A program made the position numbers and the translations under genes. Below are positions 1 through 64,000 of a stretch of DNA of 64,000 nt, in pieces (the first letter of the stretch is position 1; each line of letters opens with the position of its first letter). The stretch is taken from the NCBI GenBank assembly GCA_965230295.1, contig OZ246001.1:2816001-2880000 (forward strand), in the 5' to 3' direction. A model generated the notes under the pieces. The model was not told the DNA's origin and did no database searches. It saw only the letters and a program-made list of their open reading frames with translations. This DNA is from Marinicella sp. Lineage in GTDB: Bacteria; Pseudomonadota; Gammaproteobacteria; Xanthomonadales; Marinicellaceae.

Positions 1-1
1 C

Positions 2-1543
2 GGTATTGATACTGGTCGAGGTACAGGAAACAATGTTTACACCTATGGAGGCATGCAAGACACCGGAACGGCTGCTGGTAACTCTACTTTGCAATCTGGT
101 GGCACATTTCCATGGCGAGAATGGGGTGGTGGAGATGGTGGTCAAGCAGCTGTGAATTGGCAAGATCCTCAGAAAGCTTATGGGATGTGGGGTAACATCA
201 TCTACACCCATGATGCCGGTGCCAGCTATCATTGGTCAACCGTCCATTGCCCAGATGGGCCTGCGCAAAGTTTTGCAGAACTGGAAACCGGACCTACCAA
301 TGGATTCGTGTATTTGTCCGGCGCATGTGGAAACATCCCGACTTTGTTTGAAAGCCAGGATGATGGCTTAAATTATTCTGTATACCACCAGTTCAATGGT
401 GTGAACGGGCAGGTTCGTTCCATAGGCGTGACGCCAGCCAATGCCAATACCATTTATGTGAGTTTATCTGATGGGACTGTGTATCGCTTGAATAAAGCGA
501 ATGGAGAAGTCAACGCAACAGACATTAACATACCGAACGCCATTGCTGGCCAGGTACCCAAATTAGCCGTTAATCAAGCCAATGCTGACTGGGTACTGGC
601 TGTCTATGCAGGTTATTCACAGCAGGTTCTTCCATCACGTTCTAAGCATGTGTACTTGTCATGGGATGCAGGTGCCAATTGGCGTGACATCAGCGGCCAG
701 AACCCAATGGGTTACATACCTGATTTACCGATTTACGCAGGGGTGTTTGATGTCAATTCAGAACCCAATTCAATTTTAGTGGCATCTGACTTTGGTGTGC
801 TCAGAACCTACGATTTTGGTTTGACCTGGCATGTGGCAGGCCCTGATTTACCCAATGTACATACCAATGACTTGGAAATTGATACATTGGTCTCGCCATC
901 ATTGGTTAAAGCAGGTACTTACGGTCGCAGCACCTGGTCTGCTGATTTGCCGGTTGGGGATCAAGTCTTTGGCCAACTTTCACCCAAATTTTATCCGGTG
1001 GGGAGCGTAAAATGGGTCAACAACACCAATGAAGATTTGAACATCAGTTGGATTGATCAAGTAGGCCGAGAAAATCCTTATGCCACTATACCAGCAGGCG
1101 CTCCCATCAATACCAATCACATGTATTTCACTGGTGTTTCCGTGGTCCGTGACCAGGCGAAAAATGTGGTTTTACCTTATGTGGTCAATGGCAGCAACGA
1201 CCAAGAAGTGGTCATCAGTCAAGCAGCATTGGACCGGGCCAAGGCCAATGCCCTGACTGGTTTTCCAGGAATGCGTTCGGTTCCCGGCTCGCACCAAGTT
1301 ACTAACTTTCCGGTCAACAACCATTCCAGCCAGACATTGGATGTCAACTGGATCCAACCCGATGGTGAGACCAGGCAGATGATGCAATTGAAAGCCGGCG
1401 GTAAAGCTTCAATAGGTCCGGTGTATTTTGGTGGCACCTTTACATTTACTGATACCAATCGGAAGGTGGTGGGGGTCTTTACAGCATCGGATGCCAGGGG
1501 ACAGTCCATGGACATCAACGATACTTTGATTAACTCTTGGTAG
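2..1543 (+). CDS. 5'-truncated BNR/Asp-box beta-propeller protein (VPS10/xyloglucanase-like) with two C-terminal VHL-beta-like domains
   Basis: Frame is open from nt 2 (GIDTGRGTGNNVYTYGGMQDTG), so the gene starts before the window. Asp-box repeats THDAGASY, SQDDGLNY, SWDAGANW, TYDFGLTW and the GTYGRSTW blade end; two N-x(6)-W-I-x-x-x-G units at the C-terminus. Confidence 0.7.
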   Translation, partial: GIDTGRGTGNNVYTYGGMQDTGTAAGNSTLQSGGTFPWREWGGGDGGQAAVNWQDPQKAYGMWGNIIYTHDAGASYHWSTVHCPDGPAQSFAELETGPTNGFVYLSGACGNIPTLFESQDDGLNYSVYHQFNGVNGQVRSIGVTPANANTIYVSLSDGTVYRLNKANGEVNATDINIPNAIAGQVPKLAVNQANADWVLAVYAGYSQQVLPSRSKHVYLSWDAGANWRDISGQNPMGYIPDLPIYAGVFDVNSEPNSILVASDFGVLRTYDFGLTWHVAGPDLPNVHTNDLEIDTLVSPSLVKAGTYGRSTWSADLPVGDQVFGQLSPKFYPVGSVKWVNNTNEDLNISWIDQVGRENPYATIPAGAPINTNHMYFTGVSVVRDQAKNVVLPYVVNGSNDQEVVISQAALDRAKANALTGFPGMRSVPGSHQVTNFPVNNHSSQTLDVNWIQPDGETRQMMQLKAGGKASIGPVYFGGTFTFTDTNRKVVGVFTASDARGQSMDINDTLINSW

Positions 1544-1619
1544 TCCAAGCGTTGGCTGTGCTCTCGAGATGACTTGAGATCATGTTGGCGCATTCAGGGG
1601 AGGCTTTATTCAGCTTCCC

Positions 1620-3227
1620 CTATTTTTTAGTCATTGTAGATTGCTCGATGGCATGGGCTGCAAAACCTGCGCCGGCTTCAGTGTGCATGTCAAACACGAT
1701 TTTTACACCCGCTTCGTTGAGTTGTGTCATCTCATCCTCAAATTTAGCTGTGGCAGCAATTTTTCCTTTAAAACCAGTTTCTTGAAGCATTTCAACGACC
1801 TCCATGGTGGAACTGAAGTTGGGCAGGGTTAACAGCACCAGTTCGAGCTGGTTGGATTGATTAACCCGATCCCAAAAATCTGGGTCACTGGGATCGCCCA
1901 ATATGACGTTGCGGCTGTCGTTGCATTGGTTGGTCACTGTAGTGGCGTTGATGTCAATGCCTACAACCTTGTTTTTGTGGTTTATATTTAACTGATCATA
2001 AGCACCGGTACCGACCGCACCCATACCGATGACAGCTATTTCGGCATCACCCAAATCAACCAATTGGTCATAGGACAGTCTGTGATCGCTTTGGGTTTTT
2101 TTCAATGTTTTTCGGTGTTGGGCATAAATGTTGTTGGCATGTGCACTGAGGATGGCTGAAATGATGAATGAAAACGCGATGGTCAAGGCCATCACCAGTA
2201 ACCAATCCTGATCAATCCAGTTGTTGGCTACACCGATTGCGATCACTATCAAACCAAATTCACTGTAATTGCTCAAGTTGATGGTTGACAAGAGTGAAGT
2301 TCGGGCCCTGAGGTTGAACTTAACGAATAAGTAATAAAACACACCTCCTTTGAGCACAATTAATGGTGTTAAGGCAGTCGCCATGAAAATGATGTCTGGC
2401 CCTGGTAAACCATTCAGACCCACCGAAAGAAAGAAGCCTAATAAGAACAAGTCTTTAAAGCCCAACATGGTTTTGACCAACTCTTCAGACTTGCGATGAG
2501 ATGCAATCATCACACCCAGTATCAGGGCCCCTAAATCACCTTTAACGCCCACCAATTCAAACACCTCAGCCCCACCCACAGCCAAGAGAAAGCCATACAA
2601 AATCAATAACTCACCGCGGCCCACCCAATCAAACACTTTGAACAAAATCGGTCGCAGTGGGATTAATAGCAACAATGAGAGGGCCCAGACAGAAGGCATT
2701 TTGCCAGTGGATGTGGCCAAAAAGACCACTGCAAAAATATCCTGGATGATCAGGATGCCAATGGCTAAGCGGCCGTGTAAGGAATCCATTTCTCCTTTTT
2801 CTTCCATGGCTTTGACCACAAAGACAGTGCTGGAAAAACTCAAGGCAAAAGCCAATAATGCCGCTTGTTGCAGGGTTATACCTAACAGCAGTGTGGCACC
2901 AGAGGTGGCGGCCAACATGACCAACCCTGTGAACAAAACCACCACCACTGTGGTGTGAAGCAAAGTGACTCCCCAGACTTGTGGTCGGAGGATGTTTTTC
3001 GGGTTTATTTTCAGGCCGATGGTGAACAACAACAAGGTGATGCCCATATCAGCCATCTTGTTTAGCAAATTGCCATCGATGTTACTTTGTGAACTCAGAA
3101 CAAAACCGGCAATCAAAAACCCCACCATCGGTGGCAGCCCCATCCGTTTTGAGATCAAACCTAAAATAAACGCCATGCCTATCCACAGCAGGTCATTCAG
3201 TGCCAAAGCCACCCAAGCGAAATCCAT
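1620..3227 (-). CDS. CPA2-family cation:proton antiporter (KefC-like) with C-terminal TrkA-N/KTN domain
   Basis: Many TM helices, GLPPMVGFLIAG, LSFSSTVFVVK and GILIIQD motifs, C-terminal GMGAVG Rossmann motif. Confidence 0.9.
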   Translation of the reverse strand: MDFAWVALALNDLLWIGMAFILGLISKRMGLPPMVGFLIAGFVLSSQSNIDGNLLNKMADMGITLLLFTIGLKINPKNILRPQVWGVTLLHTTVVVVLFTGLVMLAATSGATLLLGITLQQAALLAFALSFSSTVFVVKAMEEKGEMDSLHGRLAIGILIIQDIFAVVFLATSTGKMPSVWALSLLLLIPLRPILFKVFDWVGRGELLILYGFLLAVGGAEVFELVGVKGDLGALILGVMIASHRKSEELVKTMLGFKDLFLLGFFLSVGLNGLPGPDIIFMATALTPLIVLKGGVFYYLFVKFNLRARTSLLSTINLSNYSEFGLIVIAIGVANNWIDQDWLLVMALTIAFSFIISAILSAHANNIYAQHRKTLKKTQSDHRLSYDQLVDLGDAEIAVIGMGAVGTGAYDQLNINHKNKVVGIDINATTVTNQCNDSRNVILGDPSDPDFWDRVNQSNQLELVLLTLPNFSSTMEVVEMLQETGFKGKIAATAKFEDEMTQLNEAGVKIVFDMHTEAGAGFAAHAIEQSTMTKK

Positions 3228-3367
3228 ACAGTTGATCCATCTGTTAAATCAAAAACAAAAGTGTGCACTGCTCAGCAGATGATTTCAATCTCTAAGTCAT
3301 GAAAAGTTCAGAATTTTAATGATTGTAGGGTGGCATGAATGATTGGTGAGGATGGGCAAGCCATTGA

Positions 3368-5284
3368 CTATCCCTCGAAATCATCTTCATAAATCAAATC
3401 AGCAGGGTTCCACTTGACCAAAGCACGACACAATTGATTTTGTGTATTGGCTTGAAATTCAAATTTGAGCCTGTCGGTTCCAGCACCATCGAAGCTGAGC
3501 TGAAACTGGGCCAAGCCATTCACATCGGTGTTGGTGTTGATCGATGTACCAGCATGGGGTCCTTCGGTAATATTCATGGTAACGGCATGAGCGTCCATTG
3601 GCGCCCCATTCAATTCGTGCAACCACAAGTTGATGGTGGTAGGTTGGGCATCTCCTTCATTGACAAAGCTCATGAAAGTGGTGTGGCAATATCGCCCGAT
3701 ACTGACAGTCTGATTGGCCATGATTGCTGTGCTCAAAGTTTGATTAACTCCGTCAGGCCAGGTAATTTGTATACTTTGGGTTTGGGCTTCAGTGGCCAAT
3801 CCAAAGTGTTGGGTTAACGAGTTGTTCGACAAATAGTTGTTGTCATGGCGCAGTTCTCTGGTTTGGCTCATGCCAAGGGTGTGGACAGTGATTTTTGAGT
3901 TGGTGGCATAGGGGTTACTGCCCGTATCAAACAGTCTGATGGCCAAATGATTGTTGCTGTTGACCAAATTGTTCTGGTACAGTTTATAGCCATCATTATT
4001 TGGCATCACCAAAATATCTAAATCACCATCCAGGTCATAGTCAACGCAGCTGACACCTCGACCTTGTCCTGTGTAGTCCAAACCAAAAGCAGCCGAAGAT
4101 TCAGTAAAAGTGCCATCCCCATTGGCAAGAAACAATCGACTTGGATCCTCATGAAATTCAACACCGATGATTGGCGATGGAAAACCGTTCTCGTGGTAAA
4201 TATCCAGATGCCCGTCATTATTGAAGTCTGCAAAGCAAGATCCCCAGCCCCAATAACCTTCTCGCACGCCTGTTTCATCGGTGGCATCTTCAAATACACC
4301 ATTGCCGGTATTTCGGTAAAAACGATTTCCAGTTACGCCCCAATTGCCTTCTGCAATGCCATCAGGATCCCAAATACTGCTGACGAACCAATCCATGTCT
4401 CCGTCATTGTCATAATCCCCGATGGCAGAACCCATACCGTTTTCATCAGTGATGAATGCCGGTTGAGTTACACTGAATGTGAGCTGGTTATTGAGAATGC
4501 CGTTTGAATATAAAATTCTGGTGGTACCAAAATCAGAAGTCATCAATACATCCAGCCATCCATCGTTGTTGATGTCAGTCACATTTGGGGTAAATGTCCA
4601 TTTATTGAAATTGGCATTTTGAGGAATACCTAAATAGGTTAAAGTCACATCCGTGAATTGACCGTTGCCATCATTCTCCCAAAACAATTGCTTACTGGTG
4701 GTGGCATTGTCAGATGACCAATGGGTCATGAACAAGTCAAGATCACCGTCTTTATCCAAATCAGCCAAGGAGCCACCATAACTGGGCATGCCTGAATAAA
4801 AACCTGAAGTGAGTGTGGCATCTGAGAAAGTTTGATCACCTTGGTTGATGAACAAGCGCGGGCGGTTTTCTAACACATTGATATCAGTACCAACGGGATC
4901 TTTCCAGTGGTTGATAGAAAACACCAACAAATCCAAATCAAAATCACCATCCACATCAGCGAATATGGGCCCTGAGCCTAAGATGTCGTATAAATCAACG
5001 CCAGCGGTCGCCGCCACGTTAATGAAGGTGCCATCGCCATTGTTTTGGTAAAGTGCATTGTGGTTGTTACTGCCACCCAGTAAGTAGAAATCAACATAGC
5101 CATCAAAGTTAAAATCAGCCACCGCACCGCCAGCTGCGATGTCTACTGGCTCTTTGGGTTTTTCTGTGTAATTGGAATGTACCAGATTGATTCCGGCCTG
5201 GGAACTGACTTCATTAAATGTTTGTGCATTGGCAGTCAGACAAAAAAATCCCATGACAAGCAATAACAAATGGTCTGATCTCAT
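3368..5284 (-). CDS. Secreted CRTAC1-family protein (FG-GAP repeats + ASPIC/UnbV), C-terminal Ig-like domain and DLIYEDDFE tail
   Basis: Signal peptide from MRSDHLLLL (start moved to 5284); repeated D-x-D/N-x-D-G-x-x-D motifs; HFGL..IxWPDG ASPIC/UnbV signature. Confidence 0.85.
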   Translation of the reverse strand: MRSDHLLLLVMGFFCLTANAQTFNEVSSQAGINLVHSNYTEKPKEPVDIAAGGAVADFNFDGYVDFYLLGGSNNHNALYQNNGDGTFINVAATAGVDLYDILGSGPIFADVDGDFDLDLLVFSINHWKDPVGTDINVLENRPRLFINQGDQTFSDATLTSGFYSGMPSYGGSLADLDKDGDLDLFMTHWSSDNATTSKQLFWENDGNGQFTDVTLTYLGIPQNANFNKWTFTPNVTDINNDGWLDVLMTSDFGTTRILYSNGILNNQLTFSVTQPAFITDENGMGSAIGDYDNDGDMDWFVSSIWDPDGIAEGNWGVTGNRFYRNTGNGVFEDATDETGVREGYWGWGSCFADFNNDGHLDIYHENGFPSPIIGVEFHEDPSRLFLANGDGTFTESSAAFGLDYTGQGRGVSCVDYDLDGDLDILVMPNNDGYKLYQNNLVNSNNHLAIRLFDTGSNPYATNSKITVHTLGMSQTRELRHDNNYLSNNSLTQHFGLATEAQTQSIQITWPDGVNQTLSTAIMANQTVSIGRYCHTTFMSFVNEGDAQPTTINLWLHELNGAPMDAHAVTMNITEGPHAGTSINTNTDVNGLAQFQLSFDGAGTDRLKFEFQANTQNQLCRALVKWNPADLIYEDDFEG

Positions 5285-5603
5285 AAAATATTTAAATTGG
5301 GTTTGTGGTTCGATGATTAATGATGCAACTTTTATATCAACAAATTTTGTTGAGCACAACATAAACAAAGGATTTTAAACCATTTACAGCTAAGCCAGTG
5401 TTTTAAATCAACAGTTACTGAACAGTTACAGTTTAAATTTCAGTGCACTTTGAAATGGCGGGTCATGCAGGTACAATTTTCGGGTTTATTTGTACTTCTG
5501 ATGTGGGTTTAAGTGGATGATTTGGAAGCTGCCGGTGTTTCTCAGGTTAATCAACATGGTCCAATGGTACATCCACTTCAGATATTGCCCATGGGTGACA
5601 AGA

Positions 5604-5837
5604 CTATCTTATGGGTTCACATTTGAATGTGCGTTGTGCTTTACCTGTTTTCTTGTCTTCATCCGTGGACTTGATAACAATTTCTGTGCTGTAAACGGGT
5701 TCGTAGCCGATGGGACACTGCTGTTGGAAATCAGCTTTGCCACCTTGGGTCGGGTCCAAAGGATCGATGGGGTCGGAAGCGCAGCTGGCCAAAGCCAGTG
5801 TCAACATACCGATGACTGGGGTGTTTTTTAGATTCAT
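5604..5837 (-). CDS. Small predicted lipoprotein
   Basis: Lipobox LASC, two further Cys, purine-rich RBS upstream. Confidence 0.65.
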   Translation of the reverse strand: MNLKNTPVIGMLTLALASCASDPIDPLDPTQGGKADFQQQCPIGYEPVYSTEIVIKSTDEDKKTGKAQRTFKCEPIR

Positions 5838-6272
5838 GTTTCCGCTCTTTTTTGGTTGTGCTTAGATTCTAGCAAACAGAAAATTATGATTGTGTGAAAT
5901 CATGCATAAATTCTTATAAAGGAACACTGAGGAAGGCCACAGGTTTTAGCAAGAAATACTCTCATGAAAACGACGACTTCTCATGTTTTTTCGGTGTTTT
6001 GGTGGTACAATATCGGCGCTCAATTATGGTGGCTTCTTAAGTTATGCAGTCCATCACAGGGGGACATCCTGTTTGAGTTCAAAAGGGCTGCAAGACAGCT
6101 CAAATTGCTGCGATTCACTGTTCATGTTTTTGGATGAGGATTCAGCAATGATTTCTAAAGTAAGATTTTGATGCTGAAGACGTGTGCAATGACAAAGATC
6201 GTTGCAACCACGCTGTCTGAAGAAAATCACAGGTAATGGGCTTGGCCCACCAACAAATTAAAAGGTATATCT

Positions 6273-7769
6273 ATGACACGTAAAGTCTCTATGTTTATTG
6301 ATGGTCAATCAGTGATCAGCGAATCTGCTGACTGGTTGGATGTGACCGATCCGGCAACTCAAGAAGCCATTTGCCAAGTTCCGATGGCAACGGAAGCGGA
6401 AATGGAACGCGCCATTGCTTCGGCCAAAAAAGCGTTTGAAACCTGGAAAGATGTACCAGTCACCAAACGGGCACGTATGATGTTGAACTTTCAACATTTG
6501 CTGAAGGAACACCACGATGAATTGGCTGAAATCCTGGCCGAAGAAACCGGCAAAAATTTCGAAGATGCCAAAGGCGATGTCTGGCGTGGTATTGAAGTGG
6601 CAGAACACGCCGCCAACATCCCATCCATGATGATGGGTGAGACGGTTGAAAATGTGGCCTCTAAAGTGGATACCTATTCTTTGATCCAACCTTTGGGTGT
6701 TTGTGCGGGGATCACGCCCTTTAATTTTCCTGCAATGATTCCATTGTGGATGTTCCCAATGGCCATTGTTTGTGGCAACACTTTTGTTCTGAAGCCATCA
6801 GAACAAGACCCCAACACCCCCATGCGTCTGGCTGAATTGTTTTATCAAGCAGGTTTCCCTAAAGACGTATTACAAGTGGTTCATGGCGGTAAAGACCAAG
6901 TGGACCAAATCTTGAATCACCAAGACATCGAAGCCATTTCTTTTGTGGGTTCAGTGCCAGTGGGTGAACACATATACAAAACCGGCACCGATAACCTGAA
7001 ACGGGTTCAAGCGTTTGCTGGTGCTAAAAACCACATGGTGGTGATGCCGGATGCCAACAAAAATCAAGTGATCAATAACATCGCTGGTTCTGCATGTGGT
7101 GCTGCCGGCCAACGTTGTATGGCCATTTCGGTGGCAGTATTGGTGGGTGAAACCAGAGAGTGGATGGATGAGATCAAAGGCAAAATGGCCGAGATGAAGC
7201 CAGGGCATTGGAAGAAGCCTGACTCCTTTTATGGTCCCTTGATTTCACCCCAAGCCAAAGCAAGGGTAGAAGCTCTGATAGCCAAAGGTGTTGAAGAAGG
7301 TGCTGATTTGTTGCTCGATGGTCGTGGTTTGGAAGTTGAAGGATACCCCAATGGCAACTGGCTCGGCCCCAGTCTGTTTGACAACGTCACGACTGACATG
7401 AGTATTTACAGTGAGGAAATTTTTGGTCCGGTACTGTGTGTCATGCACGCAGAAACCCTGGAAGAAGCCATCGAGTTGATCAACAACAACCCTTATGGCA
7501 ACGGTACATCAATTTTCACATCATCAGGTGCTGCTGCACGCAAATTCCAACATGAAATTAAGGTGGGGCAAGTAGGCATCAACATCCCCATTCCAGTGCC
7601 ATTACCATTCTTCTCGTTCACCGGCTGGAGAAAATCCTTCTACGGTGATCAACATGCCTACGGTAAACAAGCCGTGCGTTTTTATACGGAAACCAAAACC
7701 ATCACTTCTCGTTGGTTTGAATCTGACATTCCGGATGATGCGGCACCGAATGCCACCATCAACTTATAA
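6273..7769 (+). CDS. mmsA: CoA-acylating methylmalonate-semialdehyde dehydrogenase
   Basis: [34 protein letters not shown] motifs. Confidence 0.95.
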
Positions 7770-7783
7770 AAAGGTGCCGAAAA

Positions 7784-8944
7784 ATGAATTTTGAATTGAA
7801 TGAAGACCAACAAGCTTTTGTTGATGCCGCCAAAGAATACGCCGCCAGCGAGATGGCCCCACATGCGGCCAAATGGGATGAGGAAAGTTTCTTCCCGGTT
7901 GATGTGATTCGCAACACCGGGGAATTGGGTTTCTTGGGTATTTACTCGCCTGAAGCCTATGGCGGTTTGGGGTTGAGCCGTTTGGATGCATCATTGATTT
8001 TTGAGGAAATGTCCAAGCACTGTACATCGACCACAGCCTACTTAACGATCCACAACATGTGTGCCTGGATGTTAACCACCTTTGGCAGTGAAAAATTGGC
8101 CAGTGAATGGGGCACCAAACTCACCTCGGGTGAATTGTTGGCATCTTATTGTTTGACCGAGCCTGGACATGGGTCTGATGCTGGCAATTTGAAAACAACG
8201 GCAACCAAGACGGACAGCGGTTATGTGCTCAATGGCAGCAAGACATTCATATCAGGTGCGGGTTCTACTGAAATTCTGATCGTCATGGCACGTACTGGCG
8301 AGGCCGGTCCGAAAGGTGTTTCGTGCTTTATGGTACCGGCTGACAGCGCCGGAATTTCTTACGGCAAGAAAGAAGACAAAATGGGTTGGAATTCTCAACC
8401 CACCAGACTGATCACTTTTGAAGACGTTAAAATACCTTTAGAAAATTTGATAGGTGATGAGGGCGAAGGTTTTAAATTCGCCATGAAAGGTTTAGATGGT
8501 GGTCGCATCAACATCGCATCCTGTTCATTAGGAACCGCTCAGGCCGCGTTGAACCAGGCACAGGCCTACATGTTGGAACGCAAGCAGTTTGGTAAAACTT
8601 TGGCGTCATTCCAGGCTTTACAGTTCAAATTGGCTGACATGTTGACTGAGTTGATTGCTGCACGTCAAATGGTTCGCTTGGCTGCACATAAGCTGGATCA
8701 TAAACACCAGCAAGCTTCTGCGTATTGCGCCATGGCCAAACGCTTTGCCACCGACGTTTGTTTTCAGATTTGTGATGAAGCTTTACAGTTACATGGTGGC
8801 TATGGTTACATCAAAGAGTACCCCCTAGAGCGCCATGTGCGTGATACCCGTGTACACCGCATCTTGGAAGGCACCAATGAAATTATGCGCCTGATCATAT
8901 CCCGCAAAATATTACAAGAAGGTGCCGCTGAGGTGATCATCTGA
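7784..8944 (+). CDS. Acyl-CoA dehydrogenase (isobutyryl-CoA dehydrogenase-like)
   Basis: YCLTEPGHGSDA, LNGSKTFISG, LQLHGGYGY, ILEGTNEIMR; operon context. Confidence 0.92.
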   Translation: MNFELNEDQQAFVDAAKEYAASEMAPHAAKWDEESFFPVDVIRNTGELGFLGIYSPEAYGGLGLSRLDASLIFEEMSKHCTSTTAYLTIHNMCAWMLTTFGSEKLASEWGTKLTSGELLASYCLTEPGHGSDAGNLKTTATKTDSGYVLNGSKTFISGAGSTEILIVMARTGEAGPKGVSCFMVPADSAGISYGKKEDKMGWNSQPTRLITFEDVKIPLENLIGDEGEGFKFAMKGLDGGRINIASCSLGTAQAALNQAQAYMLERKQFGKTLASFQALQFKLADMLTELIAARQMVRLAAHKLDHKHQQASAYCAMAKRFATDVCFQICDEALQLHGGYGYIKEYPLERHVRDTRVHRILEGTNEIMRLIISRKILQEGAAEVII

Positions 8945-10047
8945 TGAATGAGGCAGTCTACGCTGAAACCACTCACAAACTCAGTGAGAACATCAAAACC
9001 AAGTTGGTAGAAGCGGATTTTGGCTTGTTGGGCAAAATCGTTTTGGATAAACCCAAGGCACTGAATGCCATATCGACTGACATGATTGAAGCCATGCAGG
9101 CCACTTTGGATGCCTGGGCTGATGATGGTCAAGTGAAAGCCGTGTGGATAGAAGGTGCCGGTGATAAAGCGTTTTGTGCCGGTGGCGATGTGGTGATGCT
9201 GTACCGATCGATGCAAGAAACAGCGCAAGGCGATGTGCCAGCCAAAGCCCATGAGTTTTTCACCAAGGAATATAAGCTGGATCAAACCATCCACAACTAT
9301 GCCAAACCCGTCATTATTTATGCCGACGGCATTGTCATGGGTGGCGGTTTGGGCGTGGCTGTGGGTGGTTCGCACCGCATTGTGACTGAACGCTCAATGA
9401 TAGCGATGCCAGAAGTGACCATTGGCTTGTATCCAGATGTGGGTGCATCCTGGTTTTTTAATCGCATGCCTGGTAAATGTGCCGAGTTTCTGGGCATGAC
9501 TGGCGCACGCATGAATGCAGCCGATGCCTTGTTCACCAAATTGGCTGATTTTGCGGTGAACACAGAAGATCTGGCAACCATGCAGTTGGCCATTTTACAG
9601 TCTGATGGCACCCATGATGGCATCACTGCGGCGATCCAGTCAGCGCAAATGGAACAACGGGTCCATGAATCGCAGCTGTGGGTTAATTATGAATTGATCA
9701 ATGAGTTGATGGCGCCGGTTGATTTGGCCGATGTGGTGCAACAATTCAGGGACTTGGAAACCGAAGACAAGTGGCTGGGGTTCGCCGCCAAGGCCTTGTT
9801 GGGTGGTTGTCCCATGACTTTACATTTGGTCAGGGAACAAATTCAAAGGGCCAAGCACATGAGCCTGTCTGAAGTTTTTTCGATGGAGCTGAACATGTCA
9901 ACCCAATGTGCCATGCATGCCGATTTACCAGAAGGTATACGCGCTTTATTGATAGATAAAGACAACCAACCCGAATGGAGTGTAGAATCTGTATCAGACA
10001 TCACCCCGGAAATGGTTGAGGTGTTTTTTACCCAGCCACAACTATAA
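8944..10047 (+). CDS. 3-hydroxyisobutyryl-CoA hydrolase (crotonase family)
   Basis: KAFCAGGD, GIVMGGG, AMPEVTIGLYPDVG, EGIRALLIDKD; stop/start coupled to the upstream gene. Confidence 0.9.
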   Translation: MNEAVYAETTHKLSENIKTKLVEADFGLLGKIVLDKPKALNAISTDMIEAMQATLDAWADDGQVKAVWIEGAGDKAFCAGGDVVMLYRSMQETAQGDVPAKAHEFFTKEYKLDQTIHNYAKPVIIYADGIVMGGGLGVAVGGSHRIVTERSMIAMPEVTIGLYPDVGASWFFNRMPGKCAEFLGMTGARMNAADALFTKLADFAVNTEDLATMQLAILQSDGTHDGITAAIQSAQMEQRVHESQLWVNYELINELMAPVDLADVVQQFRDLETEDKWLGFAAKALLGGCPMTLHLVREQIQRAKHMSLSEVFSMELNMSTQCAMHADLPEGIRALLIDKDNQPEWSVESVSDITPEMVEVFFTQPQL

Positions 10048-10064
10048 ATATTAGAGGAATTGTT

Positions 10065-10955
10065 ATGAGTCAAAATATCGCTTTTATCGGTTTAGGTAAC
10101 ATGGGTGGACCCATGGCCAAAAACCTGATCAAGAACAATTTTACAGTCACCGTCTATGACTTGAACCAAGACGCCATGGCTGATCTTAAAGCAGCTGGTG
10201 CTGACACAGTGGATAACGCCAAGGCAGCCGTTCAAAATGCAGATGTGATCATTTCGATGTTGCCCAATGGTGCCATCGTAAAATCTTTGTACATTGGTGC
10301 CAATGGTTTGATCAACGAAGTCAAAGATGATGTGTTGATCATCGACTCTTCTACCATTGCAGCCGACGACGCCCGAGCGGTGGCCAAAGCCTGTGAACAA
10401 AAAGGCATTGCCATGATTGATGCACCAGTTTCAGGTGGTACCGCAGCAGCCGAAGCCGGCACCCTAACATTCATCTGTGGTGGTGAGGCAGCGCATTTTG
10501 AAGCGGCCAAAACAGTATTAACGGCCATGGGTAGACACATTTTCCATGCCGGTGCTTCAGGTGCAGGCCAAGTGGCAAAAATTTGTAACAACATGCTGTT
10601 GGCCATCCACATGATTGGTACGGCCGAAGCATTGAATATGGGCGCTCAACAGGGTTTGGACCCAGCTGTGATGTCAGAAATCATGAAGGCCAGTTCAGGC
10701 AACAACTGGTCATTGCAAGTCTATAACCCATACCCCAATGTGATGCCCAATGTACCTGCCAGCAAGGACTATGCCGGTGGATTCATGGTGGATTTGATGA
10801 GTAAAGACCTGGGCTTGTCACAAGAGTTGGCGGCCAAATCAAAGAGCGCCACACCTTTGGGCGCGCTGGCTACCCAGTTGTATCAAATCCACCAGGCCGG
10901 TGGTGCAGGTGGTCTGGACTTTTCCAGCATCTTACAGTTGTTACAAAACAAATGA
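10065..10955 (+). CDS. mmsB: 3-hydroxyisobutyrate dehydrogenase
   Basis: FIGLGNMGGPMA, DAPVSGG, KICNNMLL motifs. Confidence 0.95.
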   Translation: MSQNIAFIGLGNMGGPMAKNLIKNNFTVTVYDLNQDAMADLKAAGADTVDNAKAAVQNADVIISMLPNGAIVKSLYIGANGLINEVKDDVLIIDSSTIAADDARAVAKACEQKGIAMIDAPVSGGTAAAEAGTLTFICGGEAAHFEAAKTVLTAMGRHIFHAGASGAGQVAKICNNMLLAIHMIGTAEALNMGAQQGLDPAVMSEIMKASSGNNWSLQVYNPYPNVMPNVPASKDYAGGFMVDLMSKDLGLSQELAAKSKSATPLGALATQLYQIHQAGGAGGLDFSSILQLLQNK

Positions 10956-10974
10956 TTTAACTGAACTGATGATT

Positions 10975-11005
10975 AAAGCCTTGTTCAGCAGCAAGGCTTT
11001 TTATT
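10975..11005 (+). terminator. Intrinsic terminator after the mms operon
   Basis: AAAGCCTTG...CAAGGCTTT stem followed by a T-tract. Confidence 0.8.
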
Positions 11006-11024
11006 CGTTACTGTGTTTCATAAA

Positions 11025-11081
11025 ATAGAATACAGCGATATAAACATTCCATTTTACAGAATGGTGTAAGTTGCATAAACT
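11025..11081 (+). promoter_or_regulatory. Probable OxyR-type site plus sigma70 promoter of the catalase gene
   Basis: ATAG-N7-CGAT-N13-TTTACA-N17-TAAACT; the same architecture is present upstream of dps. Confidence 0.6.
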
Positions 11082-11107
11082 GGGTTCATCATAACAACAA
11101 GAGAACA

Positions 11108-12574
11108 ATGATGAACAACAATCGATTAACCACCAGTGCCGGCGCTCCAGTTGCCGATGACAACAACAGCATATCCGTTGGCAGCCGCGGCCCTTTAACT
11201 TTTGACAACGTACAACTCTTTGAAAAATTGGCTCATTTTAACCGTGAACGCATTCCTGAGCGCGTGGTTCATGCCAGAGGTACCGGTGCATACGGCACCT
11301 TCACCTTAAACAAAGACCTGGGCGATTACACCATTGCCTCATTTTTACAAAAGAAAGCGACCCAAACGGATGTCTTTGTGCGGTTTTCTACCGTCGGTGG
11401 AGGCCAGGATTCAAGTGATTATGCCAGAGACCCACGGGGGTTTGCCATCAAGTTTTACACCTCCGAGGGTAATTTTGATTTGGTGGGTAACAACACCCCC
11501 GTATTTTTTCTCAATGATCCGATCAAGTTCCCAGATTTTGTTCATTCGCAAAAGAAAAACCCTCGAACAAACACCGCCGATCCGGCAGCGATGTTTGAAT
11601 TTTGGGCCAACCACCCACAATCGTTACACCAAATGACCATTCTGATGTCTGATCGAGGCATACCTTTAAGCTATCGACACATGCATGGCTTTGGTTCACA
11701 CACATTAAGCTTTTGGAATCATCAAGGTGAACGATTTTGGGTTAAATGGCATTTAAAGACCCATCAAGGTATTAAAAATGTACGCTCAGAAAATGCCCAT
11801 GAATACCCTGCTGATGGTGCACAAGCAGATCTGGTAAAAGCCATTGATGCGGGTGATTTTCCAAAATGGACGGTCCAGTTACAATTATTGTCAGAAGCAG
11901 ACACCCATAAGCTGAGTGTAAACCCATTTGATTTAACCAAAATATGGCCTCATGATGAAGTGCCGTTGGTAGACATTGGTGTTTTAGAATTGAATCGCAA
12001 TGTGAATAATTATTTCGCAGAAACTGAACAGGCCACTTTTGCACCCAGTCATTTGGTGCCTGGAATAGGTGCATCGCCAGATAAAATGCTTCAGGCACGT
12101 TTATTGGCATATCAAGATGCCCACCGTTACCGGGTGGGTGTGAATCACAATCAAATCCCAGTTAACAGGCCAAAATGCCCGGTTAATCATTACCAGCGTG
12201 ATGGTGCGATGGCCGGAATGTGTCCATATGGTCATGATGCACATGGGTCTGTCAATAATCAGGGCAGCGAGGTGAATTTTTATCCCAACGACCAAGTCAA
12301 TCAGGGCGCACCCAGGCCTGATCCGAAAGTGGCAGAACCGCCCATGCCGATGTCAGAAGATGTTTGGATCAAGCCGCATGACCAAAGCCATGAAGACTAC
12401 TTTTCTCAAGCTGGAGATCTTTATCGGTTGATGACAGATGATCAAAAAAGTCAGTTGACCTCTAACATTGCCAGCGGTCTTAAGCATGCCAATGATGACA
12501 TCAAACAACGCATGTTGGCGCAATTTGAGTCAGCGGATTCGGATTATCGATTGCGGGTAGAAGCTAAAATGTAA
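11108..12574 (+). CDS. katA: Monofunctional heme catalase
   Basis: FNRERIPERVVHARG, RFSTV, VGNNTPVFF, RLLAYQDAHRYR. Confidence 0.93.
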   Translation: MMNNNRLTTSAGAPVADDNNSISVGSRGPLTFDNVQLFEKLAHFNRERIPERVVHARGTGAYGTFTLNKDLGDYTIASFLQKKATQTDVFVRFSTVGGGQDSSDYARDPRGFAIKFYTSEGNFDLVGNNTPVFFLNDPIKFPDFVHSQKKNPRTNTADPAAMFEFWANHPQSLHQMTILMSDRGIPLSYRHMHGFGSHTLSFWNHQGERFWVKWHLKTHQGIKNVRSENAHEYPADGAQADLVKAIDAGDFPKWTVQLQLLSEADTHKLSVNPFDLTKIWPHDEVPLVDIGVLELNRNVNNYFAETEQATFAPSHLVPGIGASPDKMLQARLLAYQDAHRYRVGVNHNQIPVNRPKCPVNHYQRDGAMAGMCPYGHDAHGSVNNQGSEVNFYPNDQVNQGAPRPDPKVAEPPMPMSEDVWIKPHDQSHEDYFSQAGDLYRLMTDDQKSQLTSNIASGLKHANDDIKQRMLAQFESADSDYRLRVEAKM

Positions 12575-12775
12575 TCAGAGTGATTGACACCGCATTGAAA
12601 CGCACTTGGACACCAGAGAATTGGCAACTGTGCTAGCCAGGTCATCACGCACATACCAGATGGCCTGGCCCAACATGCAACATAAAAGTACTTGCTCAAG
12701 ATACATACAGGCATACATTAAGTTATAATTGATACCACATTGAAAATGTAGTGAACGTGATAACCAGTTTTCTGT

Positions 12776-14170
12776 ATGTATAACAACATTTATTCTGAAG
12801 TGAGTGATCTGACCGAAAGACAAACTGAAATATTGTCTTTGGTCAGTAAAGGATGCTCCAACGCCGACATTGCAAAATTGTTGAGCATATCGCCCAACAC
12901 GGTCAAAGCGCATTTGGCTACAGTACTTGAGAGACTTCATGTCAGTAACCGCACCGAAGCCTCAGTGTTGTTTGAAAAACACCTCCATGGGCAAACGGTC
13001 TTTGGGCAGGATGATCAAGAACTGAGTCCTTTTTTAAGCATCAACTTACTCTATAAAAACCTCAGCCGAACACGGGAAATTGCTGAAAATTTATCACGAT
13101 TGATATTGGGGATGGAAGTTTTTTCTGTTGAAGCCCGGGCCTCTGAAAATTTGATTGATGACAGTCATGACATCAACCAACCCTATTTGATTAAAATTGA
13201 CGACCTCAGTGAAATCAATGCAACGGTACAAATTTCTTTGTTCAGTCACGACAGAACAAACAATCATCAAGTGTTGTTGTATAAGTCTGCTCATTCACTG
13301 GAGTCATTTGAACCAGAAACATTGATCAAGCACGCCATCATCATTTACCGACAAGTATTACAGCATCAGACAGAGCAACCACACAACCAACATGATGCAA
13401 CAAACCAAATGACAAGGCAGTTGTGTGAAGTGCTTGAATGGGTAGAAGCCACCAATACCCAACAAATTCAAGCCGCTATGAAACGCTGCGAACAACTGCT
13501 TGAAGTTCGGCCCCAATGGCATCTGCTGTATGCCATCAAGGCGGTGGTGTTGTATAAAATGATCACCAATGGTTTGGCCCAAGATGTCAAAGCGGACATG
13601 GCAACTTTGGTAGAAATGGCCAGAAAATCCCTGTCATTGAAACCGGAAAGTGCTTGGTCTCAATTGGCATTTGCCTATTTTTGTGTGCTAAGTTCAGACT
13701 TGATCATGACCGAAAAACATTTGAAAGCCTGTTTAAAATCGAATCCCTGTCAATACCGAGCCAAGCAACTGTTAGGACAAATCCTGGCATTTTCTGGTCA
13801 GATGGATGCCAGTGTTGAAGTGTTTCACCAAATGTTACACGAATTTCCAGAAAGTGAATCTGCAGGGTCCAGCTGCGGCGCTTTGGCTCTGGTTCATTAC
13901 TGTGCGCAGGATTTTGAACAAAGCAAAAAAATGGCCAACCGTGCTCTGTTGTATAAGGATGCACCTCAAGTTCCAATGATGTTAACCCTGCTTGCAGTCG
14001 CACAACAGCAGCAAGATGAGGTTCAAATCGAGTCTTTATTGGCACAACTCAAGACAGCCAATATTGGTGTTGATGACATCCAAAAGTCATTACATGTGGC
14101 CGGTAAAATTGTCCCCGCTGAATATTTGCAAGGCTATTTGCGCAGCTTGCAACAAGTAGGAGTTATATAA
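12776..14170 (+). CDS. LuxR-type HTH regulator (N-terminal HTH) with C-terminal TPR-like repeats
   Basis: LTERQTEILSLVSKGCSNADIAKLLSISPNTVKAHL; helical A/L-rich TPR-like C-terminus. Confidence 0.8.
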   Translation: MYNNIYSEVSDLTERQTEILSLVSKGCSNADIAKLLSISPNTVKAHLATVLERLHVSNRTEASVLFEKHLHGQTVFGQDDQELSPFLSINLLYKNLSRTREIAENLSRLILGMEVFSVEARASENLIDDSHDINQPYLIKIDDLSEINATVQISLFSHDRTNNHQVLLYKSAHSLESFEPETLIKHAIIIYRQVLQHQTEQPHNQHDATNQMTRQLCEVLEWVEATNTQQIQAAMKRCEQLLEVRPQWHLLYAIKAVVLYKMITNGLAQDVKADMATLVEMARKSLSLKPESAWSQLAFAYFCVLSSDLIMTEKHLKACLKSNPCQYRAKQLLGQILAFSGQMDASVEVFHQMLHEFPESESAGSSCGALALVHYCAQDFEQSKKMANRALLYKDAPQVPMMLTLLAVAQQQQDEVQIESLLAQLKTANIGVDDIQKSLHVAGKIVPAEYLQGYLRSLQQVGVI

Positions 14171-14263
14171 CTTTTCTTGCCTTCAGGCCATAGCCCGTTC
14201 GGGTGATGGTGCTGTCTGCCAAATTGATTAACATGGAATCACTTAATCGCAACAGAGGTCAAA

Positions 14264-15262
14264 ATGACAAACAAAGAACAACAAATCACATTGAACGAAT
14301 TGGTGCCTGGTGACGTACTGGTGATGCAAGGAGCACAAAATGTATCCTGGCCTACCATCATTGCTGAAGGTGATATGGATGCCGCCTTGATTCAGGCAAT
14401 CATGTGGCTGACCCATTCAGATGTGTGCCATGGTGCCATCTATTATGGTGCCAACAATCAATTACACAGTTTAATTGATGATGGTGAGAAAGGGGTGGGC
14501 CAACATGGTATGACCACGGGTGACGGAAAACCTGATACTTGGTATGTACGCCGCATGAACGGTACCGAAAGCATGCAGCCAGTCTTGGCTTTGGCTATGA
14601 AATACAAAGGTGAAAAAACAGCCTATGATTGGGAGTTATTGACTTTGTTGGGCTTGTTATTGATTTATAAAAAAGTCACACCAGACAGCAGTTACTACCA
14701 AGGACTGTTGATCATTTTAGAAAAGTTGGTGGTGACCATTGATCAATTAACCCATCAATCCTCCACCCATTATTTTGTGTGTTCACAGTTTGTGGCTGCT
14801 TGTTTTGACCAAGCAGGTTCCTCATATGAGTTGGATGTCGTTGACGGCAACCTTTCGACAGGATCTTATGCCACCGGCATTTCAGTGGTTGACCATTGTG
14901 TCAGTCACATGAGTTTAAATGATCTGACTGTAAGTCAACCCATAACAGATTTGCCGTTAACAGCTGAAGACCTGAAGTTGTTGGTCGAAACAGATGAAAC
15001 TGAGGTCGCCGCTGCCCCGGCGTCAGTGGATGACCAAAATCGCATGACCCAAGCTTGTGACCAATTTCTGAAGCTGTTCTTTACTTTGAATGCTGAGTCG
15101 CTTGGCTTAAGCACTGATCAATATGCAACCGCAAAACAAAGGATGCAATTGGCACAAAAGTACCAGGCAGATTTTGTGACCCCAGCTGATTTAAAAAGCC
15201 ATTGCAGCAATTTAACACCGATAGGGATGATTGAGTTTGTATATGGTAAGGCCATGCCTTGA
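14264..15262 (+). CDS. Permuted papain-like NlpC/P60 (YiiX/YebB-like) cysteine hydrolase
   Basis: LVPGDVL, HGAIY (His first), YD, FVCSQFVA (Cys later), VTPADL: the permuted catalytic order. Confidence 0.7.
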   Translation: MTNKEQQITLNELVPGDVLVMQGAQNVSWPTIIAEGDMDAALIQAIMWLTHSDVCHGAIYYGANNQLHSLIDDGEKGVGQHGMTTGDGKPDTWYVRRMNGTESMQPVLALAMKYKGEKTAYDWELLTLLGLLLIYKKVTPDSSYYQGLLIILEKLVVTIDQLTHQSSTHYFVCSQFVAACFDQAGSSYELDVVDGNLSTGSYATGISVVDHCVSHMSLNDLTVSQPITDLPLTAEDLKLLVETDETEVAAAPASVDDQNRMTQACDQFLKLFFTLNAESLGLSTDQYATAKQRMQLAQKYQADFVTPADLKSHCSNLTPIGMIEFVYGKAMP

Positions 15263-15280
15263 CAGGCATGTATAAAGGGG

Positions 15281-15308
15281 AAGGCAGGTTGAACAACCTG
15301 CCTTTTTT
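15281..15308. terminator. Terminator hairpin between convergent genes
   Basis: AAGGCAGGTT-GAAC-AACCTGCCTT followed by a T-run. Confidence 0.8.
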
Positions 15309-15316
15309 GTGCTTGT

Positions 15317-15778
15317 TTATTTCAAACAGTACAAACGTTGATGGATGTGTTTATGCTGCCAGCCTAAGATTGGAAGGTATACTTTGCCATCCCAATCGAC
15401 AAACATGCAGAAATGGTTGAAGTCTTCACAGCCAATGGTGATTTTTGCTTTTAAGGCCACCAGGTCAAGATCATAAGAAATCGATGATTGGTTCTTGTCA
15501 ATGGTACCACCACCACTCCAAACTTCATTACCAAACAGCGAAACCTTGACCCTGAATTTGATGTGCCAATCATCACCATCCAGTTTCAAATCAGCGCAAA
15601 CGCCAATGTCCACCACCTTCAATACCCCAACGCTGGCGCAGCGTTCACTGCTGGAGGCAGATTCAGCAGCCATTTGTTGACTGATGGGATCCAATTCCAT
15701 CAGGCTCTTGGTGATGGTTTCTAATTCAGCAATGGGTTTGCCAGTCAATTTTTCTAATTGTTGGTTCAGTTCATTCAT
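15317..15778 (-). CDS. Hypothetical beta-rich protein
   Basis: 153 aa ORF with a strong RBS (TAGGAGAAAATC-ATG); no family recognised. Confidence 0.7.
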   Translation of the reverse strand: MNELNQQLEKLTGKPIAELETITKSLMELDPISQQMAAESASSSERCASVGVLKVVDIGVCADLKLDGDDWHIKFRVKVSLFGNEVWSGGGTIDKNQSSISYDLDLVALKAKITIGCEDFNHFCMFVDWDGKVYLPILGWQHKHIHQRLYCLK

Positions 15779-15994
15779 GATTTTCTCCTAAAGTTAATAT
15801 TAAAATGTCGCTATGGAATGCCGACGATTAAACTTTAGTAAAGACTGCATGATTTGGTAATTACCCGATGAGGTTAACCCGTTATGCTGAGTCACCAATT
15901 TCCCCTGATTTTCAATGACTGATTGAGTAGCCTTTGATCGTTTGATTGAGAAAAAGCTTCGTAGTCTCAGGGATGGACCCTGGCAAGGAAGCGG

Positions 15995-16261
15995 TCAATT
16001 TTTACTGTTTGAGTCTGACGTATTGCTGTCTTCGTGGTTCGGTTTAATTTCGGGTACCGGATCAAAACCACCTTCACACATGGGTTGACACCGTCCCAGT
16101 CTTTTAAAGCCTAAATACATGCCTTTAAACACCCCAAAGCGGCGTACTGCTTCTATCATGTATTCAGAACAGGTGGGGTGAAAACGACAACGATTTCCAA
16201 GCAATGGGCTGATAACATATTGATAGCCTCGCAGAAATGAAATTAATAGGCTTCTAATCAT
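15995..16261 (-). CDS. yidD: Membrane protein insertion efficiency factor
   Basis: [22 protein letters not shown]...RCQP...GGFDPVP. Confidence 0.92.
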
Positions 16262-16414
16262 TAAAAATGGTTGCTCATTGCGTCAGTTTCAGGTATAAAG
16301 TTCGCCTTAAAAAATAAGTTGTTCAGTGCTTCTGTTGCAGAAACATTGAAAAACAAGAAACAGTCCATATTTTAGCACGCGCTGTTATACGCGAAGCATT
16401 TAAAGGAGATAAAA

Positions 16415-16873
16415 ATGGCAGAAAGAAGTATCAATGATTTGCCCGCAGATTATGTTCCACAAATGGATTTACCTGACGGGTATGTGCCGAAAGACAAAGA
16501 TGAATACATGTGCGATGAGCATTTGGAATACTTCAGACGCAGGATTGAACAATGGAAAGAAGACTTGTTAAAAGAGTCCAATGAAACCATTGCCAATTTA
16601 CGTTCTGAAGCCCGAGACATCAGTGATGAAGCTGAAAGGGCTTCTCGAGAAACTGAAAACACATTTGAATTGAGAACCCGTGATCGGTACCGCAAATTGT
16701 TGAAAAAAATCAACAAGGCATTAGACCGGTTTAAGACAGGGGATTACGGCTATTGTGAAGAAACCGATGAAGAAATTGGTTTACCTCGGCTGATCGCCAG
16801 ACCCATTGCTACCTTGTGTATTGATGCACAAGAGCGTTGGGAACTGAAACAAAAGATAACCAAAGAAGGTTAA
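16415..16873 (+). CDS. dksA: RNA polymerase-binding protein DksA
   Basis: EYM...HLEYF, DEAERA, ELRTRDRYRKL, YGYCEE..EEIGLPRL..RP.ATLCI (2-Cys type). Confidence 0.9.
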   Translation: MAERSINDLPADYVPQMDLPDGYVPKDKDEYMCDEHLEYFRRRIEQWKEDLLKESNETIANLRSEARDISDEAERASRETENTFELRTRDRYRKLLKKINKALDRFKTGDYGYCEETDEEIGLPRLIARPIATLCIDAQERWELKQKITKEG

Positions 16874-16891
16874 TCAGGACTAACTTATACC

Positions 16892-17987
16892 ATGGAAATA
16901 GCTCCACAAGTCGCCCAATTAGATGACTTCCAACAGCGCACTGATGCGCTGTGGAGGTATCTTTGACTACGAAAACAAGAAAGAACGTCTCGAAGAAGTC
17001 AATCTAGAACTCGAAGATCCTGATGTATGGAATGATCAGGAAAAAGCCCAAGCGCTCAGTAAGGAGCGTTCCACTTTAGATCACATTGTATCCACGATCG
17101 ATGACCTCAAAACAGGAATTGTCGACGCCACAGAATTCCTGGAAATGGCCAATGAAGAAGATGATGAGGACAGCCTCAATGAAGTGCTGACCATGATCGC
17201 TGATTTAGAAGGCAAAATTGAGAAATTGGAATTTCAAAAAATGTTCTCAGGCCAAATGGACGCCAACAATGCCTTCGTTGATATTCAGGCAGGCTCTGGC
17301 GGCACCGAGGCTCAGGATTGGGCTGAAATGTTGCTGAGGATGTACCTCCGTTGGATCGAATCACGTGGCTGGAAAGGTGAATTGATTGAAGTCTCGGCAG
17401 GTGATGTGGCCGGTATCAAATCAGCCACCATTAAAGTCAATGGTGAATATGCTTTTGGTTGGCTCAGAACTGAAATTGGGGTTCATCGCTTGGTCAGAAA
17501 GTCACCCTTTGATTCCAGTAATAAACGCCACACCAGTTTTGCTGCAGTGTTTGTGTCACCTGAAATCGATGACAGTTTTGAAATCGACATCAACCCAGCG
17601 GATTTGCGGATTGATGTGTATCGATCTTCTGGTGCTGGTGGTCAGCATGTGAACAAAACAGAGTCTGCAGTGCGGATCACCCATGTGCCAACCAATACTG
17701 TTGTGCAATGTCAAAATGGCCGTTCTCAGCACCAAAACAAAGCCACAGCCATGCAACAACTGAAAGCCAAGTTGTATGAGTTGGAAATGCAAAAACGCAA
17801 TGCCGAATCTCAATCTTTAGAAGAAACCAAATCTGACATTGGTTGGGGCAGCCAAATCCGCTCTTATGTGTTGGATCAGTCACGCATTAAAGATTTGCGC
17901 ACCGGTGTTGAAAACACCAACACCCAGTCTGTATTAGATGGAAACCTTGATAAATTCATCGAAGCCAGTCTCAAACAAGGCCTATAA
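16892..17987 (+). CDS. prfB: Peptide chain release factor 2, translated via programmed +1 frameshift
   Basis: ATG 16892 gives [24 protein letters not shown], then CTT-TGA-C (16961-16967) with internal SD GGAGGT (16953-16958); the +1 frame has SPF and GGQ motifs. Confidence 0.97.
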
Positions 17988-18027
17988 TTGATGGCCTATA
18001 ACACCAAGATTAATAACAATAAGAATC

Positions 18028-19506
18028 ATGATTGAAGACAATAAACTCATCGCTGAAAGACGCGGCAAATTAGATGCCATCAGAGCGGAACGCAATGCCT
18101 ATCCCAATCAATTCAGACGCACCCATTTGGCCACTGACTTACATGCACAATACGATGCGATGGACAAGGAAACCTTGGATCCACAAAAAGTTGAAGTGGC
18201 TGTGGTCGGTCGCATGATGAGTCAGCGTTTGTTTGGTAAAGGTGGTTTTGCTGTCATCAAAGACGTTTCAGGTGACATTCAATTGTTTGTGCAACTGAAC
18301 GGTGTGGGTGAAGAGGTTTTTAATGACTTCAAGCATTGGGACATGGGTGACATTGTTTACGGAAAAGGCGTCTTGTTTAAAACCAAAACCAATGAACTGT
18401 CAGTGAAAGTTTCTGAGCTGAACCTGGTCACCAAATCACTGCGGCCACTGCCGGAAAAATTTCATGGTCTGTCTGATCAGGAAACCCGATACCGTCAGCG
18501 GTACGTTGACTTGATTGTTAACAATGAATCTGCAGATGTGTTTAAAGTCAGATCGAAAATGGTTTCGCACATAAGGCGGTTTATGGAAGACCTGGATTTT
18601 TTGGAAGTGGAAACGCCCATGATGCACATGATTCCAGGGGGCGCCACTGCCAAACCTTTTACAACGCATCACAATGCATTGGATTTGGAGTTGTATTTGC
18701 GCGTGGCTCCTGAATTGTTTTTAAAGCGTCTAACCGTTGGCGGCTTTGAAAAAGTATTTGAGATCAATCGCAATTTTCGCAATGAAGGTGTGTCAACCAA
18801 GCACAACCCGGAGTTCACCATGATGGAGTTCTATTGGGCTTATGCGGATTACGATGATTTGATGGATTTGACTGAACAACTGTTCAAGTCTTTGGCAGTC
18901 GAGGTTAAGGGAACTTCTGAGTTTAACTATCAAGGGCATGTCCTTGATTTCTCAAAACCTTTTAAGCGCCAATCAATGGCGTCATTGGTGGCAGAATACA
19001 GTGATGGCTTATCTGAAAATGACTGCAATAATTTGTCACAAATGCAAAAGTACTGTGATGACAAGGGCGTTTCATACAACAAAAAGTGGAAAAAAGGTGA
19101 GTTATTGGCGGAATTGTTCGATTTATATGTTGAAGAGAACCTCATTCAGCCCACATTTGTGACAGAATATCCCATAGAGATATCACCTTTGTCACGAAGG
19201 AATGATGAGAATCCTGAGATCACTGATCGATTTGAATTGTTCATTTGTGGAAATGAAATTGCCAATGGGTTCTCTGAGTTGAATGACCCGGAAGACCAGG
19301 CAGAACGTTTCAAACAACAGGTGGCGAATCTTGAAGCGGGGGATGACGAAGCCATGCATTACGATGCAGACTACATCCGGGCACTGGAATATGGCATGCC
19401 ACCAGCAGCCGGAGAAGGTATTGGCATTGATCGATTGGTGATGTTGTTCACAGACTCAGCTTCTATTCGTGATGTATTATTGTTTCCATATATGAAACCT
19501 GAGTAA
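18028..19506 (+). CDS. lysS: Lysine--tRNA ligase (class II)
   Basis: YRQRYVDLI, FRNEG, HNPEFTMME, GMPPAAGEGIGIDRL; prfB-lysS synteny. Confidence 0.97.
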   Translation: MIEDNKLIAERRGKLDAIRAERNAYPNQFRRTHLATDLHAQYDAMDKETLDPQKVEVAVVGRMMSQRLFGKGGFAVIKDVSGDIQLFVQLNGVGEEVFNDFKHWDMGDIVYGKGVLFKTKTNELSVKVSELNLVTKSLRPLPEKFHGLSDQETRYRQRYVDLIVNNESADVFKVRSKMVSHIRRFMEDLDFLEVETPMMHMIPGGATAKPFTTHHNALDLELYLRVAPELFLKRLTVGGFEKVFEINRNFRNEGVSTKHNPEFTMMEFYWAYADYDDLMDLTEQLFKSLAVEVKGTSEFNYQGHVLDFSKPFKRQSMASLVAEYSDGLSENDCNNLSQMQKYCDDKGVSYNKKWKKGELLAELFDLYVEENLIQPTFVTEYPIEISPLSRRNDENPEITDRFELFICGNEIANGFSELNDPEDQAERFKQQVANLEAGDDEAMHYDADYIRALEYGMPPAAGEGIGIDRLVMLFTDSASIRDVLLFPYMKPE

Positions 19507-19512
19507 AGAGAA

Positions 19513-19860
19513 ATGAGTGACAGCCAAGGCATAAGATATGCCAGAAAAACCATCGATGCATCTTGCCTCCTTCTACACAAAGGACACTCTTGTGTCACGC
19601 GTGTGAGAAACATTTCAGCATCCGGTATTTTGGTTGAACCCATAGAAGATGAGTGCATAAAAGACCTTGTGCTCAATGCCATTTGTATTTTGGAAATAGT
19701 AGTCAACGAAACTTTCAATTTACATGTGTCATCCAAAGTCACTCGAATTTCTGATAACCAAATCGCTTTACATTACATTTCGATTCCAGAAGATAAGCAA
19801 GTGGCCTTGTGGCAGTTGTTGGGTGATCATGTGCATGAAGTCGAAACATACGGCACCTAA
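19513..19860 (+). CDS. Stand-alone PilZ-domain protein
   Basis: RYAR and NISASG motifs, beta-barrel pattern. Confidence 0.65.
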   Translation: MSDSQGIRYARKTIDASCLLLHKGHSCVTRVRNISASGILVEPIEDECIKDLVLNAICILEIVVNETFNLHVSSKVTRISDNQIALHYISIPEDKQVALWQLLGDHVHEVETYGT

Positions 19861-19896
19861 ACCCTTTCCTTTGCATTAACTCAATCAGCGGCTTCG

Positions 19897-20508
19897 ATGT
19901 CTGTATACCTGAGTTTTATCATGACCTCCATTTTATTGGCTCTGACACCAGGGCCTGATGTGTTGTTGGTGGTGGCCATAGCGGCCAAAGAAGGGTTTAA
20001 AAAGGCATTGATGCTGACCTTGGGTTTAGCCAGCGGTGTCATTTTCCATACATTATTGATCATCCTTGGATTCTCTGCGATGATCATAGCCAGCCCGTAT
20101 GCCATGAAAGGCATCGCTGTTTTTGGTGCTTGTTACTTATTGTATTTGGCCTGGCTAACCTGGCAACACCGTTCTGATGTCATCACCGCTGATGCCCAAA
20201 AGATAAAAGGCTCATATTTTTGGCGGGGTGTCATCATGAACATTTCAAACCCCAAAGTGTTGCTGTTTTTCCTGGCGTTATTTCCTCAATTCGCCATGCT
20301 GGATCAGCCGGGATATCACTGGCGCATTGCGGTGTTGGGTTTGTTGTTTATTGCGGTCACTATTTTGGTGTTTGGTGGTCTGGCTTTTCTGACGGCTAAA
20401 AGTACGCAAAACTTCATGCAAAACCCCAAGTTTAAATTGGGCATGGATTACTTGACGGTCGGTATTTTTGTGTTGTTGGCCAGCCTGTTGATTTATTCAG
20501 TATTTTAA
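19897..20508 (+). CDS. LysE/RhtB family translocator
   Basis: LTPGPD, GACYLLYL, NISNPK motifs. Confidence 0.9.
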   Translation: MSVYLSFIMTSILLALTPGPDVLLVVAIAAKEGFKKALMLTLGLASGVIFHTLLIILGFSAMIIASPYAMKGIAVFGACYLLYLAWLTWQHRSDVITADAQKIKGSYFWRGVIMNISNPKVLLFFLALFPQFAMLDQPGYHWRIAVLGLLFIAVTILVFGGLAFLTAKSTQNFMQNPKFKLGMDYLTVGIFVLLASLLIYSVF

Positions 20509-20509
20509 G

Positions 20510-21094
20510 ATGCTGCTGAAACCGGTTTTTATCCTCCAGATATTCATTCTATTTGCTCATGAGGCTGCATCAAATGACAACAAACCGGTGAATGAATTCT
20601 CGTACACCACAACCACTCAAGATCAGATTGAAATCAAGGGCACCCATCGCTTTGTTACTCGCGTGGTTTCTTGTTTGGATCTGATTAAAACTAATGACCT
20701 TGAGTCCTATGAGTTTATCAACAAATACATCGGTGTTATTAAACAACATCCCACCAGTGGCATGGATGCAGCTGCCGATCCACCTACGTTTGAAATGAGT
20801 ACAAAGACGGCATTTTATTCCCTGACCTGGTGTGCCAGCAGCATTGCACATGATGCTTATCATTCTTACCTGTACCAGAAACATCGGCCGAAGTTAGGGT
20901 CCAAATCTCAGCACAAAATGTGGATGGGGGCCAGAGCGGAAGGCAAATCCATTCATTTTCAAAGGCGGGTGTCACAAAGAATTGGTGCACCTCCCGAGGA
21001 ACTTAACTACTTGTTGAACCTCAAGGGTACCCATTCTGATTTGGATGGGGATGGTCGCTTCACCCAAAAAGATTATGAAAAGCGTGATTGGTAG
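20510..21094 (+). CDS. Secreted hypothetical protein with zincin-like HDxxH and C-terminal EF-hand-like loop
   Basis: Signal peptide; IAHDAYH; DLDGDGRFTQKD. Confidence 0.6.
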   Translation: MLLKPVFILQIFILFAHEAASNDNKPVNEFSYTTTTQDQIEIKGTHRFVTRVVSCLDLIKTNDLESYEFINKYIGVIKQHPTSGMDAAADPPTFEMSTKTAFYSLTWCASSIAHDAYHSYLYQKHRPKLGSKSQHKMWMGARAEGKSIHFQRRVSQRIGAPPEELNYLLNLKGTHSDLDGDGRFTQKDYEKRDW

Positions 21095-21097
21095 CAG

Positions 21098-22855
21098 TCA
21101 TTCTGCACCACCGGTTTGGATGTCCCAAAGTTGTCGATAGCGACCGGTCAATTTCACCAATTCATCATGAGTGCCACTTTCAATGATTTTGCCTTGTTCT
21201 AACACATGAATCTGATGGGCATGAACCACCGTGGATAGTCGGTGAGCGATCAAAATGATGGTGCGTCCTACGGCAATTTTTTTCAACGATTTCTGGATGG
21301 CTGCTTCGGTCTCATTGTCAACAGCTGATGTGGCTTCGTCTAATATCAATATGGGAGGGTTTTTTAACAATGCCCTGGCCAAAGCAATGCGTTGTATCTG
21401 GCCACCCGACAGTTTGACGCCTTGTTCACCGACAGGTGTTTGGTAACCTTGGTCCAGCTTGGCTATGAATTCATGGGCCTCAGCCAGTTTAGCCGCTTCA
21501 ATGACTTGTTGTTCTGTGGCTTGGTCATTGCCATATTGAATGTTAGCAAAAATACTGTCATTGAACAGGAAAGTGGTTTGTGAAACCAAACCTATCTGTG
21601 ACCGCAATGAAGCGATGTTTATGTCTTGAATGTCATGTTGATCCAAAATGATGTGGCCTTGGGTGGTGTGGTAATACCGCATCAATAGCTTGATGATGGT
21701 GCTTTTACCTGACCCGGTTTGGCCCACAAAGGCATGTGTCTCGCCCGCATTGATGTCAATGTTGATGTCAGTTAAGGCAGGTAGGGACTGTGACTCGTAT
21801 TGAAACGTAACTTGATCAATCGACAGGGCACCTTGTAACTCAACATCTTTGGCTTGATCGTGGTCTTTGATGTGAATGGGTTCATCCAACAACCCAAGTA
21901 TACGCCGCGCAGAGGCCATGCCACGCTCATACAGGTCCATGGTGTTGGCCAAATCACGAAATGGCCACAACAGGCGTTGGGTGAGGAACACCAGCACTCC
22001 ATAAGCACCTACAGCCAAATCACCATTCAAGGTGTCCAAACCGCCGACAATAAATGTGGCCAAAAACCCTGTCAAAATGGCCATGCGAATCACGGGTGTG
22101 AAAGCAGAACTGATCTTGATGGCAGATTCATTGGCTTCGACATAGCTGTGACTGATGTCAGCTATGCGTTGTTTTTCATGGTTCTCTTTGGTGTAACTTT
22201 TGATGGTAGCCACGCCAGCAATGTTGGTATTGATGGCTTCAGCAATTTGTCCTGCTTGCTCACGAACCCTGGCATACCTGGGTTCGGCTTTGCGTTGGAA
22301 ATAAAAGGCGCCAAAAATGATCACAGGAATCGGGGTAAAGGCCAATAGGGCCAGTTTGGTTGATATCAAAAAGAACACCGCACCCACGGCCACAACTGAA
22401 GTCAAGACTTGCAAAATGTCATTGGCACCTATGTTCAGGAAACGCTCTAATTGGTTCACGTCATCATTCAAAATGGCTGTGAGCCTGCCGCTGGATTGGT
22501 CTTCGAAAAAACGCATGTCCATGCTTTGTATGTGCCCATAGCAGTCAACCCTGAACCTGTGTTGAATCTTTTGTGCCAGTTCACGCCAATTGCGCAGATA
22601 CAGGTATTGGAAAATTGATTCACCTGCCCAAATCAAAAAGGTCATAAAACCCAGTAAATACAGCTGATCTTTCGGGTCCACAACACCCAGTTTGGCCACA
22701 AAAGAGTCCTCCTGATTGATCACCACATCGATGGCAATACCAATCAAAATTTCAGGGGCGATGTCAAACAACTTATTGACGATTGAACAAATGCTGGCCC
22801 AAATGGCTTGGGCTTTGAAGCCTTTACCATAGGAAAGAACTTTACTTAGAGTCAT
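21098..22855 (-). CDS. ABC exporter, fused permease/ATPase (MsbA/MdlB-like)
   Basis: GQTGSGKST, LSGGQ, ILILDEATS, IAHRLST. Confidence 0.93.
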   Translation of the reverse strand: MTLSKVLSYGKGFKAQAIWASICSIVNKLFDIAPEILIGIAIDVVINQEDSFVAKLGVVDPKDQLYLLGFMTFLIWAGESIFQYLYLRNWRELAQKIQHRFRVDCYGHIQSMDMRFFEDQSSGRLTAILNDDVNQLERFLNIGANDILQVLTSVVAVGAVFFLISTKLALLAFTPIPVIIFGAFYFQRKAEPRYARVREQAGQIAEAINTNIAGVATIKSYTKENHEKQRIADISHSYVEANESAIKISSAFTPVIRMAILTGFLATFIVGGLDTLNGDLAVGAYGVLVFLTQRLLWPFRDLANTMDLYERGMASARRILGLLDEPIHIKDHDQAKDVELQGALSIDQVTFQYESQSLPALTDINIDINAGETHAFVGQTGSGKSTIIKLLMRYYHTTQGHIILDQHDIQDINIASLRSQIGLVSQTTFLFNDSIFANIQYGNDQATEQQVIEAAKLAEAHEFIAKLDQGYQTPVGEQGVKLSGGQIQRIALARALLKNPPILILDEATSAVDNETEAAIQKSLKKIAVGRTIILIAHRLSTVVHAHQIHVLEQGKIIESGTHDELVKLTGRYRQLWDIQTGGAE

Positions 22856-22861
22856 GTGGTT

Positions 22862-23191
22862 TCAGTGCCTGGTTAGTTGAATGGTTTCAATGTCGTTGTC
22901 ATGGAAAAATTTAATCTCTATGACAATTCCTCCGTGGTGGGTAATGACACCATCAAAACGCCTGGCGTCAACATCAGAAAACTCAAACTTGAATTCTCGA
23001 TAAAGTGAAATTTTTCCCAGCCTGGTTTTTATCTTGATGGTTTTTTGCATCAAAGAATCATCCAGAAAGGCCCAGCCTTTTTGCATGGTGATTTGTTTAC
23101 CTGCCAGCCTTGAAGTATCTAAAGCGGTGACTTGGTTGTGCCAATAGTACCCCAGTAGGGCAAAGGCCATGATGACAGTGAGTTCTAGCAT
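22862..23191 (-). CDS. DUF3301-like small membrane-anchored protein
   Basis: N-terminal TM, FLDDS, FEFS..D..R..G pattern. Confidence 0.65.
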   Translation of the reverse strand: MLELTVIMAFALLGYYWHNQVTALDTSRLAGKQITMQKGWAFLDDSLMQKTIKIKTRLGKISLYREFKFEFSDVDARRFDGVITHHGGIVIEIKFFHDNDIETIQLTRH

Positions 23192-23466
23192 AATGCAAGG
23201 GTTAGTAGTTGAGTAACCGATATAGGTGCCGTTGATGAATTATACAAGGTATCAGTTATCTTCTGGAGAGTAGTTAACACTGCTCAGTATTAAAAATACC
23301 TGCCTGTCGGTTTCAACAACCTACTGTTTATCGCTTTATGCGGTAAAAATGTTTTATTATGTCCAAAAATAATGCACTGATTGGATCGTTGGTGTAAAGT
23401 GTTTCGACCAATCCTCACTTATGTGAGCCAAGTGATGAGATTTAACAAACAAAATAGGGGGAAACT

Positions 23467-25017
23467 ATGAATTCTGAATCTACTGAAAACCATGGTCTAG
23501 ATACTTTTGAACATGTGGTTGTCTTGATGCTTGAAAACCGTTCTTTTGATAACCTGCTGGGTTATCTGTATAAGCAAGGTGATGTTCCAAGTGGAAAAAA
23601 ATATGCGGGTTTGGATGGTCATGAAATTGAAATGCCAGTGCCTGATTGGGCCAAAGATTTCAAAGAACATCCTTTTGTAAAACCCAGCAAAGCCACCAAT
23701 TATCACCAGCCATTTCCAGATCCTGGTGAAGTTTATCAACATGTAAACACACAGTTATTTAATTACATCAGCGAAGGAAATTGTCGGGTTGATGCCACCG
23801 ATATGGTGACACCTTATAACATACCAAACCCAACGCCTGACCCACCGCCGATGACCGGTTTTGTGAAAGATTACATCAACACATTGTCTGCACTAACTGG
23901 CCACAAAAGTCCGCCATATCATGACCCTGGTTTTGATTTGTACAGTGTGATTATGCAATGTTTTGAGCCTGATCAAACACCTGTCATGAGTACTTTGGCC
24001 AAGGAGTTTGCGGTCTTTGACCATTGGCACTGTTCAGTACCCAGTCAAACCTGGTGTAACCGAGCATTTTGGCATGCCGGAACATCAGGTGGTAAAGTGG
24101 CCAATCCAACTGGCATCAAATCCATGTATTCATGGATGAAAGATGTGTGGTCACAAGACACCATTTTCACCAGAATGAAAGAAAAACAGATCTCGCACGC
24201 TGTTTATACAGAAAACCCTGTTTCTTTAACTTCATTGGTGAATGGGCCTTTTCAGCATGAACATGTGATTCGTACAGGTGATCAACTCAGTCGTTTTAAA
24301 CACGACATCAAACACAACAAGCTGCCTCAATATGCATTCATTGAACCTAAGTTCATTGGCAAGCACAATGACCAGCACCCCTCGTCTTTGAATTCGCACC
24401 TGGTTGATCCGTTGAACAGAGTTGGTACTGTATTGTTGGGCGAACAATTGATTTGGGACGTGTACAACACCATAAAAAACAGTGATGACTACCGTGATAA
24501 CACGTTATTGATTATTACACATGATGAACATGGTGGTTGTTTTGATCATGTATCACCGCCTGAAATAGATCCAACAGAACCACCTGGACAAATGGGGTTT
24601 CCTTTCAATCGTTTGGGGGTCAGGGTGCCCATGGTTATGGTTTCAGCCTATTTGGATAAAAACACCATTGTCAATGAAACCTATGAACACAGTTCTTTTA
24701 TCAAAACCATGTGTGAAAAATGGGATTTAAAAGGGTTGACTCAAAGAGCCATGAATGCCCGATCTTTTGGTTCGATATTCAGTCATAAAAAACGCACTGA
24801 TTTTCCAGACATTCCAGAACCGGTCATCCCCCAAGGCGATGACAGTGACTACCTCCATGACGAGCTCAGTGATTTTCAGCAATCGATTCTGGTTGGGGCG
24901 CATTTTATGGCAAACAAACATTCAGATCCTGATAGCATGGGTGATGTATTAACAACGGTTAAAACTGTTGGCGATGCCATGGAGTACATTGAGACAATCA
25001 AAAATAAGCTTAGCTAA
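23467..25017 (+). CDS. Phosphoesterase / non-hemolytic phospholipase C family protein (alkaline phosphatase superfamily)
   Basis: HVVVLMLENRSFDN, CSVPSQTWCNR, NDQHP, THDEHGGCFDHV, LGVRVP; no signal peptide seen. Confidence 0.88.
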   Translation: MNSESTENHGLDTFEHVVVLMLENRSFDNLLGYLYKQGDVPSGKKYAGLDGHEIEMPVPDWAKDFKEHPFVKPSKATNYHQPFPDPGEVYQHVNTQLFNYISEGNCRVDATDMVTPYNIPNPTPDPPPMTGFVKDYINTLSALTGHKSPPYHDPGFDLYSVIMQCFEPDQTPVMSTLAKEFAVFDHWHCSVPSQTWCNRAFWHAGTSGGKVANPTGIKSMYSWMKDVWSQDTIFTRMKEKQISHAVYTENPVSLTSLVNGPFQHEHVIRTGDQLSRFKHDIKHNKLPQYAFIEPKFIGKHNDQHPSSLNSHLVDPLNRVGTVLLGEQLIWDVYNTIKNSDDYRDNTLLIITHDEHGGCFDHVSPPEIDPTEPPGQMGFPFNRLGVRVPMVMVSAYLDKNTIVNETYEHSSFIKTMCEKWDLKGLTQRAMNARSFGSIFSHKKRTDFPDIPEPVIPQGDDSDYLHDELSDFQQSILVGAHFMANKHSDPDSMGDVLTTVKTVGDAMEYIETIKNKLS

Positions 25018-25303
25018 ATCAGTCGGGCATTTGTTTTTCAACTGCTGTAGCTGTTATAATCAAAGCAAATCTATCATAAGCCAGCTTCTATGCTGGCTTT
25101 TTAGTCAAAACGACAGAAACATGTTTTATGCTGTTGACGTCGATCGTTTCCACCCCTCCACAGGGTGGCAACCAGCGGAATATAGTCCGCATTGAATCAC
25201 TTCATGGTGCTAAGGGGCGATCTTGATCGGAATCAAGATTTGGCTTTGGTGACCCTGTTGGTTTGATTCGCCATAATAATAAGAATAAGAAAAGGAAAAA
25301 AAT

Positions 25304-26686
25304 ATGAATAACGAAAATAATTTAAAAATCATAGAAAAATGTACCATTGCTGCCCGGGGTGGCATGACCTTGTTGTCTCAAGAGGAAGTCAACATGATGA
25401 TGGAAGTCGGTAAAGGCGGCGTCCATGAATTGTTCAGAAAATGCTGTTTGGCAGTCTTGAATTGCGACGCCAAAGAAGACGATGCCATGGCGGTATTAGA
25501 ACGCTATCCAGATTTTGATGTGACCTTGATTCCCAGAGAACGTGGTATCCATTTGGAGTTTGTCAATGCACCGGCTCAAGCTTTCGTAGATGGCAAAATG
25601 ATCTCAGGTATCCGTGATTCAATCTTTTCAGTATTGCGTGATATCGTGTTCCAAAGCACTGAAAAAGGTGAGGGTCATTACAACCTGGATGAATCCTTTG
25701 ACATCACCAATTTCGTGTTTGAAATTTTGCGTCGAGGTGAAGTTCATCAGTACGGCACGGAGCCTAATTTAGTCGTTTGTTGGGGAGGTCACTCCATCAA
25801 TCGTGTCGAATACCAATACACCAAAGACATCGGGTACCAGTTGGGTCTTCGAGGAGCGCATATTTGTACCGGCTGTGGCACTGGTGCCATGAAAGGACCG
25901 ATGAAAGGGGCCACTGTTGGACATTCTAAACAACGGATTAAAGATGGCAGATACATCGGTTTGACTGAACCAGGCATCATTGCTGCGGAGGCGCCAAATC
26001 CGATTGTGAATCATTTGGTGATCATGCCGGACATTGAAAAGCGCCTGGAAGCCTTTGTGCGTTTGGGTCATGGCATCATTGTGTTTCCAGGCGGTGTTGG
26101 AACTGCCGAGGAAATTCTGTATTTGATAGGTATCTTGGCCAATCAAGAGAACCAGGGTGTACCATTCCCATTCATTATGACAGGACCTGAAGAATCGGCT
26201 GATTACTTCCACAAGATTGATGAGTTCATCCGCTTTGCACTGGGTGATGAAGTGGCCAATATGTATGAAATCATCATTGATGACCCTGAAGAGGTGGCCG
26301 TTAAAATGATGACAGGTATGGAAGCCGTTAAGAACTATCGAACTGACAATAAAATCAGTTATTATTTCAATTGGGGGTTGCATATTGAAGATTCGTTCCA
26401 ATTCCCATTCGTGCCTTCGCACGAAAACATGGCTGGCTTGGAATTGTATTTGGACAAGCCGGTAGAGGAATTGTCTGCCTCATTGCGCCGAGCATTCTCA
26501 GGCATTGTTGCCGGTAATGTGAAAGAGTACGGTGTCAAGCAAATCAAAAAACATGGTGTGTATAAAATCAATGGCGATCATGCATTGATGGAAAAACTGG
26601 ACGACTTACTACAGTCTTTCATTGCTCAAAAACGCATGAAATTGCCTGGCAGTACCTACACGCCTGTGTTTGAGGTTGTGAAATAA
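25304..26686 (+). CDS. ppnN: Nucleotide 5'-monophosphate nucleosidase (LOG family)
   Basis: VVCWGGHSI, TGCG.GAMKGPMKGA, FPGGVGTAEE, LRRAFSGIVAGNVK. Confidence 0.92.
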   Translation: MNNENNLKIIEKCTIAARGGMTLLSQEEVNMMMEVGKGGVHELFRKCCLAVLNCDAKEDDAMAVLERYPDFDVTLIPRERGIHLEFVNAPAQAFVDGKMISGIRDSIFSVLRDIVFQSTEKGEGHYNLDESFDITNFVFEILRRGEVHQYGTEPNLVVCWGGHSINRVEYQYTKDIGYQLGLRGAHICTGCGTGAMKGPMKGATVGHSKQRIKDGRYIGLTEPGIIAAEAPNPIVNHLVIMPDIEKRLEAFVRLGHGIIVFPGGVGTAEEILYLIGILANQENQGVPFPFIMTGPEESADYFHKIDEFIRFALGDEVANMYEIIIDDPEEVAVKMMTGMEAVKNYRTDNKISYYFNWGLHIEDSFQFPFVPSHENMAGLELYLDKPVEELSASLRRAFSGIVAGNVKEYGVKQIKKHGVYKINGDHALMEKLDDLLQSFIAQKRMKLPGSTYTPVFEVVK

Positions 26687-26708
26687 TTTTTCATTCCCGG
26701 TCGCAAAC

Positions 26709-26737
26709 AAAAACCCGCTAAAGAAGCGGGTTTTTTT
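26709..26737. terminator. Bidirectional intrinsic terminator
   Basis: AAAAACCCGCT-AAAGA-AGCGGGTTTTTTT between convergent genes. Confidence 0.85.
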
Positions 26738-27368
26738 ATGCCTTAATCTGGCCCATCAGTCCCAATGGCCGGCCATCAGGATCATTAAAAAAGGCCATCC
26801 ACTCTTCTGTACCATCTGTATGGGTGTGTACTTTATGTGGTGAATGTGTGAATTCAACGCCTTGTTCTTTGAGATTTTGATGAGTTCCTTTGATGTCATT
26901 TGTTTTGAAATAAATGATGGACTCAGAGCACAGTTGTTCATTCTCAGACAGCATCAAACGCACCCCGTCGACATCAAAGAATGTCATTTTATCAAATGTG
27001 AATAAGTGCTTCAGTCCCAGCACATCGCGGTACCACTTTTCAGCTTTTTCGGCATCAGAAACCGTGCGGCCAACTTGTCCAATGGTCAGGCTTGAATGGA
27101 TTGATTTCATAAGGGTTCTCCGGTGGAAGGCGCTGCCTTTGGGTGCGCCCATGAATTGCAACAAGGATTTTTTATCGGTGACTTGGTTGTCAGGTAAGGT
27201 CTGTAATTTGCTGATGACATTGCCGATGTGGTACTTAACAGCATTGATACTGACTTGTAACTTTTCAGCGATTTGTGGGTTGGTCATGCCATGTTGGGCA
27301 AGACTCACCACCCGCCATTCAGCAGGGGTCAGTATGTCTTGGTGTGGTGGTCTGCCAGTTTTGTTCAT
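26736..27368 (-). CDS. LuxR-HTH / VOC (glyoxalase-like) fusion protein
   Basis: LTPAEWRV...GMTNPQIAEKLQVSINAVKYH, then IGQV...WYRDVLGL...FFNDPDG. Confidence 0.85.
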   Translation of the reverse strand: MNKTGRPPHQDILTPAEWRVVSLAQHGMTNPQIAEKLQVSINAVKYHIGNVISKLQTLPDNQVTDKKSLLQFMGAPKGSAFHRRTLMKSIHSSLTIGQVGRTVSDAEKAEKWYRDVLGLKHLFTFDKMTFFDVDGVRLMLSENEQLCSESIIYFKTNDIKGTHQNLKEQGVEFTHSPHKVHTHTDGTEEWMAFFNDPDGRPLGLMGQIKA

Positions 27369-27433
27369 GCCATTATTTTAAACGGCACTTGGGGTAATTT
27401 CCCTACCTGATGGAAATATTTCTGATTGATGAA

Positions 27434-30157
27434 TCAGCGACTGACACCAATTTTAATCAAGGCCTGGTTTTCATCTGTGGTTTGAGTTTGTTCTACAAAT
27501 ATTTTTTCAGCAGCAATTCCAGCGGTTTCAATCAGGTAATTTTTGATGTTGAGGTTTCGTTGATTGACCAGTGCATCAATGACTTCCTGGCTGATGGTTT
27601 GTTCTGCCGCCAAAGTTTGCCACAGAAGATTGAAATCAGTGCCGCTATCAGAAGCATGTTGGTTCAATTGTTCTGCTGTGACTTGCGCGCTGATCCATTG
27701 TGTGGTCGCCGTGTCAGTGAAGTCCAATTGGCTGAACGGTGCTTGCTTCAGTAACTGTTCAGACTGCAGTGCCAAACGGTCAAACCCCGCACCGATATGA
27801 GGATTTAATTGTAAATTCAATTTTGGTTTTTTCTGTAATATTTCTGCAATTTGATTCAGTTTGTTTTGTTCCGATGCCAACAATTCAGCCTGACCCGCCG
27901 TGAATTGAATTTCACTTAAGTTTGGATCAGGATTCGGAATCAGGGCCCCAAGAATTTTAAAAGGCGAGGCCACAATGCTGGTGATCAACTTAAAAAATGC
28001 CTTGCCCACCAAACCACCATAACTGAACTCCGGGTCATTGATGTTGCCTGACACAGGTAAATCAATTTTCATTTCACCGTTCATGTCTCTGAGTAAAGAC
28101 ACGGCCAGCTTCAAAGGCAAATTGACCGCATCGGGTGATTGGGTGCGGTTGCCCAATTTGAATTGTTTGAATAACATGTTGTTCTTACCACGCAATTCAT
28201 TTTTGTTGAGGCTGTATTCTAATTCCAGGTTCAGCTTGCCACCATTGATCGGGAAGGCCAGGTAGGTGGCTGCATAAGGAGAGTAAGCCAACAGGTCCAA
28301 ATCTTCGACCAATACTTTGATGTCTGTGTAAGCCTCTGAACTTAACGGGTTGATCTGTCCTTCAATAGAAAGCGGAGAAAATTGGTTGAATTTACCCGTG
28401 ATTTTCACATCTGCTTTGCTCAGGTTTTCGGATGACAAACCTTTGATGGCGCCGTTCAATTCTGAAATACTGGTGGTGACGCTGGGTTCAATGCTTTGGT
28501 CAATCAAAGCGGTTGACGTGTCTTTGATGTTGATGGCACCCACTTTGATGATCCAGTCACTTGGTCCAGTGTCCTGAGACGTTTCAGTGGCTGTTTCATC
28601 TGTGGTGAGGTTTTGGATGTTGATGTTTTTATCGGCATCTATGATGATGTTGCCTTTGGCTTGGTCAAGATTAATTTGATCAACTATGATGGTTTTGTCT
28701 TGGCTTGAGATGGCGGTGTTACCAATCACCAACTGTGCCACCTCGGCAATGTTCTGGCTGTCCTTATTTTCAATATTGGCTGCTGTCAGTGACAACTCGC
28801 CTGTGATGTTAAAGTTATGATCTTTGATTTCTACAGTTTGTTGGGTATTCAGGGTTCCTTGGGTAAATACCAGACCACTTTGGTCATTGATCCAAGGTGT
28901 GAGTTGTGGCATGGTCAAATCAGTCACCACCCAATTGCTGGTTAATATCAGCGGTTCAATAGATTGTTCGCTGTTAACGGTTACTTGGCCACCTTGAGGC
29001 AAGGTGATTTGACTGGTTAATGCGAAAGGTTGAGCTTGGTTGTTGGTATTGGTCAGTGACAATGCGTCAACTGACACCGGCAGTTCAGCATTGATGGCGT
29101 TGTCAATGAACAACAGCGGCCAGTTTTCAATTTGAACTTCTTTGATGGAAACTTGCCATGCTGGTGAAGAAGTTGGTGACGCTTGGTCAGAATCGGTTGA
29201 ATTTTCTGGGATGGTTAAGGGCCAATTCAACTGCCAATCAGCCTGATTGGACTGTATGGCATCAATGGATATGCTTTGTGTCTCGGTATCAATGATGGCG
29301 GTGGAAAATGAAGCATGAAAATTTTCTGTATGTACTTCATTTTGCCAGCTGCAATTTAAGTCAATAATTTCAACGGTTGAAAGCTTAAATTTTGGTTTGG
29401 TTTTCAGCAGCCAATCCATGTCGCCTTTGGCATGTATAACACCCGCTTCACTGATGAGCATTAAATCATCCGGAATAAATTTATTCAGTGTAGAGGCTTG
29501 CCATCCATTGAACTGCAATTGGCTGTAAACCTTTTGTTGATGGTGGTTGTAATGACCATTCAATGTCAGGACTTCATCGGATTCAGTGGTTAAGGTGATG
29601 TCAAATTGGGTGTCTTCATCTTTTAAACTCAGCTTTTCATGTTGAATTTCGACCCGTTTGAAGTTCAATGAAAAATTTTCTTTGATGTTATCTGCTTTGA
29701 ATTGTAAGGTACCTTGCTCCAATCTGATGTCGTCAATGACCAGATCTATGGCGGTCCCTGTATCCTCACTGGGCTCCAACGATGGAATAGCAGGGATCAC
29801 CACTTGACCTGCTTGGTTGGTTAAGACAGTGATGTTGGGTTTTGTGAGTTGTAAATCAGAAAATTTCCACTCACCCCAGATGAGATTTATGGGGTCAAAA
29901 TTAATCAATGTTGACTCGCTGTTGTACCAGTTTTGTTGATTTTCATCGGTTAAGCTTAAGTCATTGATGGTGGTTGAAAATGTCAGCGGGTTGAACCTCA
30001 CTTCAGACATTCCAGCCTGCATGTTGAATTGTTCACTCAGTTGCAGCTTAATTTGTTGTTGGATGACTTTGGGGAGATAAAAGATACCAATCAACAGATA
30101 GGCAGCAGTCAGTAAAAGTAACCAAAATCGTTTGTATCTATAGAATTTTTTATTCAT
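27434..30157 (-). CDS. DUF748-domain (AsmA-like) membrane-anchored protein with OmpA-like C-terminal region
   Basis: N-terminal TM, FNPLT, LPLKLAVSLLRD..G...DLPVSG..NDPEFS, IVASPF signatures. Confidence 0.85.
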   Translation of the reverse strand: MNKKFYRYKRFWLLLLTAAYLLIGIFYLPKVIQQQIKLQLSEQFNMQAGMSEVRFNPLTFSTTINDLSLTDENQQNWYNSESTLINFDPINLIWGEWKFSDLQLTKPNITVLTNQAGQVVIPAIPSLEPSEDTGTAIDLVIDDIRLEQGTLQFKADNIKENFSLNFKRVEIQHEKLSLKDEDTQFDITLTTESDEVLTLNGHYNHHQQKVYSQLQFNGWQASTLNKFIPDDLMLISEAGVIHAKGDMDWLLKTKPKFKLSTVEIIDLNCSWQNEVHTENFHASFSTAIIDTETQSISIDAIQSNQADWQLNWPLTIPENSTDSDQASPTSSPAWQVSIKEVQIENWPLLFIDNAINAELPVSVDALSLTNTNNQAQPFALTSQITLPQGGQVTVNSEQSIEPLILTSNWVVTDLTMPQLTPWINDQSGLVFTQGTLNTQQTVEIKDHNFNITGELSLTAANIENKDSQNIAEVAQLVIGNTAISSQDKTIIVDQINLDQAKGNIIIDADKNINIQNLTTDETATETSQDTGPSDWIIKVGAINIKDTSTALIDQSIEPSVTTSISELNGAIKGLSSENLSKADVKITGKFNQFSPLSIEGQINPLSSEAYTDIKVLVEDLDLLAYSPYAATYLAFPINGGKLNLELEYSLNKNELRGKNNMLFKQFKLGNRTQSPDAVNLPLKLAVSLLRDMNGEMKIDLPVSGNINDPEFSYGGLVGKAFFKLITSIVASPFKILGALIPNPDPNLSEIQFTAGQAELLASEQNKLNQIAEILQKKPKLNLQLNPHIGAGFDRLALQSEQLLKQAPFSQLDFTDTATTQWISAQVTAEQLNQHASDSGTDFNLLWQTLAAEQTISQEVIDALVNQRNLNIKNYLIETAGIAAEKIFVEQTQTTDENQALIKIGVSR

Positions 30158-30206
30158 CAGAAGTCTTGTTTTCCTTGTTGATCAATCTGCGGTCGTTTGA
30201 TCTAGC

Positions 30207-31154
30207 TTAATTGTATTGGCTTAATATGTGTATCAATTGTTGATGAAAATTTTGCCGCAATGATGCTGGCTTTAAAATTTCTGCTGCAGTTCCTAATCGC
30301 ATCACATCAGCTATCAGCTCCCGATCGTCGTTGTAGGGCACATGTAAGCAGATGTGTCCATCATCCAGACGTTCAATTTTTTGTTTGGAGTGCCAATGTT
30401 CGAACACAGTCCAAGGTGCCTGTTGGGTATTGATCTTTATTTTTGCCGTTAGTTTCATGGGACCGGAAAAAATACCATAACTTTCAGCATAATGGGCCTT
30501 AAGCACTTTGGTAGATACTTTTTTGGCCCTTTCAATGTCAGGTTTGATGGATTGAATCTGTTCCAAAGCAAACAGACGAATACCATCGCGTAAATGACAC
30601 CAGGCATCTAAATACCAGGCATTCTTATAGCTTGTGAGGCGCAGGGGTGATACCAACCTGTGGGTGGTTTGTTGTTGTGATCGGGTCTGGTAATCGATGG
30701 CAATTTTTTTCTCAGTCTGTAACGCCGTCATCACCACCTGAAATACATTGGGGTCAGGTTTTCTGGACAAGGCAGGGATGATTTGGATCAGCCGTCGGTT
30801 TTGAATGCCTTTTTGCTGTAACACTTTATCAATGTTGTCGAGGATGCGCTGCATGGGTTTCTGTAAAGACTCAGACTGTAAATCTTCCAGTAATTGGGCT
30901 GCCATCAACAAGCCTTGTGTTTCTTCGGCATTCAAGCGGATACCTGGTAAATCAAATTGAGAAGAACGCTCATAGAAAACGCCGTTTTCATTGCTCTCAA
31001 TGGGTGCGTTGAACTCGTCTCGCATGGTGGCGATGACTCGGTATACAGTGGCTTGTGAGCACTCAAGTCGTTCCATCAGTTGCTCGATCGCAATGGGTGT
31101 CCGCCGTTCTTTCAGGATCTTGTCCAGTAAATAAATGCGATCGATCTTTTTCAT
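30207..31154 (-). CDS. WYL-domain (YafY-type) transcriptional regulator
   Basis: N-terminal wHTH (ERLECSQATVYR), VSPLRL..Y..AWYLDAWC..R...R.F; RBS GGAG before ATG 31154. Confidence 0.9.
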   Translation of the reverse strand: MKKIDRIYLLDKILKERRTPIAIEQLMERLECSQATVYRVIATMRDEFNAPIESNENGVFYERSSQFDLPGIRLNAEETQGLLMAAQLLEDLQSESLQKPMQRILDNIDKVLQQKGIQNRRLIQIIPALSRKPDPNVFQVVMTALQTEKKIAIDYQTRSQQQTTHRLVSPLRLTSYKNAWYLDAWCHLRDGIRLFALEQIQSIKPDIERAKKVSTKVLKAHYAESYGIFSGPMKLTAKIKINTQQAPWTVFEHWHSKQKIERLDDGHICLHVPYNDDRELIADVMRLGTAAEILKPASLRQNFHQQLIHILSQYN

Positions 31155-31166
31155 GACCACTCCACG

Positions 31167-33119
31167 TCAGTGTTGTAACTCAGGCAAGTTCTTATACAAG
31201 TCCAAGGCTTCGGGGTTGGCCAGGGCATCGGTGTTGGCGACGGCTTTGCCATGAATCACATCCCTGACTGCGATCTCAACGATTTTTCCGCTGATGGTTT
31301 TGGGAATTTCTGTGACTGCCAGGATTTTGGCAGGCACATGTCTGGGTGTGGTGTTTTTTCTGATGGTTTGACAAATTCTAAGGCGCAAGTCATCATCCAG
31401 GTGATGGCCTGGTTGCATCACCACAAACAGCACGACACGGGTGTCATCTTGCCATTCTTGCCCGACCACAATGGATTCCATGATTTCAGGCAAGGCTTCA
31501 ACTTGTCGATAGATTTCAGCGGTACCAATACGAACACCACCTGGGTTCAGGGTGGTGTCAGAACGGCCATAAATCACCATGCCACCTTGGGCTGTGATTT
31601 CAGCGCGATCAGAATGACACCAAATGTTGTCGTACTTATCGAAATAAGCCGACTTGTATTTGGCATGGTCTTGATCATGCCAAAAATACACCGGCATTGA
31701 AGGGAAGGCTTGATCGCAGGCCAATTCGCCTGGTGCACCGGTAATGCTTTGTCGGTTTTCATCCAAAACCTTGACTGCCATGCCCAACCCCAAGCATTGT
31801 AACTGGCCCGCGTAAACAGGTAAGTTGCTGTTTCCCAGCGCAAAACAAGAACAAATGTCGGTGCCGCCAGATATGGATGACAGGCAGATATCTTGCTTGA
31901 CATCCCGGTATATATATTCAAAACTCTCGGGCATCAGTGGCGAACCGGTAGAAAAGATCGTTTCCAGGGTATTCAGTTGGTGTGATCGTGCTGGCACAAT
32001 ATCCGCTTTTTCAACCGCTGAAATCCACTTGGCGGACGTCCCAAAGTGGGTGATACCATGACGATCAATCAAATCAAACAAACGATGACCATCCGGATAG
32101 AATGGAGAACCATCGTACAAAACCAGACTGGCGCCCGTGCCCAAAGTTGAAACCATCCAGTTCCACATCATCCAGCCACAGGTGGTGAAATAAAACAGTC
32201 GTTTCCCTTCGGCCACGTTGGCATGCAACATCAGTTCTTTTAAGTGTTGTAGCAAGATGCCGCCGGTGCGGTGCACAATACATTTGGGTTTACCAGTGGT
32301 GCCTGATGAGTACAGAATATATAGCGGGTGATCAAATGGCACTGGGGTGAAAACCATGGGCTGTAATGGATCGGCATCTTGCAACCAGGCTTTATAATCC
32401 ATAACACCAGCAATTGATGTTTGATCATGTTCAACAAAATCGATCACCACTGTTTGTTCTATGCTGTCAATCTGGGCCGTGATTTGTTCAACTTTTTCCA
32501 AACACCCATGGGTCTTGCCGTTGTATTCATAGGCATTAACAGTGAACAAGACTTTGGGTTTAATTTGCCCAAAACGATCCACCACCCCATTGATACCAAA
32601 ATCAGGAGAAGTGGATGACCACACGGCGCCTAAGGATGTGGTGGCTAACATCACCACAATGGTTTCGGGTATGTTGGGCAAAAAGCCTGCCACCCGATCA
32701 CCCATGCCCACGCCACAAGAGCGCAGTTGCTGTTGTACTTGTGAGACTTGTTTGATCAGATCGTTGTAGCTTAAGGAGCTTATCTTTTGAGACTCAGATT
32801 CAAACACCAGGGCTTTATCATCTCCTTGGTGTTTCAACAGGTTTTCGGCAAAATTCAAAGTCATGCCATCAAACCATTGGGCTTCGATCATGTGGCCATG
32901 GTCCTGTAAATCAGATTCGGCCTCTTGGTGATAAATCACCCCACAAAAATCAAGCACAGCACGCCAGAATAGGGCCCTGTTTTTGATGGAAAAATCATGC
33001 AGTTGATCGTAGTTGTTGATGTTTAAATCTTCTTGGCGGTTGATCATTTCAGTGAATTGAGTCATTTGGCTGTTGGCCAAAAGGTCTGCAGATGGTTGCC
33101 ATAGCATGCGATCTGACAT
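31167..33119 (-). CDS. Acetoacetate--CoA ligase
   Basis: LWQPS, LNFAENLL, YSSGTTGKPKCIVH, TTCGWMMWNW, SISGGTD, GRSDTTLNPGGVRIG; start moved to MSDRML. Confidence 0.93.
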   Translation of the reverse strand: MSDRMLWQPSADLLANSQMTQFTEMINRQEDLNINNYDQLHDFSIKNRALFWRAVLDFCGVIYHQEAESDLQDHGHMIEAQWFDGMTLNFAENLLKHQGDDKALVFESESQKISSLSYNDLIKQVSQVQQQLRSCGVGMGDRVAGFLPNIPETIVVMLATTSLGAVWSSTSPDFGINGVVDRFGQIKPKVLFTVNAYEYNGKTHGCLEKVEQITAQIDSIEQTVVIDFVEHDQTSIAGVMDYKAWLQDADPLQPMVFTPVPFDHPLYILYSSGTTGKPKCIVHRTGGILLQHLKELMLHANVAEGKRLFYFTTCGWMMWNWMVSTLGTGASLVLYDGSPFYPDGHRLFDLIDRHGITHFGTSAKWISAVEKADIVPARSHQLNTLETIFSTGSPLMPESFEYIYRDVKQDICLSSISGGTDICSCFALGNSNLPVYAGQLQCLGLGMAVKVLDENRQSITGAPGELACDQAFPSMPVYFWHDQDHAKYKSAYFDKYDNIWCHSDRAEITAQGGMVIYGRSDTTLNPGGVRIGTAEIYRQVEALPEIMESIVVGQEWQDDTRVVLFVVMQPGHHLDDDLRLRICQTIRKNTTPRHVPAKILAVTEIPKTISGKIVEIAVRDVIHGKAVANTDALANPEALDLYKNLPELQH

Positions 33120-33393
33120 GGTGAGAATGTTTCCTGGAAAAGGCATTGATTTTAACAAGAAAGTAATTGGGATTTCATGGTAATTACATAACATTTTCTT
33201 ATCGGTTGTGGTTATGAAAGGAATGAACATGTTGTTTTTTGTTTTGTAATTATTTGTATGCAATAATGCAATAATATTTAATAAATATGACAAAAAATCA
33301 TTATTAACATGAAAAAAATCTTTAATTTGAAATAATTATTGCAAATTAAAAAGCTTAATGCTAAATTATAAGCAAGTTAGCAGAATACAAACC

Positions 33394-34227
33394 ATGAAAA
33401 ACGAATTAAAAAAAGTAGCCATTCAGATGTTGGTCCAGATTTTCAGGCCTTTGGTCAGAATACTGTTGAGGTTGAACATGCCGTTCAATGAAGTCAGCGA
33501 TGTTCTGAAATGGACTTATGTAGATGTGGCCAACCAACATTATGGTATCAAAGGGAAAGCCCCAACTAAATCGAGGATTTCTGTCATCACTGGATTATCA
33601 CGCACCCAAGTTGACTTACAAATGAAGTCTAATTTATTTGAAGATGAGACACACCAATATAAATGGAACCGTGCTGTGAGGGTTTTAACCGGTTGGGTGG
33701 AAGACAAAGCATACTTGGATCCACATGGGAAAGCCAAAATCATACCTTTAGATGCGCAGAATGAACCCAGTTTTAAACAATTGGTTGAACAGTATTCAGG
33801 AGGAGCTACTTACAGATCGATCCTTGATGACTTGCTGTTATCAGGCTCCATTAAAGTCAATAACGAACAGGTTGAATTGATCAAACCATACTATTTGACT
33901 GTCAACGACCCAGATGACATTCAAAAAATTAATTTTTTGGGTGTTTCAACCCAGTATCTATTAGAAACCATCGATCACAACATCGATCCAAACAGATCTG
34001 ATCCAAGGTTTCAAAGAATTGTATTTCATGAACATTTACCTAAATCTTTGGAAAATATCGCTGAATCCTTTGTGCGCGATAAAAGCCAACAGTTAGCCAA
34101 TGAAGTTGATGAATACCTCGAACATTTGATTCAGTATGCCAAAGACGATGGTGAAACCATCCCATTTTTAGGACTTGGTTTGTATTACTACCAAGCCGAT
34201 ACTGAATCTAATCCAAGCAAAAATTAA
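33394..34227 (+). CDS. DUF6502-like protein (HTH-containing)
   Basis: RPLVRILLR, SRISVITGLSR..V, RVL..W, SF..LV..YS, TIDHN, RFQR.V patterns; sits upstream of a DUF5666 gene. Confidence 0.7.
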   Translation: MKNELKKVAIQMLVQIFRPLVRILLRLNMPFNEVSDVLKWTYVDVANQHYGIKGKAPTKSRISVITGLSRTQVDLQMKSNLFEDETHQYKWNRAVRVLTGWVEDKAYLDPHGKAKIIPLDAQNEPSFKQLVEQYSGGATYRSILDDLLLSGSIKVNNEQVELIKPYYLTVNDPDDIQKINFLGVSTQYLLETIDHNIDPNRSDPRFQRIVFHEHLPKSLENIAESFVRDKSQQLANEVDEYLEHLIQYAKDDGETIPFLGLGLYYYQADTESNPSKN

Positions 34228-34249
34228 GCACTCTATTGTGGAGAACAAC

Positions 34250-35761
34250 ATGAAACAAATAACCAAACAGAGCAAGTCCATCTTCATTATCTTATTGATC
34301 GGTATCAGTTTTCAACTCATTGCCACTGAGTTAAACAAAGGGCAAGGTGGAACGGGATTGACGATCAACAACATCAGAAATTTTGATATAGATCAGAATA
34401 CTGTCATTAAAGAAGATGGGGTAGAGATCCCCGAAATCAGGGGACAAGGTGGTACAGGATTTAAAATTCGTTATCGCGTTGGCGGTGATGTGAATCCGGA
34501 TGTCACCAATGGCACTTTAGAAGAGATTGATTTGATCAATACACATAAAGGTCCAATCACATCGCTAGACCCATTCAGGATTTTTAATGTCGATGCATTG
34601 ATTACTTCGGATACGTTCTTTGACGATGATTTGGTGTTTGCAGACATTGTCATGGGCGATGAATTGAAGTTAAGTGGTTTTGTTGATAGTAACTCAACTT
34701 TAATAGTAAGTCGGGTAGAAGCCGATAACGACCCATTGGTTGAGTGGAAACTTTCTGGTTTTGTGTCTGCATTGAATGCATCACAATTCAATATACAAAA
34801 CCAAGTTGTGTTGATCGGTGGTGTCTTGCCAGACGACTGTGATTTGGGTCTGGCCGATGGTGATTTTGTAGAAATAAAAGCCACGCCTGATCCTATGTTT
34901 ACTAATGGTTCGCCATTGACAACAGTGACTCAAATTGAATGTAAACCTCAGGGCATCAATACCCTGCCTGGAGATGTCGTTCCTGTGGCATTAGAAGGTT
35001 TGGTTGATTTTGAAGACATTGACAACAGCAGTTCCTTCACCATCGCTGGCCAGACAGTCAACGTAACAGGTACAACCATTTATATCAATGGGGAAATTGA
35101 TGACATTGTTATCGGTGCCAAACTAGAAGTTGAAGGTTTGATGAACACCACCACTTCTGTTATTGAAGCCTTGAAAGTTAAATTCAAAGAAGTGCGATTC
35201 AGGTTTGAAGAACCTGTCCAGCCTGGTGATGTAAATGTCGGTGAATCAATCCAATTGTTTGGTCAAACCATTTTAACGACACCACAGCTTCGAGATGAAG
35301 ACGGGATCATAGGTTCTGGACTGGCAGTGGTAACTCAGGTTGAAGTTCGAGGGTACAGTGACAGCGATGGAAATTTGTATGCAACCAGGGTGAGAGAAAG
35401 GGGCAACCCTGATCCCAATGATGTTAGGGCAGACGGACAAATTACAGCCATCAACGATCCATTCATAGAAGTCAATGGCGTGGTTGTAGATTCATCTTTT
35501 AGCTTATTCTTTGACCTCAATGGTTTGCCAATCAATGCCACTGATTTTTTTAGTCAAGTTGCTGTTGGGACAGAGGTCGAAGTTCAAGATGCGATGGTGG
35601 ATGAGAACACCAACATCATTTCTGGAGGTGCGATCAGTATAGATGAAGCAGATGATTTCAACAGAGTCAATGGGCCAGAAAAAGCAGGTGTCACAGGTGG
35701 CCTGGGTATTGGGACTGTGACCAGTAAAAAAGACACCATCTTTGCCAATTCATTTGAATAA
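34250..35761 (+). CDS. Secreted multi-DUF5666 protein with DTIFANSFE tail
   Basis: RBS GGAGA, signal peptide, repeated G..V.V.G.....A..I OB-like units, two GQGGTG motifs. Confidence 0.78.
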   Translation: MKQITKQSKSIFIILLIGISFQLIATELNKGQGGTGLTINNIRNFDIDQNTVIKEDGVEIPEIRGQGGTGFKIRYRVGGDVNPDVTNGTLEEIDLINTHKGPITSLDPFRIFNVDALITSDTFFDDDLVFADIVMGDELKLSGFVDSNSTLIVSRVEADNDPLVEWKLSGFVSALNASQFNIQNQVVLIGGVLPDDCDLGLADGDFVEIKATPDPMFTNGSPLTTVTQIECKPQGINTLPGDVVPVALEGLVDFEDIDNSSSFTIAGQTVNVTGTTIYINGEIDDIVIGAKLEVEGLMNTTTSVIEALKVKFKEVRFRFEEPVQPGDVNVGESIQLFGQTILTTPQLRDEDGIIGSGLAVVTQVEVRGYSDSDGNLYATRVRERGNPDPNDVRADGQITAINDPFIEVNGVVVDSSFSLFFDLNGLPINATDFFSQVAVGTEVEVQDAMVDENTNIISGGAISIDEADDFNRVNGPEKAGVTGGLGIGTVTSKKDTIFANSFE

Positions 35762-35837
35762 TGGCCTGCCATTAGCCCCTGGGACAATTGGCTCAGGGGC
35801 CATAACCAAGTAAACCATAATCACGCTAATCCACCAC

Positions 35838-36131
35838 ATGAGTTATTCATCAACAATGGTACATCAAGTCGACTTTAGGCACCGGATCATTAAGGTTTCT
35901 ACCGACCGCATCATCAGTGCTTATTTAGATGAATATTTAATCAAAGGCAGGGGTGTTGGAGACGTTATCTGGATCCCTATAAAAGATGTTCAAAAACAAC
36001 ACAGGACCACCATTGTGCATATCGACAATGAGCGTTTATACCCCGTCGGACAATTATGTATTTCCAATTCGATCAGGTTGTTTATCAACCAATGCCATCA
36101 GATCAAAGGTCATAAAGTATGTTTTTACTGA
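35838..36131 (+). CDS. Hypothetical protein
   Basis: 97 aa ORF filling the intergenic gap; weak RBS; no motif recognised. Confidence 0.4.
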   Translation: MSYSSTMVHQVDFRHRIIKVSTDRIISAYLDEYLIKGRGVGDVIWIPIKDVQKQHRTTIVHIDNERLYPVGQLCISNSIRLFINQCHQIKGHKVCFY

Positions 36132-36322
36132 ATTTGATATCAGACACTCTTGAGCTAAATTATAGTCAAATGGTACCAGGTTGGAATCATTTGATTTTAA
36201 CTTAAGTAGTGGCTTTAATCACCTCGCTTAGAGGCTGCTTTACTTAGAGTAGCCATGTGTTAAGTTGTTAAATCTATACCCCTCTTTTGTCTGCACAGGT
36301 ATAATTCAGCCTTTATCTATTT

Positions 36323-38479
36323 ATGGAAGTGAAGGCAATGAATTCATCCAAGGGAGTTTTATTTTTGGCCGTCTTATTGGCGGTTTTTATCAGCGGTTGT
36401 GATAACAAAAGCAGCCATTCTGCTGCAGTTCTTACAGAACGGACATCTTACGAATTAGATGACAACAACACTGCGTGGTTACATCACTATTTACCAGATG
36501 GTGCTGTGGCTTATTTTAATATTCCGACTCCTTGGAACTATTTGTTCGATGCCAAGGCGGATGCCATGCATCCCGTTCAATCATTGGCTGCTCACCAAGA
36601 GCAAGTGGCAAAAATTAAACAAGGTGTTAAAGACAATTATTTTAAATTCATTCCTGTCGATTATCAGGGGTTGGTTTCGCTGTTGGTTGAACACACCAAA
36701 ACTTCTTTAGAGGTGGCTGTGATCAACAATGCACCAACTGCATTGTTGCCAACTTTTGCAGTCGGCACACGGTTGCAAAATATTTCTACCGCTGACTTGG
36801 TGGCCCATTTGACTGCAGTTTTGCAAAAGGTGGATCCCGTTGCCGAGCTACAGTTCCTGGACAAGCAAACCATGTACACGTTCAAAGCAGGCCAGTTTCC
36901 TGCGTTTTTAAAATTTGACGAATCAGATGGCCGAATGTTGGTCTATGGTGGTATGGGTGCCAGTCAGGACAAAATGAATGACTTGTGGAGCAACCCCAAA
37001 GCTGATCAATTAACACAAATAAAAAATTTCAATGTGGCATCTGACCCCAGTGGCTTGAATATGAAAATGTGGCTGGCTGCGGCCAAGTTGTATCAGATGG
37101 GCAAAGCTTTTGTTCCGCCTGCAGAACAAGCCATGATCACCCAGTTTGGATTGGATCAGATGGATTTTATTTGGTTGGGGACTGAATCGAATCAGGGTCA
37201 ATCTGCTTTGGCTTTACATGTGATGATGCCAGAAACCGGCTGGCGCTTGGCGTTACCCAGAGCTGGTGAATGGTTCGATGTGGAAGTGGCAGGTAAGCCA
37301 AGATCGGTGATGCAGTTTACATTGCCAACCTCTGGTCAAGTTAAACAAGCCATTGCCCATTTCAAGTTGGATGAAAAGTTGAGTGACTCTGTTCGAAAAG
37401 ACATGGAAAAGTGGCGTGAGATCAGTGCAGCGGTGGGGTTCGATTTTTATGATTTATTGGATGCTTATTATCAACAAATCATTTATGTGAATGATGAATC
37501 AGGGTCTTGGTTTGCGATGAAAATTAAAGACCAATCTTTGCACAAAAAAATGGAAAGTGGATTCAATGAATATTTCGGCATCAATCCTGAGGCCAAACAG
37601 CTGGAAGGTGTTGACATCATGCAAGCACACTTTTCCCTGTATGCAAAATTATTTGAGAAACAGACAGATAAGCCAGCAGATGCCGCTCAAATTCAACAGT
37701 TTTTAAGTGTGTTCAAAGACCACATGTATTGGTATCAAGATGGCGATGTTTTTTATATGAGCAAAGTGCCACAAATTTTAGCTGTGAAAAAACGACATGC
37801 CAACACCATACAGTTGTCAGATTGGTTGGCGAAAAACCAAGGCGACGATTGGCATTCGGCGATATTCGCTTACGGCAAAGACGTGAAACATTTACCTCAG
37901 GACCTGTATCATTATTACCTTCAGTTATTGCAAGGTTTGGGTGATTTGGTACAGACTGAGGTCGATTTGTTTGCTTTGCCAACAGCTTCTGCTTTGAATT
38001 TACCTGAGTCAGGCCGAATCAATTTGGTGCTCTCATCTGATGCTGAAAAAGTCAGTTTCAGGTTTGGTTATGAGTACTCTTTTCTGGAGCCCATCATGAC
38101 TGCAGAAGGCGGGTTTGCCGCTTTGGCAGTGGTTGGGATCATGGCTGCTTATGCCATTCCGGCTTATCATGATTATGTGATCAGGGCCAAAATTGGTGAA
38201 CAAATGGCTTTGGCCAGTGTCATCAAATACACAGTGGCAGAAGAATACATCACTCAGGGTAATTTTGTCGGCGTACCGGCGGCCGTTGAAATGCCTGCTG
38301 CAAACTTTGATTTTGATGTAGAAACAGGTGTGATCACGATCAACTTAGCAGGCGTTGATTCGAGGTTCAGTGCCGATGATGAAATCTATCTTGAGCCTGT
38401 CTTTGATGAAGAATACCTGGAGTGGTATTGTTACAGCAACATCAAGGAGGCCTATTTGCCAGCCAGTTGCCGCGATTGA
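36323..38479 (+). CDS. Large lipoprotein with a C-terminal type IV pilin-like domain
   Basis: Lipobox FISGC; near the C-terminus AVVGIMAAYAIPAYHDYVIRAK and WYC..NI...YLPASC pilin signatures. Confidence 0.75.
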   Translation: MEVKAMNSSKGVLFLAVLLAVFISGCDNKSSHSAAVLTERTSYELDDNNTAWLHHYLPDGAVAYFNIPTPWNYLFDAKADAMHPVQSLAAHQEQVAKIKQGVKDNYFKFIPVDYQGLVSLLVEHTKTSLEVAVINNAPTALLPTFAVGTRLQNISTADLVAHLTAVLQKVDPVAELQFLDKQTMYTFKAGQFPAFLKFDESDGRMLVYGGMGASQDKMNDLWSNPKADQLTQIKNFNVASDPSGLNMKMWLAAAKLYQMGKAFVPPAEQAMITQFGLDQMDFIWLGTESNQGQSALALHVMMPETGWRLALPRAGEWFDVEVAGKPRSVMQFTLPTSGQVKQAIAHFKLDEKLSDSVRKDMEKWREISAAVGFDFYDLLDAYYQQIIYVNDESGSWFAMKIKDQSLHKKMESGFNEYFGINPEAKQLEGVDIMQAHFSLYAKLFEKQTDKPADAAQIQQFLSVFKDHMYWYQDGDVFYMSKVPQILAVKKRHANTIQLSDWLAKNQGDDWHSAIFAYGKDVKHLPQDLYHYYLQLLQGLGDLVQTEVDLFALPTASALNLPESGRINLVLSSDAEKVSFRFGYEYSFLEPIMTAEGGFAALAVVGIMAAYAIPAYHDYVIRAKIGEQMALASVIKYTVAEEYITQGNFVGVPAAVEMPAANFDFDVETGVITINLAGVDSRFSADDEIYLEPVFDEEYLEWYCYSNIKEAYLPASCRD

Positions 38480-38491
38480 ATCACTCGAATC

Positions 38492-38521
38492 CACTGATGC
38501 TGATATCATTCAGCATCAGTG
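38492..38521. terminator. Hairpin between convergent genes
   Basis: CACTGATGCTGA-TATCAT-TCAGCATCAGTG 12-bp inverted repeat, no clear T-tract. Confidence 0.5.
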
Positions 38522-38533
38522 AATGGGCTCACT

Positions 38534-39097
38534 TTATGGCGTTTTGATGCGCAGCAAAAAAGGTAAATCAAATCTGCTTTCCGTGTCTTCAAAAGGCACC
38601 CAACCTGGCGGGTTGGGTCTGGCATCAAAGAACCCGCCTCCAGCAGGATAGGAATCGCCTACTGGACTGCCAGAGATACCACAAGAACCCGTGGCATTTT
38701 CAAGCACAATGGCATATTGATCTCCGGCATTGACCAGCAAATTGCCAGGTATGCCAAAGTACCTGAATTGGGTGACCAAGTTACTGACCCTGCTGCCTCT
38801 GATTTTTTTGTTGGTAAAAGTCAAACTTCCTGGCTCGCCCAACACCACGTCATTGATTGAAATGTTGAGTCGACCGTCGGCACAACTGATTGGCAAATAA
38901 ACACCCTTCAAGATACCAGTGGTGCTGATGGTGACTGTTTGTGCCAGTTTTTGATCACTGCTGCCACCTATGGCTAAAATGGCACTGTTGTCAATATTGG
39001 GTTGCAATTGATCAATGATTTTTGCTGCTTGACCCGTACCTGAGAATCCAATAGCCAGCCCTCCGGCCATGACCAATGTGTTAACTATTTTTTTCAT
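38534..39097 (-). CDS. Secreted single-domain beta-sandwich protein (resembles domains of PEP-CTERM / choice-of-anchor proteins)
   Basis: RBS AGGAGC before ATG 39097, signal peptide; DQ.Q, LAQT.T, AGDQYAIVL, Y.AG, DL.F pattern. Confidence 0.65.
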   Translation of the reverse strand: MKKIVNTLVMAGGLAIGFSGTGQAAKIIDQLQPNIDNSAILAIGGSSDQKLAQTVTISTTGILKGVYLPISCADGRLNISINDVVLGEPGSLTFTNKKIRGSRVSNLVTQFRYFGIPGNLLVNAGDQYAIVLENATGSCGISGSPVGDSYPAGGGFFDARPNPPGWVPFEDTESRFDLPFLLRIKTP

Positions 39098-39129
39098 AAT
39101 GTGCTCCTGATTATTTTTCAGATGACAAC

Positions 39130-39585
39130 CTGGTTGGGTTGTGTTGTACCTGGAGAACTGTCGGACAGTTCGACTGGCGCAGGTAATGAAAGCATGGTGG
39201 TTTACCTGAAAGGTAATAAGCCTTGCTTGAATACCGTAGCGCGTGCACTCGGTTAGGCAGATCATGTAAGAATGGCGATTTGACAAAGTCAAGAAGCCTT
39301 GATGGAATGATCGATAAGCCGTGAAGCCTTGCTGGTCGCTTCCGCATCCTGCTCACGCGACAGACCTACATCCCTGTAGGCCAGCCAGAGAGTGCAAGCC
39401 CGAAGTAGTAAGCCATGTCCGACGAGGCCGCTTTCACTTTTGTCAGGAATAGACATCCGAAGTGAGCAAACGCGAACTTGAGGTCAAATAAGAGTTAGAA
39501 GATGCTGGTTTTTTTGTGCAACAAAAAAGAAGGCATTTCTAACCATTCTCCAGAATGAAGTCCCAAGGACATTCATTATATAGTT
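39130..39585. repeat. Structured modular non-coding element, copy A
   Basis: Shares at least six modules with 58815-59460 in inverted orientation, e.g. 39250-39324 vs revcomp 59350-59424, 64/75 identical without gaps. Confidence 0.85.
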
Positions 39586-39689
39586 CGCAATGTCGGTTAA
39601 ATTTGTGACATCGGTTGTGCCTGTTTGAATGTTCTTTGGGTACTGCAATCTGTTATTATCATGTCATTGATGACCAAGATAAGGATACT

Positions 39690-40163
39690 GTGAGCACATT
39701 CCTACTCAATGCCAAAGCCAAAGAAAACACACAAAAATGTCTGCTCCGTGGGCTGTATGCAGTGTTGATGTTGGTGATTGGTCTGAATTCTTCTTTCAGC
39801 AAAGATGAGGACCAGAACCAACTCAGTCCAGTGGTTACAGTGACCAAAAACGCCTATCAGGCCTATGCGGTCCGGAAGCTGGTCATTGATGCCATCATGG
39901 CTACCCATGATGTGAGAACTCAATTGGTAGATCAATGGCATGCAAAGGGTCATTATGATGACAAGGCCATCAAAGGATTGATGGCTGGTCAATCGATCGA
40001 CACGGTCACCGGTGTGGTGACGATTGATCTGACAACAGTTTCTGGTGCTTTTCAGGAGGGTGATGTGGTTGCCTTACACCCTGAAAATGAAGCCGGTTTT
40101 TTTACTTGGCAATGTCGCAGCAATGTCAGTTCAAATAAGGTTCCTGGTTCATGTCAAAAATGA
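39690..40163 (+). CDS. Pilin-like protein lacking a canonical prepilin cleavage site
   Basis: RBS AAGGA + GTG; hydrophobic helix; TGVVTIDL...WQCRSNV...VPGSC resembles the C-terminus of 36323-38479. Confidence 0.6.
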   Translation: MSTFLLNAKAKENTQKCLLRGLYAVLMLVIGLNSSFSKDEDQNQLSPVVTVTKNAYQAYAVRKLVIDAIMATHDVRTQLVDQWHAKGHYDDKAIKGLMAGQSIDTVTGVVTIDLTTVSGAFQEGDVVALHPENEAGFFTWQCRSNVSSNKVPGSCQK

Positions 40164-40252
40164 CACACAAAAACACCCTTCTATGTGACTATCAACACTT
40201 ATTTTCATCCCAATACATTTGTTAAGATGATTAACTTTTTTTGAAGGGAGAA

Positions 40253-41884
40253 ATGATGAAAAAACTGTTGTTGTGCATGTTGGTTTTGGTTACGCAGGTT
40301 CAAGCCAGGAGTACCTCCAAACAAATTGATGAATTGTTGAATGGGTTGTTTGATAACAAGGGCCCTGGTGGTGTGGCACTGGTGGTCAAGGATGGCAAAA
40401 TCATTTATCGCAAGGCATTTGGGCTCGCCAATTTAGAACTGAATGTCAAGATGAAGCCAGACCACATCTTTCGCATCGGTTCTATCACCAAGCAATTCAC
40501 TGCTGTGGCCGTCATGCAATTGGTCGAAGCTGGTCAATTGGATTTGGATGCCGACATTACTGAGTACATCAAGGACTATCCCACCCATGGCCACAAAATA
40601 ACCATCAAACATTTATTGAATCACACCTCAGGCATCAAAAGTTATACAGGCATGTCCAAATGGGACAGTGAGGCGCGCAAGCGGGACTTCACCCCAACAG
40701 CGTTGATTGATTATTTCAAAGCTGAACCCATGGACTTCAGTCCAGGTGAACAATTTCGTTACAACAACTCAGGTTATGTTTTGTTGGGACACATCATCGA
40801 AGTGGTGTCTGGTGGAAGCTATGCAGAGTATATCAACAACAATATATTCAAGCCTTTGAAGATGGAGCGCTCATCCTATGGTTCCACTTCAAGAATCGTT
40901 AAAGACCGCGCTTATGGGTATGACCAAGTTGATGATACCTATAAAAATGCAGACTTCTTGAGCATGACACAGCCCTATGCCGCCGGATCATTGTTGTCCA
41001 CAGTGGATGATGTGCATACTTGGTATCAAGCCATCTTAAATGATGAACTGATCAGTGCAGAAAGTCGTGAACTGGCGCATGCCATGGGTGTACTTAATAA
41101 TGGAGAAAAAGTGGGGTATGGATTTGGTTGGAGCATTGGCAACATTCAAGGGACCCCTATGGTCGAACATGGCGGTGGTATCAATGGTTTTCTGACCGCT
41201 TCATTGGTGTTGCCAGAAGAAGATGTCTTCATTGCTGTATTCTCAAATTGTCTGTGTAATTATCCGGGTGATGTGGCCATGCAAATGGCCGGTATCGTGA
41301 TTGATAAACCTTTTGAATGGGAAAAGACCAGCCTGGAAGAATCCTTGATGGAATCTTATCAAGGGGTGTATGAAAAGACGGCTGATGATGTGCGGACATT
41401 GACTTATGTTGATGGGCAAATGTACTCATTGCGTTCTGGTGGCAGTAAGTATGCCATTCATCCTTTTGCCAAAGATCAGTTTTTCTTTGATGAAGGCACC
41501 ATGACTTTACAATTTAACCGTGATGATACCGGCCAAATCACTTCTGTGACATCAAAGAGTACAGGTCTGGATCAAACCTGGCTTTTGACTGACAAGCCAT
41601 TACCTACAGTGAATGCTGTTGCCATGGCTCCAGAGCTGTTCGCCACCTATGTGGGTAAGTATGAATTGGCGCCTGACTTTTACATCAACATATTTGCCGA
41701 AGATGAAGTCATGTATACCCGTGCCACCGGTCAGCAGAAAATTGAATTGATCGCTACATCAGACAATCAATTCACTTTGAAAGACACTGACATCAAACTC
41801 ACCCTGAACACCAATGAAAGTGGTGAAGTGTCCAGTTTGACCTTACACCAGAACGGCGATCATCAAGCCAAGAAGGTTGAGTAG
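40253..41884 (+). CDS. Serine hydrolase (class C beta-lactamase-like) with C-terminal DUF3471-like domains
   Basis: SITK (SxxK), LLNHTSG, YNN (YxN), HGGG; signal peptide. Confidence 0.9.
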   Translation: MMKKLLLCMLVLVTQVQARSTSKQIDELLNGLFDNKGPGGVALVVKDGKIIYRKAFGLANLELNVKMKPDHIFRIGSITKQFTAVAVMQLVEAGQLDLDADITEYIKDYPTHGHKITIKHLLNHTSGIKSYTGMSKWDSEARKRDFTPTALIDYFKAEPMDFSPGEQFRYNNSGYVLLGHIIEVVSGGSYAEYINNNIFKPLKMERSSYGSTSRIVKDRAYGYDQVDDTYKNADFLSMTQPYAAGSLLSTVDDVHTWYQAILNDELISAESRELAHAMGVLNNGEKVGYGFGWSIGNIQGTPMVEHGGGINGFLTASLVLPEEDVFIAVFSNCLCNYPGDVAMQMAGIVIDKPFEWEKTSLEESLMESYQGVYEKTADDVRTLTYVDGQMYSLRSGGSKYAIHPFAKDQFFFDEGTMTLQFNRDDTGQITSVTSKSTGLDQTWLLTDKPLPTVNAVAMAPELFATYVGKYELAPDFYINIFAEDEVMYTRATGQQKIELIATSDNQFTLKDTDIKLTLNTNESGEVSSLTLHQNGDHQAKKVE

Positions 41885-41897
41885 TTAATTCGCTATT

Positions 41898-41986
41898 GTC
41901 ATCCCGGACCCTGATCCGGGATCCAGCGTCTTTTGGAATGTAGGCGATATTCAAAGACACTGGATACCGGCCTTCGCCGGTATGAC
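41898..41986. repeat. Palindromic REP/RPE-like intergenic element
   Basis: GTCATCCCGGACCCTGATCCGGGATCCAG...CTGGATACCGGCCTTCGCCGGTATGAC: GTCAT/ATGAC ends with two internal hairpins. Confidence 0.7.
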
Positions 41987-42050
41987 GACCTTGGTTTAAG
42001 TATCATGATCTGTTTGATGTCTTTCAAACGCAGTCTTGAAAGAATAGATC

Positions 42051-42515
42051 TTATACCTTGAACAGGTCTCCTGCTTCATGTTGCAATAACCACTGTTTCC
42101 TTTCCAGTCCGCCAGCATAACCGGTTAAAGTGCCATTGGCCCCAATCACCCGGTGACAAGGGATGATGATGGAAATCGGGTTTTTACCATTGGCCGCCCC
42201 CACAGCACGGACAGCTTTGGGGTTGTTGATGGACTGGGCCATGTCTGAATAAGAGGCCACTTGTCCATATGCGATGGTTAACAAGGCTTGCCAAACCTGT
42301 TGTTGGAAGTCAGTGCCTTGTGGATCTAGTGGCAAATCAAAGTCTTTCCTTTGGCCAGCAAAGTAATCTGTTAACTGTTCTTTGGCCAGATCAGTGATCT
42401 TATTGGAATCGATGGGTTGGCGTTGTTCCTCAACAAAATAGACGCTGCGGATGCCTCGGTCTGTGGCCGTGATTTCTACCCAGCCTATGTCAGAATTTAA
42501 ATAATCGGTATGCAT
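42051..42515 (-). CDS. ogt: Methylated-DNA--protein-cysteine methyltransferase
   Basis: GTDFQQQVW, AVRAVGAANGKN, IPCHRV; start MHTDYL. Confidence 0.93.
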   Translation of the reverse strand: MHTDYLNSDIGWVEITATDRGIRSVYFVEEQRQPIDSNKITDLAKEQLTDYFAGQRKDFDLPLDPQGTDFQQQVWQALLTIAYGQVASYSDMAQSINNPKAVRAVGAANGKNPISIIIPCHRVIGANGTLTGYAGGLERKQWLLQHEAGDLFKV

Positions 42516-42516
42516 T

Positions 42517-43875
42517 TTATAATTGGCTCCAAAGTTGGAAGGTGAGGTAGCTGCGCCAAGGTGCAACTCGTTCTGGTTCTATGGCATGGCCTTTGATGGC
42601 TTTATCTACGCCCAAATCGCCTGCCAAAAAGATGTCGGGATCGCTCAATCCACGCAGTTTGGCATAGTTGATGGTCCAAGGCCCAATGCCTTTGATGTCG
42701 TGCCAGGTGTCTGGATCATTGGCATGTTCATGGTCAATAAAGTGGTGGGCCAAATCGCGAATCGTTTGTTTTCTGGCTCCTGGCATTTTTAAAAAATCCA
42801 GTTCACTGTTTGCAATGGCTGCTGGTGAGGGAAACCAATGTTGATCACCGCGTTGTTGCCCCAGATGTTCAACCACTTGAATGACCAGGTTTTTGGCGGC
42901 TGTTACTGAGATTTGTTGCCCCAAAATGGCCCGGATTCCAGCTTCAAAAACGGACCAGATTCCCGGGATTCTGAGACCACTGTGTAAAGTAAATCCGGAC
43001 GGTAATTGTTCTGCCAGATGGGTTTCGATGGTTTCGGTATCCGCGTCCAAGTCCAGCTGTCGCCGGATGTTGTTCAACACCCTGTGTAAATGCTTGAAAT
43101 CATGCAGTTGTAACTGAACTTCAAAAGCATTTTTCTCGGGTAAGTGTTTGGCCGTAAAGGCGCCTTGGGATTCAGCCAAAGCAAAAGTCCTGCCATAGTA
43201 ATCCGGGCCAATGGTTTCAAGTTGTGGTATCAAGCGCGCTTGCAAGAAGTTTTGTAAGCGTTGCCAGTCATAAGGTGGTCGATAAAACAATTTAATGCAG
43301 ATTTCATTGCTGGCTTGGTGACCGGTTTTACGGATTTCAGATGGCGTGAGTTTCATGGTTTTGATGAAACAATCATTGAACCGGCGCACACTGTTAAAAC
43401 CACTGGCAAATGCAATTTGATTGATGGGTAATTGGGTTTGATGTAACAACTGCTTTGCCATCAGACATTGTTGGTACAACACATAAGATTTGGGTGAAAT
43501 GCCCAGATGCTTGACGAACAGTTGCCTCAAGTACCGGTCGCTGACACCCAAATACTCAGCGAATTGATGCATCGATTGGTTTTCTAAACGGCCGGCATCA
43601 ATCAATTTGATGGCTCGTTGCAACAAGGCTTGACTGCCCATCCAAGCGGCTGATTGGGGAGCGCTGTCAGGACGGCAACGCAAACACGGTCTGAAACCTG
43701 CTGCAGCGGCTTGATAAGCCGAGGGGTAATAATCAACATTGGATTCTTTCGGTGGTGTGGCAGGGCAGATGCTGCGGCAATAAATGCCAGTGGTTTTTAC
43801 CGCAGTAAAAAAGCGGCCATCGAACCTGGCATCTCGTGATAATCTGGCTTTTCGACAAACTTCTTGACTGAGCAC
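42517..43875 (-). CDS. alkA: Ada Zn-binding/AraC + AlkA DNA-3-methyladenine glycosylase fusion
   Basis: AVKTTGIYCRSIC, GFRPCLRCRP, AraC HTH, RAILGQQISV, IKGIGPWT HhH. Confidence 0.9.
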   Translation of the reverse strand: MLSQEVCRKARLSRDARFDGRFFTAVKTTGIYCRSICPATPPKESNVDYYPSAYQAAAAGFRPCLRCRPDSAPQSAAWMGSQALLQRAIKLIDAGRLENQSMHQFAEYLGVSDRYLRQLFVKHLGISPKSYVLYQQCLMAKQLLHQTQLPINQIAFASGFNSVRRFNDCFIKTMKLTPSEIRKTGHQASNEICIKLFYRPPYDWQRLQNFLQARLIPQLETIGPDYYGRTFALAESQGAFTAKHLPEKNAFEVQLQLHDFKHLHRVLNNIRRQLDLDADTETIETHLAEQLPSGFTLHSGLRIPGIWSVFEAGIRAILGQQISVTAAKNLVIQVVEHLGQQRGDQHWFPSPAAIANSELDFLKMPGARKQTIRDLAHHFIDHEHANDPDTWHDIKGIGPWTINYAKLRGLSDPDIFLAGDLGVDKAIKGHAIEPERVAPWRSYLTFQLWSQL

Positions 43876-43963
43876 TGCTATAAATAAAATGATTGACTGG
43901 TCTTAATTGTAAGCCAAGTAAACGAATAAACCAGCCATTTTCGGAACTGAATTCGGTGGCTCT

Positions 43964-45055
43964 CTATTCGACAGATTTTGGCTGGTAGTTGATTTCTTCA
44001 GTTGTGGTAAATAATTGCCATAAACCAGGATCGATGTCTTTGAATAAAGCTTGAAAACGCAAGTTATCTGCGCTTTCATTGGTTACATTTCGGATTAAAA
44101 TTTGTTCTATTTGTTGCGGGAATTGTTGTTGTATCTTGGCATAAATTTCAGGGTCATACTCGCCACTGTCACCAACCAGGATGAATGTTCTGTTGGGATA
44201 CCTTGTTAGAATTTGTTTGATTTGTGGTGGCTTGGTTTCGGTGCTTTTGACAAACAGGTTTAACAAGCTGCTGTCCCTGAAACGAAAAGCTTTCAATGCA
44301 TAGTCTGCCATTGGAAAACCTTCTTTTTCAATGGCTGCTGAAAGGGCAGGATACAATTGCCATGGGCTTGATGAGACAAAGTGTAAAGCACCATCAGCTC
44401 GTAACCAGTGCCGGTACTTTTCAGCCATGCCTGGCACCAAAGCAAAGTCTTTGTAGAATGTGTTGTACAGCAATTGCTTGCGATCAGTCACGCTGGAAAT
44501 CTTGATGGTGTCATCAATGTCACTGATGATTGATACGCCATGCGGGTCGATTAAACTGACATGACCGGTGAATACTCGGGTATCGCCATCAGCCAATACA
44601 GCTTCAAAGGTCAGTTGAGCGGTCTTGGTGGCTGTTTGCATGACATCGGCATCCACCGATAAAACCCGTGAGAAATGACCATTTTCTGCCGATTCAGGTA
44701 TGGCATAAGTCCTGTCAGCAAAGCGGATGACAACAGTTTTACCCCGTTCATTGTCTGCCAGTAAGGCATTGACTCGATGATCAAAGTTCCGTTGATTATC
44801 GGGAGAAACCTCCAATCCATACGTGGTTTCGAGGGCCGATTGAATCAAGGCTTTTCTGACTTTAGAGTCTTCTGCTTCAAAGACCCAACCATGAATGGGC
44901 ACCTGCCATTGATTGCTGTCCTGGTTGAACCAAGCACTGGTGTTGAAGAAGACCAAGGTTTCATCAGATTTTAATTCGCTCACTGGGCCCGCCAACAATG
45001 CCTGGGTTGCCAACATGAATAGTAATGTGCCTATGAGGTTCAGTCTTTGTTGCAT
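43964..45055 (-). CDS. App1-family phosphatidate phosphatase-like protein (DUF2183)
   Basis: ISDIDDTIK, FVSSSPWQLY, LVGDSGEYDPEIY; signal peptide. Confidence 0.85.
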   Translation of the reverse strand: MQQRLNLIGTLLFMLATQALLAGPVSELKSDETLVFFNTSAWFNQDSNQWQVPIHGWVFEAEDSKVRKALIQSALETTYGLEVSPDNQRNFDHRVNALLADNERGKTVVIRFADRTYAIPESAENGHFSRVLSVDADVMQTATKTAQLTFEAVLADGDTRVFTGHVSLIDPHGVSIISDIDDTIKISSVTDRKQLLYNTFYKDFALVPGMAEKYRHWLRADGALHFVSSSPWQLYPALSAAIEKEGFPMADYALKAFRFRDSSLLNLFVKSTETKPPQIKQILTRYPNRTFILVGDSGEYDPEIYAKIQQQFPQQIEQILIRNVTNESADNLRFQALFKDIDPGLWQLFTTTEEINYQPKSVE

Positions 45056-45238
45056 GGGTTCAAAAGTTTCCAAGGTTAAATTCTGTGTTCATTATCGCAG
45101 CTTTGAGGCCAGGGTCAATCTCAGAATAGTTGAACCACTTTGCAAAATTGAGTGTAGCCATAAATTTGCCACAATAAAACATTTTATCAACACAATAATT
45201 AAATATACTGAAGACTGATTTATAACGATTGAACAGCA

Positions 45239-48200
45239 ATGAAAAAATTAGCATTAGGGTTGATATTTGGTTTCTTGATGGCTTGTGGCGGTGAAGATTC
45301 TAAGCAAGTGACACAGGAAGAAGGACAAACAAAAGGAGCGCAAGTTCAAAGCAAAGAAGGTGATTCTGACAGCCGTCAGACACAGACATTTGACTCCGCC
45401 GTCCAAGGGACCACAACTTTCAAACTGCTGAGCATCTCTGAAGGCATTTTTGAAAACACCAGTGCACTGCAAATCAATTTCAATTTGCCGGTCAAGCCAA
45501 ACCAGGACTTCGAGCAATTGATCAGAGTCACCAGTCAAGGCCAATTGGTCAAAACAGATTGGGTCTTCAGTGACAATCGGATGGCCATGTACTTTCCTTT
45601 CATTGATGCCAGTACTGAATATGAAATCAACGTCAGCCAATCTCTGAACAGTGCGGGAAACAAGATGTTGACCCAAGCTTCAAAAGTCAATTTAAAGACC
45701 CAACCTTTGAAAAAGTCCGCACGGTTTATTTCTACAGGAAACACCTTGTTGAGTACCGACGAAGACTTACCCATCGAAGCGGTTAACGTGGATGCTGTTG
45801 AACTCAAATTCTGGCGCATTAATAACCAGCACATGCATCGTTTTTTACAAAATCCCAACAAAAAAGACATATATAACCTACAAAAAATGACTGAAGTGGC
45901 TGAGCTGGTTTTCACCAATCATTACGAACTGGATGAGGTCAAGAATAAAATTGAAAGTCATAATTTACCGATAGACCAGATCCAGGCAATCAAACCTTCA
46001 GGCATTTATTTTGTCACCATGATGCCAGATGATGCTTCTTATGAATATCAATACGAATCGACCTGGTTTATCCAGACAGATCTGGGCTTACACACCCGCG
46101 TTTATCAAAGTTCGGTGGCTGTTTTCACCCACCAATTACCTGCAGCAAAAGTTTTTCCTGATGTGCAGATTCAATTGTTTGATAACAAAGGCAACGAGGT
46201 GGCCAATGCAACCACCGACCAACAAGGGTTTGCCTCCCTGGATTACAGTCAAAGCAAGCAATTGAATTTTGTGTTGGCCCAGGCTGGCGACTCGATCAAC
46301 TTGGTGAGACTGAAACAGCCCAAGTTGGACCTGTCTGAGTTTGGTTTGGCCAAACGCAGGTACCAACAACAGGAATTGTTTTTATATGCCCCAAGAGACT
46401 TGTACCGACCAGGAGAAACCGTTCATATCAACGGTTTGTTGCGTGATGAAGATGGTCAAATGGTCACCTCTACCCCGATACACGTTGACATCAGGCGGCC
46501 TGATAATCGCTTGTTTAAAACCTTCAAATGGCAAGGTGACGCATTGGCGTTTTATCAATCATCATTCACCATTCCGAGTGATGCCATGACGGGAACCTGG
46601 ACCTTCAATGCCGTGGTGGCCAACAACAACAGTTTCAACTACGAATTGCAAATCGAGGATTTCTTGCCTGAACGGTTAAAGCTGGCATTATCAACAGGCA
46701 ATGATTCAAAACAAGTGCCGGTAGAACAAGCACCCATCATCAACATCCAAAGTGATTATTTATATGGAGCTCCGGCGGCTGGTAATCGATACGATGCCAC
46801 GGTTACGGTCAGCGCTTCCACCAAACTTTTTGATACCTATGAAGACTACCACTTTGGTTCCAATCATTACACCAGTTATGACAACAACTTCACCACAGAT
46901 GCGAGTGAATTGAATGACTCCGGATTTGCCGCTTTGGCCTTGCCAATCAAATGGCAGAACACCCAATTTCCGCTGAAAATCAATACCCATGTGAATGTAT
47001 ATGAGGCGGGTGGCCGGCCTATTTCAAGAAGTGTACAACAAACCGTGTGGCCACAACCGATGGCTGTGGGTATCAAGCCCATGTGGGATGGTCGTTTTGC
47101 CAGTCCCAACAAAGCCAACGCAGTTTCATTACTGGCAGTTAACCAGGCCGGAGAACAGATCGCCCTGAAACGCGCAGAAATCATGCTGATCCAGGAAAAC
47201 CGTGAACGGTATTGGCATTGGGGCGATGATGGCTGGGGGTATCGAAACAACAGTCAGGAAGTGCCCGTATACAATGCCGTGGTCAACCTGGCACAAGACG
47301 CTGAGTCACTGGTTTCACTGCCCCTGGATTATGGCATGTACCGAGTGGAAGTTCGAACACAGGATCAGCAATTGATTTCCAGTTACCGTTTTTTCTCAGG
47401 ATGGCGTTGGTATGATCCCTACGCTTACCGGGGTGAAAAACCAGATCAAGTCAAACTGGCTTGGCAAGCCGATGATTGGGTGCCTGGTCAACAAGCTGAG
47501 CTACTGGTGACGGCACCTTATGCAGGTACCGCTTTGATCACCGTAGAAAGTGATGAACTGCTGTGGCACCAAAGCATCGAAATGTCTTCTGCAGAAGAGT
47601 TGATCAAGGTCCCAATTGACAGTCAATGGCGGCGTCATGACCTTCATGCCAGCGTCATGGTGATTCAATCCGGGTCAGGCAACAAAGACCGCAATCACCT
47701 GCCCAGGCGTTCGATGGGGGTCATTCACCTCCCACTGAATCGCAGTGACAGAAAACTGTCTATGGAATTGCAGCACCCTGAAAAAACGTTGCCTGATGAG
47801 CCGGTTCAAGTTACGGTCAAATTGACACAGTTTGATGCCAAGCAAAACACCTTTGTGACCTTGGCAGCGGTAGACACAGGGGTGTTGAATGTCAGTCAAT
47901 TCGAAACGCCTAAACCCTTTGAGTGGTTTTTTGCCAAACGCCAATACCTGCCAGCCTTACGCGATGTTTATGGTTCATTGATTGCGATGATTGAAGCCAA
48001 ACAAGCACAACAGAAATTTGGTGGTGATGCAGACATCAGCAGGGGGGGAGATGAAGCCAAGGCAGATGTTCAAATCGTCTCGATATTCACCGACAAAGTC
48101 GCCTTTGACCCAAATGGTGAAGCCAGCATCGAGCTACAGTTGCCGTATTTCAATGGTGAATTGCGTCTGATGGCAATGGCCTTCAATGAACAACAGTTTG

Positions 48201-50164
48201 CCGGTGCAGACAGCCGCATCAAAGTGGCTGCACCGATTGTGATTGAGACTTCTTTGCCCAGATTTTTAGCCAAGGGTGATCAATCAACAGCCACGATTGA
48301 ATTCCACAATACCGAAGATGAAAGTACCGAAATCAGCTATCAAATTCAGGCTGATGATGCTTTAGGTGGTGAAATCGAATCCGGGGTGAAGGCTTTAGCA
48401 GCTGATGAGAAACACATCATCCAATTACCCATATCAGGAGCGGTACACCAAGGTCAGGGCCGCATTCAAGTGGTGGCAGGTGCCCAATCTGGATTCAACA
48501 TGGATCGATCATGGTATCTGGCTTTGCGCCCAGCCATGCCAGCTGTGGTTGACCAATACAAAGCCCTTTTGAAGCCCAATGGTTCATACACCACTGATGT
48601 TGATGCATACAGTAAGTTTGATGATTTGAATCTTAAAGCTGTGATGACCATTTCAGATACGCCGGTGTTGAATCGAGAAGATCACATGTTGCAATTGTTG
48701 CAGTATCCCTATGGTTGTTTGGAGCAAACTTCGAGTCGAGCCTGGCCTTTGTTGTATGCGGAAGAAGCTGATTACCGCCTGTATGCACCAGCCAAACAAA
48801 ATGACCTTTATAACAACCGATTTAATGTGGTCAATGGTGCCATCAGTCGCTTACTGGGTATGCAATTGTACAGTGGTGGTTTTGGCTTGTGGTCTAATGA
48901 CAGCTATGAAGAAAACTGGTTGACTGTGTACGTGACTGACTTCTTGGTCCAGGCACGAAAATTAGGCTATGAAGTGCCTGAAGAACCCTTGAACAAAGCC
49001 ATCACAAGATTACAAAATTACGTCAGAAACTCAGGTCAGGTGAACTCAAATTTAGCACAATACCTCAGTCACCGAAACCACTTTGAAATTTCTTACAAAG
49101 CCTATGCCGCCTATGTATTGGCAACGATGAATCAAATCAGCTTACAAGACGTACGCCGACTGTTTGATCAATTCAGTGATCAAGCCCGCAGTCCGTTACC
49201 ACTGGCTCATTTGGCTTTGGGGCTGGAAAAATTGGGTGATGAGCGCCGAGCCACAGAAGCTTGGCAACAAACTGTGGATTTTAAATGGAACCGAAATAGA
49301 TACGAGTACTATGGCGATTATGGATCTAAAGTGAGGGACTATGCAGAGGTGGTTGCTTTGGGTACCAACAGTCAATTGCTGTCAAACTTACCACAGTCAA
49401 CATTGGATTTGATCGTCCCGTTACAAGCAGATATTGCCAACCGCAAATGGTTCTCAACCCAGGAAAGAAGCACTTTATTTAAAACTGCGAAACTGTTAAA
49501 GCTCGCATCTCCCCCCGATTCCGAGTGGTCTGTAACGGTTCAACAGGCTGATGAAGATAAAACCTACCAACAAAGTCAGGACTTGTTGAAAGTGTGGCGT
49601 GACCAACAAGCCCTCACCGGCATCAAGGTCAACAACCAAGGTGAGAAGCCGGTTTATTTGGATTTGAAATACCAAGGTTATTTGAAGCAGCATGTGGCTG
49701 AAAATAATGGCATAGTGGTCAAGAAAAAGTATTTCGATTTGAATGGCAATCATGTTGAATTGAGCGACATAAACTCAGGCGATTTTCTTTTGGTCCACTT
49801 AGAAATGTCTTTACAAGAGGAGTACAATTACTTACCTGATGCCATGGTGATTGACTTGCTACCAGCAGGTTTAGAGTTGGAAAATCAAAACCTCGATCAT
49901 GCTTTAAAACTGGATGACATCAAGGTGGATGGAAAGTATGTGCGGGATTGGGGAGGACAAACCTATCTCAAACACAGCGAATACCGCGATGATCGATTCG
50001 TGGCGGCGTTGACCTTATCCAGTTACCACAACGCCCATGTGTTTTATTTGGCCCGTGCAGTGACGCCAGGTGAATACGTCATTCCTCCTACTTTGGTAGA
50101 AGACATGTACAGACCGGAAATTCGCTCCACCAGCGATGATTTGGGCAAAATCAGCATTCAATAA
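45239..50164 (+). CDS. Bacterial alpha-2-macroglobulin lipoprotein (YfhM-like)
   Basis: Lipobox LMAC, RDLYRPGE, thioester YPYGCLEQ, DLLPAGLE, VEDMYRPE. Confidence 0.95.
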   Translation: MKKLALGLIFGFLMACGGEDSKQVTQEEGQTKGAQVQSKEGDSDSRQTQTFDSAVQGTTTFKLLSISEGIFENTSALQINFNLPVKPNQDFEQLIRVTSQGQLVKTDWVFSDNRMAMYFPFIDASTEYEINVSQSLNSAGNKMLTQASKVNLKTQPLKKSARFISTGNTLLSTDEDLPIEAVNVDAVELKFWRINNQHMHRFLQNPNKKDIYNLQKMTEVAELVFTNHYELDEVKNKIESHNLPIDQIQAIKPSGIYFVTMMPDDASYEYQYESTWFIQTDLGLHTRVYQSSVAVFTHQLPAAKVFPDVQIQLFDNKGNEVANATTDQQGFASLDYSQSKQLNFVLAQAGDSINLVRLKQPKLDLSEFGLAKRRYQQQELFLYAPRDLYRPGETVHINGLLRDEDGQMVTSTPIHVDIRRPDNRLFKTFKWQGDALAFYQSSFTIPSDAMTGTWTFNAVVANNNSFNYELQIEDFLPERLKLALSTGNDSKQVPVEQAPIINIQSDYLYGAPAAGNRYDATVTVSASTKLFDTYEDYHFGSNHYTSYDNNFTTDASELNDSGFAALALPIKWQNTQFPLKINTHVNVYEAGGRPISRSVQQTVWPQPMAVGIKPMWDGRFASPNKANAVSLLAVNQAGEQIALKRAEIMLIQENRERYWHWGDDGWGYRNNSQEVPVYNAVVNLAQDAESLVSLPLDYGMYRVEVRTQDQQLISSYRFFSGWRWYDPYAYRGEKPDQVKLAWQADDWVPGQQAELLVTAPYAGTALITVESDELLWHQSIEMSSAEELIKVPIDSQWRRHDLHASVMVIQSGSGNKDRNHLPRRSMGVIHLPLNRSDRKLSMELQHPEKTLPDEPVQVTVKLTQFDAKQNTFVTLAAVDTGVLNVSQFETPKPFEWFFAKRQYLPALRDVYGSLIAMIEAKQAQQKFGGDADISRGGDEAKADVQIVSIFTDKVAFDPNGEASIELQLPYFNGELRLMAMAFNEQQFAGADSRIKVAAPIVIETSLPRFLAKGDQSTATIEFHNTEDESTEISYQIQADDALGGEIESGVKALAADEKHIIQLPISGAVHQGQGRIQVVAGAQSGFNMDRSWYLALRPAMPAVVDQYKALLKPNGSYTTDVDAYSKFDDLNLKAVMTISDTPVLNREDHMLQLLQYPYGCLEQTSSRAWPLLYAEEADYRLYAPAKQNDLYNNRFNVVNGAISRLLGMQLYSGGFGLWSNDSYEENWLTVYVTDFLVQARKLGYEVPEEPLNKAITRLQNYVRNSGQVNSNLAQYLSHRNHFEISYKAYAAYVLATMNQISLQDVRRLFDQFSDQARSPLPLAHLALGLEKLGDERRATEAWQQTVDFKWNRNRYEYYGDYGSKVRDYAEVVALGTNSQLLSNLPQSTLDLIVPLQADIANRKWFSTQERSTLFKTAKLLKLASPPDSEWSVTVQQADEDKTYQQSQDLLKVWRDQQALTGIKVNNQGEKPVYLDLKYQGYLKQHVAENNGIVVKKKYFDLNGNHVELSDINSGDFLLVHLEMSLQEEYNYLPDAMVIDLLPAGLELENQNLDHALKLDDIKVDGKYVRDWGGQTYLKHSEYRDDRFVAALTLSSYHNAHVFYLARAVTPGEYVIPPTLVEDMYRPEIRSTSDDLGKISIQ

Positions 50165-50175
50165 GCAAGTTTGAA

Positions 50176-52542
50176 ATGAGCCATCCCAGCCCAACAACTC
50201 AAGCAAAAAGCATTTGGCAGCGTTCGGTCCGCTGTGCCAAGGGTTTGTTGTTGGCTTGGGTGATGGTGTTGTTGACATTTGTGACCATGGACTGGCTGAT
50301 GCCATTACCCATTGAAGCGTTTGAACAGAGGCATTTTGCACAAGTGGTGGTTGATCGGACAGGTCAGCCCTTAAGGTCTTTTGCTGATGCTGAGGGTGTT
50401 TGGCGTTATCCGGTGACATTGGATCAAGTATCTCCGCGTTACCTGGAGGCCTTGATCAACTATGAAGATCAATATTACTACCAGCATTTTGGCATCAACC
50501 CTTTGGCCGTCATGCGAGCAATCGGACAACGCATCACAGAAGGTCGTTTTGTATCAGGGGCTTCAACATTAACCATGCAAGTGGCGCGGATCCTGAAACC
50601 GCATGACAAGACCGTGGGTGGAAAACTGGGTCAGATGTTCAGGGCGCTGCAATTGGAATGGCATTTCAGTAAAGAAGAAATCCTGACATTTTATTTAAAC
50701 TACGCCCCTTTTGGTGGCCCCATTGAAGGGGTGCAGGCTGCCAGCTATGTCTACTTGGGTAAGCCCGCGGATCAGCTCAGCCACTCAGAGGCGGCGTTGT
50801 TGGCTGTGCTGCCACAAGCGCCCAGTCGCTATCGGCCGGATCGACACAAACAAAAGGCCAGAATTGCTCGAGATAAAGTGCTGGATCGTTTGTTAACCCA
50901 TCATGTATGGTCTGAACAAGTGGTCAAAGAAGCCAAACAGGAGCCGGTGTGGGCCAACTACAATGCCAGGCCAATGATTGCACCGCTGTTGGCGCGGCGT
51001 TTGAGTCAACAGCAACCCAAGCAGGCAGTGATTGAGACCACGGTGGACATCAATATCCAGGCCAACCTGGAGCAGATGTTAAAGCACCACATGGCACAAC
51101 AAGCTGATCAAGTTTCTGCTGCCATATTGGTGGTGGACAATGCAGACATGTCGACACTGGCTTATTTGGGTAGTGCAGATTACACCGATGAAGACCGGCA
51201 TGGCTACGTCGACATGATCACAGCCACTCGATCCCCAGGCTCCACACTGAAACCTTTCATCTATGGGATGGCGATAGACCAAGGTTTGATTCACAGCCAG
51301 TCCTTGTTGTTTGATGTTCCCCAATCATTTGCTGGGTACCGACCGAAGAATTTCACCGATGAATTTTCGGGGCCGGTCAGTGTCAGCCAGGCATTGGTGC
51401 GCTCTTTGAATATGCCAGCCGTTCAGGTTCTGGACCAACTGACTCCAGAAACCTTTTATACCAACCTCAGAAATGCAGGGCTGGATGTTCAGTTGCCTGA
51501 TCGCGCCAAACCCAATTTATCCTTGGCCTTGGGTGGTGGCGGTGTCAATATGGAACAGTTGGTTGGCACTTTTGCCAGTTTGGGCCATCAGGGCCAAGCA
51601 GGTTCAGTCAGATTCACACCCGCCGATGTCATCAAAAGATACCCATTGCTCAGTGAAGGTGCTGCCTGGATCGTCCAAAATGCACTGTCTCAAGCCTCGT
51701 TGAAGCAAAACTTGAATCGTCGGCTGTTGAGGCAAACTCCTGGCATCGCCTTTAAGACAGGTACCAGTTATGGTTTCAGAGATGCATGGGTGTTGGCCAG
51801 CAATGCCCGAATCACCATCGGTGTTTGGGTCGGACAACCCGATGGTTCATTTTTGGCCGAAAACAGCGGTAGACAAGCGGCCGTACCGTTGTTGAATCAA
51901 GTGTTGGCAATCTTACCAGAGACCTACCACCAAACTGTGGAACAGCCAGTTACGGTCAGTGAAGCTGTGGTTTGCTGGCCATTGGGCTTGCAAGCCAAGT
52001 CCCAAGCGCCTGAGGCATGCCAACAGAGGAAATCGGCCTATCTGTTAAGCGGCATGGCACCACAAACATTCAGTGACCCCATGAATCATTTGTTTGCCAC
52101 TGAACAATTGAATTTGTTGCTGGATGCAGAATCGGGTTTAAGAGTCACGCCAGCCTGTGCGGCTGGTGCGACGAAAATCAAGCAACAGGTGGTATGGCCT
52201 TTGGTGTTGGATCACTGGTTACCCAAACATCAACAGCGTCAACAAGCACTGCCCAAATTTCACCCCGATTGTCAGCTGACCCAATCGGATCATCAGTTGT
52301 TAATCACAGGCATTCATGATCAGGCCATCATTTATCCGGAAGTGACGGCTGCAAGTGTGCCAGCCATAGAGTTGGAGTTGTTGGGTTCAACGGGGGTTAA
52401 TTATTGGTTCTTGAATGGAGAATTGCTGGACCAATTCAGCAGCGAACTGGTGTTGAACGAACTGCCACCTGGTAACTACCAACTACAAGTCATCGATTCC
52501 AGTGCCCAAACAGCCGCACTGAGTTTTGCTGTACGCATGTAG
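50176..52542 (+). CDS. pbpC: Penicillin-binding protein 1C
   Basis: ED..Y..HFGINP, SGASTLTMQVAR, SPGSTLKPF, SLN, KTGTS; adjacent to the a2M gene. Confidence 0.95.
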   Translation: MSHPSPTTQAKSIWQRSVRCAKGLLLAWVMVLLTFVTMDWLMPLPIEAFEQRHFAQVVVDRTGQPLRSFADAEGVWRYPVTLDQVSPRYLEALINYEDQYYYQHFGINPLAVMRAIGQRITEGRFVSGASTLTMQVARILKPHDKTVGGKLGQMFRALQLEWHFSKEEILTFYLNYAPFGGPIEGVQAASYVYLGKPADQLSHSEAALLAVLPQAPSRYRPDRHKQKARIARDKVLDRLLTHHVWSEQVVKEAKQEPVWANYNARPMIAPLLARRLSQQQPKQAVIETTVDINIQANLEQMLKHHMAQQADQVSAAILVVDNADMSTLAYLGSADYTDEDRHGYVDMITATRSPGSTLKPFIYGMAIDQGLIHSQSLLFDVPQSFAGYRPKNFTDEFSGPVSVSQALVRSLNMPAVQVLDQLTPETFYTNLRNAGLDVQLPDRAKPNLSLALGGGGVNMEQLVGTFASLGHQGQAGSVRFTPADVIKRYPLLSEGAAWIVQNALSQASLKQNLNRRLLRQTPGIAFKTGTSYGFRDAWVLASNARITIGVWVGQPDGSFLAENSGRQAAVPLLNQVLAILPETYHQTVEQPVTVSEAVVCWPLGLQAKSQAPEACQQRKSAYLLSGMAPQTFSDPMNHLFATEQLNLLLDAESGLRVTPACAAGATKIKQQVVWPLVLDHWLPKHQQRQQALPKFHPDCQLTQSDHQLLITGIHDQAIIYPEVTAASVPAIELELLGSTGVNYWFLNGELLDQFSSELVLNELPPGNYQLQVIDSSAQTAALSFAVRM

Positions 52543-52697
52543 TTTCGTACGGCTTTTTATACACTTCACAATTAATTTGATCTAATTTTCTCTTTTTGCG
52601 TTACTTTTATTGGTAACCACGGTTTCCGCCAATAAGATAGATTGATACAACATTCATTACTGACGGGAGACCACTTATTTTTTCTGATAACCACATC

Positions 52698-53237
52698 ATG
52701 CTACAGGTCAAAGCAGGCGAAGTGCAAAAGCTGGGTTTGTTGTATGAACGGCACAAAAAAGCATTGTATGGTTTCTTTTATAAGATGAGTCGATCGAACA
52801 CAATCAGTGAGGATTTGGTGCAAACGGTTTTCATCAAGATTCTGAAATCGAAACACACCTTTGTTGGTAATGGCAAATTCGTTACTTGGATGTTTCACAT
52901 CGCCCGCAACGTGTTGCATGATCATTACCGAAAAAACAAACATGCCCATTTAAATGTGGTTGAAGATCAGGCCAATGAGTTGGCATCTGCTGAAACCGTT
53001 GAAGGGCAGTTTGACTCGGAACAAACCATTGATCGGCTGTTTAAAGCCATCGATTTGCTCAGTATAGAAAAGAAAGAATTATTGATCATGAGCCGCTTTG
53101 AAAATTTGAAGTATCAACAAATCGGTGAAATCATCGGCTGTTCAGAAGGGGCCGTAAAAATGAAAATCCGCAGAACATTGATTGAATTGAGAGATTTGTT
53201 CAATCGACTAGAATCAGGAGCTGAAGATGTCGCATAA
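52698..53237 (+). CDS. ECF sigma-70 factor (true start may be ATT 52677)
   Basis: LYERH, EDLVQ.VF, F.TW.FHIARN, region 4 HTH. Confidence 0.92.
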   Translation: MLQVKAGEVQKLGLLYERHKKALYGFFYKMSRSNTISEDLVQTVFIKILKSKHTFVGNGKFVTWMFHIARNVLHDHYRKNKHAHLNVVEDQANELASAETVEGQFDSEQTIDRLFKAIDLLSIEKKELLIMSRFENLKYQQIGEIIGCSEGAVKMKIRRTLIELRDLFNRLESGAEDVA

Positions 53238-54066
53238 AGACACCCATAAATCACCCAGTTCACATCAAGAGCTGGAGTTACTCATGATGGACTACCTGTC
53301 TGGAAGGATGAGTCAGGAAGAAGCCGACAATTTTGAACTGATCATTGCTGACAATCCCCAGTACAGTCAGGAATTGGTTGAACTGCAACAAATGATGTCC
53401 TTGATTGACCAACACAACCAAACAGAAATCCCTGAACCATCGGCGCAAATGGATGAAAATTTCTATGCCATGTTGCATGAAGCGGTGCGCGAAGAATCGC
53501 AAAACTCAAGTGGCTGGTGGCAGTCAATCACCGCATGGTTTCAGTTACCACAGGTGCGAAAGGTTTCTTATGCCTTCAGCTTTTTGGTGGTGGGCGTGTT
53601 TATGGGGCATTACATGCACCTCCTGAACAACCAATCAGATATAGAAGCTGAACGCCTGGCGATTAAAGACCAACAAATCCAAGCCTTAACGGTGTTGTCA
53701 TTATTGGACATGCCATCTGCCAACAAGAGATTGATGGCGGTCAATCTGGCATCCATGACCGAGCAGCCCAATGAGGCCATATTTGAGGCTTTGTTAACTA
53801 CATTGAAACAAGACAGCAACACCAACGTGCGGCTTGAAGCACTTGATGCGCTGGCTCAACACACGAACATTCAAGCAGTGAGAACCGGTTTGGTGGCCGC
53901 CATCAACCAACAAACTTCACCCATGGTACAAATTGCCATGGCCAATTTAATGCTTAACCTGAATGAAACTGAAGCCGTAGGACCCATCAGGGAACTGCTG
54001 CAACAACCCGACTTGATCGAGCCAGTGAGGAGTGAATTGAATGAAGCACTCATTGAGCTGATTTAA
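53227..54066 (+). CDS. Anti-sigma-like membrane protein with HEAT repeats
   Basis: N-terminal anti-sigma-like helices, one TM, D.NTNVRL.AL.AL HEAT motif; overlaps the sigma gene. Confidence 0.8.
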   Translation: MSHKDTHKSPSSHQELELLMMDYLSGRMSQEEADNFELIIADNPQYSQELVELQQMMSLIDQHNQTEIPEPSAQMDENFYAMLHEAVREESQNSSGWWQSITAWFQLPQVRKVSYAFSFLVVGVFMGHYMHLLNNQSDIEAERLAIKDQQIQALTVLSLLDMPSANKRLMAVNLASMTEQPNEAIFEALLTTLKQDSNTNVRLEALDALAQHTNIQAVRTGLVAAINQQTSPMVQIAMANLMLNLNETEAVGPIRELLQQPDLIEPVRSELNEALIELI

Positions 54067-54080
54067 TCCAGGAGAACATA

Positions 54081-54995
54081 ATGAGAAATTTAACCAAAGC
54101 CACAATTCTAATCAGCGCAGCCCTGTTGATGAGCACATCTGCTCAAGGGGTCAAAAAAATAATGGGCCAGATCAAACAATCTGAACAAATCTATGAAACC
54201 ATGCGATTTACAAATCAGCACGAAGACAATCAAGTCACCATTTTCAATGTTTATGGTTCGATTGATGTGGAAGGGTATGCTGGTGATGAAATTGAAGTTG
54301 AAGCCGTGAATCAGGTGTATGGCAAGTCGCAATCGGTGGTTGATCAGGGCTTGAAAGAGATTGGCCTTAATTTTGAACAGCACGGCAAAAGAATTTATAT
54401 TTACCTGGATTCACCTTTCACATATTTTGTTCCGGAAAGTGGTGAATTGTGGCACAGTGATACATGCTGGCGTCGGGATGATTGCAGCCGTAAACATGAG
54501 AAGAAGGCCTATAAATATCGCCTGGATATCAAGGTAAAGTTACCAAAAGAACTGAGCATAAAAGTATCAGCCATCAACAATGGTGACATCACTATATCAG
54601 GTGTTCATGGCAAAAATCTGAACATCAGTAACATCAACGGCGCCATCGATATGGTAGATGTTTCCGGACAAACATTTGTCAATGCAATCAATAAAGACAT
54701 CAACATCGCATACAGCGAAAACCCGACTGCAGATTCAGAATTTGAATCTATCAACGGTGATTTAAACATCACCTTTGCTGGTCAGCCCAATGCCGAGGTG
54801 GTTTATAAAACCATGCACGGTGATTTTTACACCGTTTATGACGTCAGTATGATGGCGCCTGTGGTGAAGCGAACCAGCAAGCAAAACAAACATGGCATTC
54901 ATTATAAATTAGACGCCGAAAGCCGACTGCAAGTGGGCAATGGTGGTCCTGAATACAGATTCAGAACCCTCAACGGTGACATCAAAATCAAATAA
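54081..54995 (+). CDS. DUF4097 / putative adhesin beta-solenoid protein
   Basis: Signal peptide; repeated S/N-I-N-G-D-I units. Confidence 0.8.
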   Translation: MRNLTKATILISAALLMSTSAQGVKKIMGQIKQSEQIYETMRFTNQHEDNQVTIFNVYGSIDVEGYAGDEIEVEAVNQVYGKSQSVVDQGLKEIGLNFEQHGKRIYIYLDSPFTYFVPESGELWHSDTCWRRDDCSRKHEKKAYKYRLDIKVKLPKELSIKVSAINNGDITISGVHGKNLNISNINGAIDMVDVSGQTFVNAINKDINIAYSENPTADSEFESINGDLNITFAGQPNAEVVYKTMHGDFYTVYDVSMMAPVVKRTSKQNKHGIHYKLDAESRLQVGNGGPEYRFRTLNGDIKIK

Positions 54996-55008
54996 CATCA
55001 GGAGTAAC

Positions 55009-55842
55009 ATGATGAAAAGAAAAACAACAACGAACACTGCATGGGCTGTTGCCATGAGTTTAATCGCCACGGTCTCGCTGGCTCAGAATAACGATGAGTT
55101 GAGAGAAGAAATCGTGATTCCACTGAGCAACCCCGATGAAGTGGGGACATTGGAAGTGAATCAAATCTATGGTGGCATGAAAGTCGTTGGTTACGATGGT
55201 AAAGAAGTTATCGTGGTGGCCAAACAAAAGAAAATGCAATCAACTGTGAAGATGAAAAACGGCTTGCGCAGAATTAACAACAATTCAATGGCACTTGAAG
55301 CAGAAGAATCTGACAACTTTGTTGAAGTGAGCGCACAAACCTACAGTGGTGGCAAAGACACCATGAACCTGGAAATCAGGGTCCCAAAAAATTTCAACTT
55401 GCACCTGAGTAGCATCAATGACGGTGACATTTTAGTAGAAAACATCAATGGCGAACTGGAAATCAGTAATGTGAATGACAACATCACCCTCAACCAGGTT
55501 TCAGGTTCTGCAGTAGTGGATTCAGTCAACGGTTTGATCAAGGCCAATTTCAATGCAGTGACCCCGGGTTCAAAATTGGTGTTCACCAGTTTTAATGACG
55601 ATGTGGATCTGACCTTGCCTGGTAGCGTCAAAGCTGATTTCAAATTACAAACAGCCTATGGTGAAATATATACTGGGTTTGACATTGAGTTTGATACCTC
55701 GGAACCTGTGATTGAAAAGGATAACCGAGAAAAGTCGTACAAAGTCAAGATAGAAAAGTGGGTATCCGGGACTGCCAATGGGGGTGGAACAGAAGTGGTA
55801 TTGAAATCACACTCGGGAGATTTAATCGTCAGATCCAAATAA
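55009..55842 (+). CDS. DUF4097 / putative adhesin beta-solenoid protein
   Basis: RBS AGGAG, signal peptide, repeated S-V/I-N-G/D units. Confidence 0.8.
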   Translation: MMKRKTTTNTAWAVAMSLIATVSLAQNNDELREEIVIPLSNPDEVGTLEVNQIYGGMKVVGYDGKEVIVVAKQKKMQSTVKMKNGLRRINNNSMALEAEESDNFVEVSAQTYSGGKDTMNLEIRVPKNFNLHLSSINDGDILVENINGELEISNVNDNITLNQVSGSAVVDSVNGLIKANFNAVTPGSKLVFTSFNDDVDLTLPGSVKADFKLQTAYGEIYTGFDIEFDTSEPVIEKDNREKSYKVKIEKWVSGTANGGGTEVVLKSHSGDLIVRSK

Positions 55843-55860
55843 ACCTCCCAAGTTCGCATG

Positions 55861-55890
55861 AAGCTGCTGGCATGTACCAGCAGCTTTTTT
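55861..55890 (+). terminator. Intrinsic terminator
   Basis: AAGCTGCTGG-CATGTA-CCAGCAGCTT followed by a T-run. Confidence 0.85.
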
Positions 55891-56212
55891 ATGTGGTCAC
55901 TTTAACTGCTGTGCCACTGACACTGACCATCATCATAGAGCCGGTATCACCGATCACCTCATAATCGATGTCGATACCGACGATGGCGTTGGCACCCAAT
56001 TGACTGGCTTTATCTTGCATTTCCTGGAATGCGACTTCACGGGCCTGGCCCATTTCCTTTTCATAGGCACCTGATCGTCCGCCAACAATGTCGCGAATTT
56101 TACCGAATAAGTCGCGAAAAATATTGGCGCCTAAAATGGCTTCTCCGACAACAATGCCTTTGTAATCTGTGATTTGATGTCCTTGTAAATCTGGGGTGGT
56201 ACTGATAATCAA
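55889..56212 (-). CDS. YbjQ/UPF0145 family protein
   Basis: [28 protein letters not shown]; TTG start with RBS AGGAG. Confidence 0.9.
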
Positions 56213-56320
56213 TGTTAACTCCTGTTGCTTAAATAATCAGCATACAGGAATAACCTTCAATTCGAAAATGTCAGAAGTCACAGATTGTTTGGTCAGTGAT
56301 GTGGCGATGAGGGTGGTGAG

Positions 56321-56353
56321 AAAAAAGGCCGCCAGTTAAACTGTGCGGCCTTT
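56321..56353 (-). terminator. Intrinsic terminator of the small ORF 56361-56507
   Basis: Minus strand AAGGCCGC...GCGGCCTTTTTT. Confidence 0.8.
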
Positions 56354-56360
56354 AGGGAGG

Positions 56361-56507
56361 TCAGTGTTTGGTATGTATCAGTTCTTTGAAGAATTTCAGC
56401 CAGCTTTTTTTGTATGCCCGCTTATTATCTCGGTAAGCAGGAAAGGGGCTGAAAACTTCTAAACTGTCATCCACACTGTTGTGGGGGTTGACGTTTTTTA
56501 TATTCAT
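56361..56507 (-). CDS. Small 48-aa protein not in the ORF track
   Basis: MNIKNVNPHNSVDDSLEVFSPFPAYRDNKRAYKKSWLKFFKELIHTKH; RBS CAGGTG and own terminator. Confidence 0.6.
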   Translation of the reverse strand: MNIKNVNPHNSVDDSLEVFSPFPAYRDNKRAYKKSWLKFFKELIHTKH

Positions 56508-56753
56508 AAATCACCTGTTTGGTTACTTATGACGCTCATTTTAAGCAAATAAATAGAGTAAACCACCCAATCTGATGTTGCCGCTGATGTAACAATTTTT
56601 GACACATGTCACACTTTACTGACTCTGATGACCGTTTTTTACTTAAATTTTGATGTATTTACATAAAAGTACATTCCAAATCATTGTCTAGGACTGATCA
56701 GATGATTATGCTGAAGCCATCAACTATGTTCAATGTATGCCGGAGATAAGTAA

Positions 56754-57155
56754 ATGTTTGAGTACCATGGGTGGATCGCCATTAAATTTAAATCAGAGAA
56801 AGGTGATAAAAAAGATGACGAGTCATTGGAGCAGATCAGAAAAATTAAAGCTTTGATTGATAAGTATTCAGAAAAAGTGGCCAAATTTGAAATTTTCTAT
56901 CAAATGGGCAAACCCTTTGTCAGATTAGATGGGTGTTTGTCTCACTATCAAGGATGGGTGCTTAAGTTATTTTTCGCCATTGCTAAACTGGCCAATAACA
57001 GTGAAGGCATCTTGTTTATTCAGGATGAAGACAATCCGTTCTTAAACAGCCGATTCCGTATATGGCAAATGATGGAAGGTGAGGTTTTATCAGGTGACAT
57101 GACCTTTTTCCCGGACATATGTAATCCAGTTCATAATGGACAACATGCTGCATGA
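56754..57155 (+). CDS. Imm7-like polymorphic-toxin immunity protein
   Basis: MFEYHGW start, G..SH, S.G.L...DED, F..W....G pattern; RBS GGAG. Confidence 0.6.
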   Translation: MFEYHGWIAIKFKSEKGDKKDDESLEQIRKIKALIDKYSEKVAKFEIFYQMGKPFVRLDGCLSHYQGWVLKLFFAIAKLANNSEGILFIQDEDNPFLNSRFRIWQMMEGEVLSGDMTFFPDICNPVHNGQHAA

Positions 57156-57200
57156 ATGGTTTAAGTATTCTTTGATCAATTAAGGCGGCTGGCTCATCAA

Positions 57201-57407
57201 ATGCAAAAAGGACAAACATTATTACAACAAGTGATTGATGAGAATCATGCATCAAGCAACAGTGAACGCATTTTGTTGAGAGATAAGATGAAGCAAATAC
57301 AAACTGAAATGGTTAAATTGACTTTTGAAGCTGAAATGGACAAACGGTTGTTTTCATTTTTCTCAAAACAATTGAAGAAGGTCAAAAAACAGCTGTCATT
57401 GTTGTGA
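57201..57407 (+). CDS. Hypothetical coiled-coil protein, possibly a remnant
   Basis: 68 aa K/E/L-rich ORF, weak RBS. Confidence 0.35.
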   Translation: MQKGQTLLQQVIDENHASSNSERILLRDKMKQIQTEMVKLTFEAEMDKRLFSFFSKQLKKVKKQLSLL

Positions 57408-57521
57408 CTGATGGAGTGATTAATCAGTCCATCTTCCTTATACAATCAAATAACGCATAACAACGTGGTTTTGCTGCCGTTGGGTGGTTTGAAACTATGA
57501 GGGGGACTTGGTAAAGAGAAA

Positions 57522-57606
57522 TGGTGCCGAGGGCGAGAATCGAACTCGCACTTCCGAAGAAACCGGATTTTGAATCCGGCGCGTCTACCAATTCCGCCAC
57601 CCCGGC
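57522..57606 (-). tRNA. tRNA-Leu(CAA)
   Basis: GCCGGGGTGGCGGAATTGGTAGACGCGCCGGATTCAAAATCCGG...GAGTTCGATTCTC...CACCA; anticodon CAA, long variable arm, encoded CCA. Confidence 0.97.
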
Positions 57607-57820
57607 ACAAGGTTGACAAGTATATAAGATTTTTCCTTGATGGCAAGTGATTTTTGTAAATATCTGATAATGTTTCCAGGTCATTGGTTAAATTTTCATT
57701 CATCCATTTCACCAGTGACCATTTTTCGAATATTTAGCGCTTGAAATCGATTGAATAATTAAGATTCGTCCTTAGTTTAACTGTGGAAAATAATAACCAT
57801 AACAGCTTTAGGAGTATGCC

Positions 57821-58135
57821 ATGCAAGTACAAGTCAATACCGATCACCATGTCAAAGGTGGTGATTTATTGCAGAAACATGTAGAAAATTTATTGAATGA
57901 TGTTTTACACAGTTTTAAAGATCAGGTAACCCGTGTTGAGGTCTATATAGCTGATGAGAACAGTCACAAAGGAGGTGATGATGACTTGCGCTGTACCATG
58001 GAAGCCAGAATTCGTGGTTTGAAACCCATTGCCGTAACCCACCATGCTGACAACATCAATGTCGCCATTGATGGTGCTGCTGATCGAATCACTCGTTCAA
58101 TCAGAAAGACTGTGGAGAAAAGAAGGGAAGCCTGA
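57821..58135 (+). CDS. HPF/RaiA-family ribosome-associated protein
   Basis: MQVQVNTD, ITRVEV-like, DENSHKGG.DD.RC.MEAR..G..P.AVTH. Confidence 0.85.
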   Translation: MQVQVNTDHHVKGGDLLQKHVENLLNDVLHSFKDQVTRVEVYIADENSHKGGDDDLRCTMEARIRGLKPIAVTHHADNINVAIDGAADRITRSIRKTVEKRREA

Positions 58136-58137
58136 GC

Positions 58138-58174
58138 TAAAAAAAAAAGAAACCAGCTGATTCAGCTGGTTTCT
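58138..58174 (-). terminator. Intrinsic terminator of dps, possibly bidirectional
   Basis: A-run followed by AGAAACCAGCTG-ATT-CAGCTGGTTTCT. Confidence 0.8.
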
Positions 58175-58199
58175 CAAACTCATCAAAGGGTTGCGCCAT

Positions 58200-58667
58200 T
58201 CAGCCCAATAAAGAGCGCAACATCCAGGCATTTTTCTCATGGAAGTCCATTCTTTGGGTTAACAAATCGCCGCTGACTTCATCAGTTTCTATGGCTTCGG
58301 TTTGTAACAACTCCCTGGCGTGACGGATGATGATTTCATGTGAATCCAGCAAATTTTTCAGCATCTCTTCTGCTGCGGGCACAGCAGATTCTTCTTTGAT
58401 GGCAGTTAATTCCGCGAAAGCCTGGTATGAACCTGGTGCAAATTCACCCAAAGCCCTGATGCGTTCTGCGATCACGTCCACAGCCAAGGCCAGTTCGGTG
58501 TACTGTTCTTCGAATAAAGTGTGCAATGATGTGAACATGGGGCCAGTCACATTCCAATGGTAATTGTGGGTTTTCAAATACAAAGTGTATGTATCTGCCA
58601 GCAATCGGCTTAAGCCAGCCACAATCACGCCTCGATTTTCTGTGTTGATTCCAATATTTATACTCAT
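58200..58667 (-). CDS. dps: DNA starvation/stationary phase protection protein
   Basis: LYLKTHNYHWNVTGP.F..LH.LFEEQY, D.IAERI, HEK.AWML. Confidence 0.95.
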   Translation of the reverse strand: MSINIGINTENRGVIVAGLSRLLADTYTLYLKTHNYHWNVTGPMFTSLHTLFEEQYTELALAVDVIAERIRALGEFAPGSYQAFAELTAIKEESAVPAAEEMLKNLLDSHEIIIRHARELLQTEAIETDEVSGDLLTQRMDFHEKNAWMLRSLLG

Positions 58668-58698
58668 TTTAAGCTCTTGATGTTTTAGATTGACAACC

Positions 58699-58755
58699 AT
58701 TTTAAGGGTCAACTAGGAACTTGTAAATTTGAGTTATTTGATTGATACAATCTAT
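58699..58755 (-). promoter_or_regulatory. Probable OxyR-type site plus sigma70 promoter of dps
   Basis: Minus strand ATAG-N7-CAAT-N13-TTTACA-N17-TAAAAT. Confidence 0.6.
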
Positions 58756-58814
58756 TAAATAGAATGATGATCTGCTTGTGATAACAAAACAAGAATGCTG
58801 GTCTTTGATAAGCG

Positions 58815-59460
58815 TCTATAGTCAAGGAATGTTCTTGGGGCTCCATTCTGGTTCATGGTCTGACAGGTCTTCATATTTGCTGCGCAAATAAACCGACCTT
58901 TACAGACTATTGTTTGAGCAGTTGCTTCGCACTGCATGTCTGTTCCAAACAAAAGTGAAAACGACTGCTTACATGGATGTAAGTATGCAGCGATAGCAGG
59001 CAGGAATTGTTCCCAACAGTTCTCTGCATTCACCCCGTCCTGGGGATCGATGCGGTAGCTGCCGAGGCGAACATGACTTGCTACCTCGCACGCACTACGG
59101 CATTCAAATCGGGCTTCTTTATCTTCGATAAAACCGCCCAACTTTCATTACCTGTGCTATAACGCCATTCACATAAGGTTTCTTGACTTCGTCAAATCAC
59201 CATATGTTCATTGGCTATTCTCTTCGCCTCTGATTGGCTTACATGGAAGTAAGTCCTCTGAGGAGGCAGGATGCCGGTATCAGAGGTGACTACATGGATG
59301 TAGGTCTGCCGCGATAGCAAGGAGCGATAGCGGCCGCAACATCAATAGCTCACGGCTAATCAATCATTACATCAAGGCTTATTGACTCCGTCAAACCGCC
59401 ATGATTGCATGATTTGCCTAACCGGCTCGGCGGGTCAAGCTGCTCAGCAGCTTTCCTTTC
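58815..59460 (+). ncRNA. Structured modular non-coding element, copy B; candidate long ncRNA with CsrA/RsmA-type GGA hairpins
   Basis: TATAGT at 58817-58822, five GGA-loop hairpins on +, terminal hairpin AAGCTGC-TCA-GCAGCTT plus pyrimidines; homologous to 39130-39585. Confidence 0.6.
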
Positions 59461-59463
59461 TGA

Positions 59464-61350
59464 CTAAAAGTTGAAGGTTTTGGCCACTCTGAAGCCCAAG
59501 CGTGGATCAGTGAAGTCATTTTCTGCTTTCAGCCGATGATGGATGCGATATTCCTCAATGGCACTGCCCCAATTTCCGCCGCGAATGACCCTGCTTTCAC
59601 AACCGCGATTGACCCAGGCAGAGCCATCATTGGGTGCCCTCGTGTAGGAGTCATGCCAACAGTCATCAACCCATTCCATCACATTGCCACTGAGGTCATG
59701 TAAACCCAATAATGTTTTGATAAAAGTACCGGCAGGAGCAGGGCCCCAGAAGCCATCTTCGTAATTGCTGAAACCTTCACGCCATCTGATGCGGCTTTTT
59801 TTGAACTTGTCTTTGGCACCTGAGAAGTTGCCCCAAACTTGTGTGGGTTCTTCATTGCCCCAAGGGTACAAGGTGTTGTTGTCAGCACTGAGCAGGAATT
59901 CAAATTCGCTTTCTGACACCAAGCGATAATCTTCACCCGTTGCGGTACTGAGCCAGGCCGCATAGGCTTGGGCATCATTCCATGAAACATGGATCACTGG
60001 TAAATCCGGGCTGGCATTCTTGCCTAAATAGTCATGACGCCAGTTGACGTTGAATTTATTTTTGAATCGACCGGTCCTTTCATCATATATTTTTGCTCGA
60101 TTCGATTTTTCAGCCGTGGTTTTGTATTGTGAGGCATTGATGAATTTTTCAAAGTCTCCTACCGTGATTTCAAATTTACTGACGGCAAAGCCATAATCTA
60201 TGTTGACCAAATGACTTGGGCGTTGGTGCTTGGGTCCCGTTTGGCTGCCCATGAAGAAATCTCCCATCGGCATCACCACCATGGTAGGGCCTGTTTGGTT
60301 ACCAATGTTCAATAAATCATTGAATTCATCGCTGACATCAAATGGCCCATAATTTTCAGTTTTGTTGTATAAGGTTTGGTATCCAGTTAACTGACCGGCT
60401 GCTATTTCTAATTCACCCAATGCATCAATCATGTTGGCTGCCCGTGACATGTCTAAATTATTGATGGCGGCATAAAACTGTTGATCTAAATACGCGAATC
60501 GATTCTGTTTTTGGGTCTGGATGTCATTGATGGTTTTTACAGTGATGTTGTGATTGCCATCCAACTCATTCATGCGATCAACTTGCTGGTCAGCGATGCT
60601 GAAATCCAGTTCTTGTGCTGCCCTGAGTGCCGATTCACTTAACTGTTCCAGAACTTGGGTTTTTAGCGCATTCAAAGGTTGGTAGTTGGCGTCCATATTT
60701 TCTGCCACAATCAAAGTGTGCACAGCATCTTTTTGATCATCTTCATACAATCGGTTGTTGTTGATGTGGGTTGAGATTTCATCGCTCAGCCTTTCTAAGG
60801 TCACAATGACGCTGATGCGATCGGTGTAAGTTTGTATGCGGCTGTCATTGGCATCAATTGACTTCAATCTGGCTGTCAGGGCAGTCAGGGTTCTGGCATC
60901 ATAATCCCTGATGGCTTGTTCAGCTTGAGCATACAAAGAAGCATGTACTGTGGTTAACAATTCGTCCACTTCAGCAGATTCAACCCCCAGCTCTTTGGCC
61001 TTAAGGAGGTAAACCAAGGTGTTTTGGTTTTCTGGGAAAAAATCATGATCTTGTTCATGAGACAATCTGGCTAATTTCAGTAAATCATCAAGTGTCAGGT
61101 TGCTCAAGTCAAAGTCTTCTTTATTGGTTAACCAATCTGGAATTTCAACTTGTTCTAATACAGCTGTGGGTAATATTTTGGGCGCATCTACGGTATTGGG
61201 CGCGTTGGATTCAATCGCTGTCAGATTGGTGACAGGTTGGGTGGTGGAAGCGGCAAATACCTGGTCATGTGTTCTGAGGTAGTACAGACAGTAGACCAAG
61301 CCGAAACCCAGGAGCAACATACTGAGTTCTTTGAAGCTGATTACCTGCAT
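59464..61350 (-). CDS. Membrane-anchored protein with C-terminal FGE-sulfatase/SUMF1 (C-type lectin fold) domain
   Basis: F.MGS, FEITV..F..F, PV..VSW.DA.AY..W, GL.D.SGNV.EW, VIRGG.W, GFRV; the FGE catalytic Cys pair is not evident. Confidence 0.85.
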   Translation of the reverse strand: MQVISFKELSMLLLGFGLVYCLYYLRTHDQVFAASTTQPVTNLTAIESNAPNTVDAPKILPTAVLEQVEIPDWLTNKEDFDLSNLTLDDLLKLARLSHEQDHDFFPENQNTLVYLLKAKELGVESAEVDELLTTVHASLYAQAEQAIRDYDARTLTALTARLKSIDANDSRIQTYTDRISVIVTLERLSDEISTHINNNRLYEDDQKDAVHTLIVAENMDANYQPLNALKTQVLEQLSESALRAAQELDFSIADQQVDRMNELDGNHNITVKTINDIQTQKQNRFAYLDQQFYAAINNLDMSRAANMIDALGELEIAAGQLTGYQTLYNKTENYGPFDVSDEFNDLLNIGNQTGPTMVVMPMGDFFMGSQTGPKHQRPSHLVNIDYGFAVSKFEITVGDFEKFINASQYKTTAEKSNRAKIYDERTGRFKNKFNVNWRHDYLGKNASPDLPVIHVSWNDAQAYAAWLSTATGEDYRLVSESEFEFLLSADNNTLYPWGNEEPTQVWGNFSGAKDKFKKSRIRWREGFSNYEDGFWGPAPAGTFIKTLLGLHDLSGNVMEWVDDCWHDSYTRAPNDGSAWVNRGCESRVIRGGNWGSAIEEYRIHHRLKAENDFTDPRLGFRVAKTFNF

Positions 61351-62969
61351 GAGTCCCTGATGGTGTTACAAATCCTGAAGTCCCTGCTAGCATTCAGTCC
61401 ATTGGGTGCCTGTTTTAAAAGGTCAGTAAACAATGCTTTGACATGTGCACCATTAACAGCACAGTCAACTTGCATGCTTTCATTGATCATGGTGTATCCA
61501 TCATGATCGGTGTCTTTTGAAATCAGGTAATAGGGGACCACTGCACGTAATTTTTCTGATTGATTGGATTCAAGTTCCGGATCTGGTTGGTTCTTCAGGT
61601 GAATGTGTTCAGCTGTACCTTGTTCGGGATCGTGGATGTAAGCAAATCCGGCAATTTGCAACCAATGGCCATTGGCCGTCCAGCTGGATATGCTGTGAGC
61701 CAGGATGTCGCTCAACAAGCTGCTATCAAATTCAATCAGGCGCAGATCACTGGGGTATGGAAACATTTCTTCCAAATGCTTGATGGTGATGTCAGAACCA
61801 GCAGGGATGTTCTGATTAAGCCGAATTGAGCCTGAGTTCAATAACACCACATCGGCTTCACAAACCTTGAAATGATCCAGAACCATATCTGCCAAGGTGT
61901 TGCCTAGATTGGTTTCAAACCGTCTGATTTCAGTTTCTTCGGCAATTAACCTGTTATGGGTGACATTCAGGACAGCCGTCAAACAATCATCAGGTAAGTT
62001 TTTCTTTTGACAATATCGGCTGTCATTGGCATGACTGAGTGATTCAGTCAGCTGTAAAACAGCAACATCTTCAGGAAATTCTTGATCCAATTGGATCACT
62101 TGAGGTATGACCTGAATCTGATCACCCACGTTGATTTCAGCCACAATGGCTGATGCAGCATCTGCATCGGCTTTTAAAATCCAACGGCCGTTTACTTGCT
62201 CAGTCTGTACATAATGTTCATGACCACCAAAAATGATGTCTGGACGAATCTCAACAGGCAGTTGCATCATGGCCTTGTCGTCTGGCAGCCATTGATGCGT
62301 TAAAGCCATGACCAGTTCAGCACCTTGTGCTTTCAGTAAAGGAACGTAATGCGCTGCAGTTGATCTGAAATCACCAAAATGTTCGATGTATTCCGGATGC
62401 GCAATGTCAGTTGAGTGAGAAAACAAACCCACTTTCAGTTCACCAAATTGCATGATTTGACTGCGAGTCATATACTCTGATTCGATGCTGTTGGGTTGCC
62501 ACTGGATGTTACTGCCCAGCCAATTAAATTCTGAGTGGGCCAGTAAGTCATTCATCATTGGCACATGTCTCATGCCACCCTTATCGAATTCATGGTTACC
62601 CCAGGTGACCAACATGCGTTCATCAAAATGATTGGCCTGGCCGTCCATCATGTTCAATGTTTGGATCATGGCTGCGCCGTTGTCTTGTTTGCTGATGAAA
62701 GAAGGGTGAAGAAAATCACCGGCATGCAAAAACAACACATGTTCGTAGTTGGCTTCAACTTGTTTGCGCAAAGCCCTGACCCTGGCCAAACCGCCTGTTT
62801 GACCATTATCGATGCCAGCGATGCGGTACACATCGTTGATGGATATAACGGCCAGTTGCTTTGGAGTTGCCGTTTCATTATTCTGTTCAGCGGTTGGTTT
62901 TTTAGTTGCATGTTGGCAGGCAGAACATACAATGATGATCAGTATATAAAGTATGGAACGGTTTTTCAT
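61341..62969 (-). CDS. Bifunctional metallophosphatase / 5'-nucleotidase lipoprotein
   Basis: Lipobox CSAC, INDVY, AGDF, GNHEFD, LTH, GGHEH, NSGSIR. Confidence 0.9.
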   Translation of the reverse strand: MKNRSILYILIIIVCSACQHATKKPTAEQNNETATPKQLAVISINDVYRIAGIDNGQTGGLARVRALRKQVEANYEHVLFLHAGDFLHPSFISKQDNGAAMIQTLNMMDGQANHFDERMLVTWGNHEFDKGGMRHVPMMNDLLAHSEFNWLGSNIQWQPNSIESEYMTRSQIMQFGELKVGLFSHSTDIAHPEYIEHFGDFRSTAAHYVPLLKAQGAELVMALTHQWLPDDKAMMQLPVEIRPDIIFGGHEHYVQTEQVNGRWILKADADAASAIVAEINVGDQIQVIPQVIQLDQEFPEDVAVLQLTESLSHANDSRYCQKKNLPDDCLTAVLNVTHNRLIAEETEIRRFETNLGNTLADMVLDHFKVCEADVVLLNSGSIRLNQNIPAGSDITIKHLEEMFPYPSDLRLIEFDSSLLSDILAHSISSWTANGHWLQIAGFAYIHDPEQGTAEHIHLKNQPDPELESNQSEKLRAVVPYYLISKDTDHDGYTMINESMQVDCAVNGAHVKALFTDLLKQAPNGLNASRDFRICNTIRDSCR

Positions 62970-64000
62970 GACGAAGATTTTATCAAATTTTATCTGGGTA
63001 GATGACACCGATGGTGCATTAAATTTAGCGGCCAAAATAAACAGTGGTGCAGACTATGCGGTTGACACCGAGTTTGAACGCAGCCGCACTTATTATTTAA
63101 ACCCTGCATTGTTACAAATCAGTTGTGAAGGCACGATATATTTAGTTGATATTGCCATTCCAGATGTGGCCAAAACAGTTTTGCCAGCCATCAGAGGGTT
63201 GGTGTTACATGCCGGTTCAGAAGATTTGGAACTGTGGTTCCAAGTGACCCAAGAAAAACCAGTACGGGTTTTTGATACCCAAGTGGCCGCAGCCTTGTCT
63301 GGATATTCGCTCCACACTTCCTATTTGAACTTGGTACAAGAGTTGATGGGAATTGAGCTGGACAAAGCCATGAGTCGATCAGATTGGTTGGTCAGGCCCC
63401 TCAGTGATGCACAATTGCAGTATGCGGTTGAAGACATCATTTACTTGGAAGAATTCAGACACATCCTTACAAAGAAAATGGCAGAACGAGATTTTTCGGA
63501 ACTGTTTGCAGTGCTGATGGGACAAATGATTGCCAACATTGATCATGATGGCCACAATGAGAAAATGTTTCAAAAATTGGTCAAATCAGAGCGCCTCAAA
63601 CACCCTGAAGCCAGAAGGTTATGGGTGTTGCTCCATTGGCGTGATGATTTGGCAAAGTCAAGGAACAAGCCCAAAAACTGGATTTTAAACCCCAAGCAAC
63701 TGATGGCAGTGGTGAAGAAAGTCAGAACTTTCAGTGATTTGTTTCATCTGGGATTGCACCCTAAATTTGTGAAAATGAATGGAAAGAACCTGGTTAATAC
63801 ACTCACCAATGATTCACACCCTTGTTTGCAGAAGATACCTGCACAAATTAAACTGAATAGTCAGCAAGGGAGTCATTTGAATGCAATGAAACAACGGTTG
63901 AGTCAGGTGGCTGAACGCAGAGGAATAGAGCCCTCCATCATCATCAACACCCAATCATTAAAAAAACTGGCCTTTGAAGGGAAAGAACTGTCTGACTTAC
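62968..64000 (+). CDS. rnd: Ribonuclease D (DEDDy exonuclease + HRDC), 3'-truncated by the window end
   Basis: Not in the ORF track. ATG 62968: MTKILSNFIWVDD...AVDTEFERSRTYYLNPALLQI...LHAGSEDL...FDTQVAA...RSDWLVRPLS..QLQYAVED. Confidence 0.9.
   Translation, partial: MTKILSNFIWVDDTDGALNLAAKINSGADYAVDTEFERSRTYYLNPALLQISCEGTIYLVDIAIPDVAKTVLPAIRGLVLHAGSEDLELWFQVTQEKPVRVFDTQVAAALSGYSLHTSYLNLVQELMGIELDKAMSRSDWLVRPLSDAQLQYAVEDIIYLEEFRHILTKKMAERDFSELFAVLMGQMIANIDHDGHNEKMFQKLVKSERLKHPEARRLWVLLHWRDDLAKSRNKPKNWILNPKQLMAVVKKVRTFSDLFHLGLHPKFVKMNGKNLVNTLTNDSHPCLQKIPAQIKLNSQQGSHLNAMKQRLSQVAERRGIEPSIIINTQSLKKLAFEGKELSDL

Follow-up and report, generated by a model that had tools for sequence, protein, structure and literature searches.

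Two long intergenic regions in a 64,000-nucleotide stretch of Marinicella DNA (the window) share blocks of sequence in opposite orientation, and we wondered what kind of element they represent. The original prediction described them as two inverted copies of a structured element at 39130-39585 and 58815-59460. The two copies are real, but these limits had to be corrected to 39152-39577 on the plus strand for copy 1 (426 nt) and 58824-59456 on the minus strand for copy 2 (633 nt). The limits were set by repeat coverage, which reached the single-copy level abruptly at both edges, and those of copy 1 also by end profiles. On recounting, the ungapped identities claimed for the two regions proved exact, at 64/75 for 39250-39324 against the reverse complement of 59350-59424, 50/70 for 39177-39246 against that of 59088-59157, and 22/25 for 39432-39456 against that of 58936-58960; the terminal hairpins found in both regions are also 22/25 identical. 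Searching the genome by blastn with copy 1 gave 79 matches at E ≤ 0.01, and copy 2 was matched at E values of 9e-23 and 2e-11, so the similarity is far above chance. A GAGAACTGT hairpin pair taken for another shared module turned out not to be homologous (12/19 identical), the hairpin being 5'-terminal in copy 1 and internal to an optional module in copy 2. The order of the shared modules differs between the copies: the 70-nt module precedes the 72-nt one in copy 1 and lies about 200 nt behind it in copy 2.

Copy 1 is a complete element of a diverged subfamily B, starting with GGAGAACTG and ending with CATTCATT, and is flanked by a hypothetical gene (38534-39097, minus strand) and a pilin-domain gene (39615-40163, plus strand). 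Copy 2 is a complete element of the long form of subfamily A. It begins 7 nt past the stop codon of an FGE-sulfatase-domain gene (59464-61350, minus strand) and lies upstream of a ferritin/Dps-like gene (58200-58664, minus strand). Besides copy 2, the genome has ten long copies of 567 to 633 nt, mostly 94 to 97% identical. The features of the two copies are as follows.

39152-39174, plus: copy 1, 5'-terminal hairpin P1 (GGA, AACTGTC/GACAGTT stem, GAC), from the module map
39177-39246, plus: copy 1, optional hairpin module Z, 70 nt, apical motif GGTGGTTT..GAA..AAGCC (50/70 identical to 59088-59157, minus)
39250-39321, plus: copy 1, optional hairpin module X, 72 nt (64/75 identical to copy 2 over 39250-39324)
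39365-39379, plus: copy 1, small palindrome CCTACATCCCTGTAG, from the module map
39405-39421, plus: copy 1, GTAG box and 5' arm of long-range helix P3 (ATGTCC)
39432-39464, plus: copy 1, start of the long-form P4 hairpin (22/25 identical to 58936-58960, minus)
39553-39577, plus: copy 1, 3'-terminal segment with the P3 3' arm (GGACAT), end TTCATT
59434-59456, minus: copy 2, 5'-terminal hairpin P1 (GGA, AGCTGCT/AGCAGCT stem, GAC)
59353-59424, minus: copy 2, module X, from identity to copy 1 and the module map
59290-59304 and 59238-59254, minus: copy 2, two further small palindromes, from the module map
59159-59219, minus: copy 2, module Y, 61 nt, apical motif as in module Z around a TGAC-GAA-GTCA hairpin
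59088-59157, minus: copy 2, module Z, from identity to copy 1 and the module map
59068-59084, minus: copy 2, GTAG box and P3 5' arm (ATGTTC)
58968-58984, minus: copy 2, small palindrome ACTTACATCCATGTAAG, from the module map
58824-58848, minus: copy 2, 3'-terminal segment with the P3 3' arm (GAACAT), end TTCCTT

The proposal that the two regions belong to a genome-wide family held up. The 4.0-Mb host genome contains 93 interspersed, non-coding elements of at least 100 nt. End profiles matched 69 5' ends and 113 3' ends; 66 of the 69 5' ends could be paired with a 3' end, giving discrete sizes of 148 to 633 nt, and no element longer than 633 nt was found in this genome when ends were paired within a 6-kb span. 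All copies have a common core of 149 nt. The larger forms, of 215 to 633 nt, consist of this core plus optional hairpin modules related to each other, and since the modules are placed at some five fixed points in loops or at junctions, the core pairings survive. Fragments and head-to-tail arrays of elements are also present. Of the other 23 Marinicella genomes, 20 carry the family, on which blastn and the core model agree, with up to 75 copies (0 to about 75 per species across the genus); 17 genomes from outside the genus have none. Searches of phages and plasmids gave no match, and no long copy carrying a gene was seen in the host genome, G019, G021, or 80 stretches of metagenome sequence. 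We are confident that both regions are copies of a genus-restricted, non-autonomous, non-coding family of hairpin-rich interspersed repeats, built from a 149-nt core plus modules, with a compensated fold, and that the elements have moved. It is a new BOX/BIME/MITE-like family of unusual anatomy.

In the core fold, the 5' GGA pairs with the 3' TCC. P1 is a terminal hairpin, P2 is a helix, and P3 is a long-range helix that encloses the hairpin P4. As single strands, both copies fold much better than shuffled sequences (z = −4.75 for copy 1, equaled by 0/100 shuffles; z = −4.17 for copy 2, equaled by 0/20). The pairing-preserving changes listed in the original prediction (TTACCT-GAA-AGGTAA versus TTTATC-GAA-GATAAA, GCGC/GCGC versus GCAC/GTGC, and GATCAT/ATGATC versus AATCAT/ATGATT) are present in the sequence, and the selection on the fold that it proposed was borne out against shuffled and slid controls alike. 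In an alignment of 29 sequences from 17 genomes, 96.3% of cells were paired, versus 85.5% in shuffles, and both sides had changed in 23/37 pairs, versus 12.9 ± 1.7 in shuffles (0/500 reached 23) and only 4 to 8 in slid controls. These compensatory substitutions keep the fold both within the genome and between species. The P1 stem of copy 1, for example, is compensated relative to that of subfamily A (AGCTGCT/AGCAGCT) and to those of other species. The P3 arms of copy 1, ATGTCC/GGACAT, are complementary and covary with those of copy 2, ATGTTC/GAACAT; ATGCTC/GAGCAT also occurs in this genome, and other species add GTGTTC/GAACAC, ATGTCT/AGACAT, and ATGCTG/CAGCAT. P3 is fully paired in 73 of 84 elements, in all size classes.

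The two strands are not equivalent. The consensus fold energy is −41.5 kcal/mol for the top strand and −32.9 kcal/mol for the bottom strand, in P3 a G.T wobble is carried on the top strand by nine elements and an A.C by one, and two wobble pairs in P2 are conserved in 29/29 and 27/29 sequences. Outside P3 the asymmetry, tallied from the alignment, is modest (about 21 G.U versus 13 A.C). The internal-loop motif GGCGGTTT..AAGAAGCC is found again at L177:2000-2580, where three unrelated hairpins upstream of a gene have it as their cap.

Such a fold could belong to multicopy structured small RNA genes or cis-acting RNA elements, with 5' GGA and 3' CCUU as the paired mature ends. The strong covariation, including conserved G.U pairs, the pairing of the two ends, the better fold of the top strand, and the placing of optional hairpins at loops, much like the expansion segments of structured RNAs, all fit this reading. 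We nevertheless consider it quite unlikely. As anticipated, no Rfam family was matched: with Rfam 15 at gathering thresholds, the sole match in the whole window was a tRNA at 57525-57606, and the two regions gave chance-level matches only (E values of 8 to 9.5) at E ≤ 10. No conserved promoter was found inside the element, the TTGACC of subfamily A being TCGACC or ACGACC in other species, and the upstream flanks of the copies are unrelated to each other. If transcribed, 72% of the copies in the host genome would run head-on to replication. Presence and absence differ between species, and mobile DNA typically shows the sharp ends on both sides, the fragments, and the head-to-tail arrays seen here.

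The evidence for movement comes from comparing loci. Element positions are not conserved between species, and the orthologous site of copy 2 is empty in five relatives (G003, G015, G007, G023, and G021), the intergenic DNA of which is too diverged for the empty sites to be aligned base by base. Because loci that are unrelated to each other carry near-identical copies, and these five relatives lack copy 2 at its orthologous site, we conclude that the elements have moved. This insertion polymorphism between species supports the reading as a mobile element.

The element ends are fixed and asymmetric, GGAAAGCTGC... and ...AACATTCCTT, with complementarity limited to GGA/TCC and no terminal inverted repeats beyond it, and each end is highly conserved across species. 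Among 70 insertions inspected there was no target-site duplication; the left flank was variable (C-N-N-N), the right end was constant (CCTT), and the right flanks were unrelated. The last four element bases are C in 93, C in 83, T in 90, and T in 85 of 93 elements. A C stands at −4 of the left flank in 52/70 elements here and in 16/23 in other species, followed by positions −3 to −1 that are A/T-rich only, and the left flank looks like the element's own 3' end. One element directly abuts a remnant resembling the 3' end of another copy. Classical MITEs derived from a DDE-type IS, with inverted repeats decayed to GGA/TCC and a duplication too short or degenerate to see, would likewise be small, lack an ORF, fold tightly, occur in many copies, and have weak GGA..TCC end complementarity. 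Decay of terminal inverted repeats is unlikely, however, given that the two ends differ from each other and that both have stayed highly conserved between species. Together with the lack of flanking duplications, an element GC content of 48% that exceeds the 44% of the genome, and the lack of a longer same-ended copy in the complete genome, this makes a MITE origin very unlikely.

We also considered host-domesticated structural DNA or RNA signals like REP/BIME, ERIC, or BOX, which would serve as 3'-end stabilizers, attenuators, or sites for nucleoid or topology proteins; the fold would be kept for a host function, and a mobile origin would be compatible. The elements lie near stop codons (median, 25 to 45 nt) and far from start codons (112 to 121 nt). 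Core copies are 80 to 89% identical between species versus 65 to 77% for flanking genes, and on the opposite strand P1 followed by the T-rich flank scans as terminator-like; like the recurrence of the internal-loop motif on the three L177 hairpins, these points favor a host signal. A transcript-level role would favor one orientation, though, and orientation relative to neighboring genes is even (25/24/24/20). Copy number ranges from none to about 75 within one genus, positions are not conserved, and we know of no protein partner for the elements. On balance, we regard a host signal as unlikely.

If the repeats are mobile, some enzyme would have to move them. The original prediction left a choice between a non-autonomous mobile element and the template of a trans-acting enzyme; the first is favored, and the second found no support. 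Templates or products of a reverse transcriptase (retron-, DGR-, or SINE-like retroposed RNAs) would explain why the sharp ends match the limits of a closed, RNA-like fold. This possibility is close to refuted: the single-contig, 97.9%-complete host genome has no RVT_1 (PF00078) match despite its many near-identical copies, and the elements have no A-rich tail and no duplication. None of the other suggested partner genes was found to go with the family either. TnpB domain and IS110 searches gave no match in the host genome, the IS91 Y2 transposase (PF04986) was found only in G022 among 24 genomes, and TopIB was found only in G007. The only Y1 HUH gene in the host genome is RAYT-like (L031:1300-1863; NF047646 below the cutoff, PF01797 above it). 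It is flanked by GACTTCAGTC-type REPs, a different family of about 30 to 40 copies, and evidently serves those rather than the present elements. Orthologues of it are limited to G023, G003, and G012, and Y1_Tnp had no match in G019, G021, or G016, which carry 75, 74, and 21 elements; having its own REPs and lacking co-occurrence across the genus, it was rejected as the mobilizer. Eight tyrosine-recombinase matches look like XerC/D, two P4-type integrases, a three-gene cluster, and a FimB-like gene; the last, the sole one profiled, does not track the elements.

Taken as a whole, our best explanation is a genus-restricted mobile repeat family spread by single-strand cut-and-join with an enzyme acting in trans, which we hold with moderate confidence; the single-strand, strand-specific mechanism taken alone is a tentative proposal. 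The even gene orientation and the lack of a conserved internal promoter point to the DNA level over the RNA level, and the better top-strand fold, the G.T excess in P3, and the conserved P2 wobbles point to one folding strand. We infer that spread may proceed by strand-specific cutting and joining on the folded single strand written 5'-GGA...CCTT-3'. One recognition would define both where the element stops on its 3' side (..TTCCTT^) and what it targets (..C-N-N-N^), and the resulting insertion would have no inverted repeats, no duplication, and a left flank like its own 3' end. This would be the logic of HUH single-strand transposons (IS200/IS605, IS91) or of a single-strand site-specific recombinase, and the putative enzyme would not be among the usual suspects. 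The host probably tolerates the elements chiefly a short way downstream of genes. The failure to find an enzyme or a gene-carrying long copy speaks against the mechanism, as does the modest wobble asymmetry outside P3, and replication-strand bias may do so too. With ori placed from GC skew and dnaA, the host genome shows a 67:26 bias (P = 2.5e-5) in which the folding strand is the leading-strand template, the opposite of the preference of IS608. The bias was not repeated in G001, G002, G014, and G023 (24:22 of 46), for which we used a local-skew proxy that had agreed with the replichore assignment for 93/93 elements in the host genome.

Several known systems resemble the family in part. ERIC, Correia, and Bacillus cereus bcr1-type repeats are also orphan interspersed repeats with stable predicted structures; they affect co-transcribed genes, and for most of them we know of no transposase. 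As generally described, they are single-module imperfect palindromes of 100 to 160 bp with inverted ends, Correia elements having a TA duplication, whereas the core of the Marinicella family is branched and has a long-range helix, and its modules can be interchanged. With REP/BIME/REPIN sequences it shares hairpin-based repeats, mosaic clusters, the lack of duplication, and a short conserved motif ahead of a terminal hairpin (GGA/GGAG here; GTAG in E. coli REPs). The host genome has a RAYT-like gene, as in REP/RAYT systems, but no cognate RAYT is flanked by the present elements, and Y1_Tnp is missing where they are richest. The elements are also much larger than REPINs, asymmetric, and not inverted REP doublets. 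They differ from retron, DGR, and other RT-templated elements in the missing PF00078 match, and from IS91 derivatives in the restriction of Y2 to one of 24 genomes; the head-to-tail arrays are not mechanism-specific.

Compared with IS200/IS605 elements and PATEs, as covered in PMC3201880 and PMC5027513, the family is similar in that inverted repeats and duplications are missing, insertion occurs 3' of a short flank motif, and one folding strand is indicated; like PATEs, it has subterminal hairpins, P1 for the 5' end and P3/P4 for the 3' end. In place of the PATE tetra- or pentanucleotide target there is only the C at −4, then A/T-rich sequence, and, unlike in those systems, no TnpA or TnpB goes with the elements. 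PMC3049150 gives BOX elements of Streptococcus pneumoniae (boxA-boxB(n)-boxC) as 67 to 637 bp long, with terminal inverted repeats and target-site duplications. The Marinicella elements are like BOX in their genus-level distribution, about 100 copies, lack of an ORF, intergenic location, tight folding, and similar size range, and in having fixed terminal and variable internal modules. They differ in lacking inverted terminal repeats and duplications and have no sequence relation to BOX, and their modules are inserted in a conserved core fold, whereas those of BOX are strung between two end boxes.

The source genome (G000) is a single contig of 4,008,074 bases with 44% G+C, in which the window spans G000:C1:2816001-2880000. 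The original prediction held that the window carries two dispersed, inverted copies of one structured, covarying element. Two elements were indeed found: a recount gave exactly the module identities first reported (64/75, 50/70, and 22/25), with the terminal hairpin likewise at 22/25, while the limits originally proposed, 39130-39585 and 58815-59460, proved too wide when judged by the edges of repeat coverage. Searching the source genome by blastn, we obtained 136 and 160 alignments for the two regions, and repeat coverage fell from 20- to 70-fold within the elements to 1 within a few bases of both edges.

Copies in the window (limits from repeat coverage and end profiles)
39152-39577, + strand: copy 1, 426 nt
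58824-59456, − strand: copy 2, 633 nt

The expectation that neither region belongs to a known RNA family held: Rfam returned only tRNA over the whole window, and at E ≤ 10 both regions gave only chance-level matches. Neither region contains a convincing ORF, the frames there being extensions of neighboring genes or short. Both copies fold well beyond their shuffles (z = −4.75 for copy 1 and −4.17 for copy 2). Copy 1 lies directly upstream of a pilin-domain gene (39615-40163, + strand), and copy 2 lies upstream of a ferritin/Dps-like gene (58200-58664, − strand), with an FGE-domain gene on its other side; the adjoining copies may influence expression of the pilin-domain and Dps-like genes. Short-read contigs from four runs in Logan ended at element edges, and their internal joints fitted other module combinations; none of these contigs bridged an empty site. 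Short-read assemblies of Marinicella are broken by the elements. A tRNA gene lies at 57525-57606 of the window (− strand; RF00005, 60.4 bits), and contigs from many organisms stack there.

We then counted the family genome wide. End profiles found 69 5′ ends and 113 3′ ends in the source genome, and 66 of the 5′ ends had a same-strand 3′ partner. The paired ends fell into discrete size classes of 148, 172, 196-220, 235, 268, 299, 355, 375-397, 419, 433-452, 484-499, 535-578, and 601-633 nt, with no longer element within the 6-kb span searched from each 5′ end. Counted from the 3′ ends, 93 elements were 100 nt or longer; of the 113 anchors, 16 marked smaller fragments and 4 belonged to a tandem array, and these 20 were excluded. 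The family extends genome wide, as predicted, with further copies in relatives. At least three variants of the 5′ hairpin occur side by side in this genome.

The shortest complete form, present in 11 copies, is a 149-nt core in which the 5′ GGA is paired with the 3′ TCC (RNAalifold). Longer forms consist of this core plus optional hairpin modules inserted at about five positions.

Helices of the core and positions of the modules
P1, core 5′ end: terminal hairpin, 7 bp
P2, core: helix
P3, core: long-range helix, ATGTTC with GAACAT
P4, nested in the core: hairpin, 9-11 bp
Module positions: inside P2; P2 tip; between P2 and P3; inside P3; P4 tip

Several modules are interrelated, sharing an internal-loop motif, GG(C/T)G(A/G)TTT / AAGAAGCC, around a short variable stem that is mostly closed by C-GAA-G. 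One module can occupy several positions: a 70-nt module is 5′ proximal in copy 1 and precedes the GTAG box in copy 2. Away from the window, at L177:2000-2580 (G000:C1:2499500-2500080, − strand), three long hairpins 117 to 145 nt apart lie upstream of small ORFs. They share the modules' internal-loop/apical cap (GGCGGTTTGAC..GTCAAGAAGCC) on unrelated outer stems, which suggests that the internal-loop/apical motif is itself a recognized unit; the ORFs adjoining these hairpins pointed to no binding protein.

We looked across 23 other genomes of the genus and 17 genomes that fall outside the genus but within its taxonomic family and order to determine how far the repeat extends. The 633-nt query matched 20 of the 23 and none of the 17. 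Likewise, a covariance model built on the 149-nt core found full-length cores in 20 of the 23, with 75 in G019, 74 in G021, and 39 in G023, and gave no match in G003, G010, and G013; core hits across the genus number about 450. G003 has matches to modules where core matches are absent. Public records containing the 3′-end motif came from the genus Marinicella, and blastn found no similar DNA in phage and plasmid collections. Two viral contigs carrying a 20-nt pattern were judged chance matches because the core model did not recognize them. Cores from other species were 80 to 89% identical to the main subfamily of the source genome, subfamilies within that genome were 72 to 74% identical to one another, and protein-coding DNA beside the elements was 65 to 77% identical between species. 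Among the matches listed, the literature on Marinicella repeats held no account of genomic repeats. This is a new family, confined to one genus and related in kind to the small interspersed repeats of bacteria. Such repeats are common, and a mobilizing enzyme is known for few families; to our knowledge, still fewer have tested evidence of a selected fold.

Selection for the fold was assessed in an alignment of 29 cores from 17 genomes. Changes on both sides occurred in 23 of 37 predicted pairs, against 12.9 ± 1.7 in shuffles; 96.3% of cells were paired, against 85.5 ± 0.6%; and 106 cells were doubly changed, against 26.3 (0 of 500 shuffles reached any of these values). The shuffle test is inflated by relatedness among the sequences. 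A control free of that, in which the 3′ partners were slid by 1 to 3 columns, gave only 37 to 44% pairing and 4 to 8 doubly changed pairs. The covariation first proposed from two copies therefore exceeds both shuffled and slid controls.

The long-range helix provided an independent check within the source genome. Its arms were fully paired in 73 of 84 elements of all sizes (9 of the 93, in which the GTAG box was not located, were left out); in the 633-nt form they are separated by up to about 240 nt. It covaries in at least six versions, among them ATGTTC/GAACAT (57 elements), ATGTCC/GGACAT (7), ATGCTC/GAGCAT (2), ATGCTC/GGGCAT (2), and ATGCCC/GGGCAT (1).

Folding energies and wobble pairs were used to compare the strands. 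With RNA parameters the consensus folded at −41.5 kcal/mol on the top strand (written 5′-GGA...CCTT-3′) versus −32.9 on its complement, and with DNA parameters at −19.8 versus −18.9; taken singly, 17 of 27 sequences (RNA) and 20 of 27 (DNA) folded better on the top strand, the poorly aligned cores G005a and G012a being left out here and kept in the covariation counts. Two wobble pairs in P2 were retained in 29 of 29 and 27 of 29 sequences. P3 on the top strand had G·T in 9 elements and A·C in 1, and the remaining sporadic wobbles outside P3 showed a modest excess, about 21 G·U versus 13 A·C in the 29-core table. We predict with moderate confidence that the top strand is the folding strand.

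The ends of the elements exclude the classical cut-and-paste route. Beyond GGA/TCC there are no terminal inverted repeats, and none of 70 inspected insertions had a target duplication. The left flank has C at position −4 in 52 of 70 cases in the source genome and 16 of 23 in other species; positions −3 to −1 are rich in A/T. The element itself ends in CCTT (C in 93, C in 83, T in 90, and T in 85 of 93 at the last four positions), followed by an A/T-rich flank. From these counts, the left flank, ..t-t-C-w-t-t^, looks like the 3′ end of the element itself, TTCCTT^. Directly before one element lies a 14-nt remnant resembling the 3′ end of another copy. The genes flanking copy 2 are adjacent in G003, G015, G007, G023, and G021, with gaps of 35 to 157 nt versus about 700 to 860 nt in the source genome, in intergenic DNA too diverged for base-level alignment of the empty site; G004 and G008 carry other DNA at the orthologous position. 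Judged from gene order, copy 2 is an insertion. Long copies are mostly 94 to 97% identical to copy 2, which points to recent spread.

The elements are intergenic and lie near stop codons (median distance, 45 nt for the 5′ side and 25 nt for the 3′ side; 16 of 48 within 10 nt) but far from start codons; the medians to the latter, 112 to 121 nt, are approximate because genes were called crudely as longest ORFs. Mobility may be overlaid by a host function like that of REP/BIME or BOX elements, and both the placement just past stop codons and the high conservation between species are compatible with it. Orientation relative to the two neighbors is even (25 same/same, 24 opposite/opposite, 24 convergent, and 20 divergent). 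That the elements are RNA genes is a less likely reading.

Orientation relative to replication was uneven in the source genome. With the origin placed near 1.70-1.72 Mb by dnaA and by the minimum of cumulative GC skew, and the terminus near 3.84 Mb, the top strand lies on the lagging-strand sequence, that is, the leading-strand template, in 67 of 93 elements (binomial P = 2.5e-5). The bias held in subfamilies A (40/55), B (9/12), and C (3/4) and in the others (15/22), in every size class, and in both gene orientations. A compositional cause was rejected because most top strands fall on the lagging strand despite being G rich (skew +0.09). A local-skew proxy over ±10 kb agreed with the replichore assignment of all 93 elements. 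By this proxy, four relatives (G001, G002, G014, and G023) split 24:22 (50 core matches, 4 dropped for weak skew). We therefore treat the bias as a property of the source genome only and rest no mechanism on it.

Strand-specific cut-and-join on folded single-stranded DNA would best fit four properties of the elements: asymmetric ends without duplication, a left flank that mimics the 3′ end, a wholly conserved fold with one strand favored, and an orientation indifferent to transcription. HUH single-strand transposons and single-strand site-specific recombination at integron attC sites follow such logic.

We searched for an enzyme that might do this. Of the partners originally suggested, the source genome has no reverse transcriptase (RVT_1) match and no TnpB-type domain; nor does it have an IS110 transposase. 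A RAYT/HUH enzyme, also suggested, failed as well, since the lone Y1 gene evidently serves other REPs at its flanks and does not co-occur with the elements. This gene encodes 187 amino acids at L031:1228-1930 (G000:C1:1669189-1669891), has HVHLL and YIKYN motifs, scores above the PF01797 cutoff, and has its best match, below cutoff, to the NCBIfam model for REP-associated tyrosine transposases. The palindromes at its flanks form a different family, GGAGCG-TYGAC-TTCA-GTCRA-CGTT (..GACTTCAGTC..); its 10-nt core occurs at 41 sites in the source genome, frequently in inverted pairs, and about 30 of the sites have the full REP context. Orthologs occur only in G023, G003, and G012, and Y1_Tnp had no match in the element-rich genomes G019, G021, and G016; RAYT and all Y1_Tnp proteins were therefore rejected as the mobilizer.

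Other candidates were likewise set aside. An IS91-type Y2 transposase was found in G022 only. TopIB, examined because the 3′ end TCCTT resembles the poxvirus topoisomerase site, was found in G007 only. Among the tyrosine recombinases, the one profiled across genomes, a FimB-like protein of 196 amino acids (L126:1432-2019; G000:C1:3732716-3733303), does not follow the elements in its distribution. Its copies in G023, G001, and G002 are 93%, 89%, and 78% identical to it in protein, much more than genes of these species usually are, which suggests recent horizontal transfer. Elsewhere in the source genome, three tyrosine-recombinase genes stand in a row at L129-L131 (G000:C1:3776396-3780193), encoding 413 amino acids, a TAG-bearing fragment, and 316 amino acids; the row resembles a "recombinase in trio" element.

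No autonomous copy lies within 6 kb of any 5′ end in the source genome. End patterns in G019 and G021, which miss variant ends, gave only short pairings where both ends were listed, and at least 23 of 80 metagenome stretches hold elements, all short among the matches listed. If a mobilizing function still exists, it would act in trans from a gene without element ends.

A fuller but improbable version of the cut-and-join reading makes the family the substrate of an undescribed single-strand DNA mobilization system. A trans-acting enzyme would recognize the whole branched fold of one strand instead of a pair of inverted ends; it would be neither a Y1/Y2 HUH enzyme, reverse transcriptase, TnpB, IS110, nor TopIB, and might come from the host. 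Both the target and the TTCCTT terminus of the element would be cut behind C-N-N-N, and the interchangeable hairpin modules, with their conserved internal loop GGCGRTTT / AAGAAGCC, would offer the same protein repeated docking sites.

Among known systems, BOX elements, summarized as modular, 67 to 637 bp long, and having inverted ends and duplications (PMC3049150), are closest in architecture, being alike in modularity and size range, but the Marinicella elements have neither inverted ends nor duplications. REP/REPIN elements need a cognate RAYT, a requirement that fails here. Derivatives of IS200/IS605, as described in abstracts (PMC3201880 and PMC5027513), are alike in the logic of their ends but not in enzyme. 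Since the defining features of these three systems are not fully present, we filed the family as a new structured, nonautonomous interspersed repeat. It is an unusually clean case, with 93 dated-looking copies in a complete genome and 20 further species, a compact 149-nt core with a covarying long-range helix, modules that behave like expansion segments, and a demonstrable absence of the usual enzymes from the genomes richest in elements. These features, with the ends, open two questions to direct test: what mobilizes orphan structured repeats, and whether their fold is read as DNA or RNA.

Several atypical arrangements were also seen. In G018, the module region matched at 50- to 60-nt offsets at G018:C19:594441-594705 (L042:1453-1717) and G018:C11:688108-688332, as if these were coreless tandem module arrays. 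A diverged relative at L178:1226-1650 (G000:C1:761725-762150) has an interior of about three tandem 110-nt units, each with one module-like hairpin. At G000:C1:1312990-1313480, a head-to-tail array of at least four units (period, 122 nt) repeats a short diverged element lacking the 5′ hairpin, with two RAYT-family REPs just upstream. Two 25-nt minimal derivatives (G000:C1:902118-902138 and 1199637-1199657) consist of nothing but the 5′ hairpin followed directly by TCCTT or TCCTA and may be excision footprints or internal deletions. Finally, the element at G000:C1:3334657-3334786 carries a 28-nt piece of the 3′ region (GACCTGTCAGACCATGAACCAGAATGAA) four times in tandem.

Follow-up and report, generated by a model that had tools for sequence, protein, structure and literature searches.

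A full-length member of a genus-wide modular noncoding repeat family in Marinicella, carrying hairpin cassettes with a strand-specific fold

INTRODUCTION

REP, REPIN and NTS/SRM hairpin repeats have each led to a dedicated enzyme acting on single-stranded DNA (ssDNA). Elements of the IS200/IS605 type use the lagging-strand template, while BOX, ERIC and Correia-type repeats are modular and noncoding, with variable internal hairpin modules between fixed end modules. REPINs are hairpins of ∼70–110 nt with compensatory changes, found as singlets and in ordered clusters (PMC3116915), and their units occur in mosaic composites and are thought to act as ssDNA (PMC3116915, PMC6006769). The Ssn/NTS hairpin repeats are cut as ssDNA; hundreds of oriented repeats are recognized in this form by a small dedicated enzyme (PMC11893778).

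We analysed a window of 64,000 nt from the genome of a Marinicella sp. (contig OZ246001.1, positions 2,816,001 to 2,880,000), in which an earlier note had pointed to a recurrent arm motif with purine triloops. The motif lies in a full-length member of a genus-wide noncoding, non-autonomous mobile repeat family, here called the carrier or element. Each arm forms the end of an imperfect hairpin that extends over ∼65–70 nt (the arm unit), and the strand on which the arms fold is termed the arm strand in what follows. The hairpin repeat family appears to be undescribed: the arm motif was absent from the literature searched in full text, including as the string GGCGGTTT + AAGAAGCC, a search that could have missed a species-specific report.

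Arm units resemble REPINs in being short, intergenic and noncoding, 65–70 nt long with 13 of 18 pairs showing compensatory changes, and in standing singly or in tandem at 59–66 nt. They differ in having no cognate RAYT flanked by arm units, the RAYT of this genome having another REP family; in having halves that are not simple inverted REP copies, with purine–purine mismatches and wobbles that make the fold strand-specific; and in nesting as cassettes in a larger carrier with fixed ends. With IS200/IS605 elements and PATEs the element shares the lack of terminal inverted repeats (TIRs) and target-site duplications (TSDs), hairpins near the ends, a replication-coupled orientation and possibly an adjoining CGTG. 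It differs from these in that no TnpA or TnpB with matching ends accompanies it, its end hairpins are unlike each other, its structured strand, that of the arms, is the leading-strand template and no conserved target was seen adjoining the carrier ends; no autonomous TnpA/TnpB copy sharing the element ends was found, the lone Y1_Tnp gene having other flanks. Like Ssn repeats the arms are oriented hairpin repeats, and SRM-like repeats accompany three small GIY-YIG genes of this same genome; however, the arms lack GTCATTC...GAATC, and none of the GIY-YIG genes has flanking arms or an adjoining element. Variable internal hairpin modules between fixed ends also recall BOX, ERIC and Correia-type repeats, but the element is of another sequence family, without TIRs, and shows covariation, strand asymmetry and replication-linked orientation. 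As for the R''/R' boxes of integron attC sites (RYYYAAC ... GTTRRRY), inspection by eye of alignment A3 of the arm unit showed that no GTT/AAC pair is conserved at the base of the helix, and a lone GTTAGGC and GCCTAAC are one site read on both strands.

FEATURES OF THE WINDOW

Copies B and A of the element, their hairpins and the neighbouring genes are laid out as follows, in window coordinates.

58824..59456, plus strand (the strand of the GGA hairpins; arms on the minus strand): copy B, full-length modular noncoding repeat of 633 nt, borders from blastn and read depth
58866..58898, minus strand: arm 4, GGTCGGTTT-ATTTGC-GCA-GCAAAT-ATGAAGACC, loop GCA; recurs at more than 30 loci
59112..59138, minus strand: arm 3, GGCGGTTT-TATC-GAA-GATA-AAGAAGCC, loop GAA
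59177..59201, minus strand: arm 2, GGTGATTT-GAC-GAA-GTC-AAGAAACC, loop GAA; outer pair U-A replaces C-G
59376..59400, minus strand: arm 1, GGCGGTTT-GAC-GGA-GTC-AATAAGCC, loop GGA
59093..59157, minus strand: 65-nt hairpin cassette with arm 3; P0 GCAC/GUGC, P1 GGUA/UGCC, tandem G.A loop UGAA/UGAA, P2, arm
59437..59453, plus strand: terminal hairpin AAGCTGC-TCA-GCAGCTT at the right element end; the 5' hairpin on the arm strand, terminator-like on the plus strand
58968..58983, plus strand: GGA hairpin 1, CTTACATGGATGTAAG
59238..59253, plus strand: GGA hairpin 2, CTTACATGGAAGTAAG
59290..59303, plus strand: GGA hairpin 3, CTACATGGATGTAG
39151..39580, minus strand (arms on the plus strand): copy A, diverged inverted copy with approximate borders, from pairwise alignment; inverted-repeat arms I1–I3 and I6
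39196..39222, plus strand: copy A arm, GGTGGTTT-ACCT-GAA-AGGT-AATAAGCC, loop GAA; outer T.G wobble
39274..39298, plus strand: copy A arm, GGCGATTT-GAC-AAA-GTC-AAGAAGCC, loop AAA
39504..39534, plus strand: copy A homologue of arm 4, GCTGGTTTTTTTGT-GCA-ACAAAAAAGAAGGC, loop GCA
58200–58670, minus strand: ferritin-like (Dps-type) gene, neighbour of copy B
59464–61350, minus strand: FGE-sulfatase-domain gene, neighbour of copy B

The interval 58857–59424 lies within a 794-nt gap between two minus-strand genes. The borders of copy B are common to ∼9 full-length copies with 94–96% identity (blastn), and they are fixed by contigs of two public runs of unspecified kind, which break at loose ends at 58823 and 59456–59458. 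Depth in these contigs rises from ∼16 in the flanks to 200–1700 over 58824–59456, contigs being 10–100 times deeper over copy B than over its flanks; their joints match other genomic variants, and no empty site of copy B was seen among them. Copy A aligns pairwise to the reverse complement of copy B with 68% column identity and large indels.

All seven arms reported in the earlier note, four in copy B and three in copy A, are present at their sites with the loops listed above. The strict pattern GGYGRTTT-N9–21-ADAARCC matches six times in the window, compared with 0.09 ± 0.30 in 200 dinucleotide-preserving shuffles of the window; one of the six matches, at 34859, is outside copies A and B, and the two GCA arms (58866–58898 and 39504–39534) match only a looser pattern. 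Genome-wide the arm pattern occurs 127 times against 9 for a reversed-pattern control, and a tighter pattern 94 times against 1. The arms do form a recurrent, structured motif, as had been proposed.

ELEMENT FAMILY AND MODULES

A blastn search with copy B of its own genome, which is complete in one contig of 4,008,074 bp, gave 159 HSPs that reduce to 85 loci. About nine are full length; the others keep both ends and lack some internal blocks. In a rough gene call (3257 genes, 89% coverage) every one of the 85 loci falls between genes, and their flanking sequences are unrelated to one another. Neither TIRs nor TSDs were detected in 39 + 16 junction pairs, that is, the element lacks the features by which a MITE is recognized; likeness between its two ends extends to at most 6–7 nt, with AGGAA(T/A)G as the only common piece, and the hairpins at the two ends are unrelated. 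None of the genes lying between two elements is nuclease- or transposase-like.

In 33 aligned variants the same blocks are recurrently and combinatorially present or absent. The absent blocks, in element coordinates, are 147–243 (22 loci), 268–396 (15), 270–334 (5), 416–466 (17) and 416–586 (8). The cassette with arm 3 (59093..59157) corresponds exactly to element positions 270–334, the block missing from 5 of the 33 variants, and its layout is kept, with covariation, in other genera. Nineteen loci that blastn reports as a lone 37-nt right end are in fact complete minimal elements of ∼150 nt, with both ends present and no arm. Two loci of this type bear one extra 66-nt piece, an arm unit, which is the sole difference between minimal and one-arm copies. 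Since minimal elements are complete without arms and one-arm copies add only these 66 nt, the arm units behave as optional cassettes. They also occur in tandem with 59–66-nt spacing, for example as three consecutive units in G021; an arm unit can thus be absent, single or tandem within a carrier.

Junctions of unit-present and unit-absent copies show no consistent duplication and no clean insertion rule. The tetranucleotide CGTG lies 3' of the arm unit in 20 of the 24 rows of alignment A3, and it is found as well in carriers without a unit; it may be a target or cleavage motif.

The stem of the terminal hairpin covaries across genomes (GAGCTGAT/ATCAGCTC, GTGCTGC/GCAGCAC, AAGTTGC/GCAACTT and GGCCAG/CTGGCC). 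A role of this right-end hairpin as a terminator was considered and rejected, since divergent genes flank 6 of the 19 minimal copies and a U-tail is missing from the hairpin in other genomes.

HAIRPIN FOLD AND STRAND ASYMMETRY

The arm consensus is GGYGRTTT-stem-GNA/ANA loop-stem-AAGAARCC. Read from the outside inward, the hairpin comprises P0 (GNNC/GN'N'C), a bulged A, P1 (GGYA/URCC), a symmetric purine loop (UGAA/UGAA, UGGAA/UGGAA or CGGAG/CGGAG) and P2; there follows the arm, with GGY/RCC, two purine–purine mismatches, a U.G pair, UU/AA, a variable stem and the triloop. For 24 units from 14 genomes RNAalifold gave 18 pairs, 13 of them with compensatory double changes. In this alignment 91.4% of cells are paired on the arm strand, with a covariation score of 0.612, which none of 500 shuffles reached (0.166 ± 0.021); slid partners scored at most 0.117. 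For the mirrored structure on the complementary strand the corresponding values are 81.1% and 0.477. G.U cells on the arm strand number 51, or 29 when the fixed U.G pair is left aside, as against 7 A.C. The stems covary, and the hairpin structure is selected on one strand. The G.U share of ∼7–12% of pairs, together with the tandem G.A loops, fits RNA at least as well as DNA and counts against an ssDNA form.

Detection that treats both strands alike yields the same asymmetry. The inner stems of 35 unique arms so detected contain 186 Watson–Crick pairs, 6 G.T and no A.C, and their third outer pair is T.G in five cases and C.A in one; next to the purine loop T.G is found in 31 of 36 cases and T.T in five, with no T-A. 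The proposal that wobbles and purine loops fall on the arm strand only is thus upheld, and the wobble asymmetry persists across more copies: a strand-symmetric aligner counted 193 G.T against 93 A.C in the flanking helices, which lie outside the search pattern. Recent point mutations in the terminal hairpin are approximately symmetric by eye (5 versus 4), which disfavours a pure mutation bias.

Folding was compared on both strands with RNA and DNA parameters. Of 153 unique units (82 from this genome and 71 from others), 143 have the more favourable fold on the arm strand under RNA parameters and 136 under DNA parameters, units within a genome being related by descent, so that these copy counts and the p-values given here overstate independence. 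The free energy per unit is −28.3 kcal/mol on the arm strand versus −21.7 on the complement with RNA parameters (difference 6.6), and −12.7 versus −11.0 with DNA parameters (difference 1.7). The preference holds for units and not for the whole element, for which minimum free energy picks no strand under either parameter set (RNA, −220.1 for the arm strand versus −212.7 kcal/mol; DNA, −104.6 versus −108.1 kcal/mol).

ORIENTATION RELATIVE TO REPLICATION

Cumulative GC skew puts the replication origin at ∼1.70 Mb and the terminus at ∼3.84 Mb, with dnaA at 1.722 Mb; 61% of called genes are co-oriented with replication. The arm strand has lagging-strand polarity at 65 of 85 loci (76%, binomial p = 1e-6). 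The same polarity holds for 32 of the 46 loci of at least 200 nt and for 18 of the 19 minimal copies (95%). Neighbouring genes do not account for it: in tandem gene contexts the arm strand is sense 20 times and antisense 22 times, the lagging bias is 20:7 beside leading-strand genes and 13:2 beside lagging-strand genes, and among repeat sites between genes 25 are convergent and 18 divergent. An element orientation that goes with replication and is independent of transcription points to a DNA-level process, and to that extent the earlier proposal is supported.

The bias is a property of the carrier and not of the arms, since arm-less copies show it at 18 of 19 loci while arm units outside the carrier are divided 2 lagging to 4 leading. 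Two complete genomes of family f7, whose origins were set by dnaA and sampled GC skew, differ: units are oriented 20:8 in G077 (16:5 by locus) and 17:17 in G264 (14:14 by locus). Lagging-strand polarity here refers to the newly made lagging strand, which makes the arm strand the template of leading-strand synthesis; where a bias exists, the arm strand is the strand least exposed at replication forks. The suggestion that the arms are lagging-strand hairpins is therefore not supported in that form, the arm strand being the leading-strand template at 65 of 85 loci and the bias belonging to the carrier. Since the arm-less copies are the most biased, the bias is unlikely to come from selection that removes stable hairpins from the lagging-strand template. 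The carrier's replication-linked orientation is an independent clue to the manner in which such elements insert. The placement of the arm strand on the less exposed template and a bias that is not the arms' own count against an ssDNA form.

DISTRIBUTION

Parts of the element were found by blastn in 20 of 23 congeners and in none of 17 genomes outside the genus; the arm pattern is found in other families as well, in low copy number. In a sample of 151 genomes of the order a covariance model of the unit (R1) matched 32, which belong to families f1, f7, f8, f9 and f10: 11 of 12 in the genus itself and 0 of 5 in other genera of its family, 9 of 17 in f7, 7 of 17 in f8, 3 of 15 in f9 and the one genome of f10. 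No match was obtained in families f2–f6, f11 and f12 of the order or in 150 other families of the class. At 39 loci of other genomes the neighbours of the unit are unrelated housekeeping genes.

In the f10 genome (G033) a whole element of ∼220 nt is homologous to that of this genus. Its parts are a 5' hairpin that differs in sequence and is still paired; GACCCGCC..GGTTGG; a single arm unit; CCGTGGTCG; a 3' hairpin that covaries; and CCCAAGAAC. In G085 (f7) an IS91-like gene fragment is present in four copies, one with an arm unit of ∼70 nt and three without; the unit therefore inserts or deletes as a discrete piece.

Rfam at the gathering threshold matched a single tRNA in the window and only tRNAs at 15 loci of other genera; at E ≤ 10 the element itself drew only chance-level matches to CRISPR-DR47, miRNA and snoRNA families.

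CANDIDATE ENZYMES

The earlier note had suggested looking for reverse transcriptase (RT) or HUH genes that co-occur with the motif, and neither was found to do so. The complete genome has no match to the reverse transcriptase domain (RVT_1, PF00078), which a control run matched in 3 of 14 reference genomes. No TnpB zinc-ribbon domain and no IS110 were found in it, and IS91 Y2 was also without a match, a result that is uninformative as the control was silent in every reference genome.

One Y1 HUH gene is present, RAYT-like, of 187 aa (Y1_Tnp E = 5e-10). It lies at L013 1300–1863 and is flanked, in REPtron fashion, not by arms but by a REP family of the form GGAGCG-stem-ACTTCAGT-stem-CGTT, which has ∼30 copies, several of them inverted doublets, and no replication bias. 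Y1_Tnp was found in ∼21 of 32 arm-positive genomes compared with 112 of 151 overall, so it is not enriched and does not track the repeat across genomes; the arm-rich genomes G021 and G019 are without it. The only relatives of the RAYT in the contig collection are at four distant Firmicutes loci. An arm-like unit near an IS200-type TnpA in G264 was judged coincidental, as the unit stands ∼270 nt beyond the IS end and is one of six identical copies.

The genome has four small GIY-YIG genes, three of them flanked by SRM-like repeats (GTCATTC...GAATC); these repeats differ from the arms, and no arm lies within 600 nt of any of the four genes. RT, RAYT and Ssn-like GIY-YIG enzymes are in this genome thus either absent or paired with other repeats. 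A CsrA gene is present.

INTERPRETATION

The reading that we prefer, and to which we give about an even chance, is that the cassettes are REPIN-like, cis-acting recognition hairpins that fold as a single strand and are handled in trans by a structure-specific enzyme. A minimal element of ∼150 nt with fixed ends and without TIRs or target duplication would bear variable optional modules, and the arms would be the conserved tips of one module type, a hairpin of ∼65–70 nt with the order P0-P1-tandem G.A loop-P2-arm. The cassettes would be needed for the element's own propagation. The folded strand would most likely be ssDNA, and the enzyme, supplied in trans, would apparently be neither RT nor RAYT nor Ssn-like GIY-YIG. 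A single protein would bind the arms. C-GNA-G triloops and Y-GA-R tandem mismatches are especially stable in DNA. We favour ssDNA over RNA as the probable folded form because the loop and mismatch types are among those especially stable in DNA, because a conserved promoter and any constant link to transcription units are lacking, because element orientation is coupled to replication, and because selection on a repeat spreading without RT has to work through its DNA.

That the arms act as RNA is possible but, in our judgement, doubtful. The cassettes would then be transcribed, by read-through or on their own, and the arm strand would form protein-binding or stabilizing hairpins, a role like that proposed for ERIC, BOX and REP sequences in mRNAs. 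Covariation with many G.U pairs, the fixed U.G pair and tandem sheared G.A mismatches are typical of functional RNA, the stability difference between strands is larger under RNA parameters, and a weak promoter-like site (9 of 12 matches) leads into the element on the arm strand from 59438 to 59409. That site, however, is not kept in the f10 homologue, and orientation ignores the flanking genes, with 20 sense and 22 antisense cases and 18 of 85 loci between divergent genes; at 12 loci in other genomes the arm strand is sense in only 2–3, by hand-judged ORF calls. At 65 of 85 loci transcription of the arm strand would proceed against the direction of replication, no Rfam family matches, and a selfish repeat without RT is not selectable through RNA alone. 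A functional RNA might instead come from the other strand, as a CsrB-like sponge with the arms as mere complement of its helices, which we rate as improbable, a shade more so than the transposase reading discussed below. Each element has up to three hairpins CCUACA-N-GGAUGUAGG with covarying stems and a fixed GGA loop, presumably a close match to the CsrA SELEX consensus; a CsrA gene exists, and the plus strand has the direction of replication and terminates in a hairpin with TTTCC after it. Yet the wobbles and purine loops of the arm helices sit on the opposite strand, the GGA hairpins show no wobble asymmetry of their own (24 G.T versus 21 A.C), and they are optional, being absent from the minimal element and the f10 homologue. 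Nor is there a conserved promoter, a U-tail after the terminal hairpin in other genomes or, even at E ≤ 10, an Rfam CsrB/Rsm match.

Movement as top-strand ssDNA by the genome's own Y1 HUH transposase (RAYT), which would make the element an IS200/IS605-type PATE or a REPIN, is unlikely, although the lack of TIRs and TSDs, the hairpins near the ends, the replication-coupled orientation and the presence of one Y1_Tnp gene all agree with it, and TTGAC-TTC-GTCAA on the complement of an arm resembles the GTTGAC-TTCA-GTCAAC that flanks the RAYT. The RAYT owns the REP family described above, which lacks replication bias; its domain is missing from the arm-rich G021 and G019 and not enriched in arm-positive genomes; no TnpB was found; the two end hairpins are unrelated; and what lies on the lagging-strand template is complementary to the arms, though either strand may be the active one. 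Scarcely credible is the retron-like version of the earlier proposal, in which the arms would fold in cDNA (msDNA) copied by RT from an RNA of the GGA strand. The arrangement on opposite strands is the one thing that speaks for it, and the idea fails because the genome is without a reverse transcriptase; besides, there are 85 dispersed copies with variable module content rather than a single msr/msd locus, and no Rfam retron match.

Within the preferred reading of the cassettes as hairpins handled in trans, a bolder form is conceivable, which we hold only tentatively: the ∼65–70-nt unit would itself be a self-propagating, strand-specific cassette, placed beside CGTG by an ssDNA enzyme of a new class, and the carrier would collect such cassettes. 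This would set the putative enzyme apart from RAYT/TnpA-Y1, Ssn and integron integrase, and would make the carrier a second, replication-oriented element. The hairpin family provides a handle for finding a further structure-specific nucleic-acid enzyme or, if the RNA reading is true, an undescribed RNA-binding factor. For annotation, the ∼85 loci and at least 100 arms should be treated as repeats to mask rather than as signals of local regulation.

Candidate enzymes and their repeats

In the source organism's own genome (G000, single contig C1), the only RAYT-like Y1 transposase gene encodes 187 aa and has the HUH motif HVHLL. Inverted REPs built as GGAGCG-stem-ACTTCAGT-stem-CGTT lie on either side of it. 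Dispersed copies of this REP in the genome number about 30; their stems covary and several form inverted, REPIN-like doublets. Gene and flanking REPs together have the architecture of a classical REPtron. The genome also has four small stand-alone GIY-YIG genes, encoding 96-117 aa. Because three of them have their own dispersed hairpin repeats on either side, bearing the signature GTCATTC...GAATC also found in Ssn-related motifs, several Ssn-like pairs of ssDNA nuclease and repeat are probably present. The only HUH adjacency seen for an arm-like unit was in another genome (G264, family f7), where the unit, one of six identical copies, has an intact IS200-type TnpA with its right-end hairpin ~270 nt upstream; this nearness is probably a coincidence.

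G000:C1:1669221-1669836 (locus L013 1260-1880), REPtron: RAYT-like Y1 transposase gene and flanking inverted REPs
G000:C1:1617935-1618153, GIY-YIG gene
G000:C1:1943992-1944213, GIY-YIG gene
G000:C1:3082108-3082326, GIY-YIG gene
G000:C1:840634-840858, GIY-YIG gene
L212 588-1100 (G264:C1), IS200-type TnpA
L212 1365-1451 (G264:C1), arm-like unit

GGA hairpins

On the strand opposite the arms, the noncoding repeat carries optional modules, hairpins CCUACA-N-GGAUGUAGG, whose stems covary and whose GGA is invariant within a 4-nt loop. They nearly match the CsrA-binding consensus and are putative CsrA sites; a CsrA gene is present in the genome.

58968-58983, +, GGA hairpin
59238-59253, +, GGA hairpin
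59290-59303, +, GGA hairpin
G000:C1:3114817-3114972, CsrA gene

Genomic surroundings

Copy A lies between divergently oriented genes, one an ORF lacking a Pfam match and the other a pilin-domain ORF, and so occupies a promoter region, from which it could affect both neighbours. Copy B lies upstream of a good predicted sigma-70-like promoter, situated just beyond the repeat border and upstream of a ferritin-like gene.

38534-39097, -, gene beside copy A
39615-40163, +, gene beside copy A
58699-58727, -, predicted promoter TTTACA-17-TAAAAT (10/12 matches)

tRNA genes occur 0.2-1.3 kb from arm-bearing repeats, once in the window and twice in other genera. In another genome, G069, the arm unit follows the tRNA on the same strand, ~180 nt downstream.

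57525-57606, -, tRNA gene
L089 2209-2282, tRNA gene
L081 2264-2337, tRNA gene

Fragments of an IS91-like transposase C-terminus are multi-copy (L093 230-420 on G085:C32, compared with L112, L110 and L108). One copy contains a ~70-nt arm unit, and three of the four share a 24-nt in-frame hairpin insertion (CCCGGATCAAGTCCGGG...), absent from the fourth, which is a second kind of mini-insertion.
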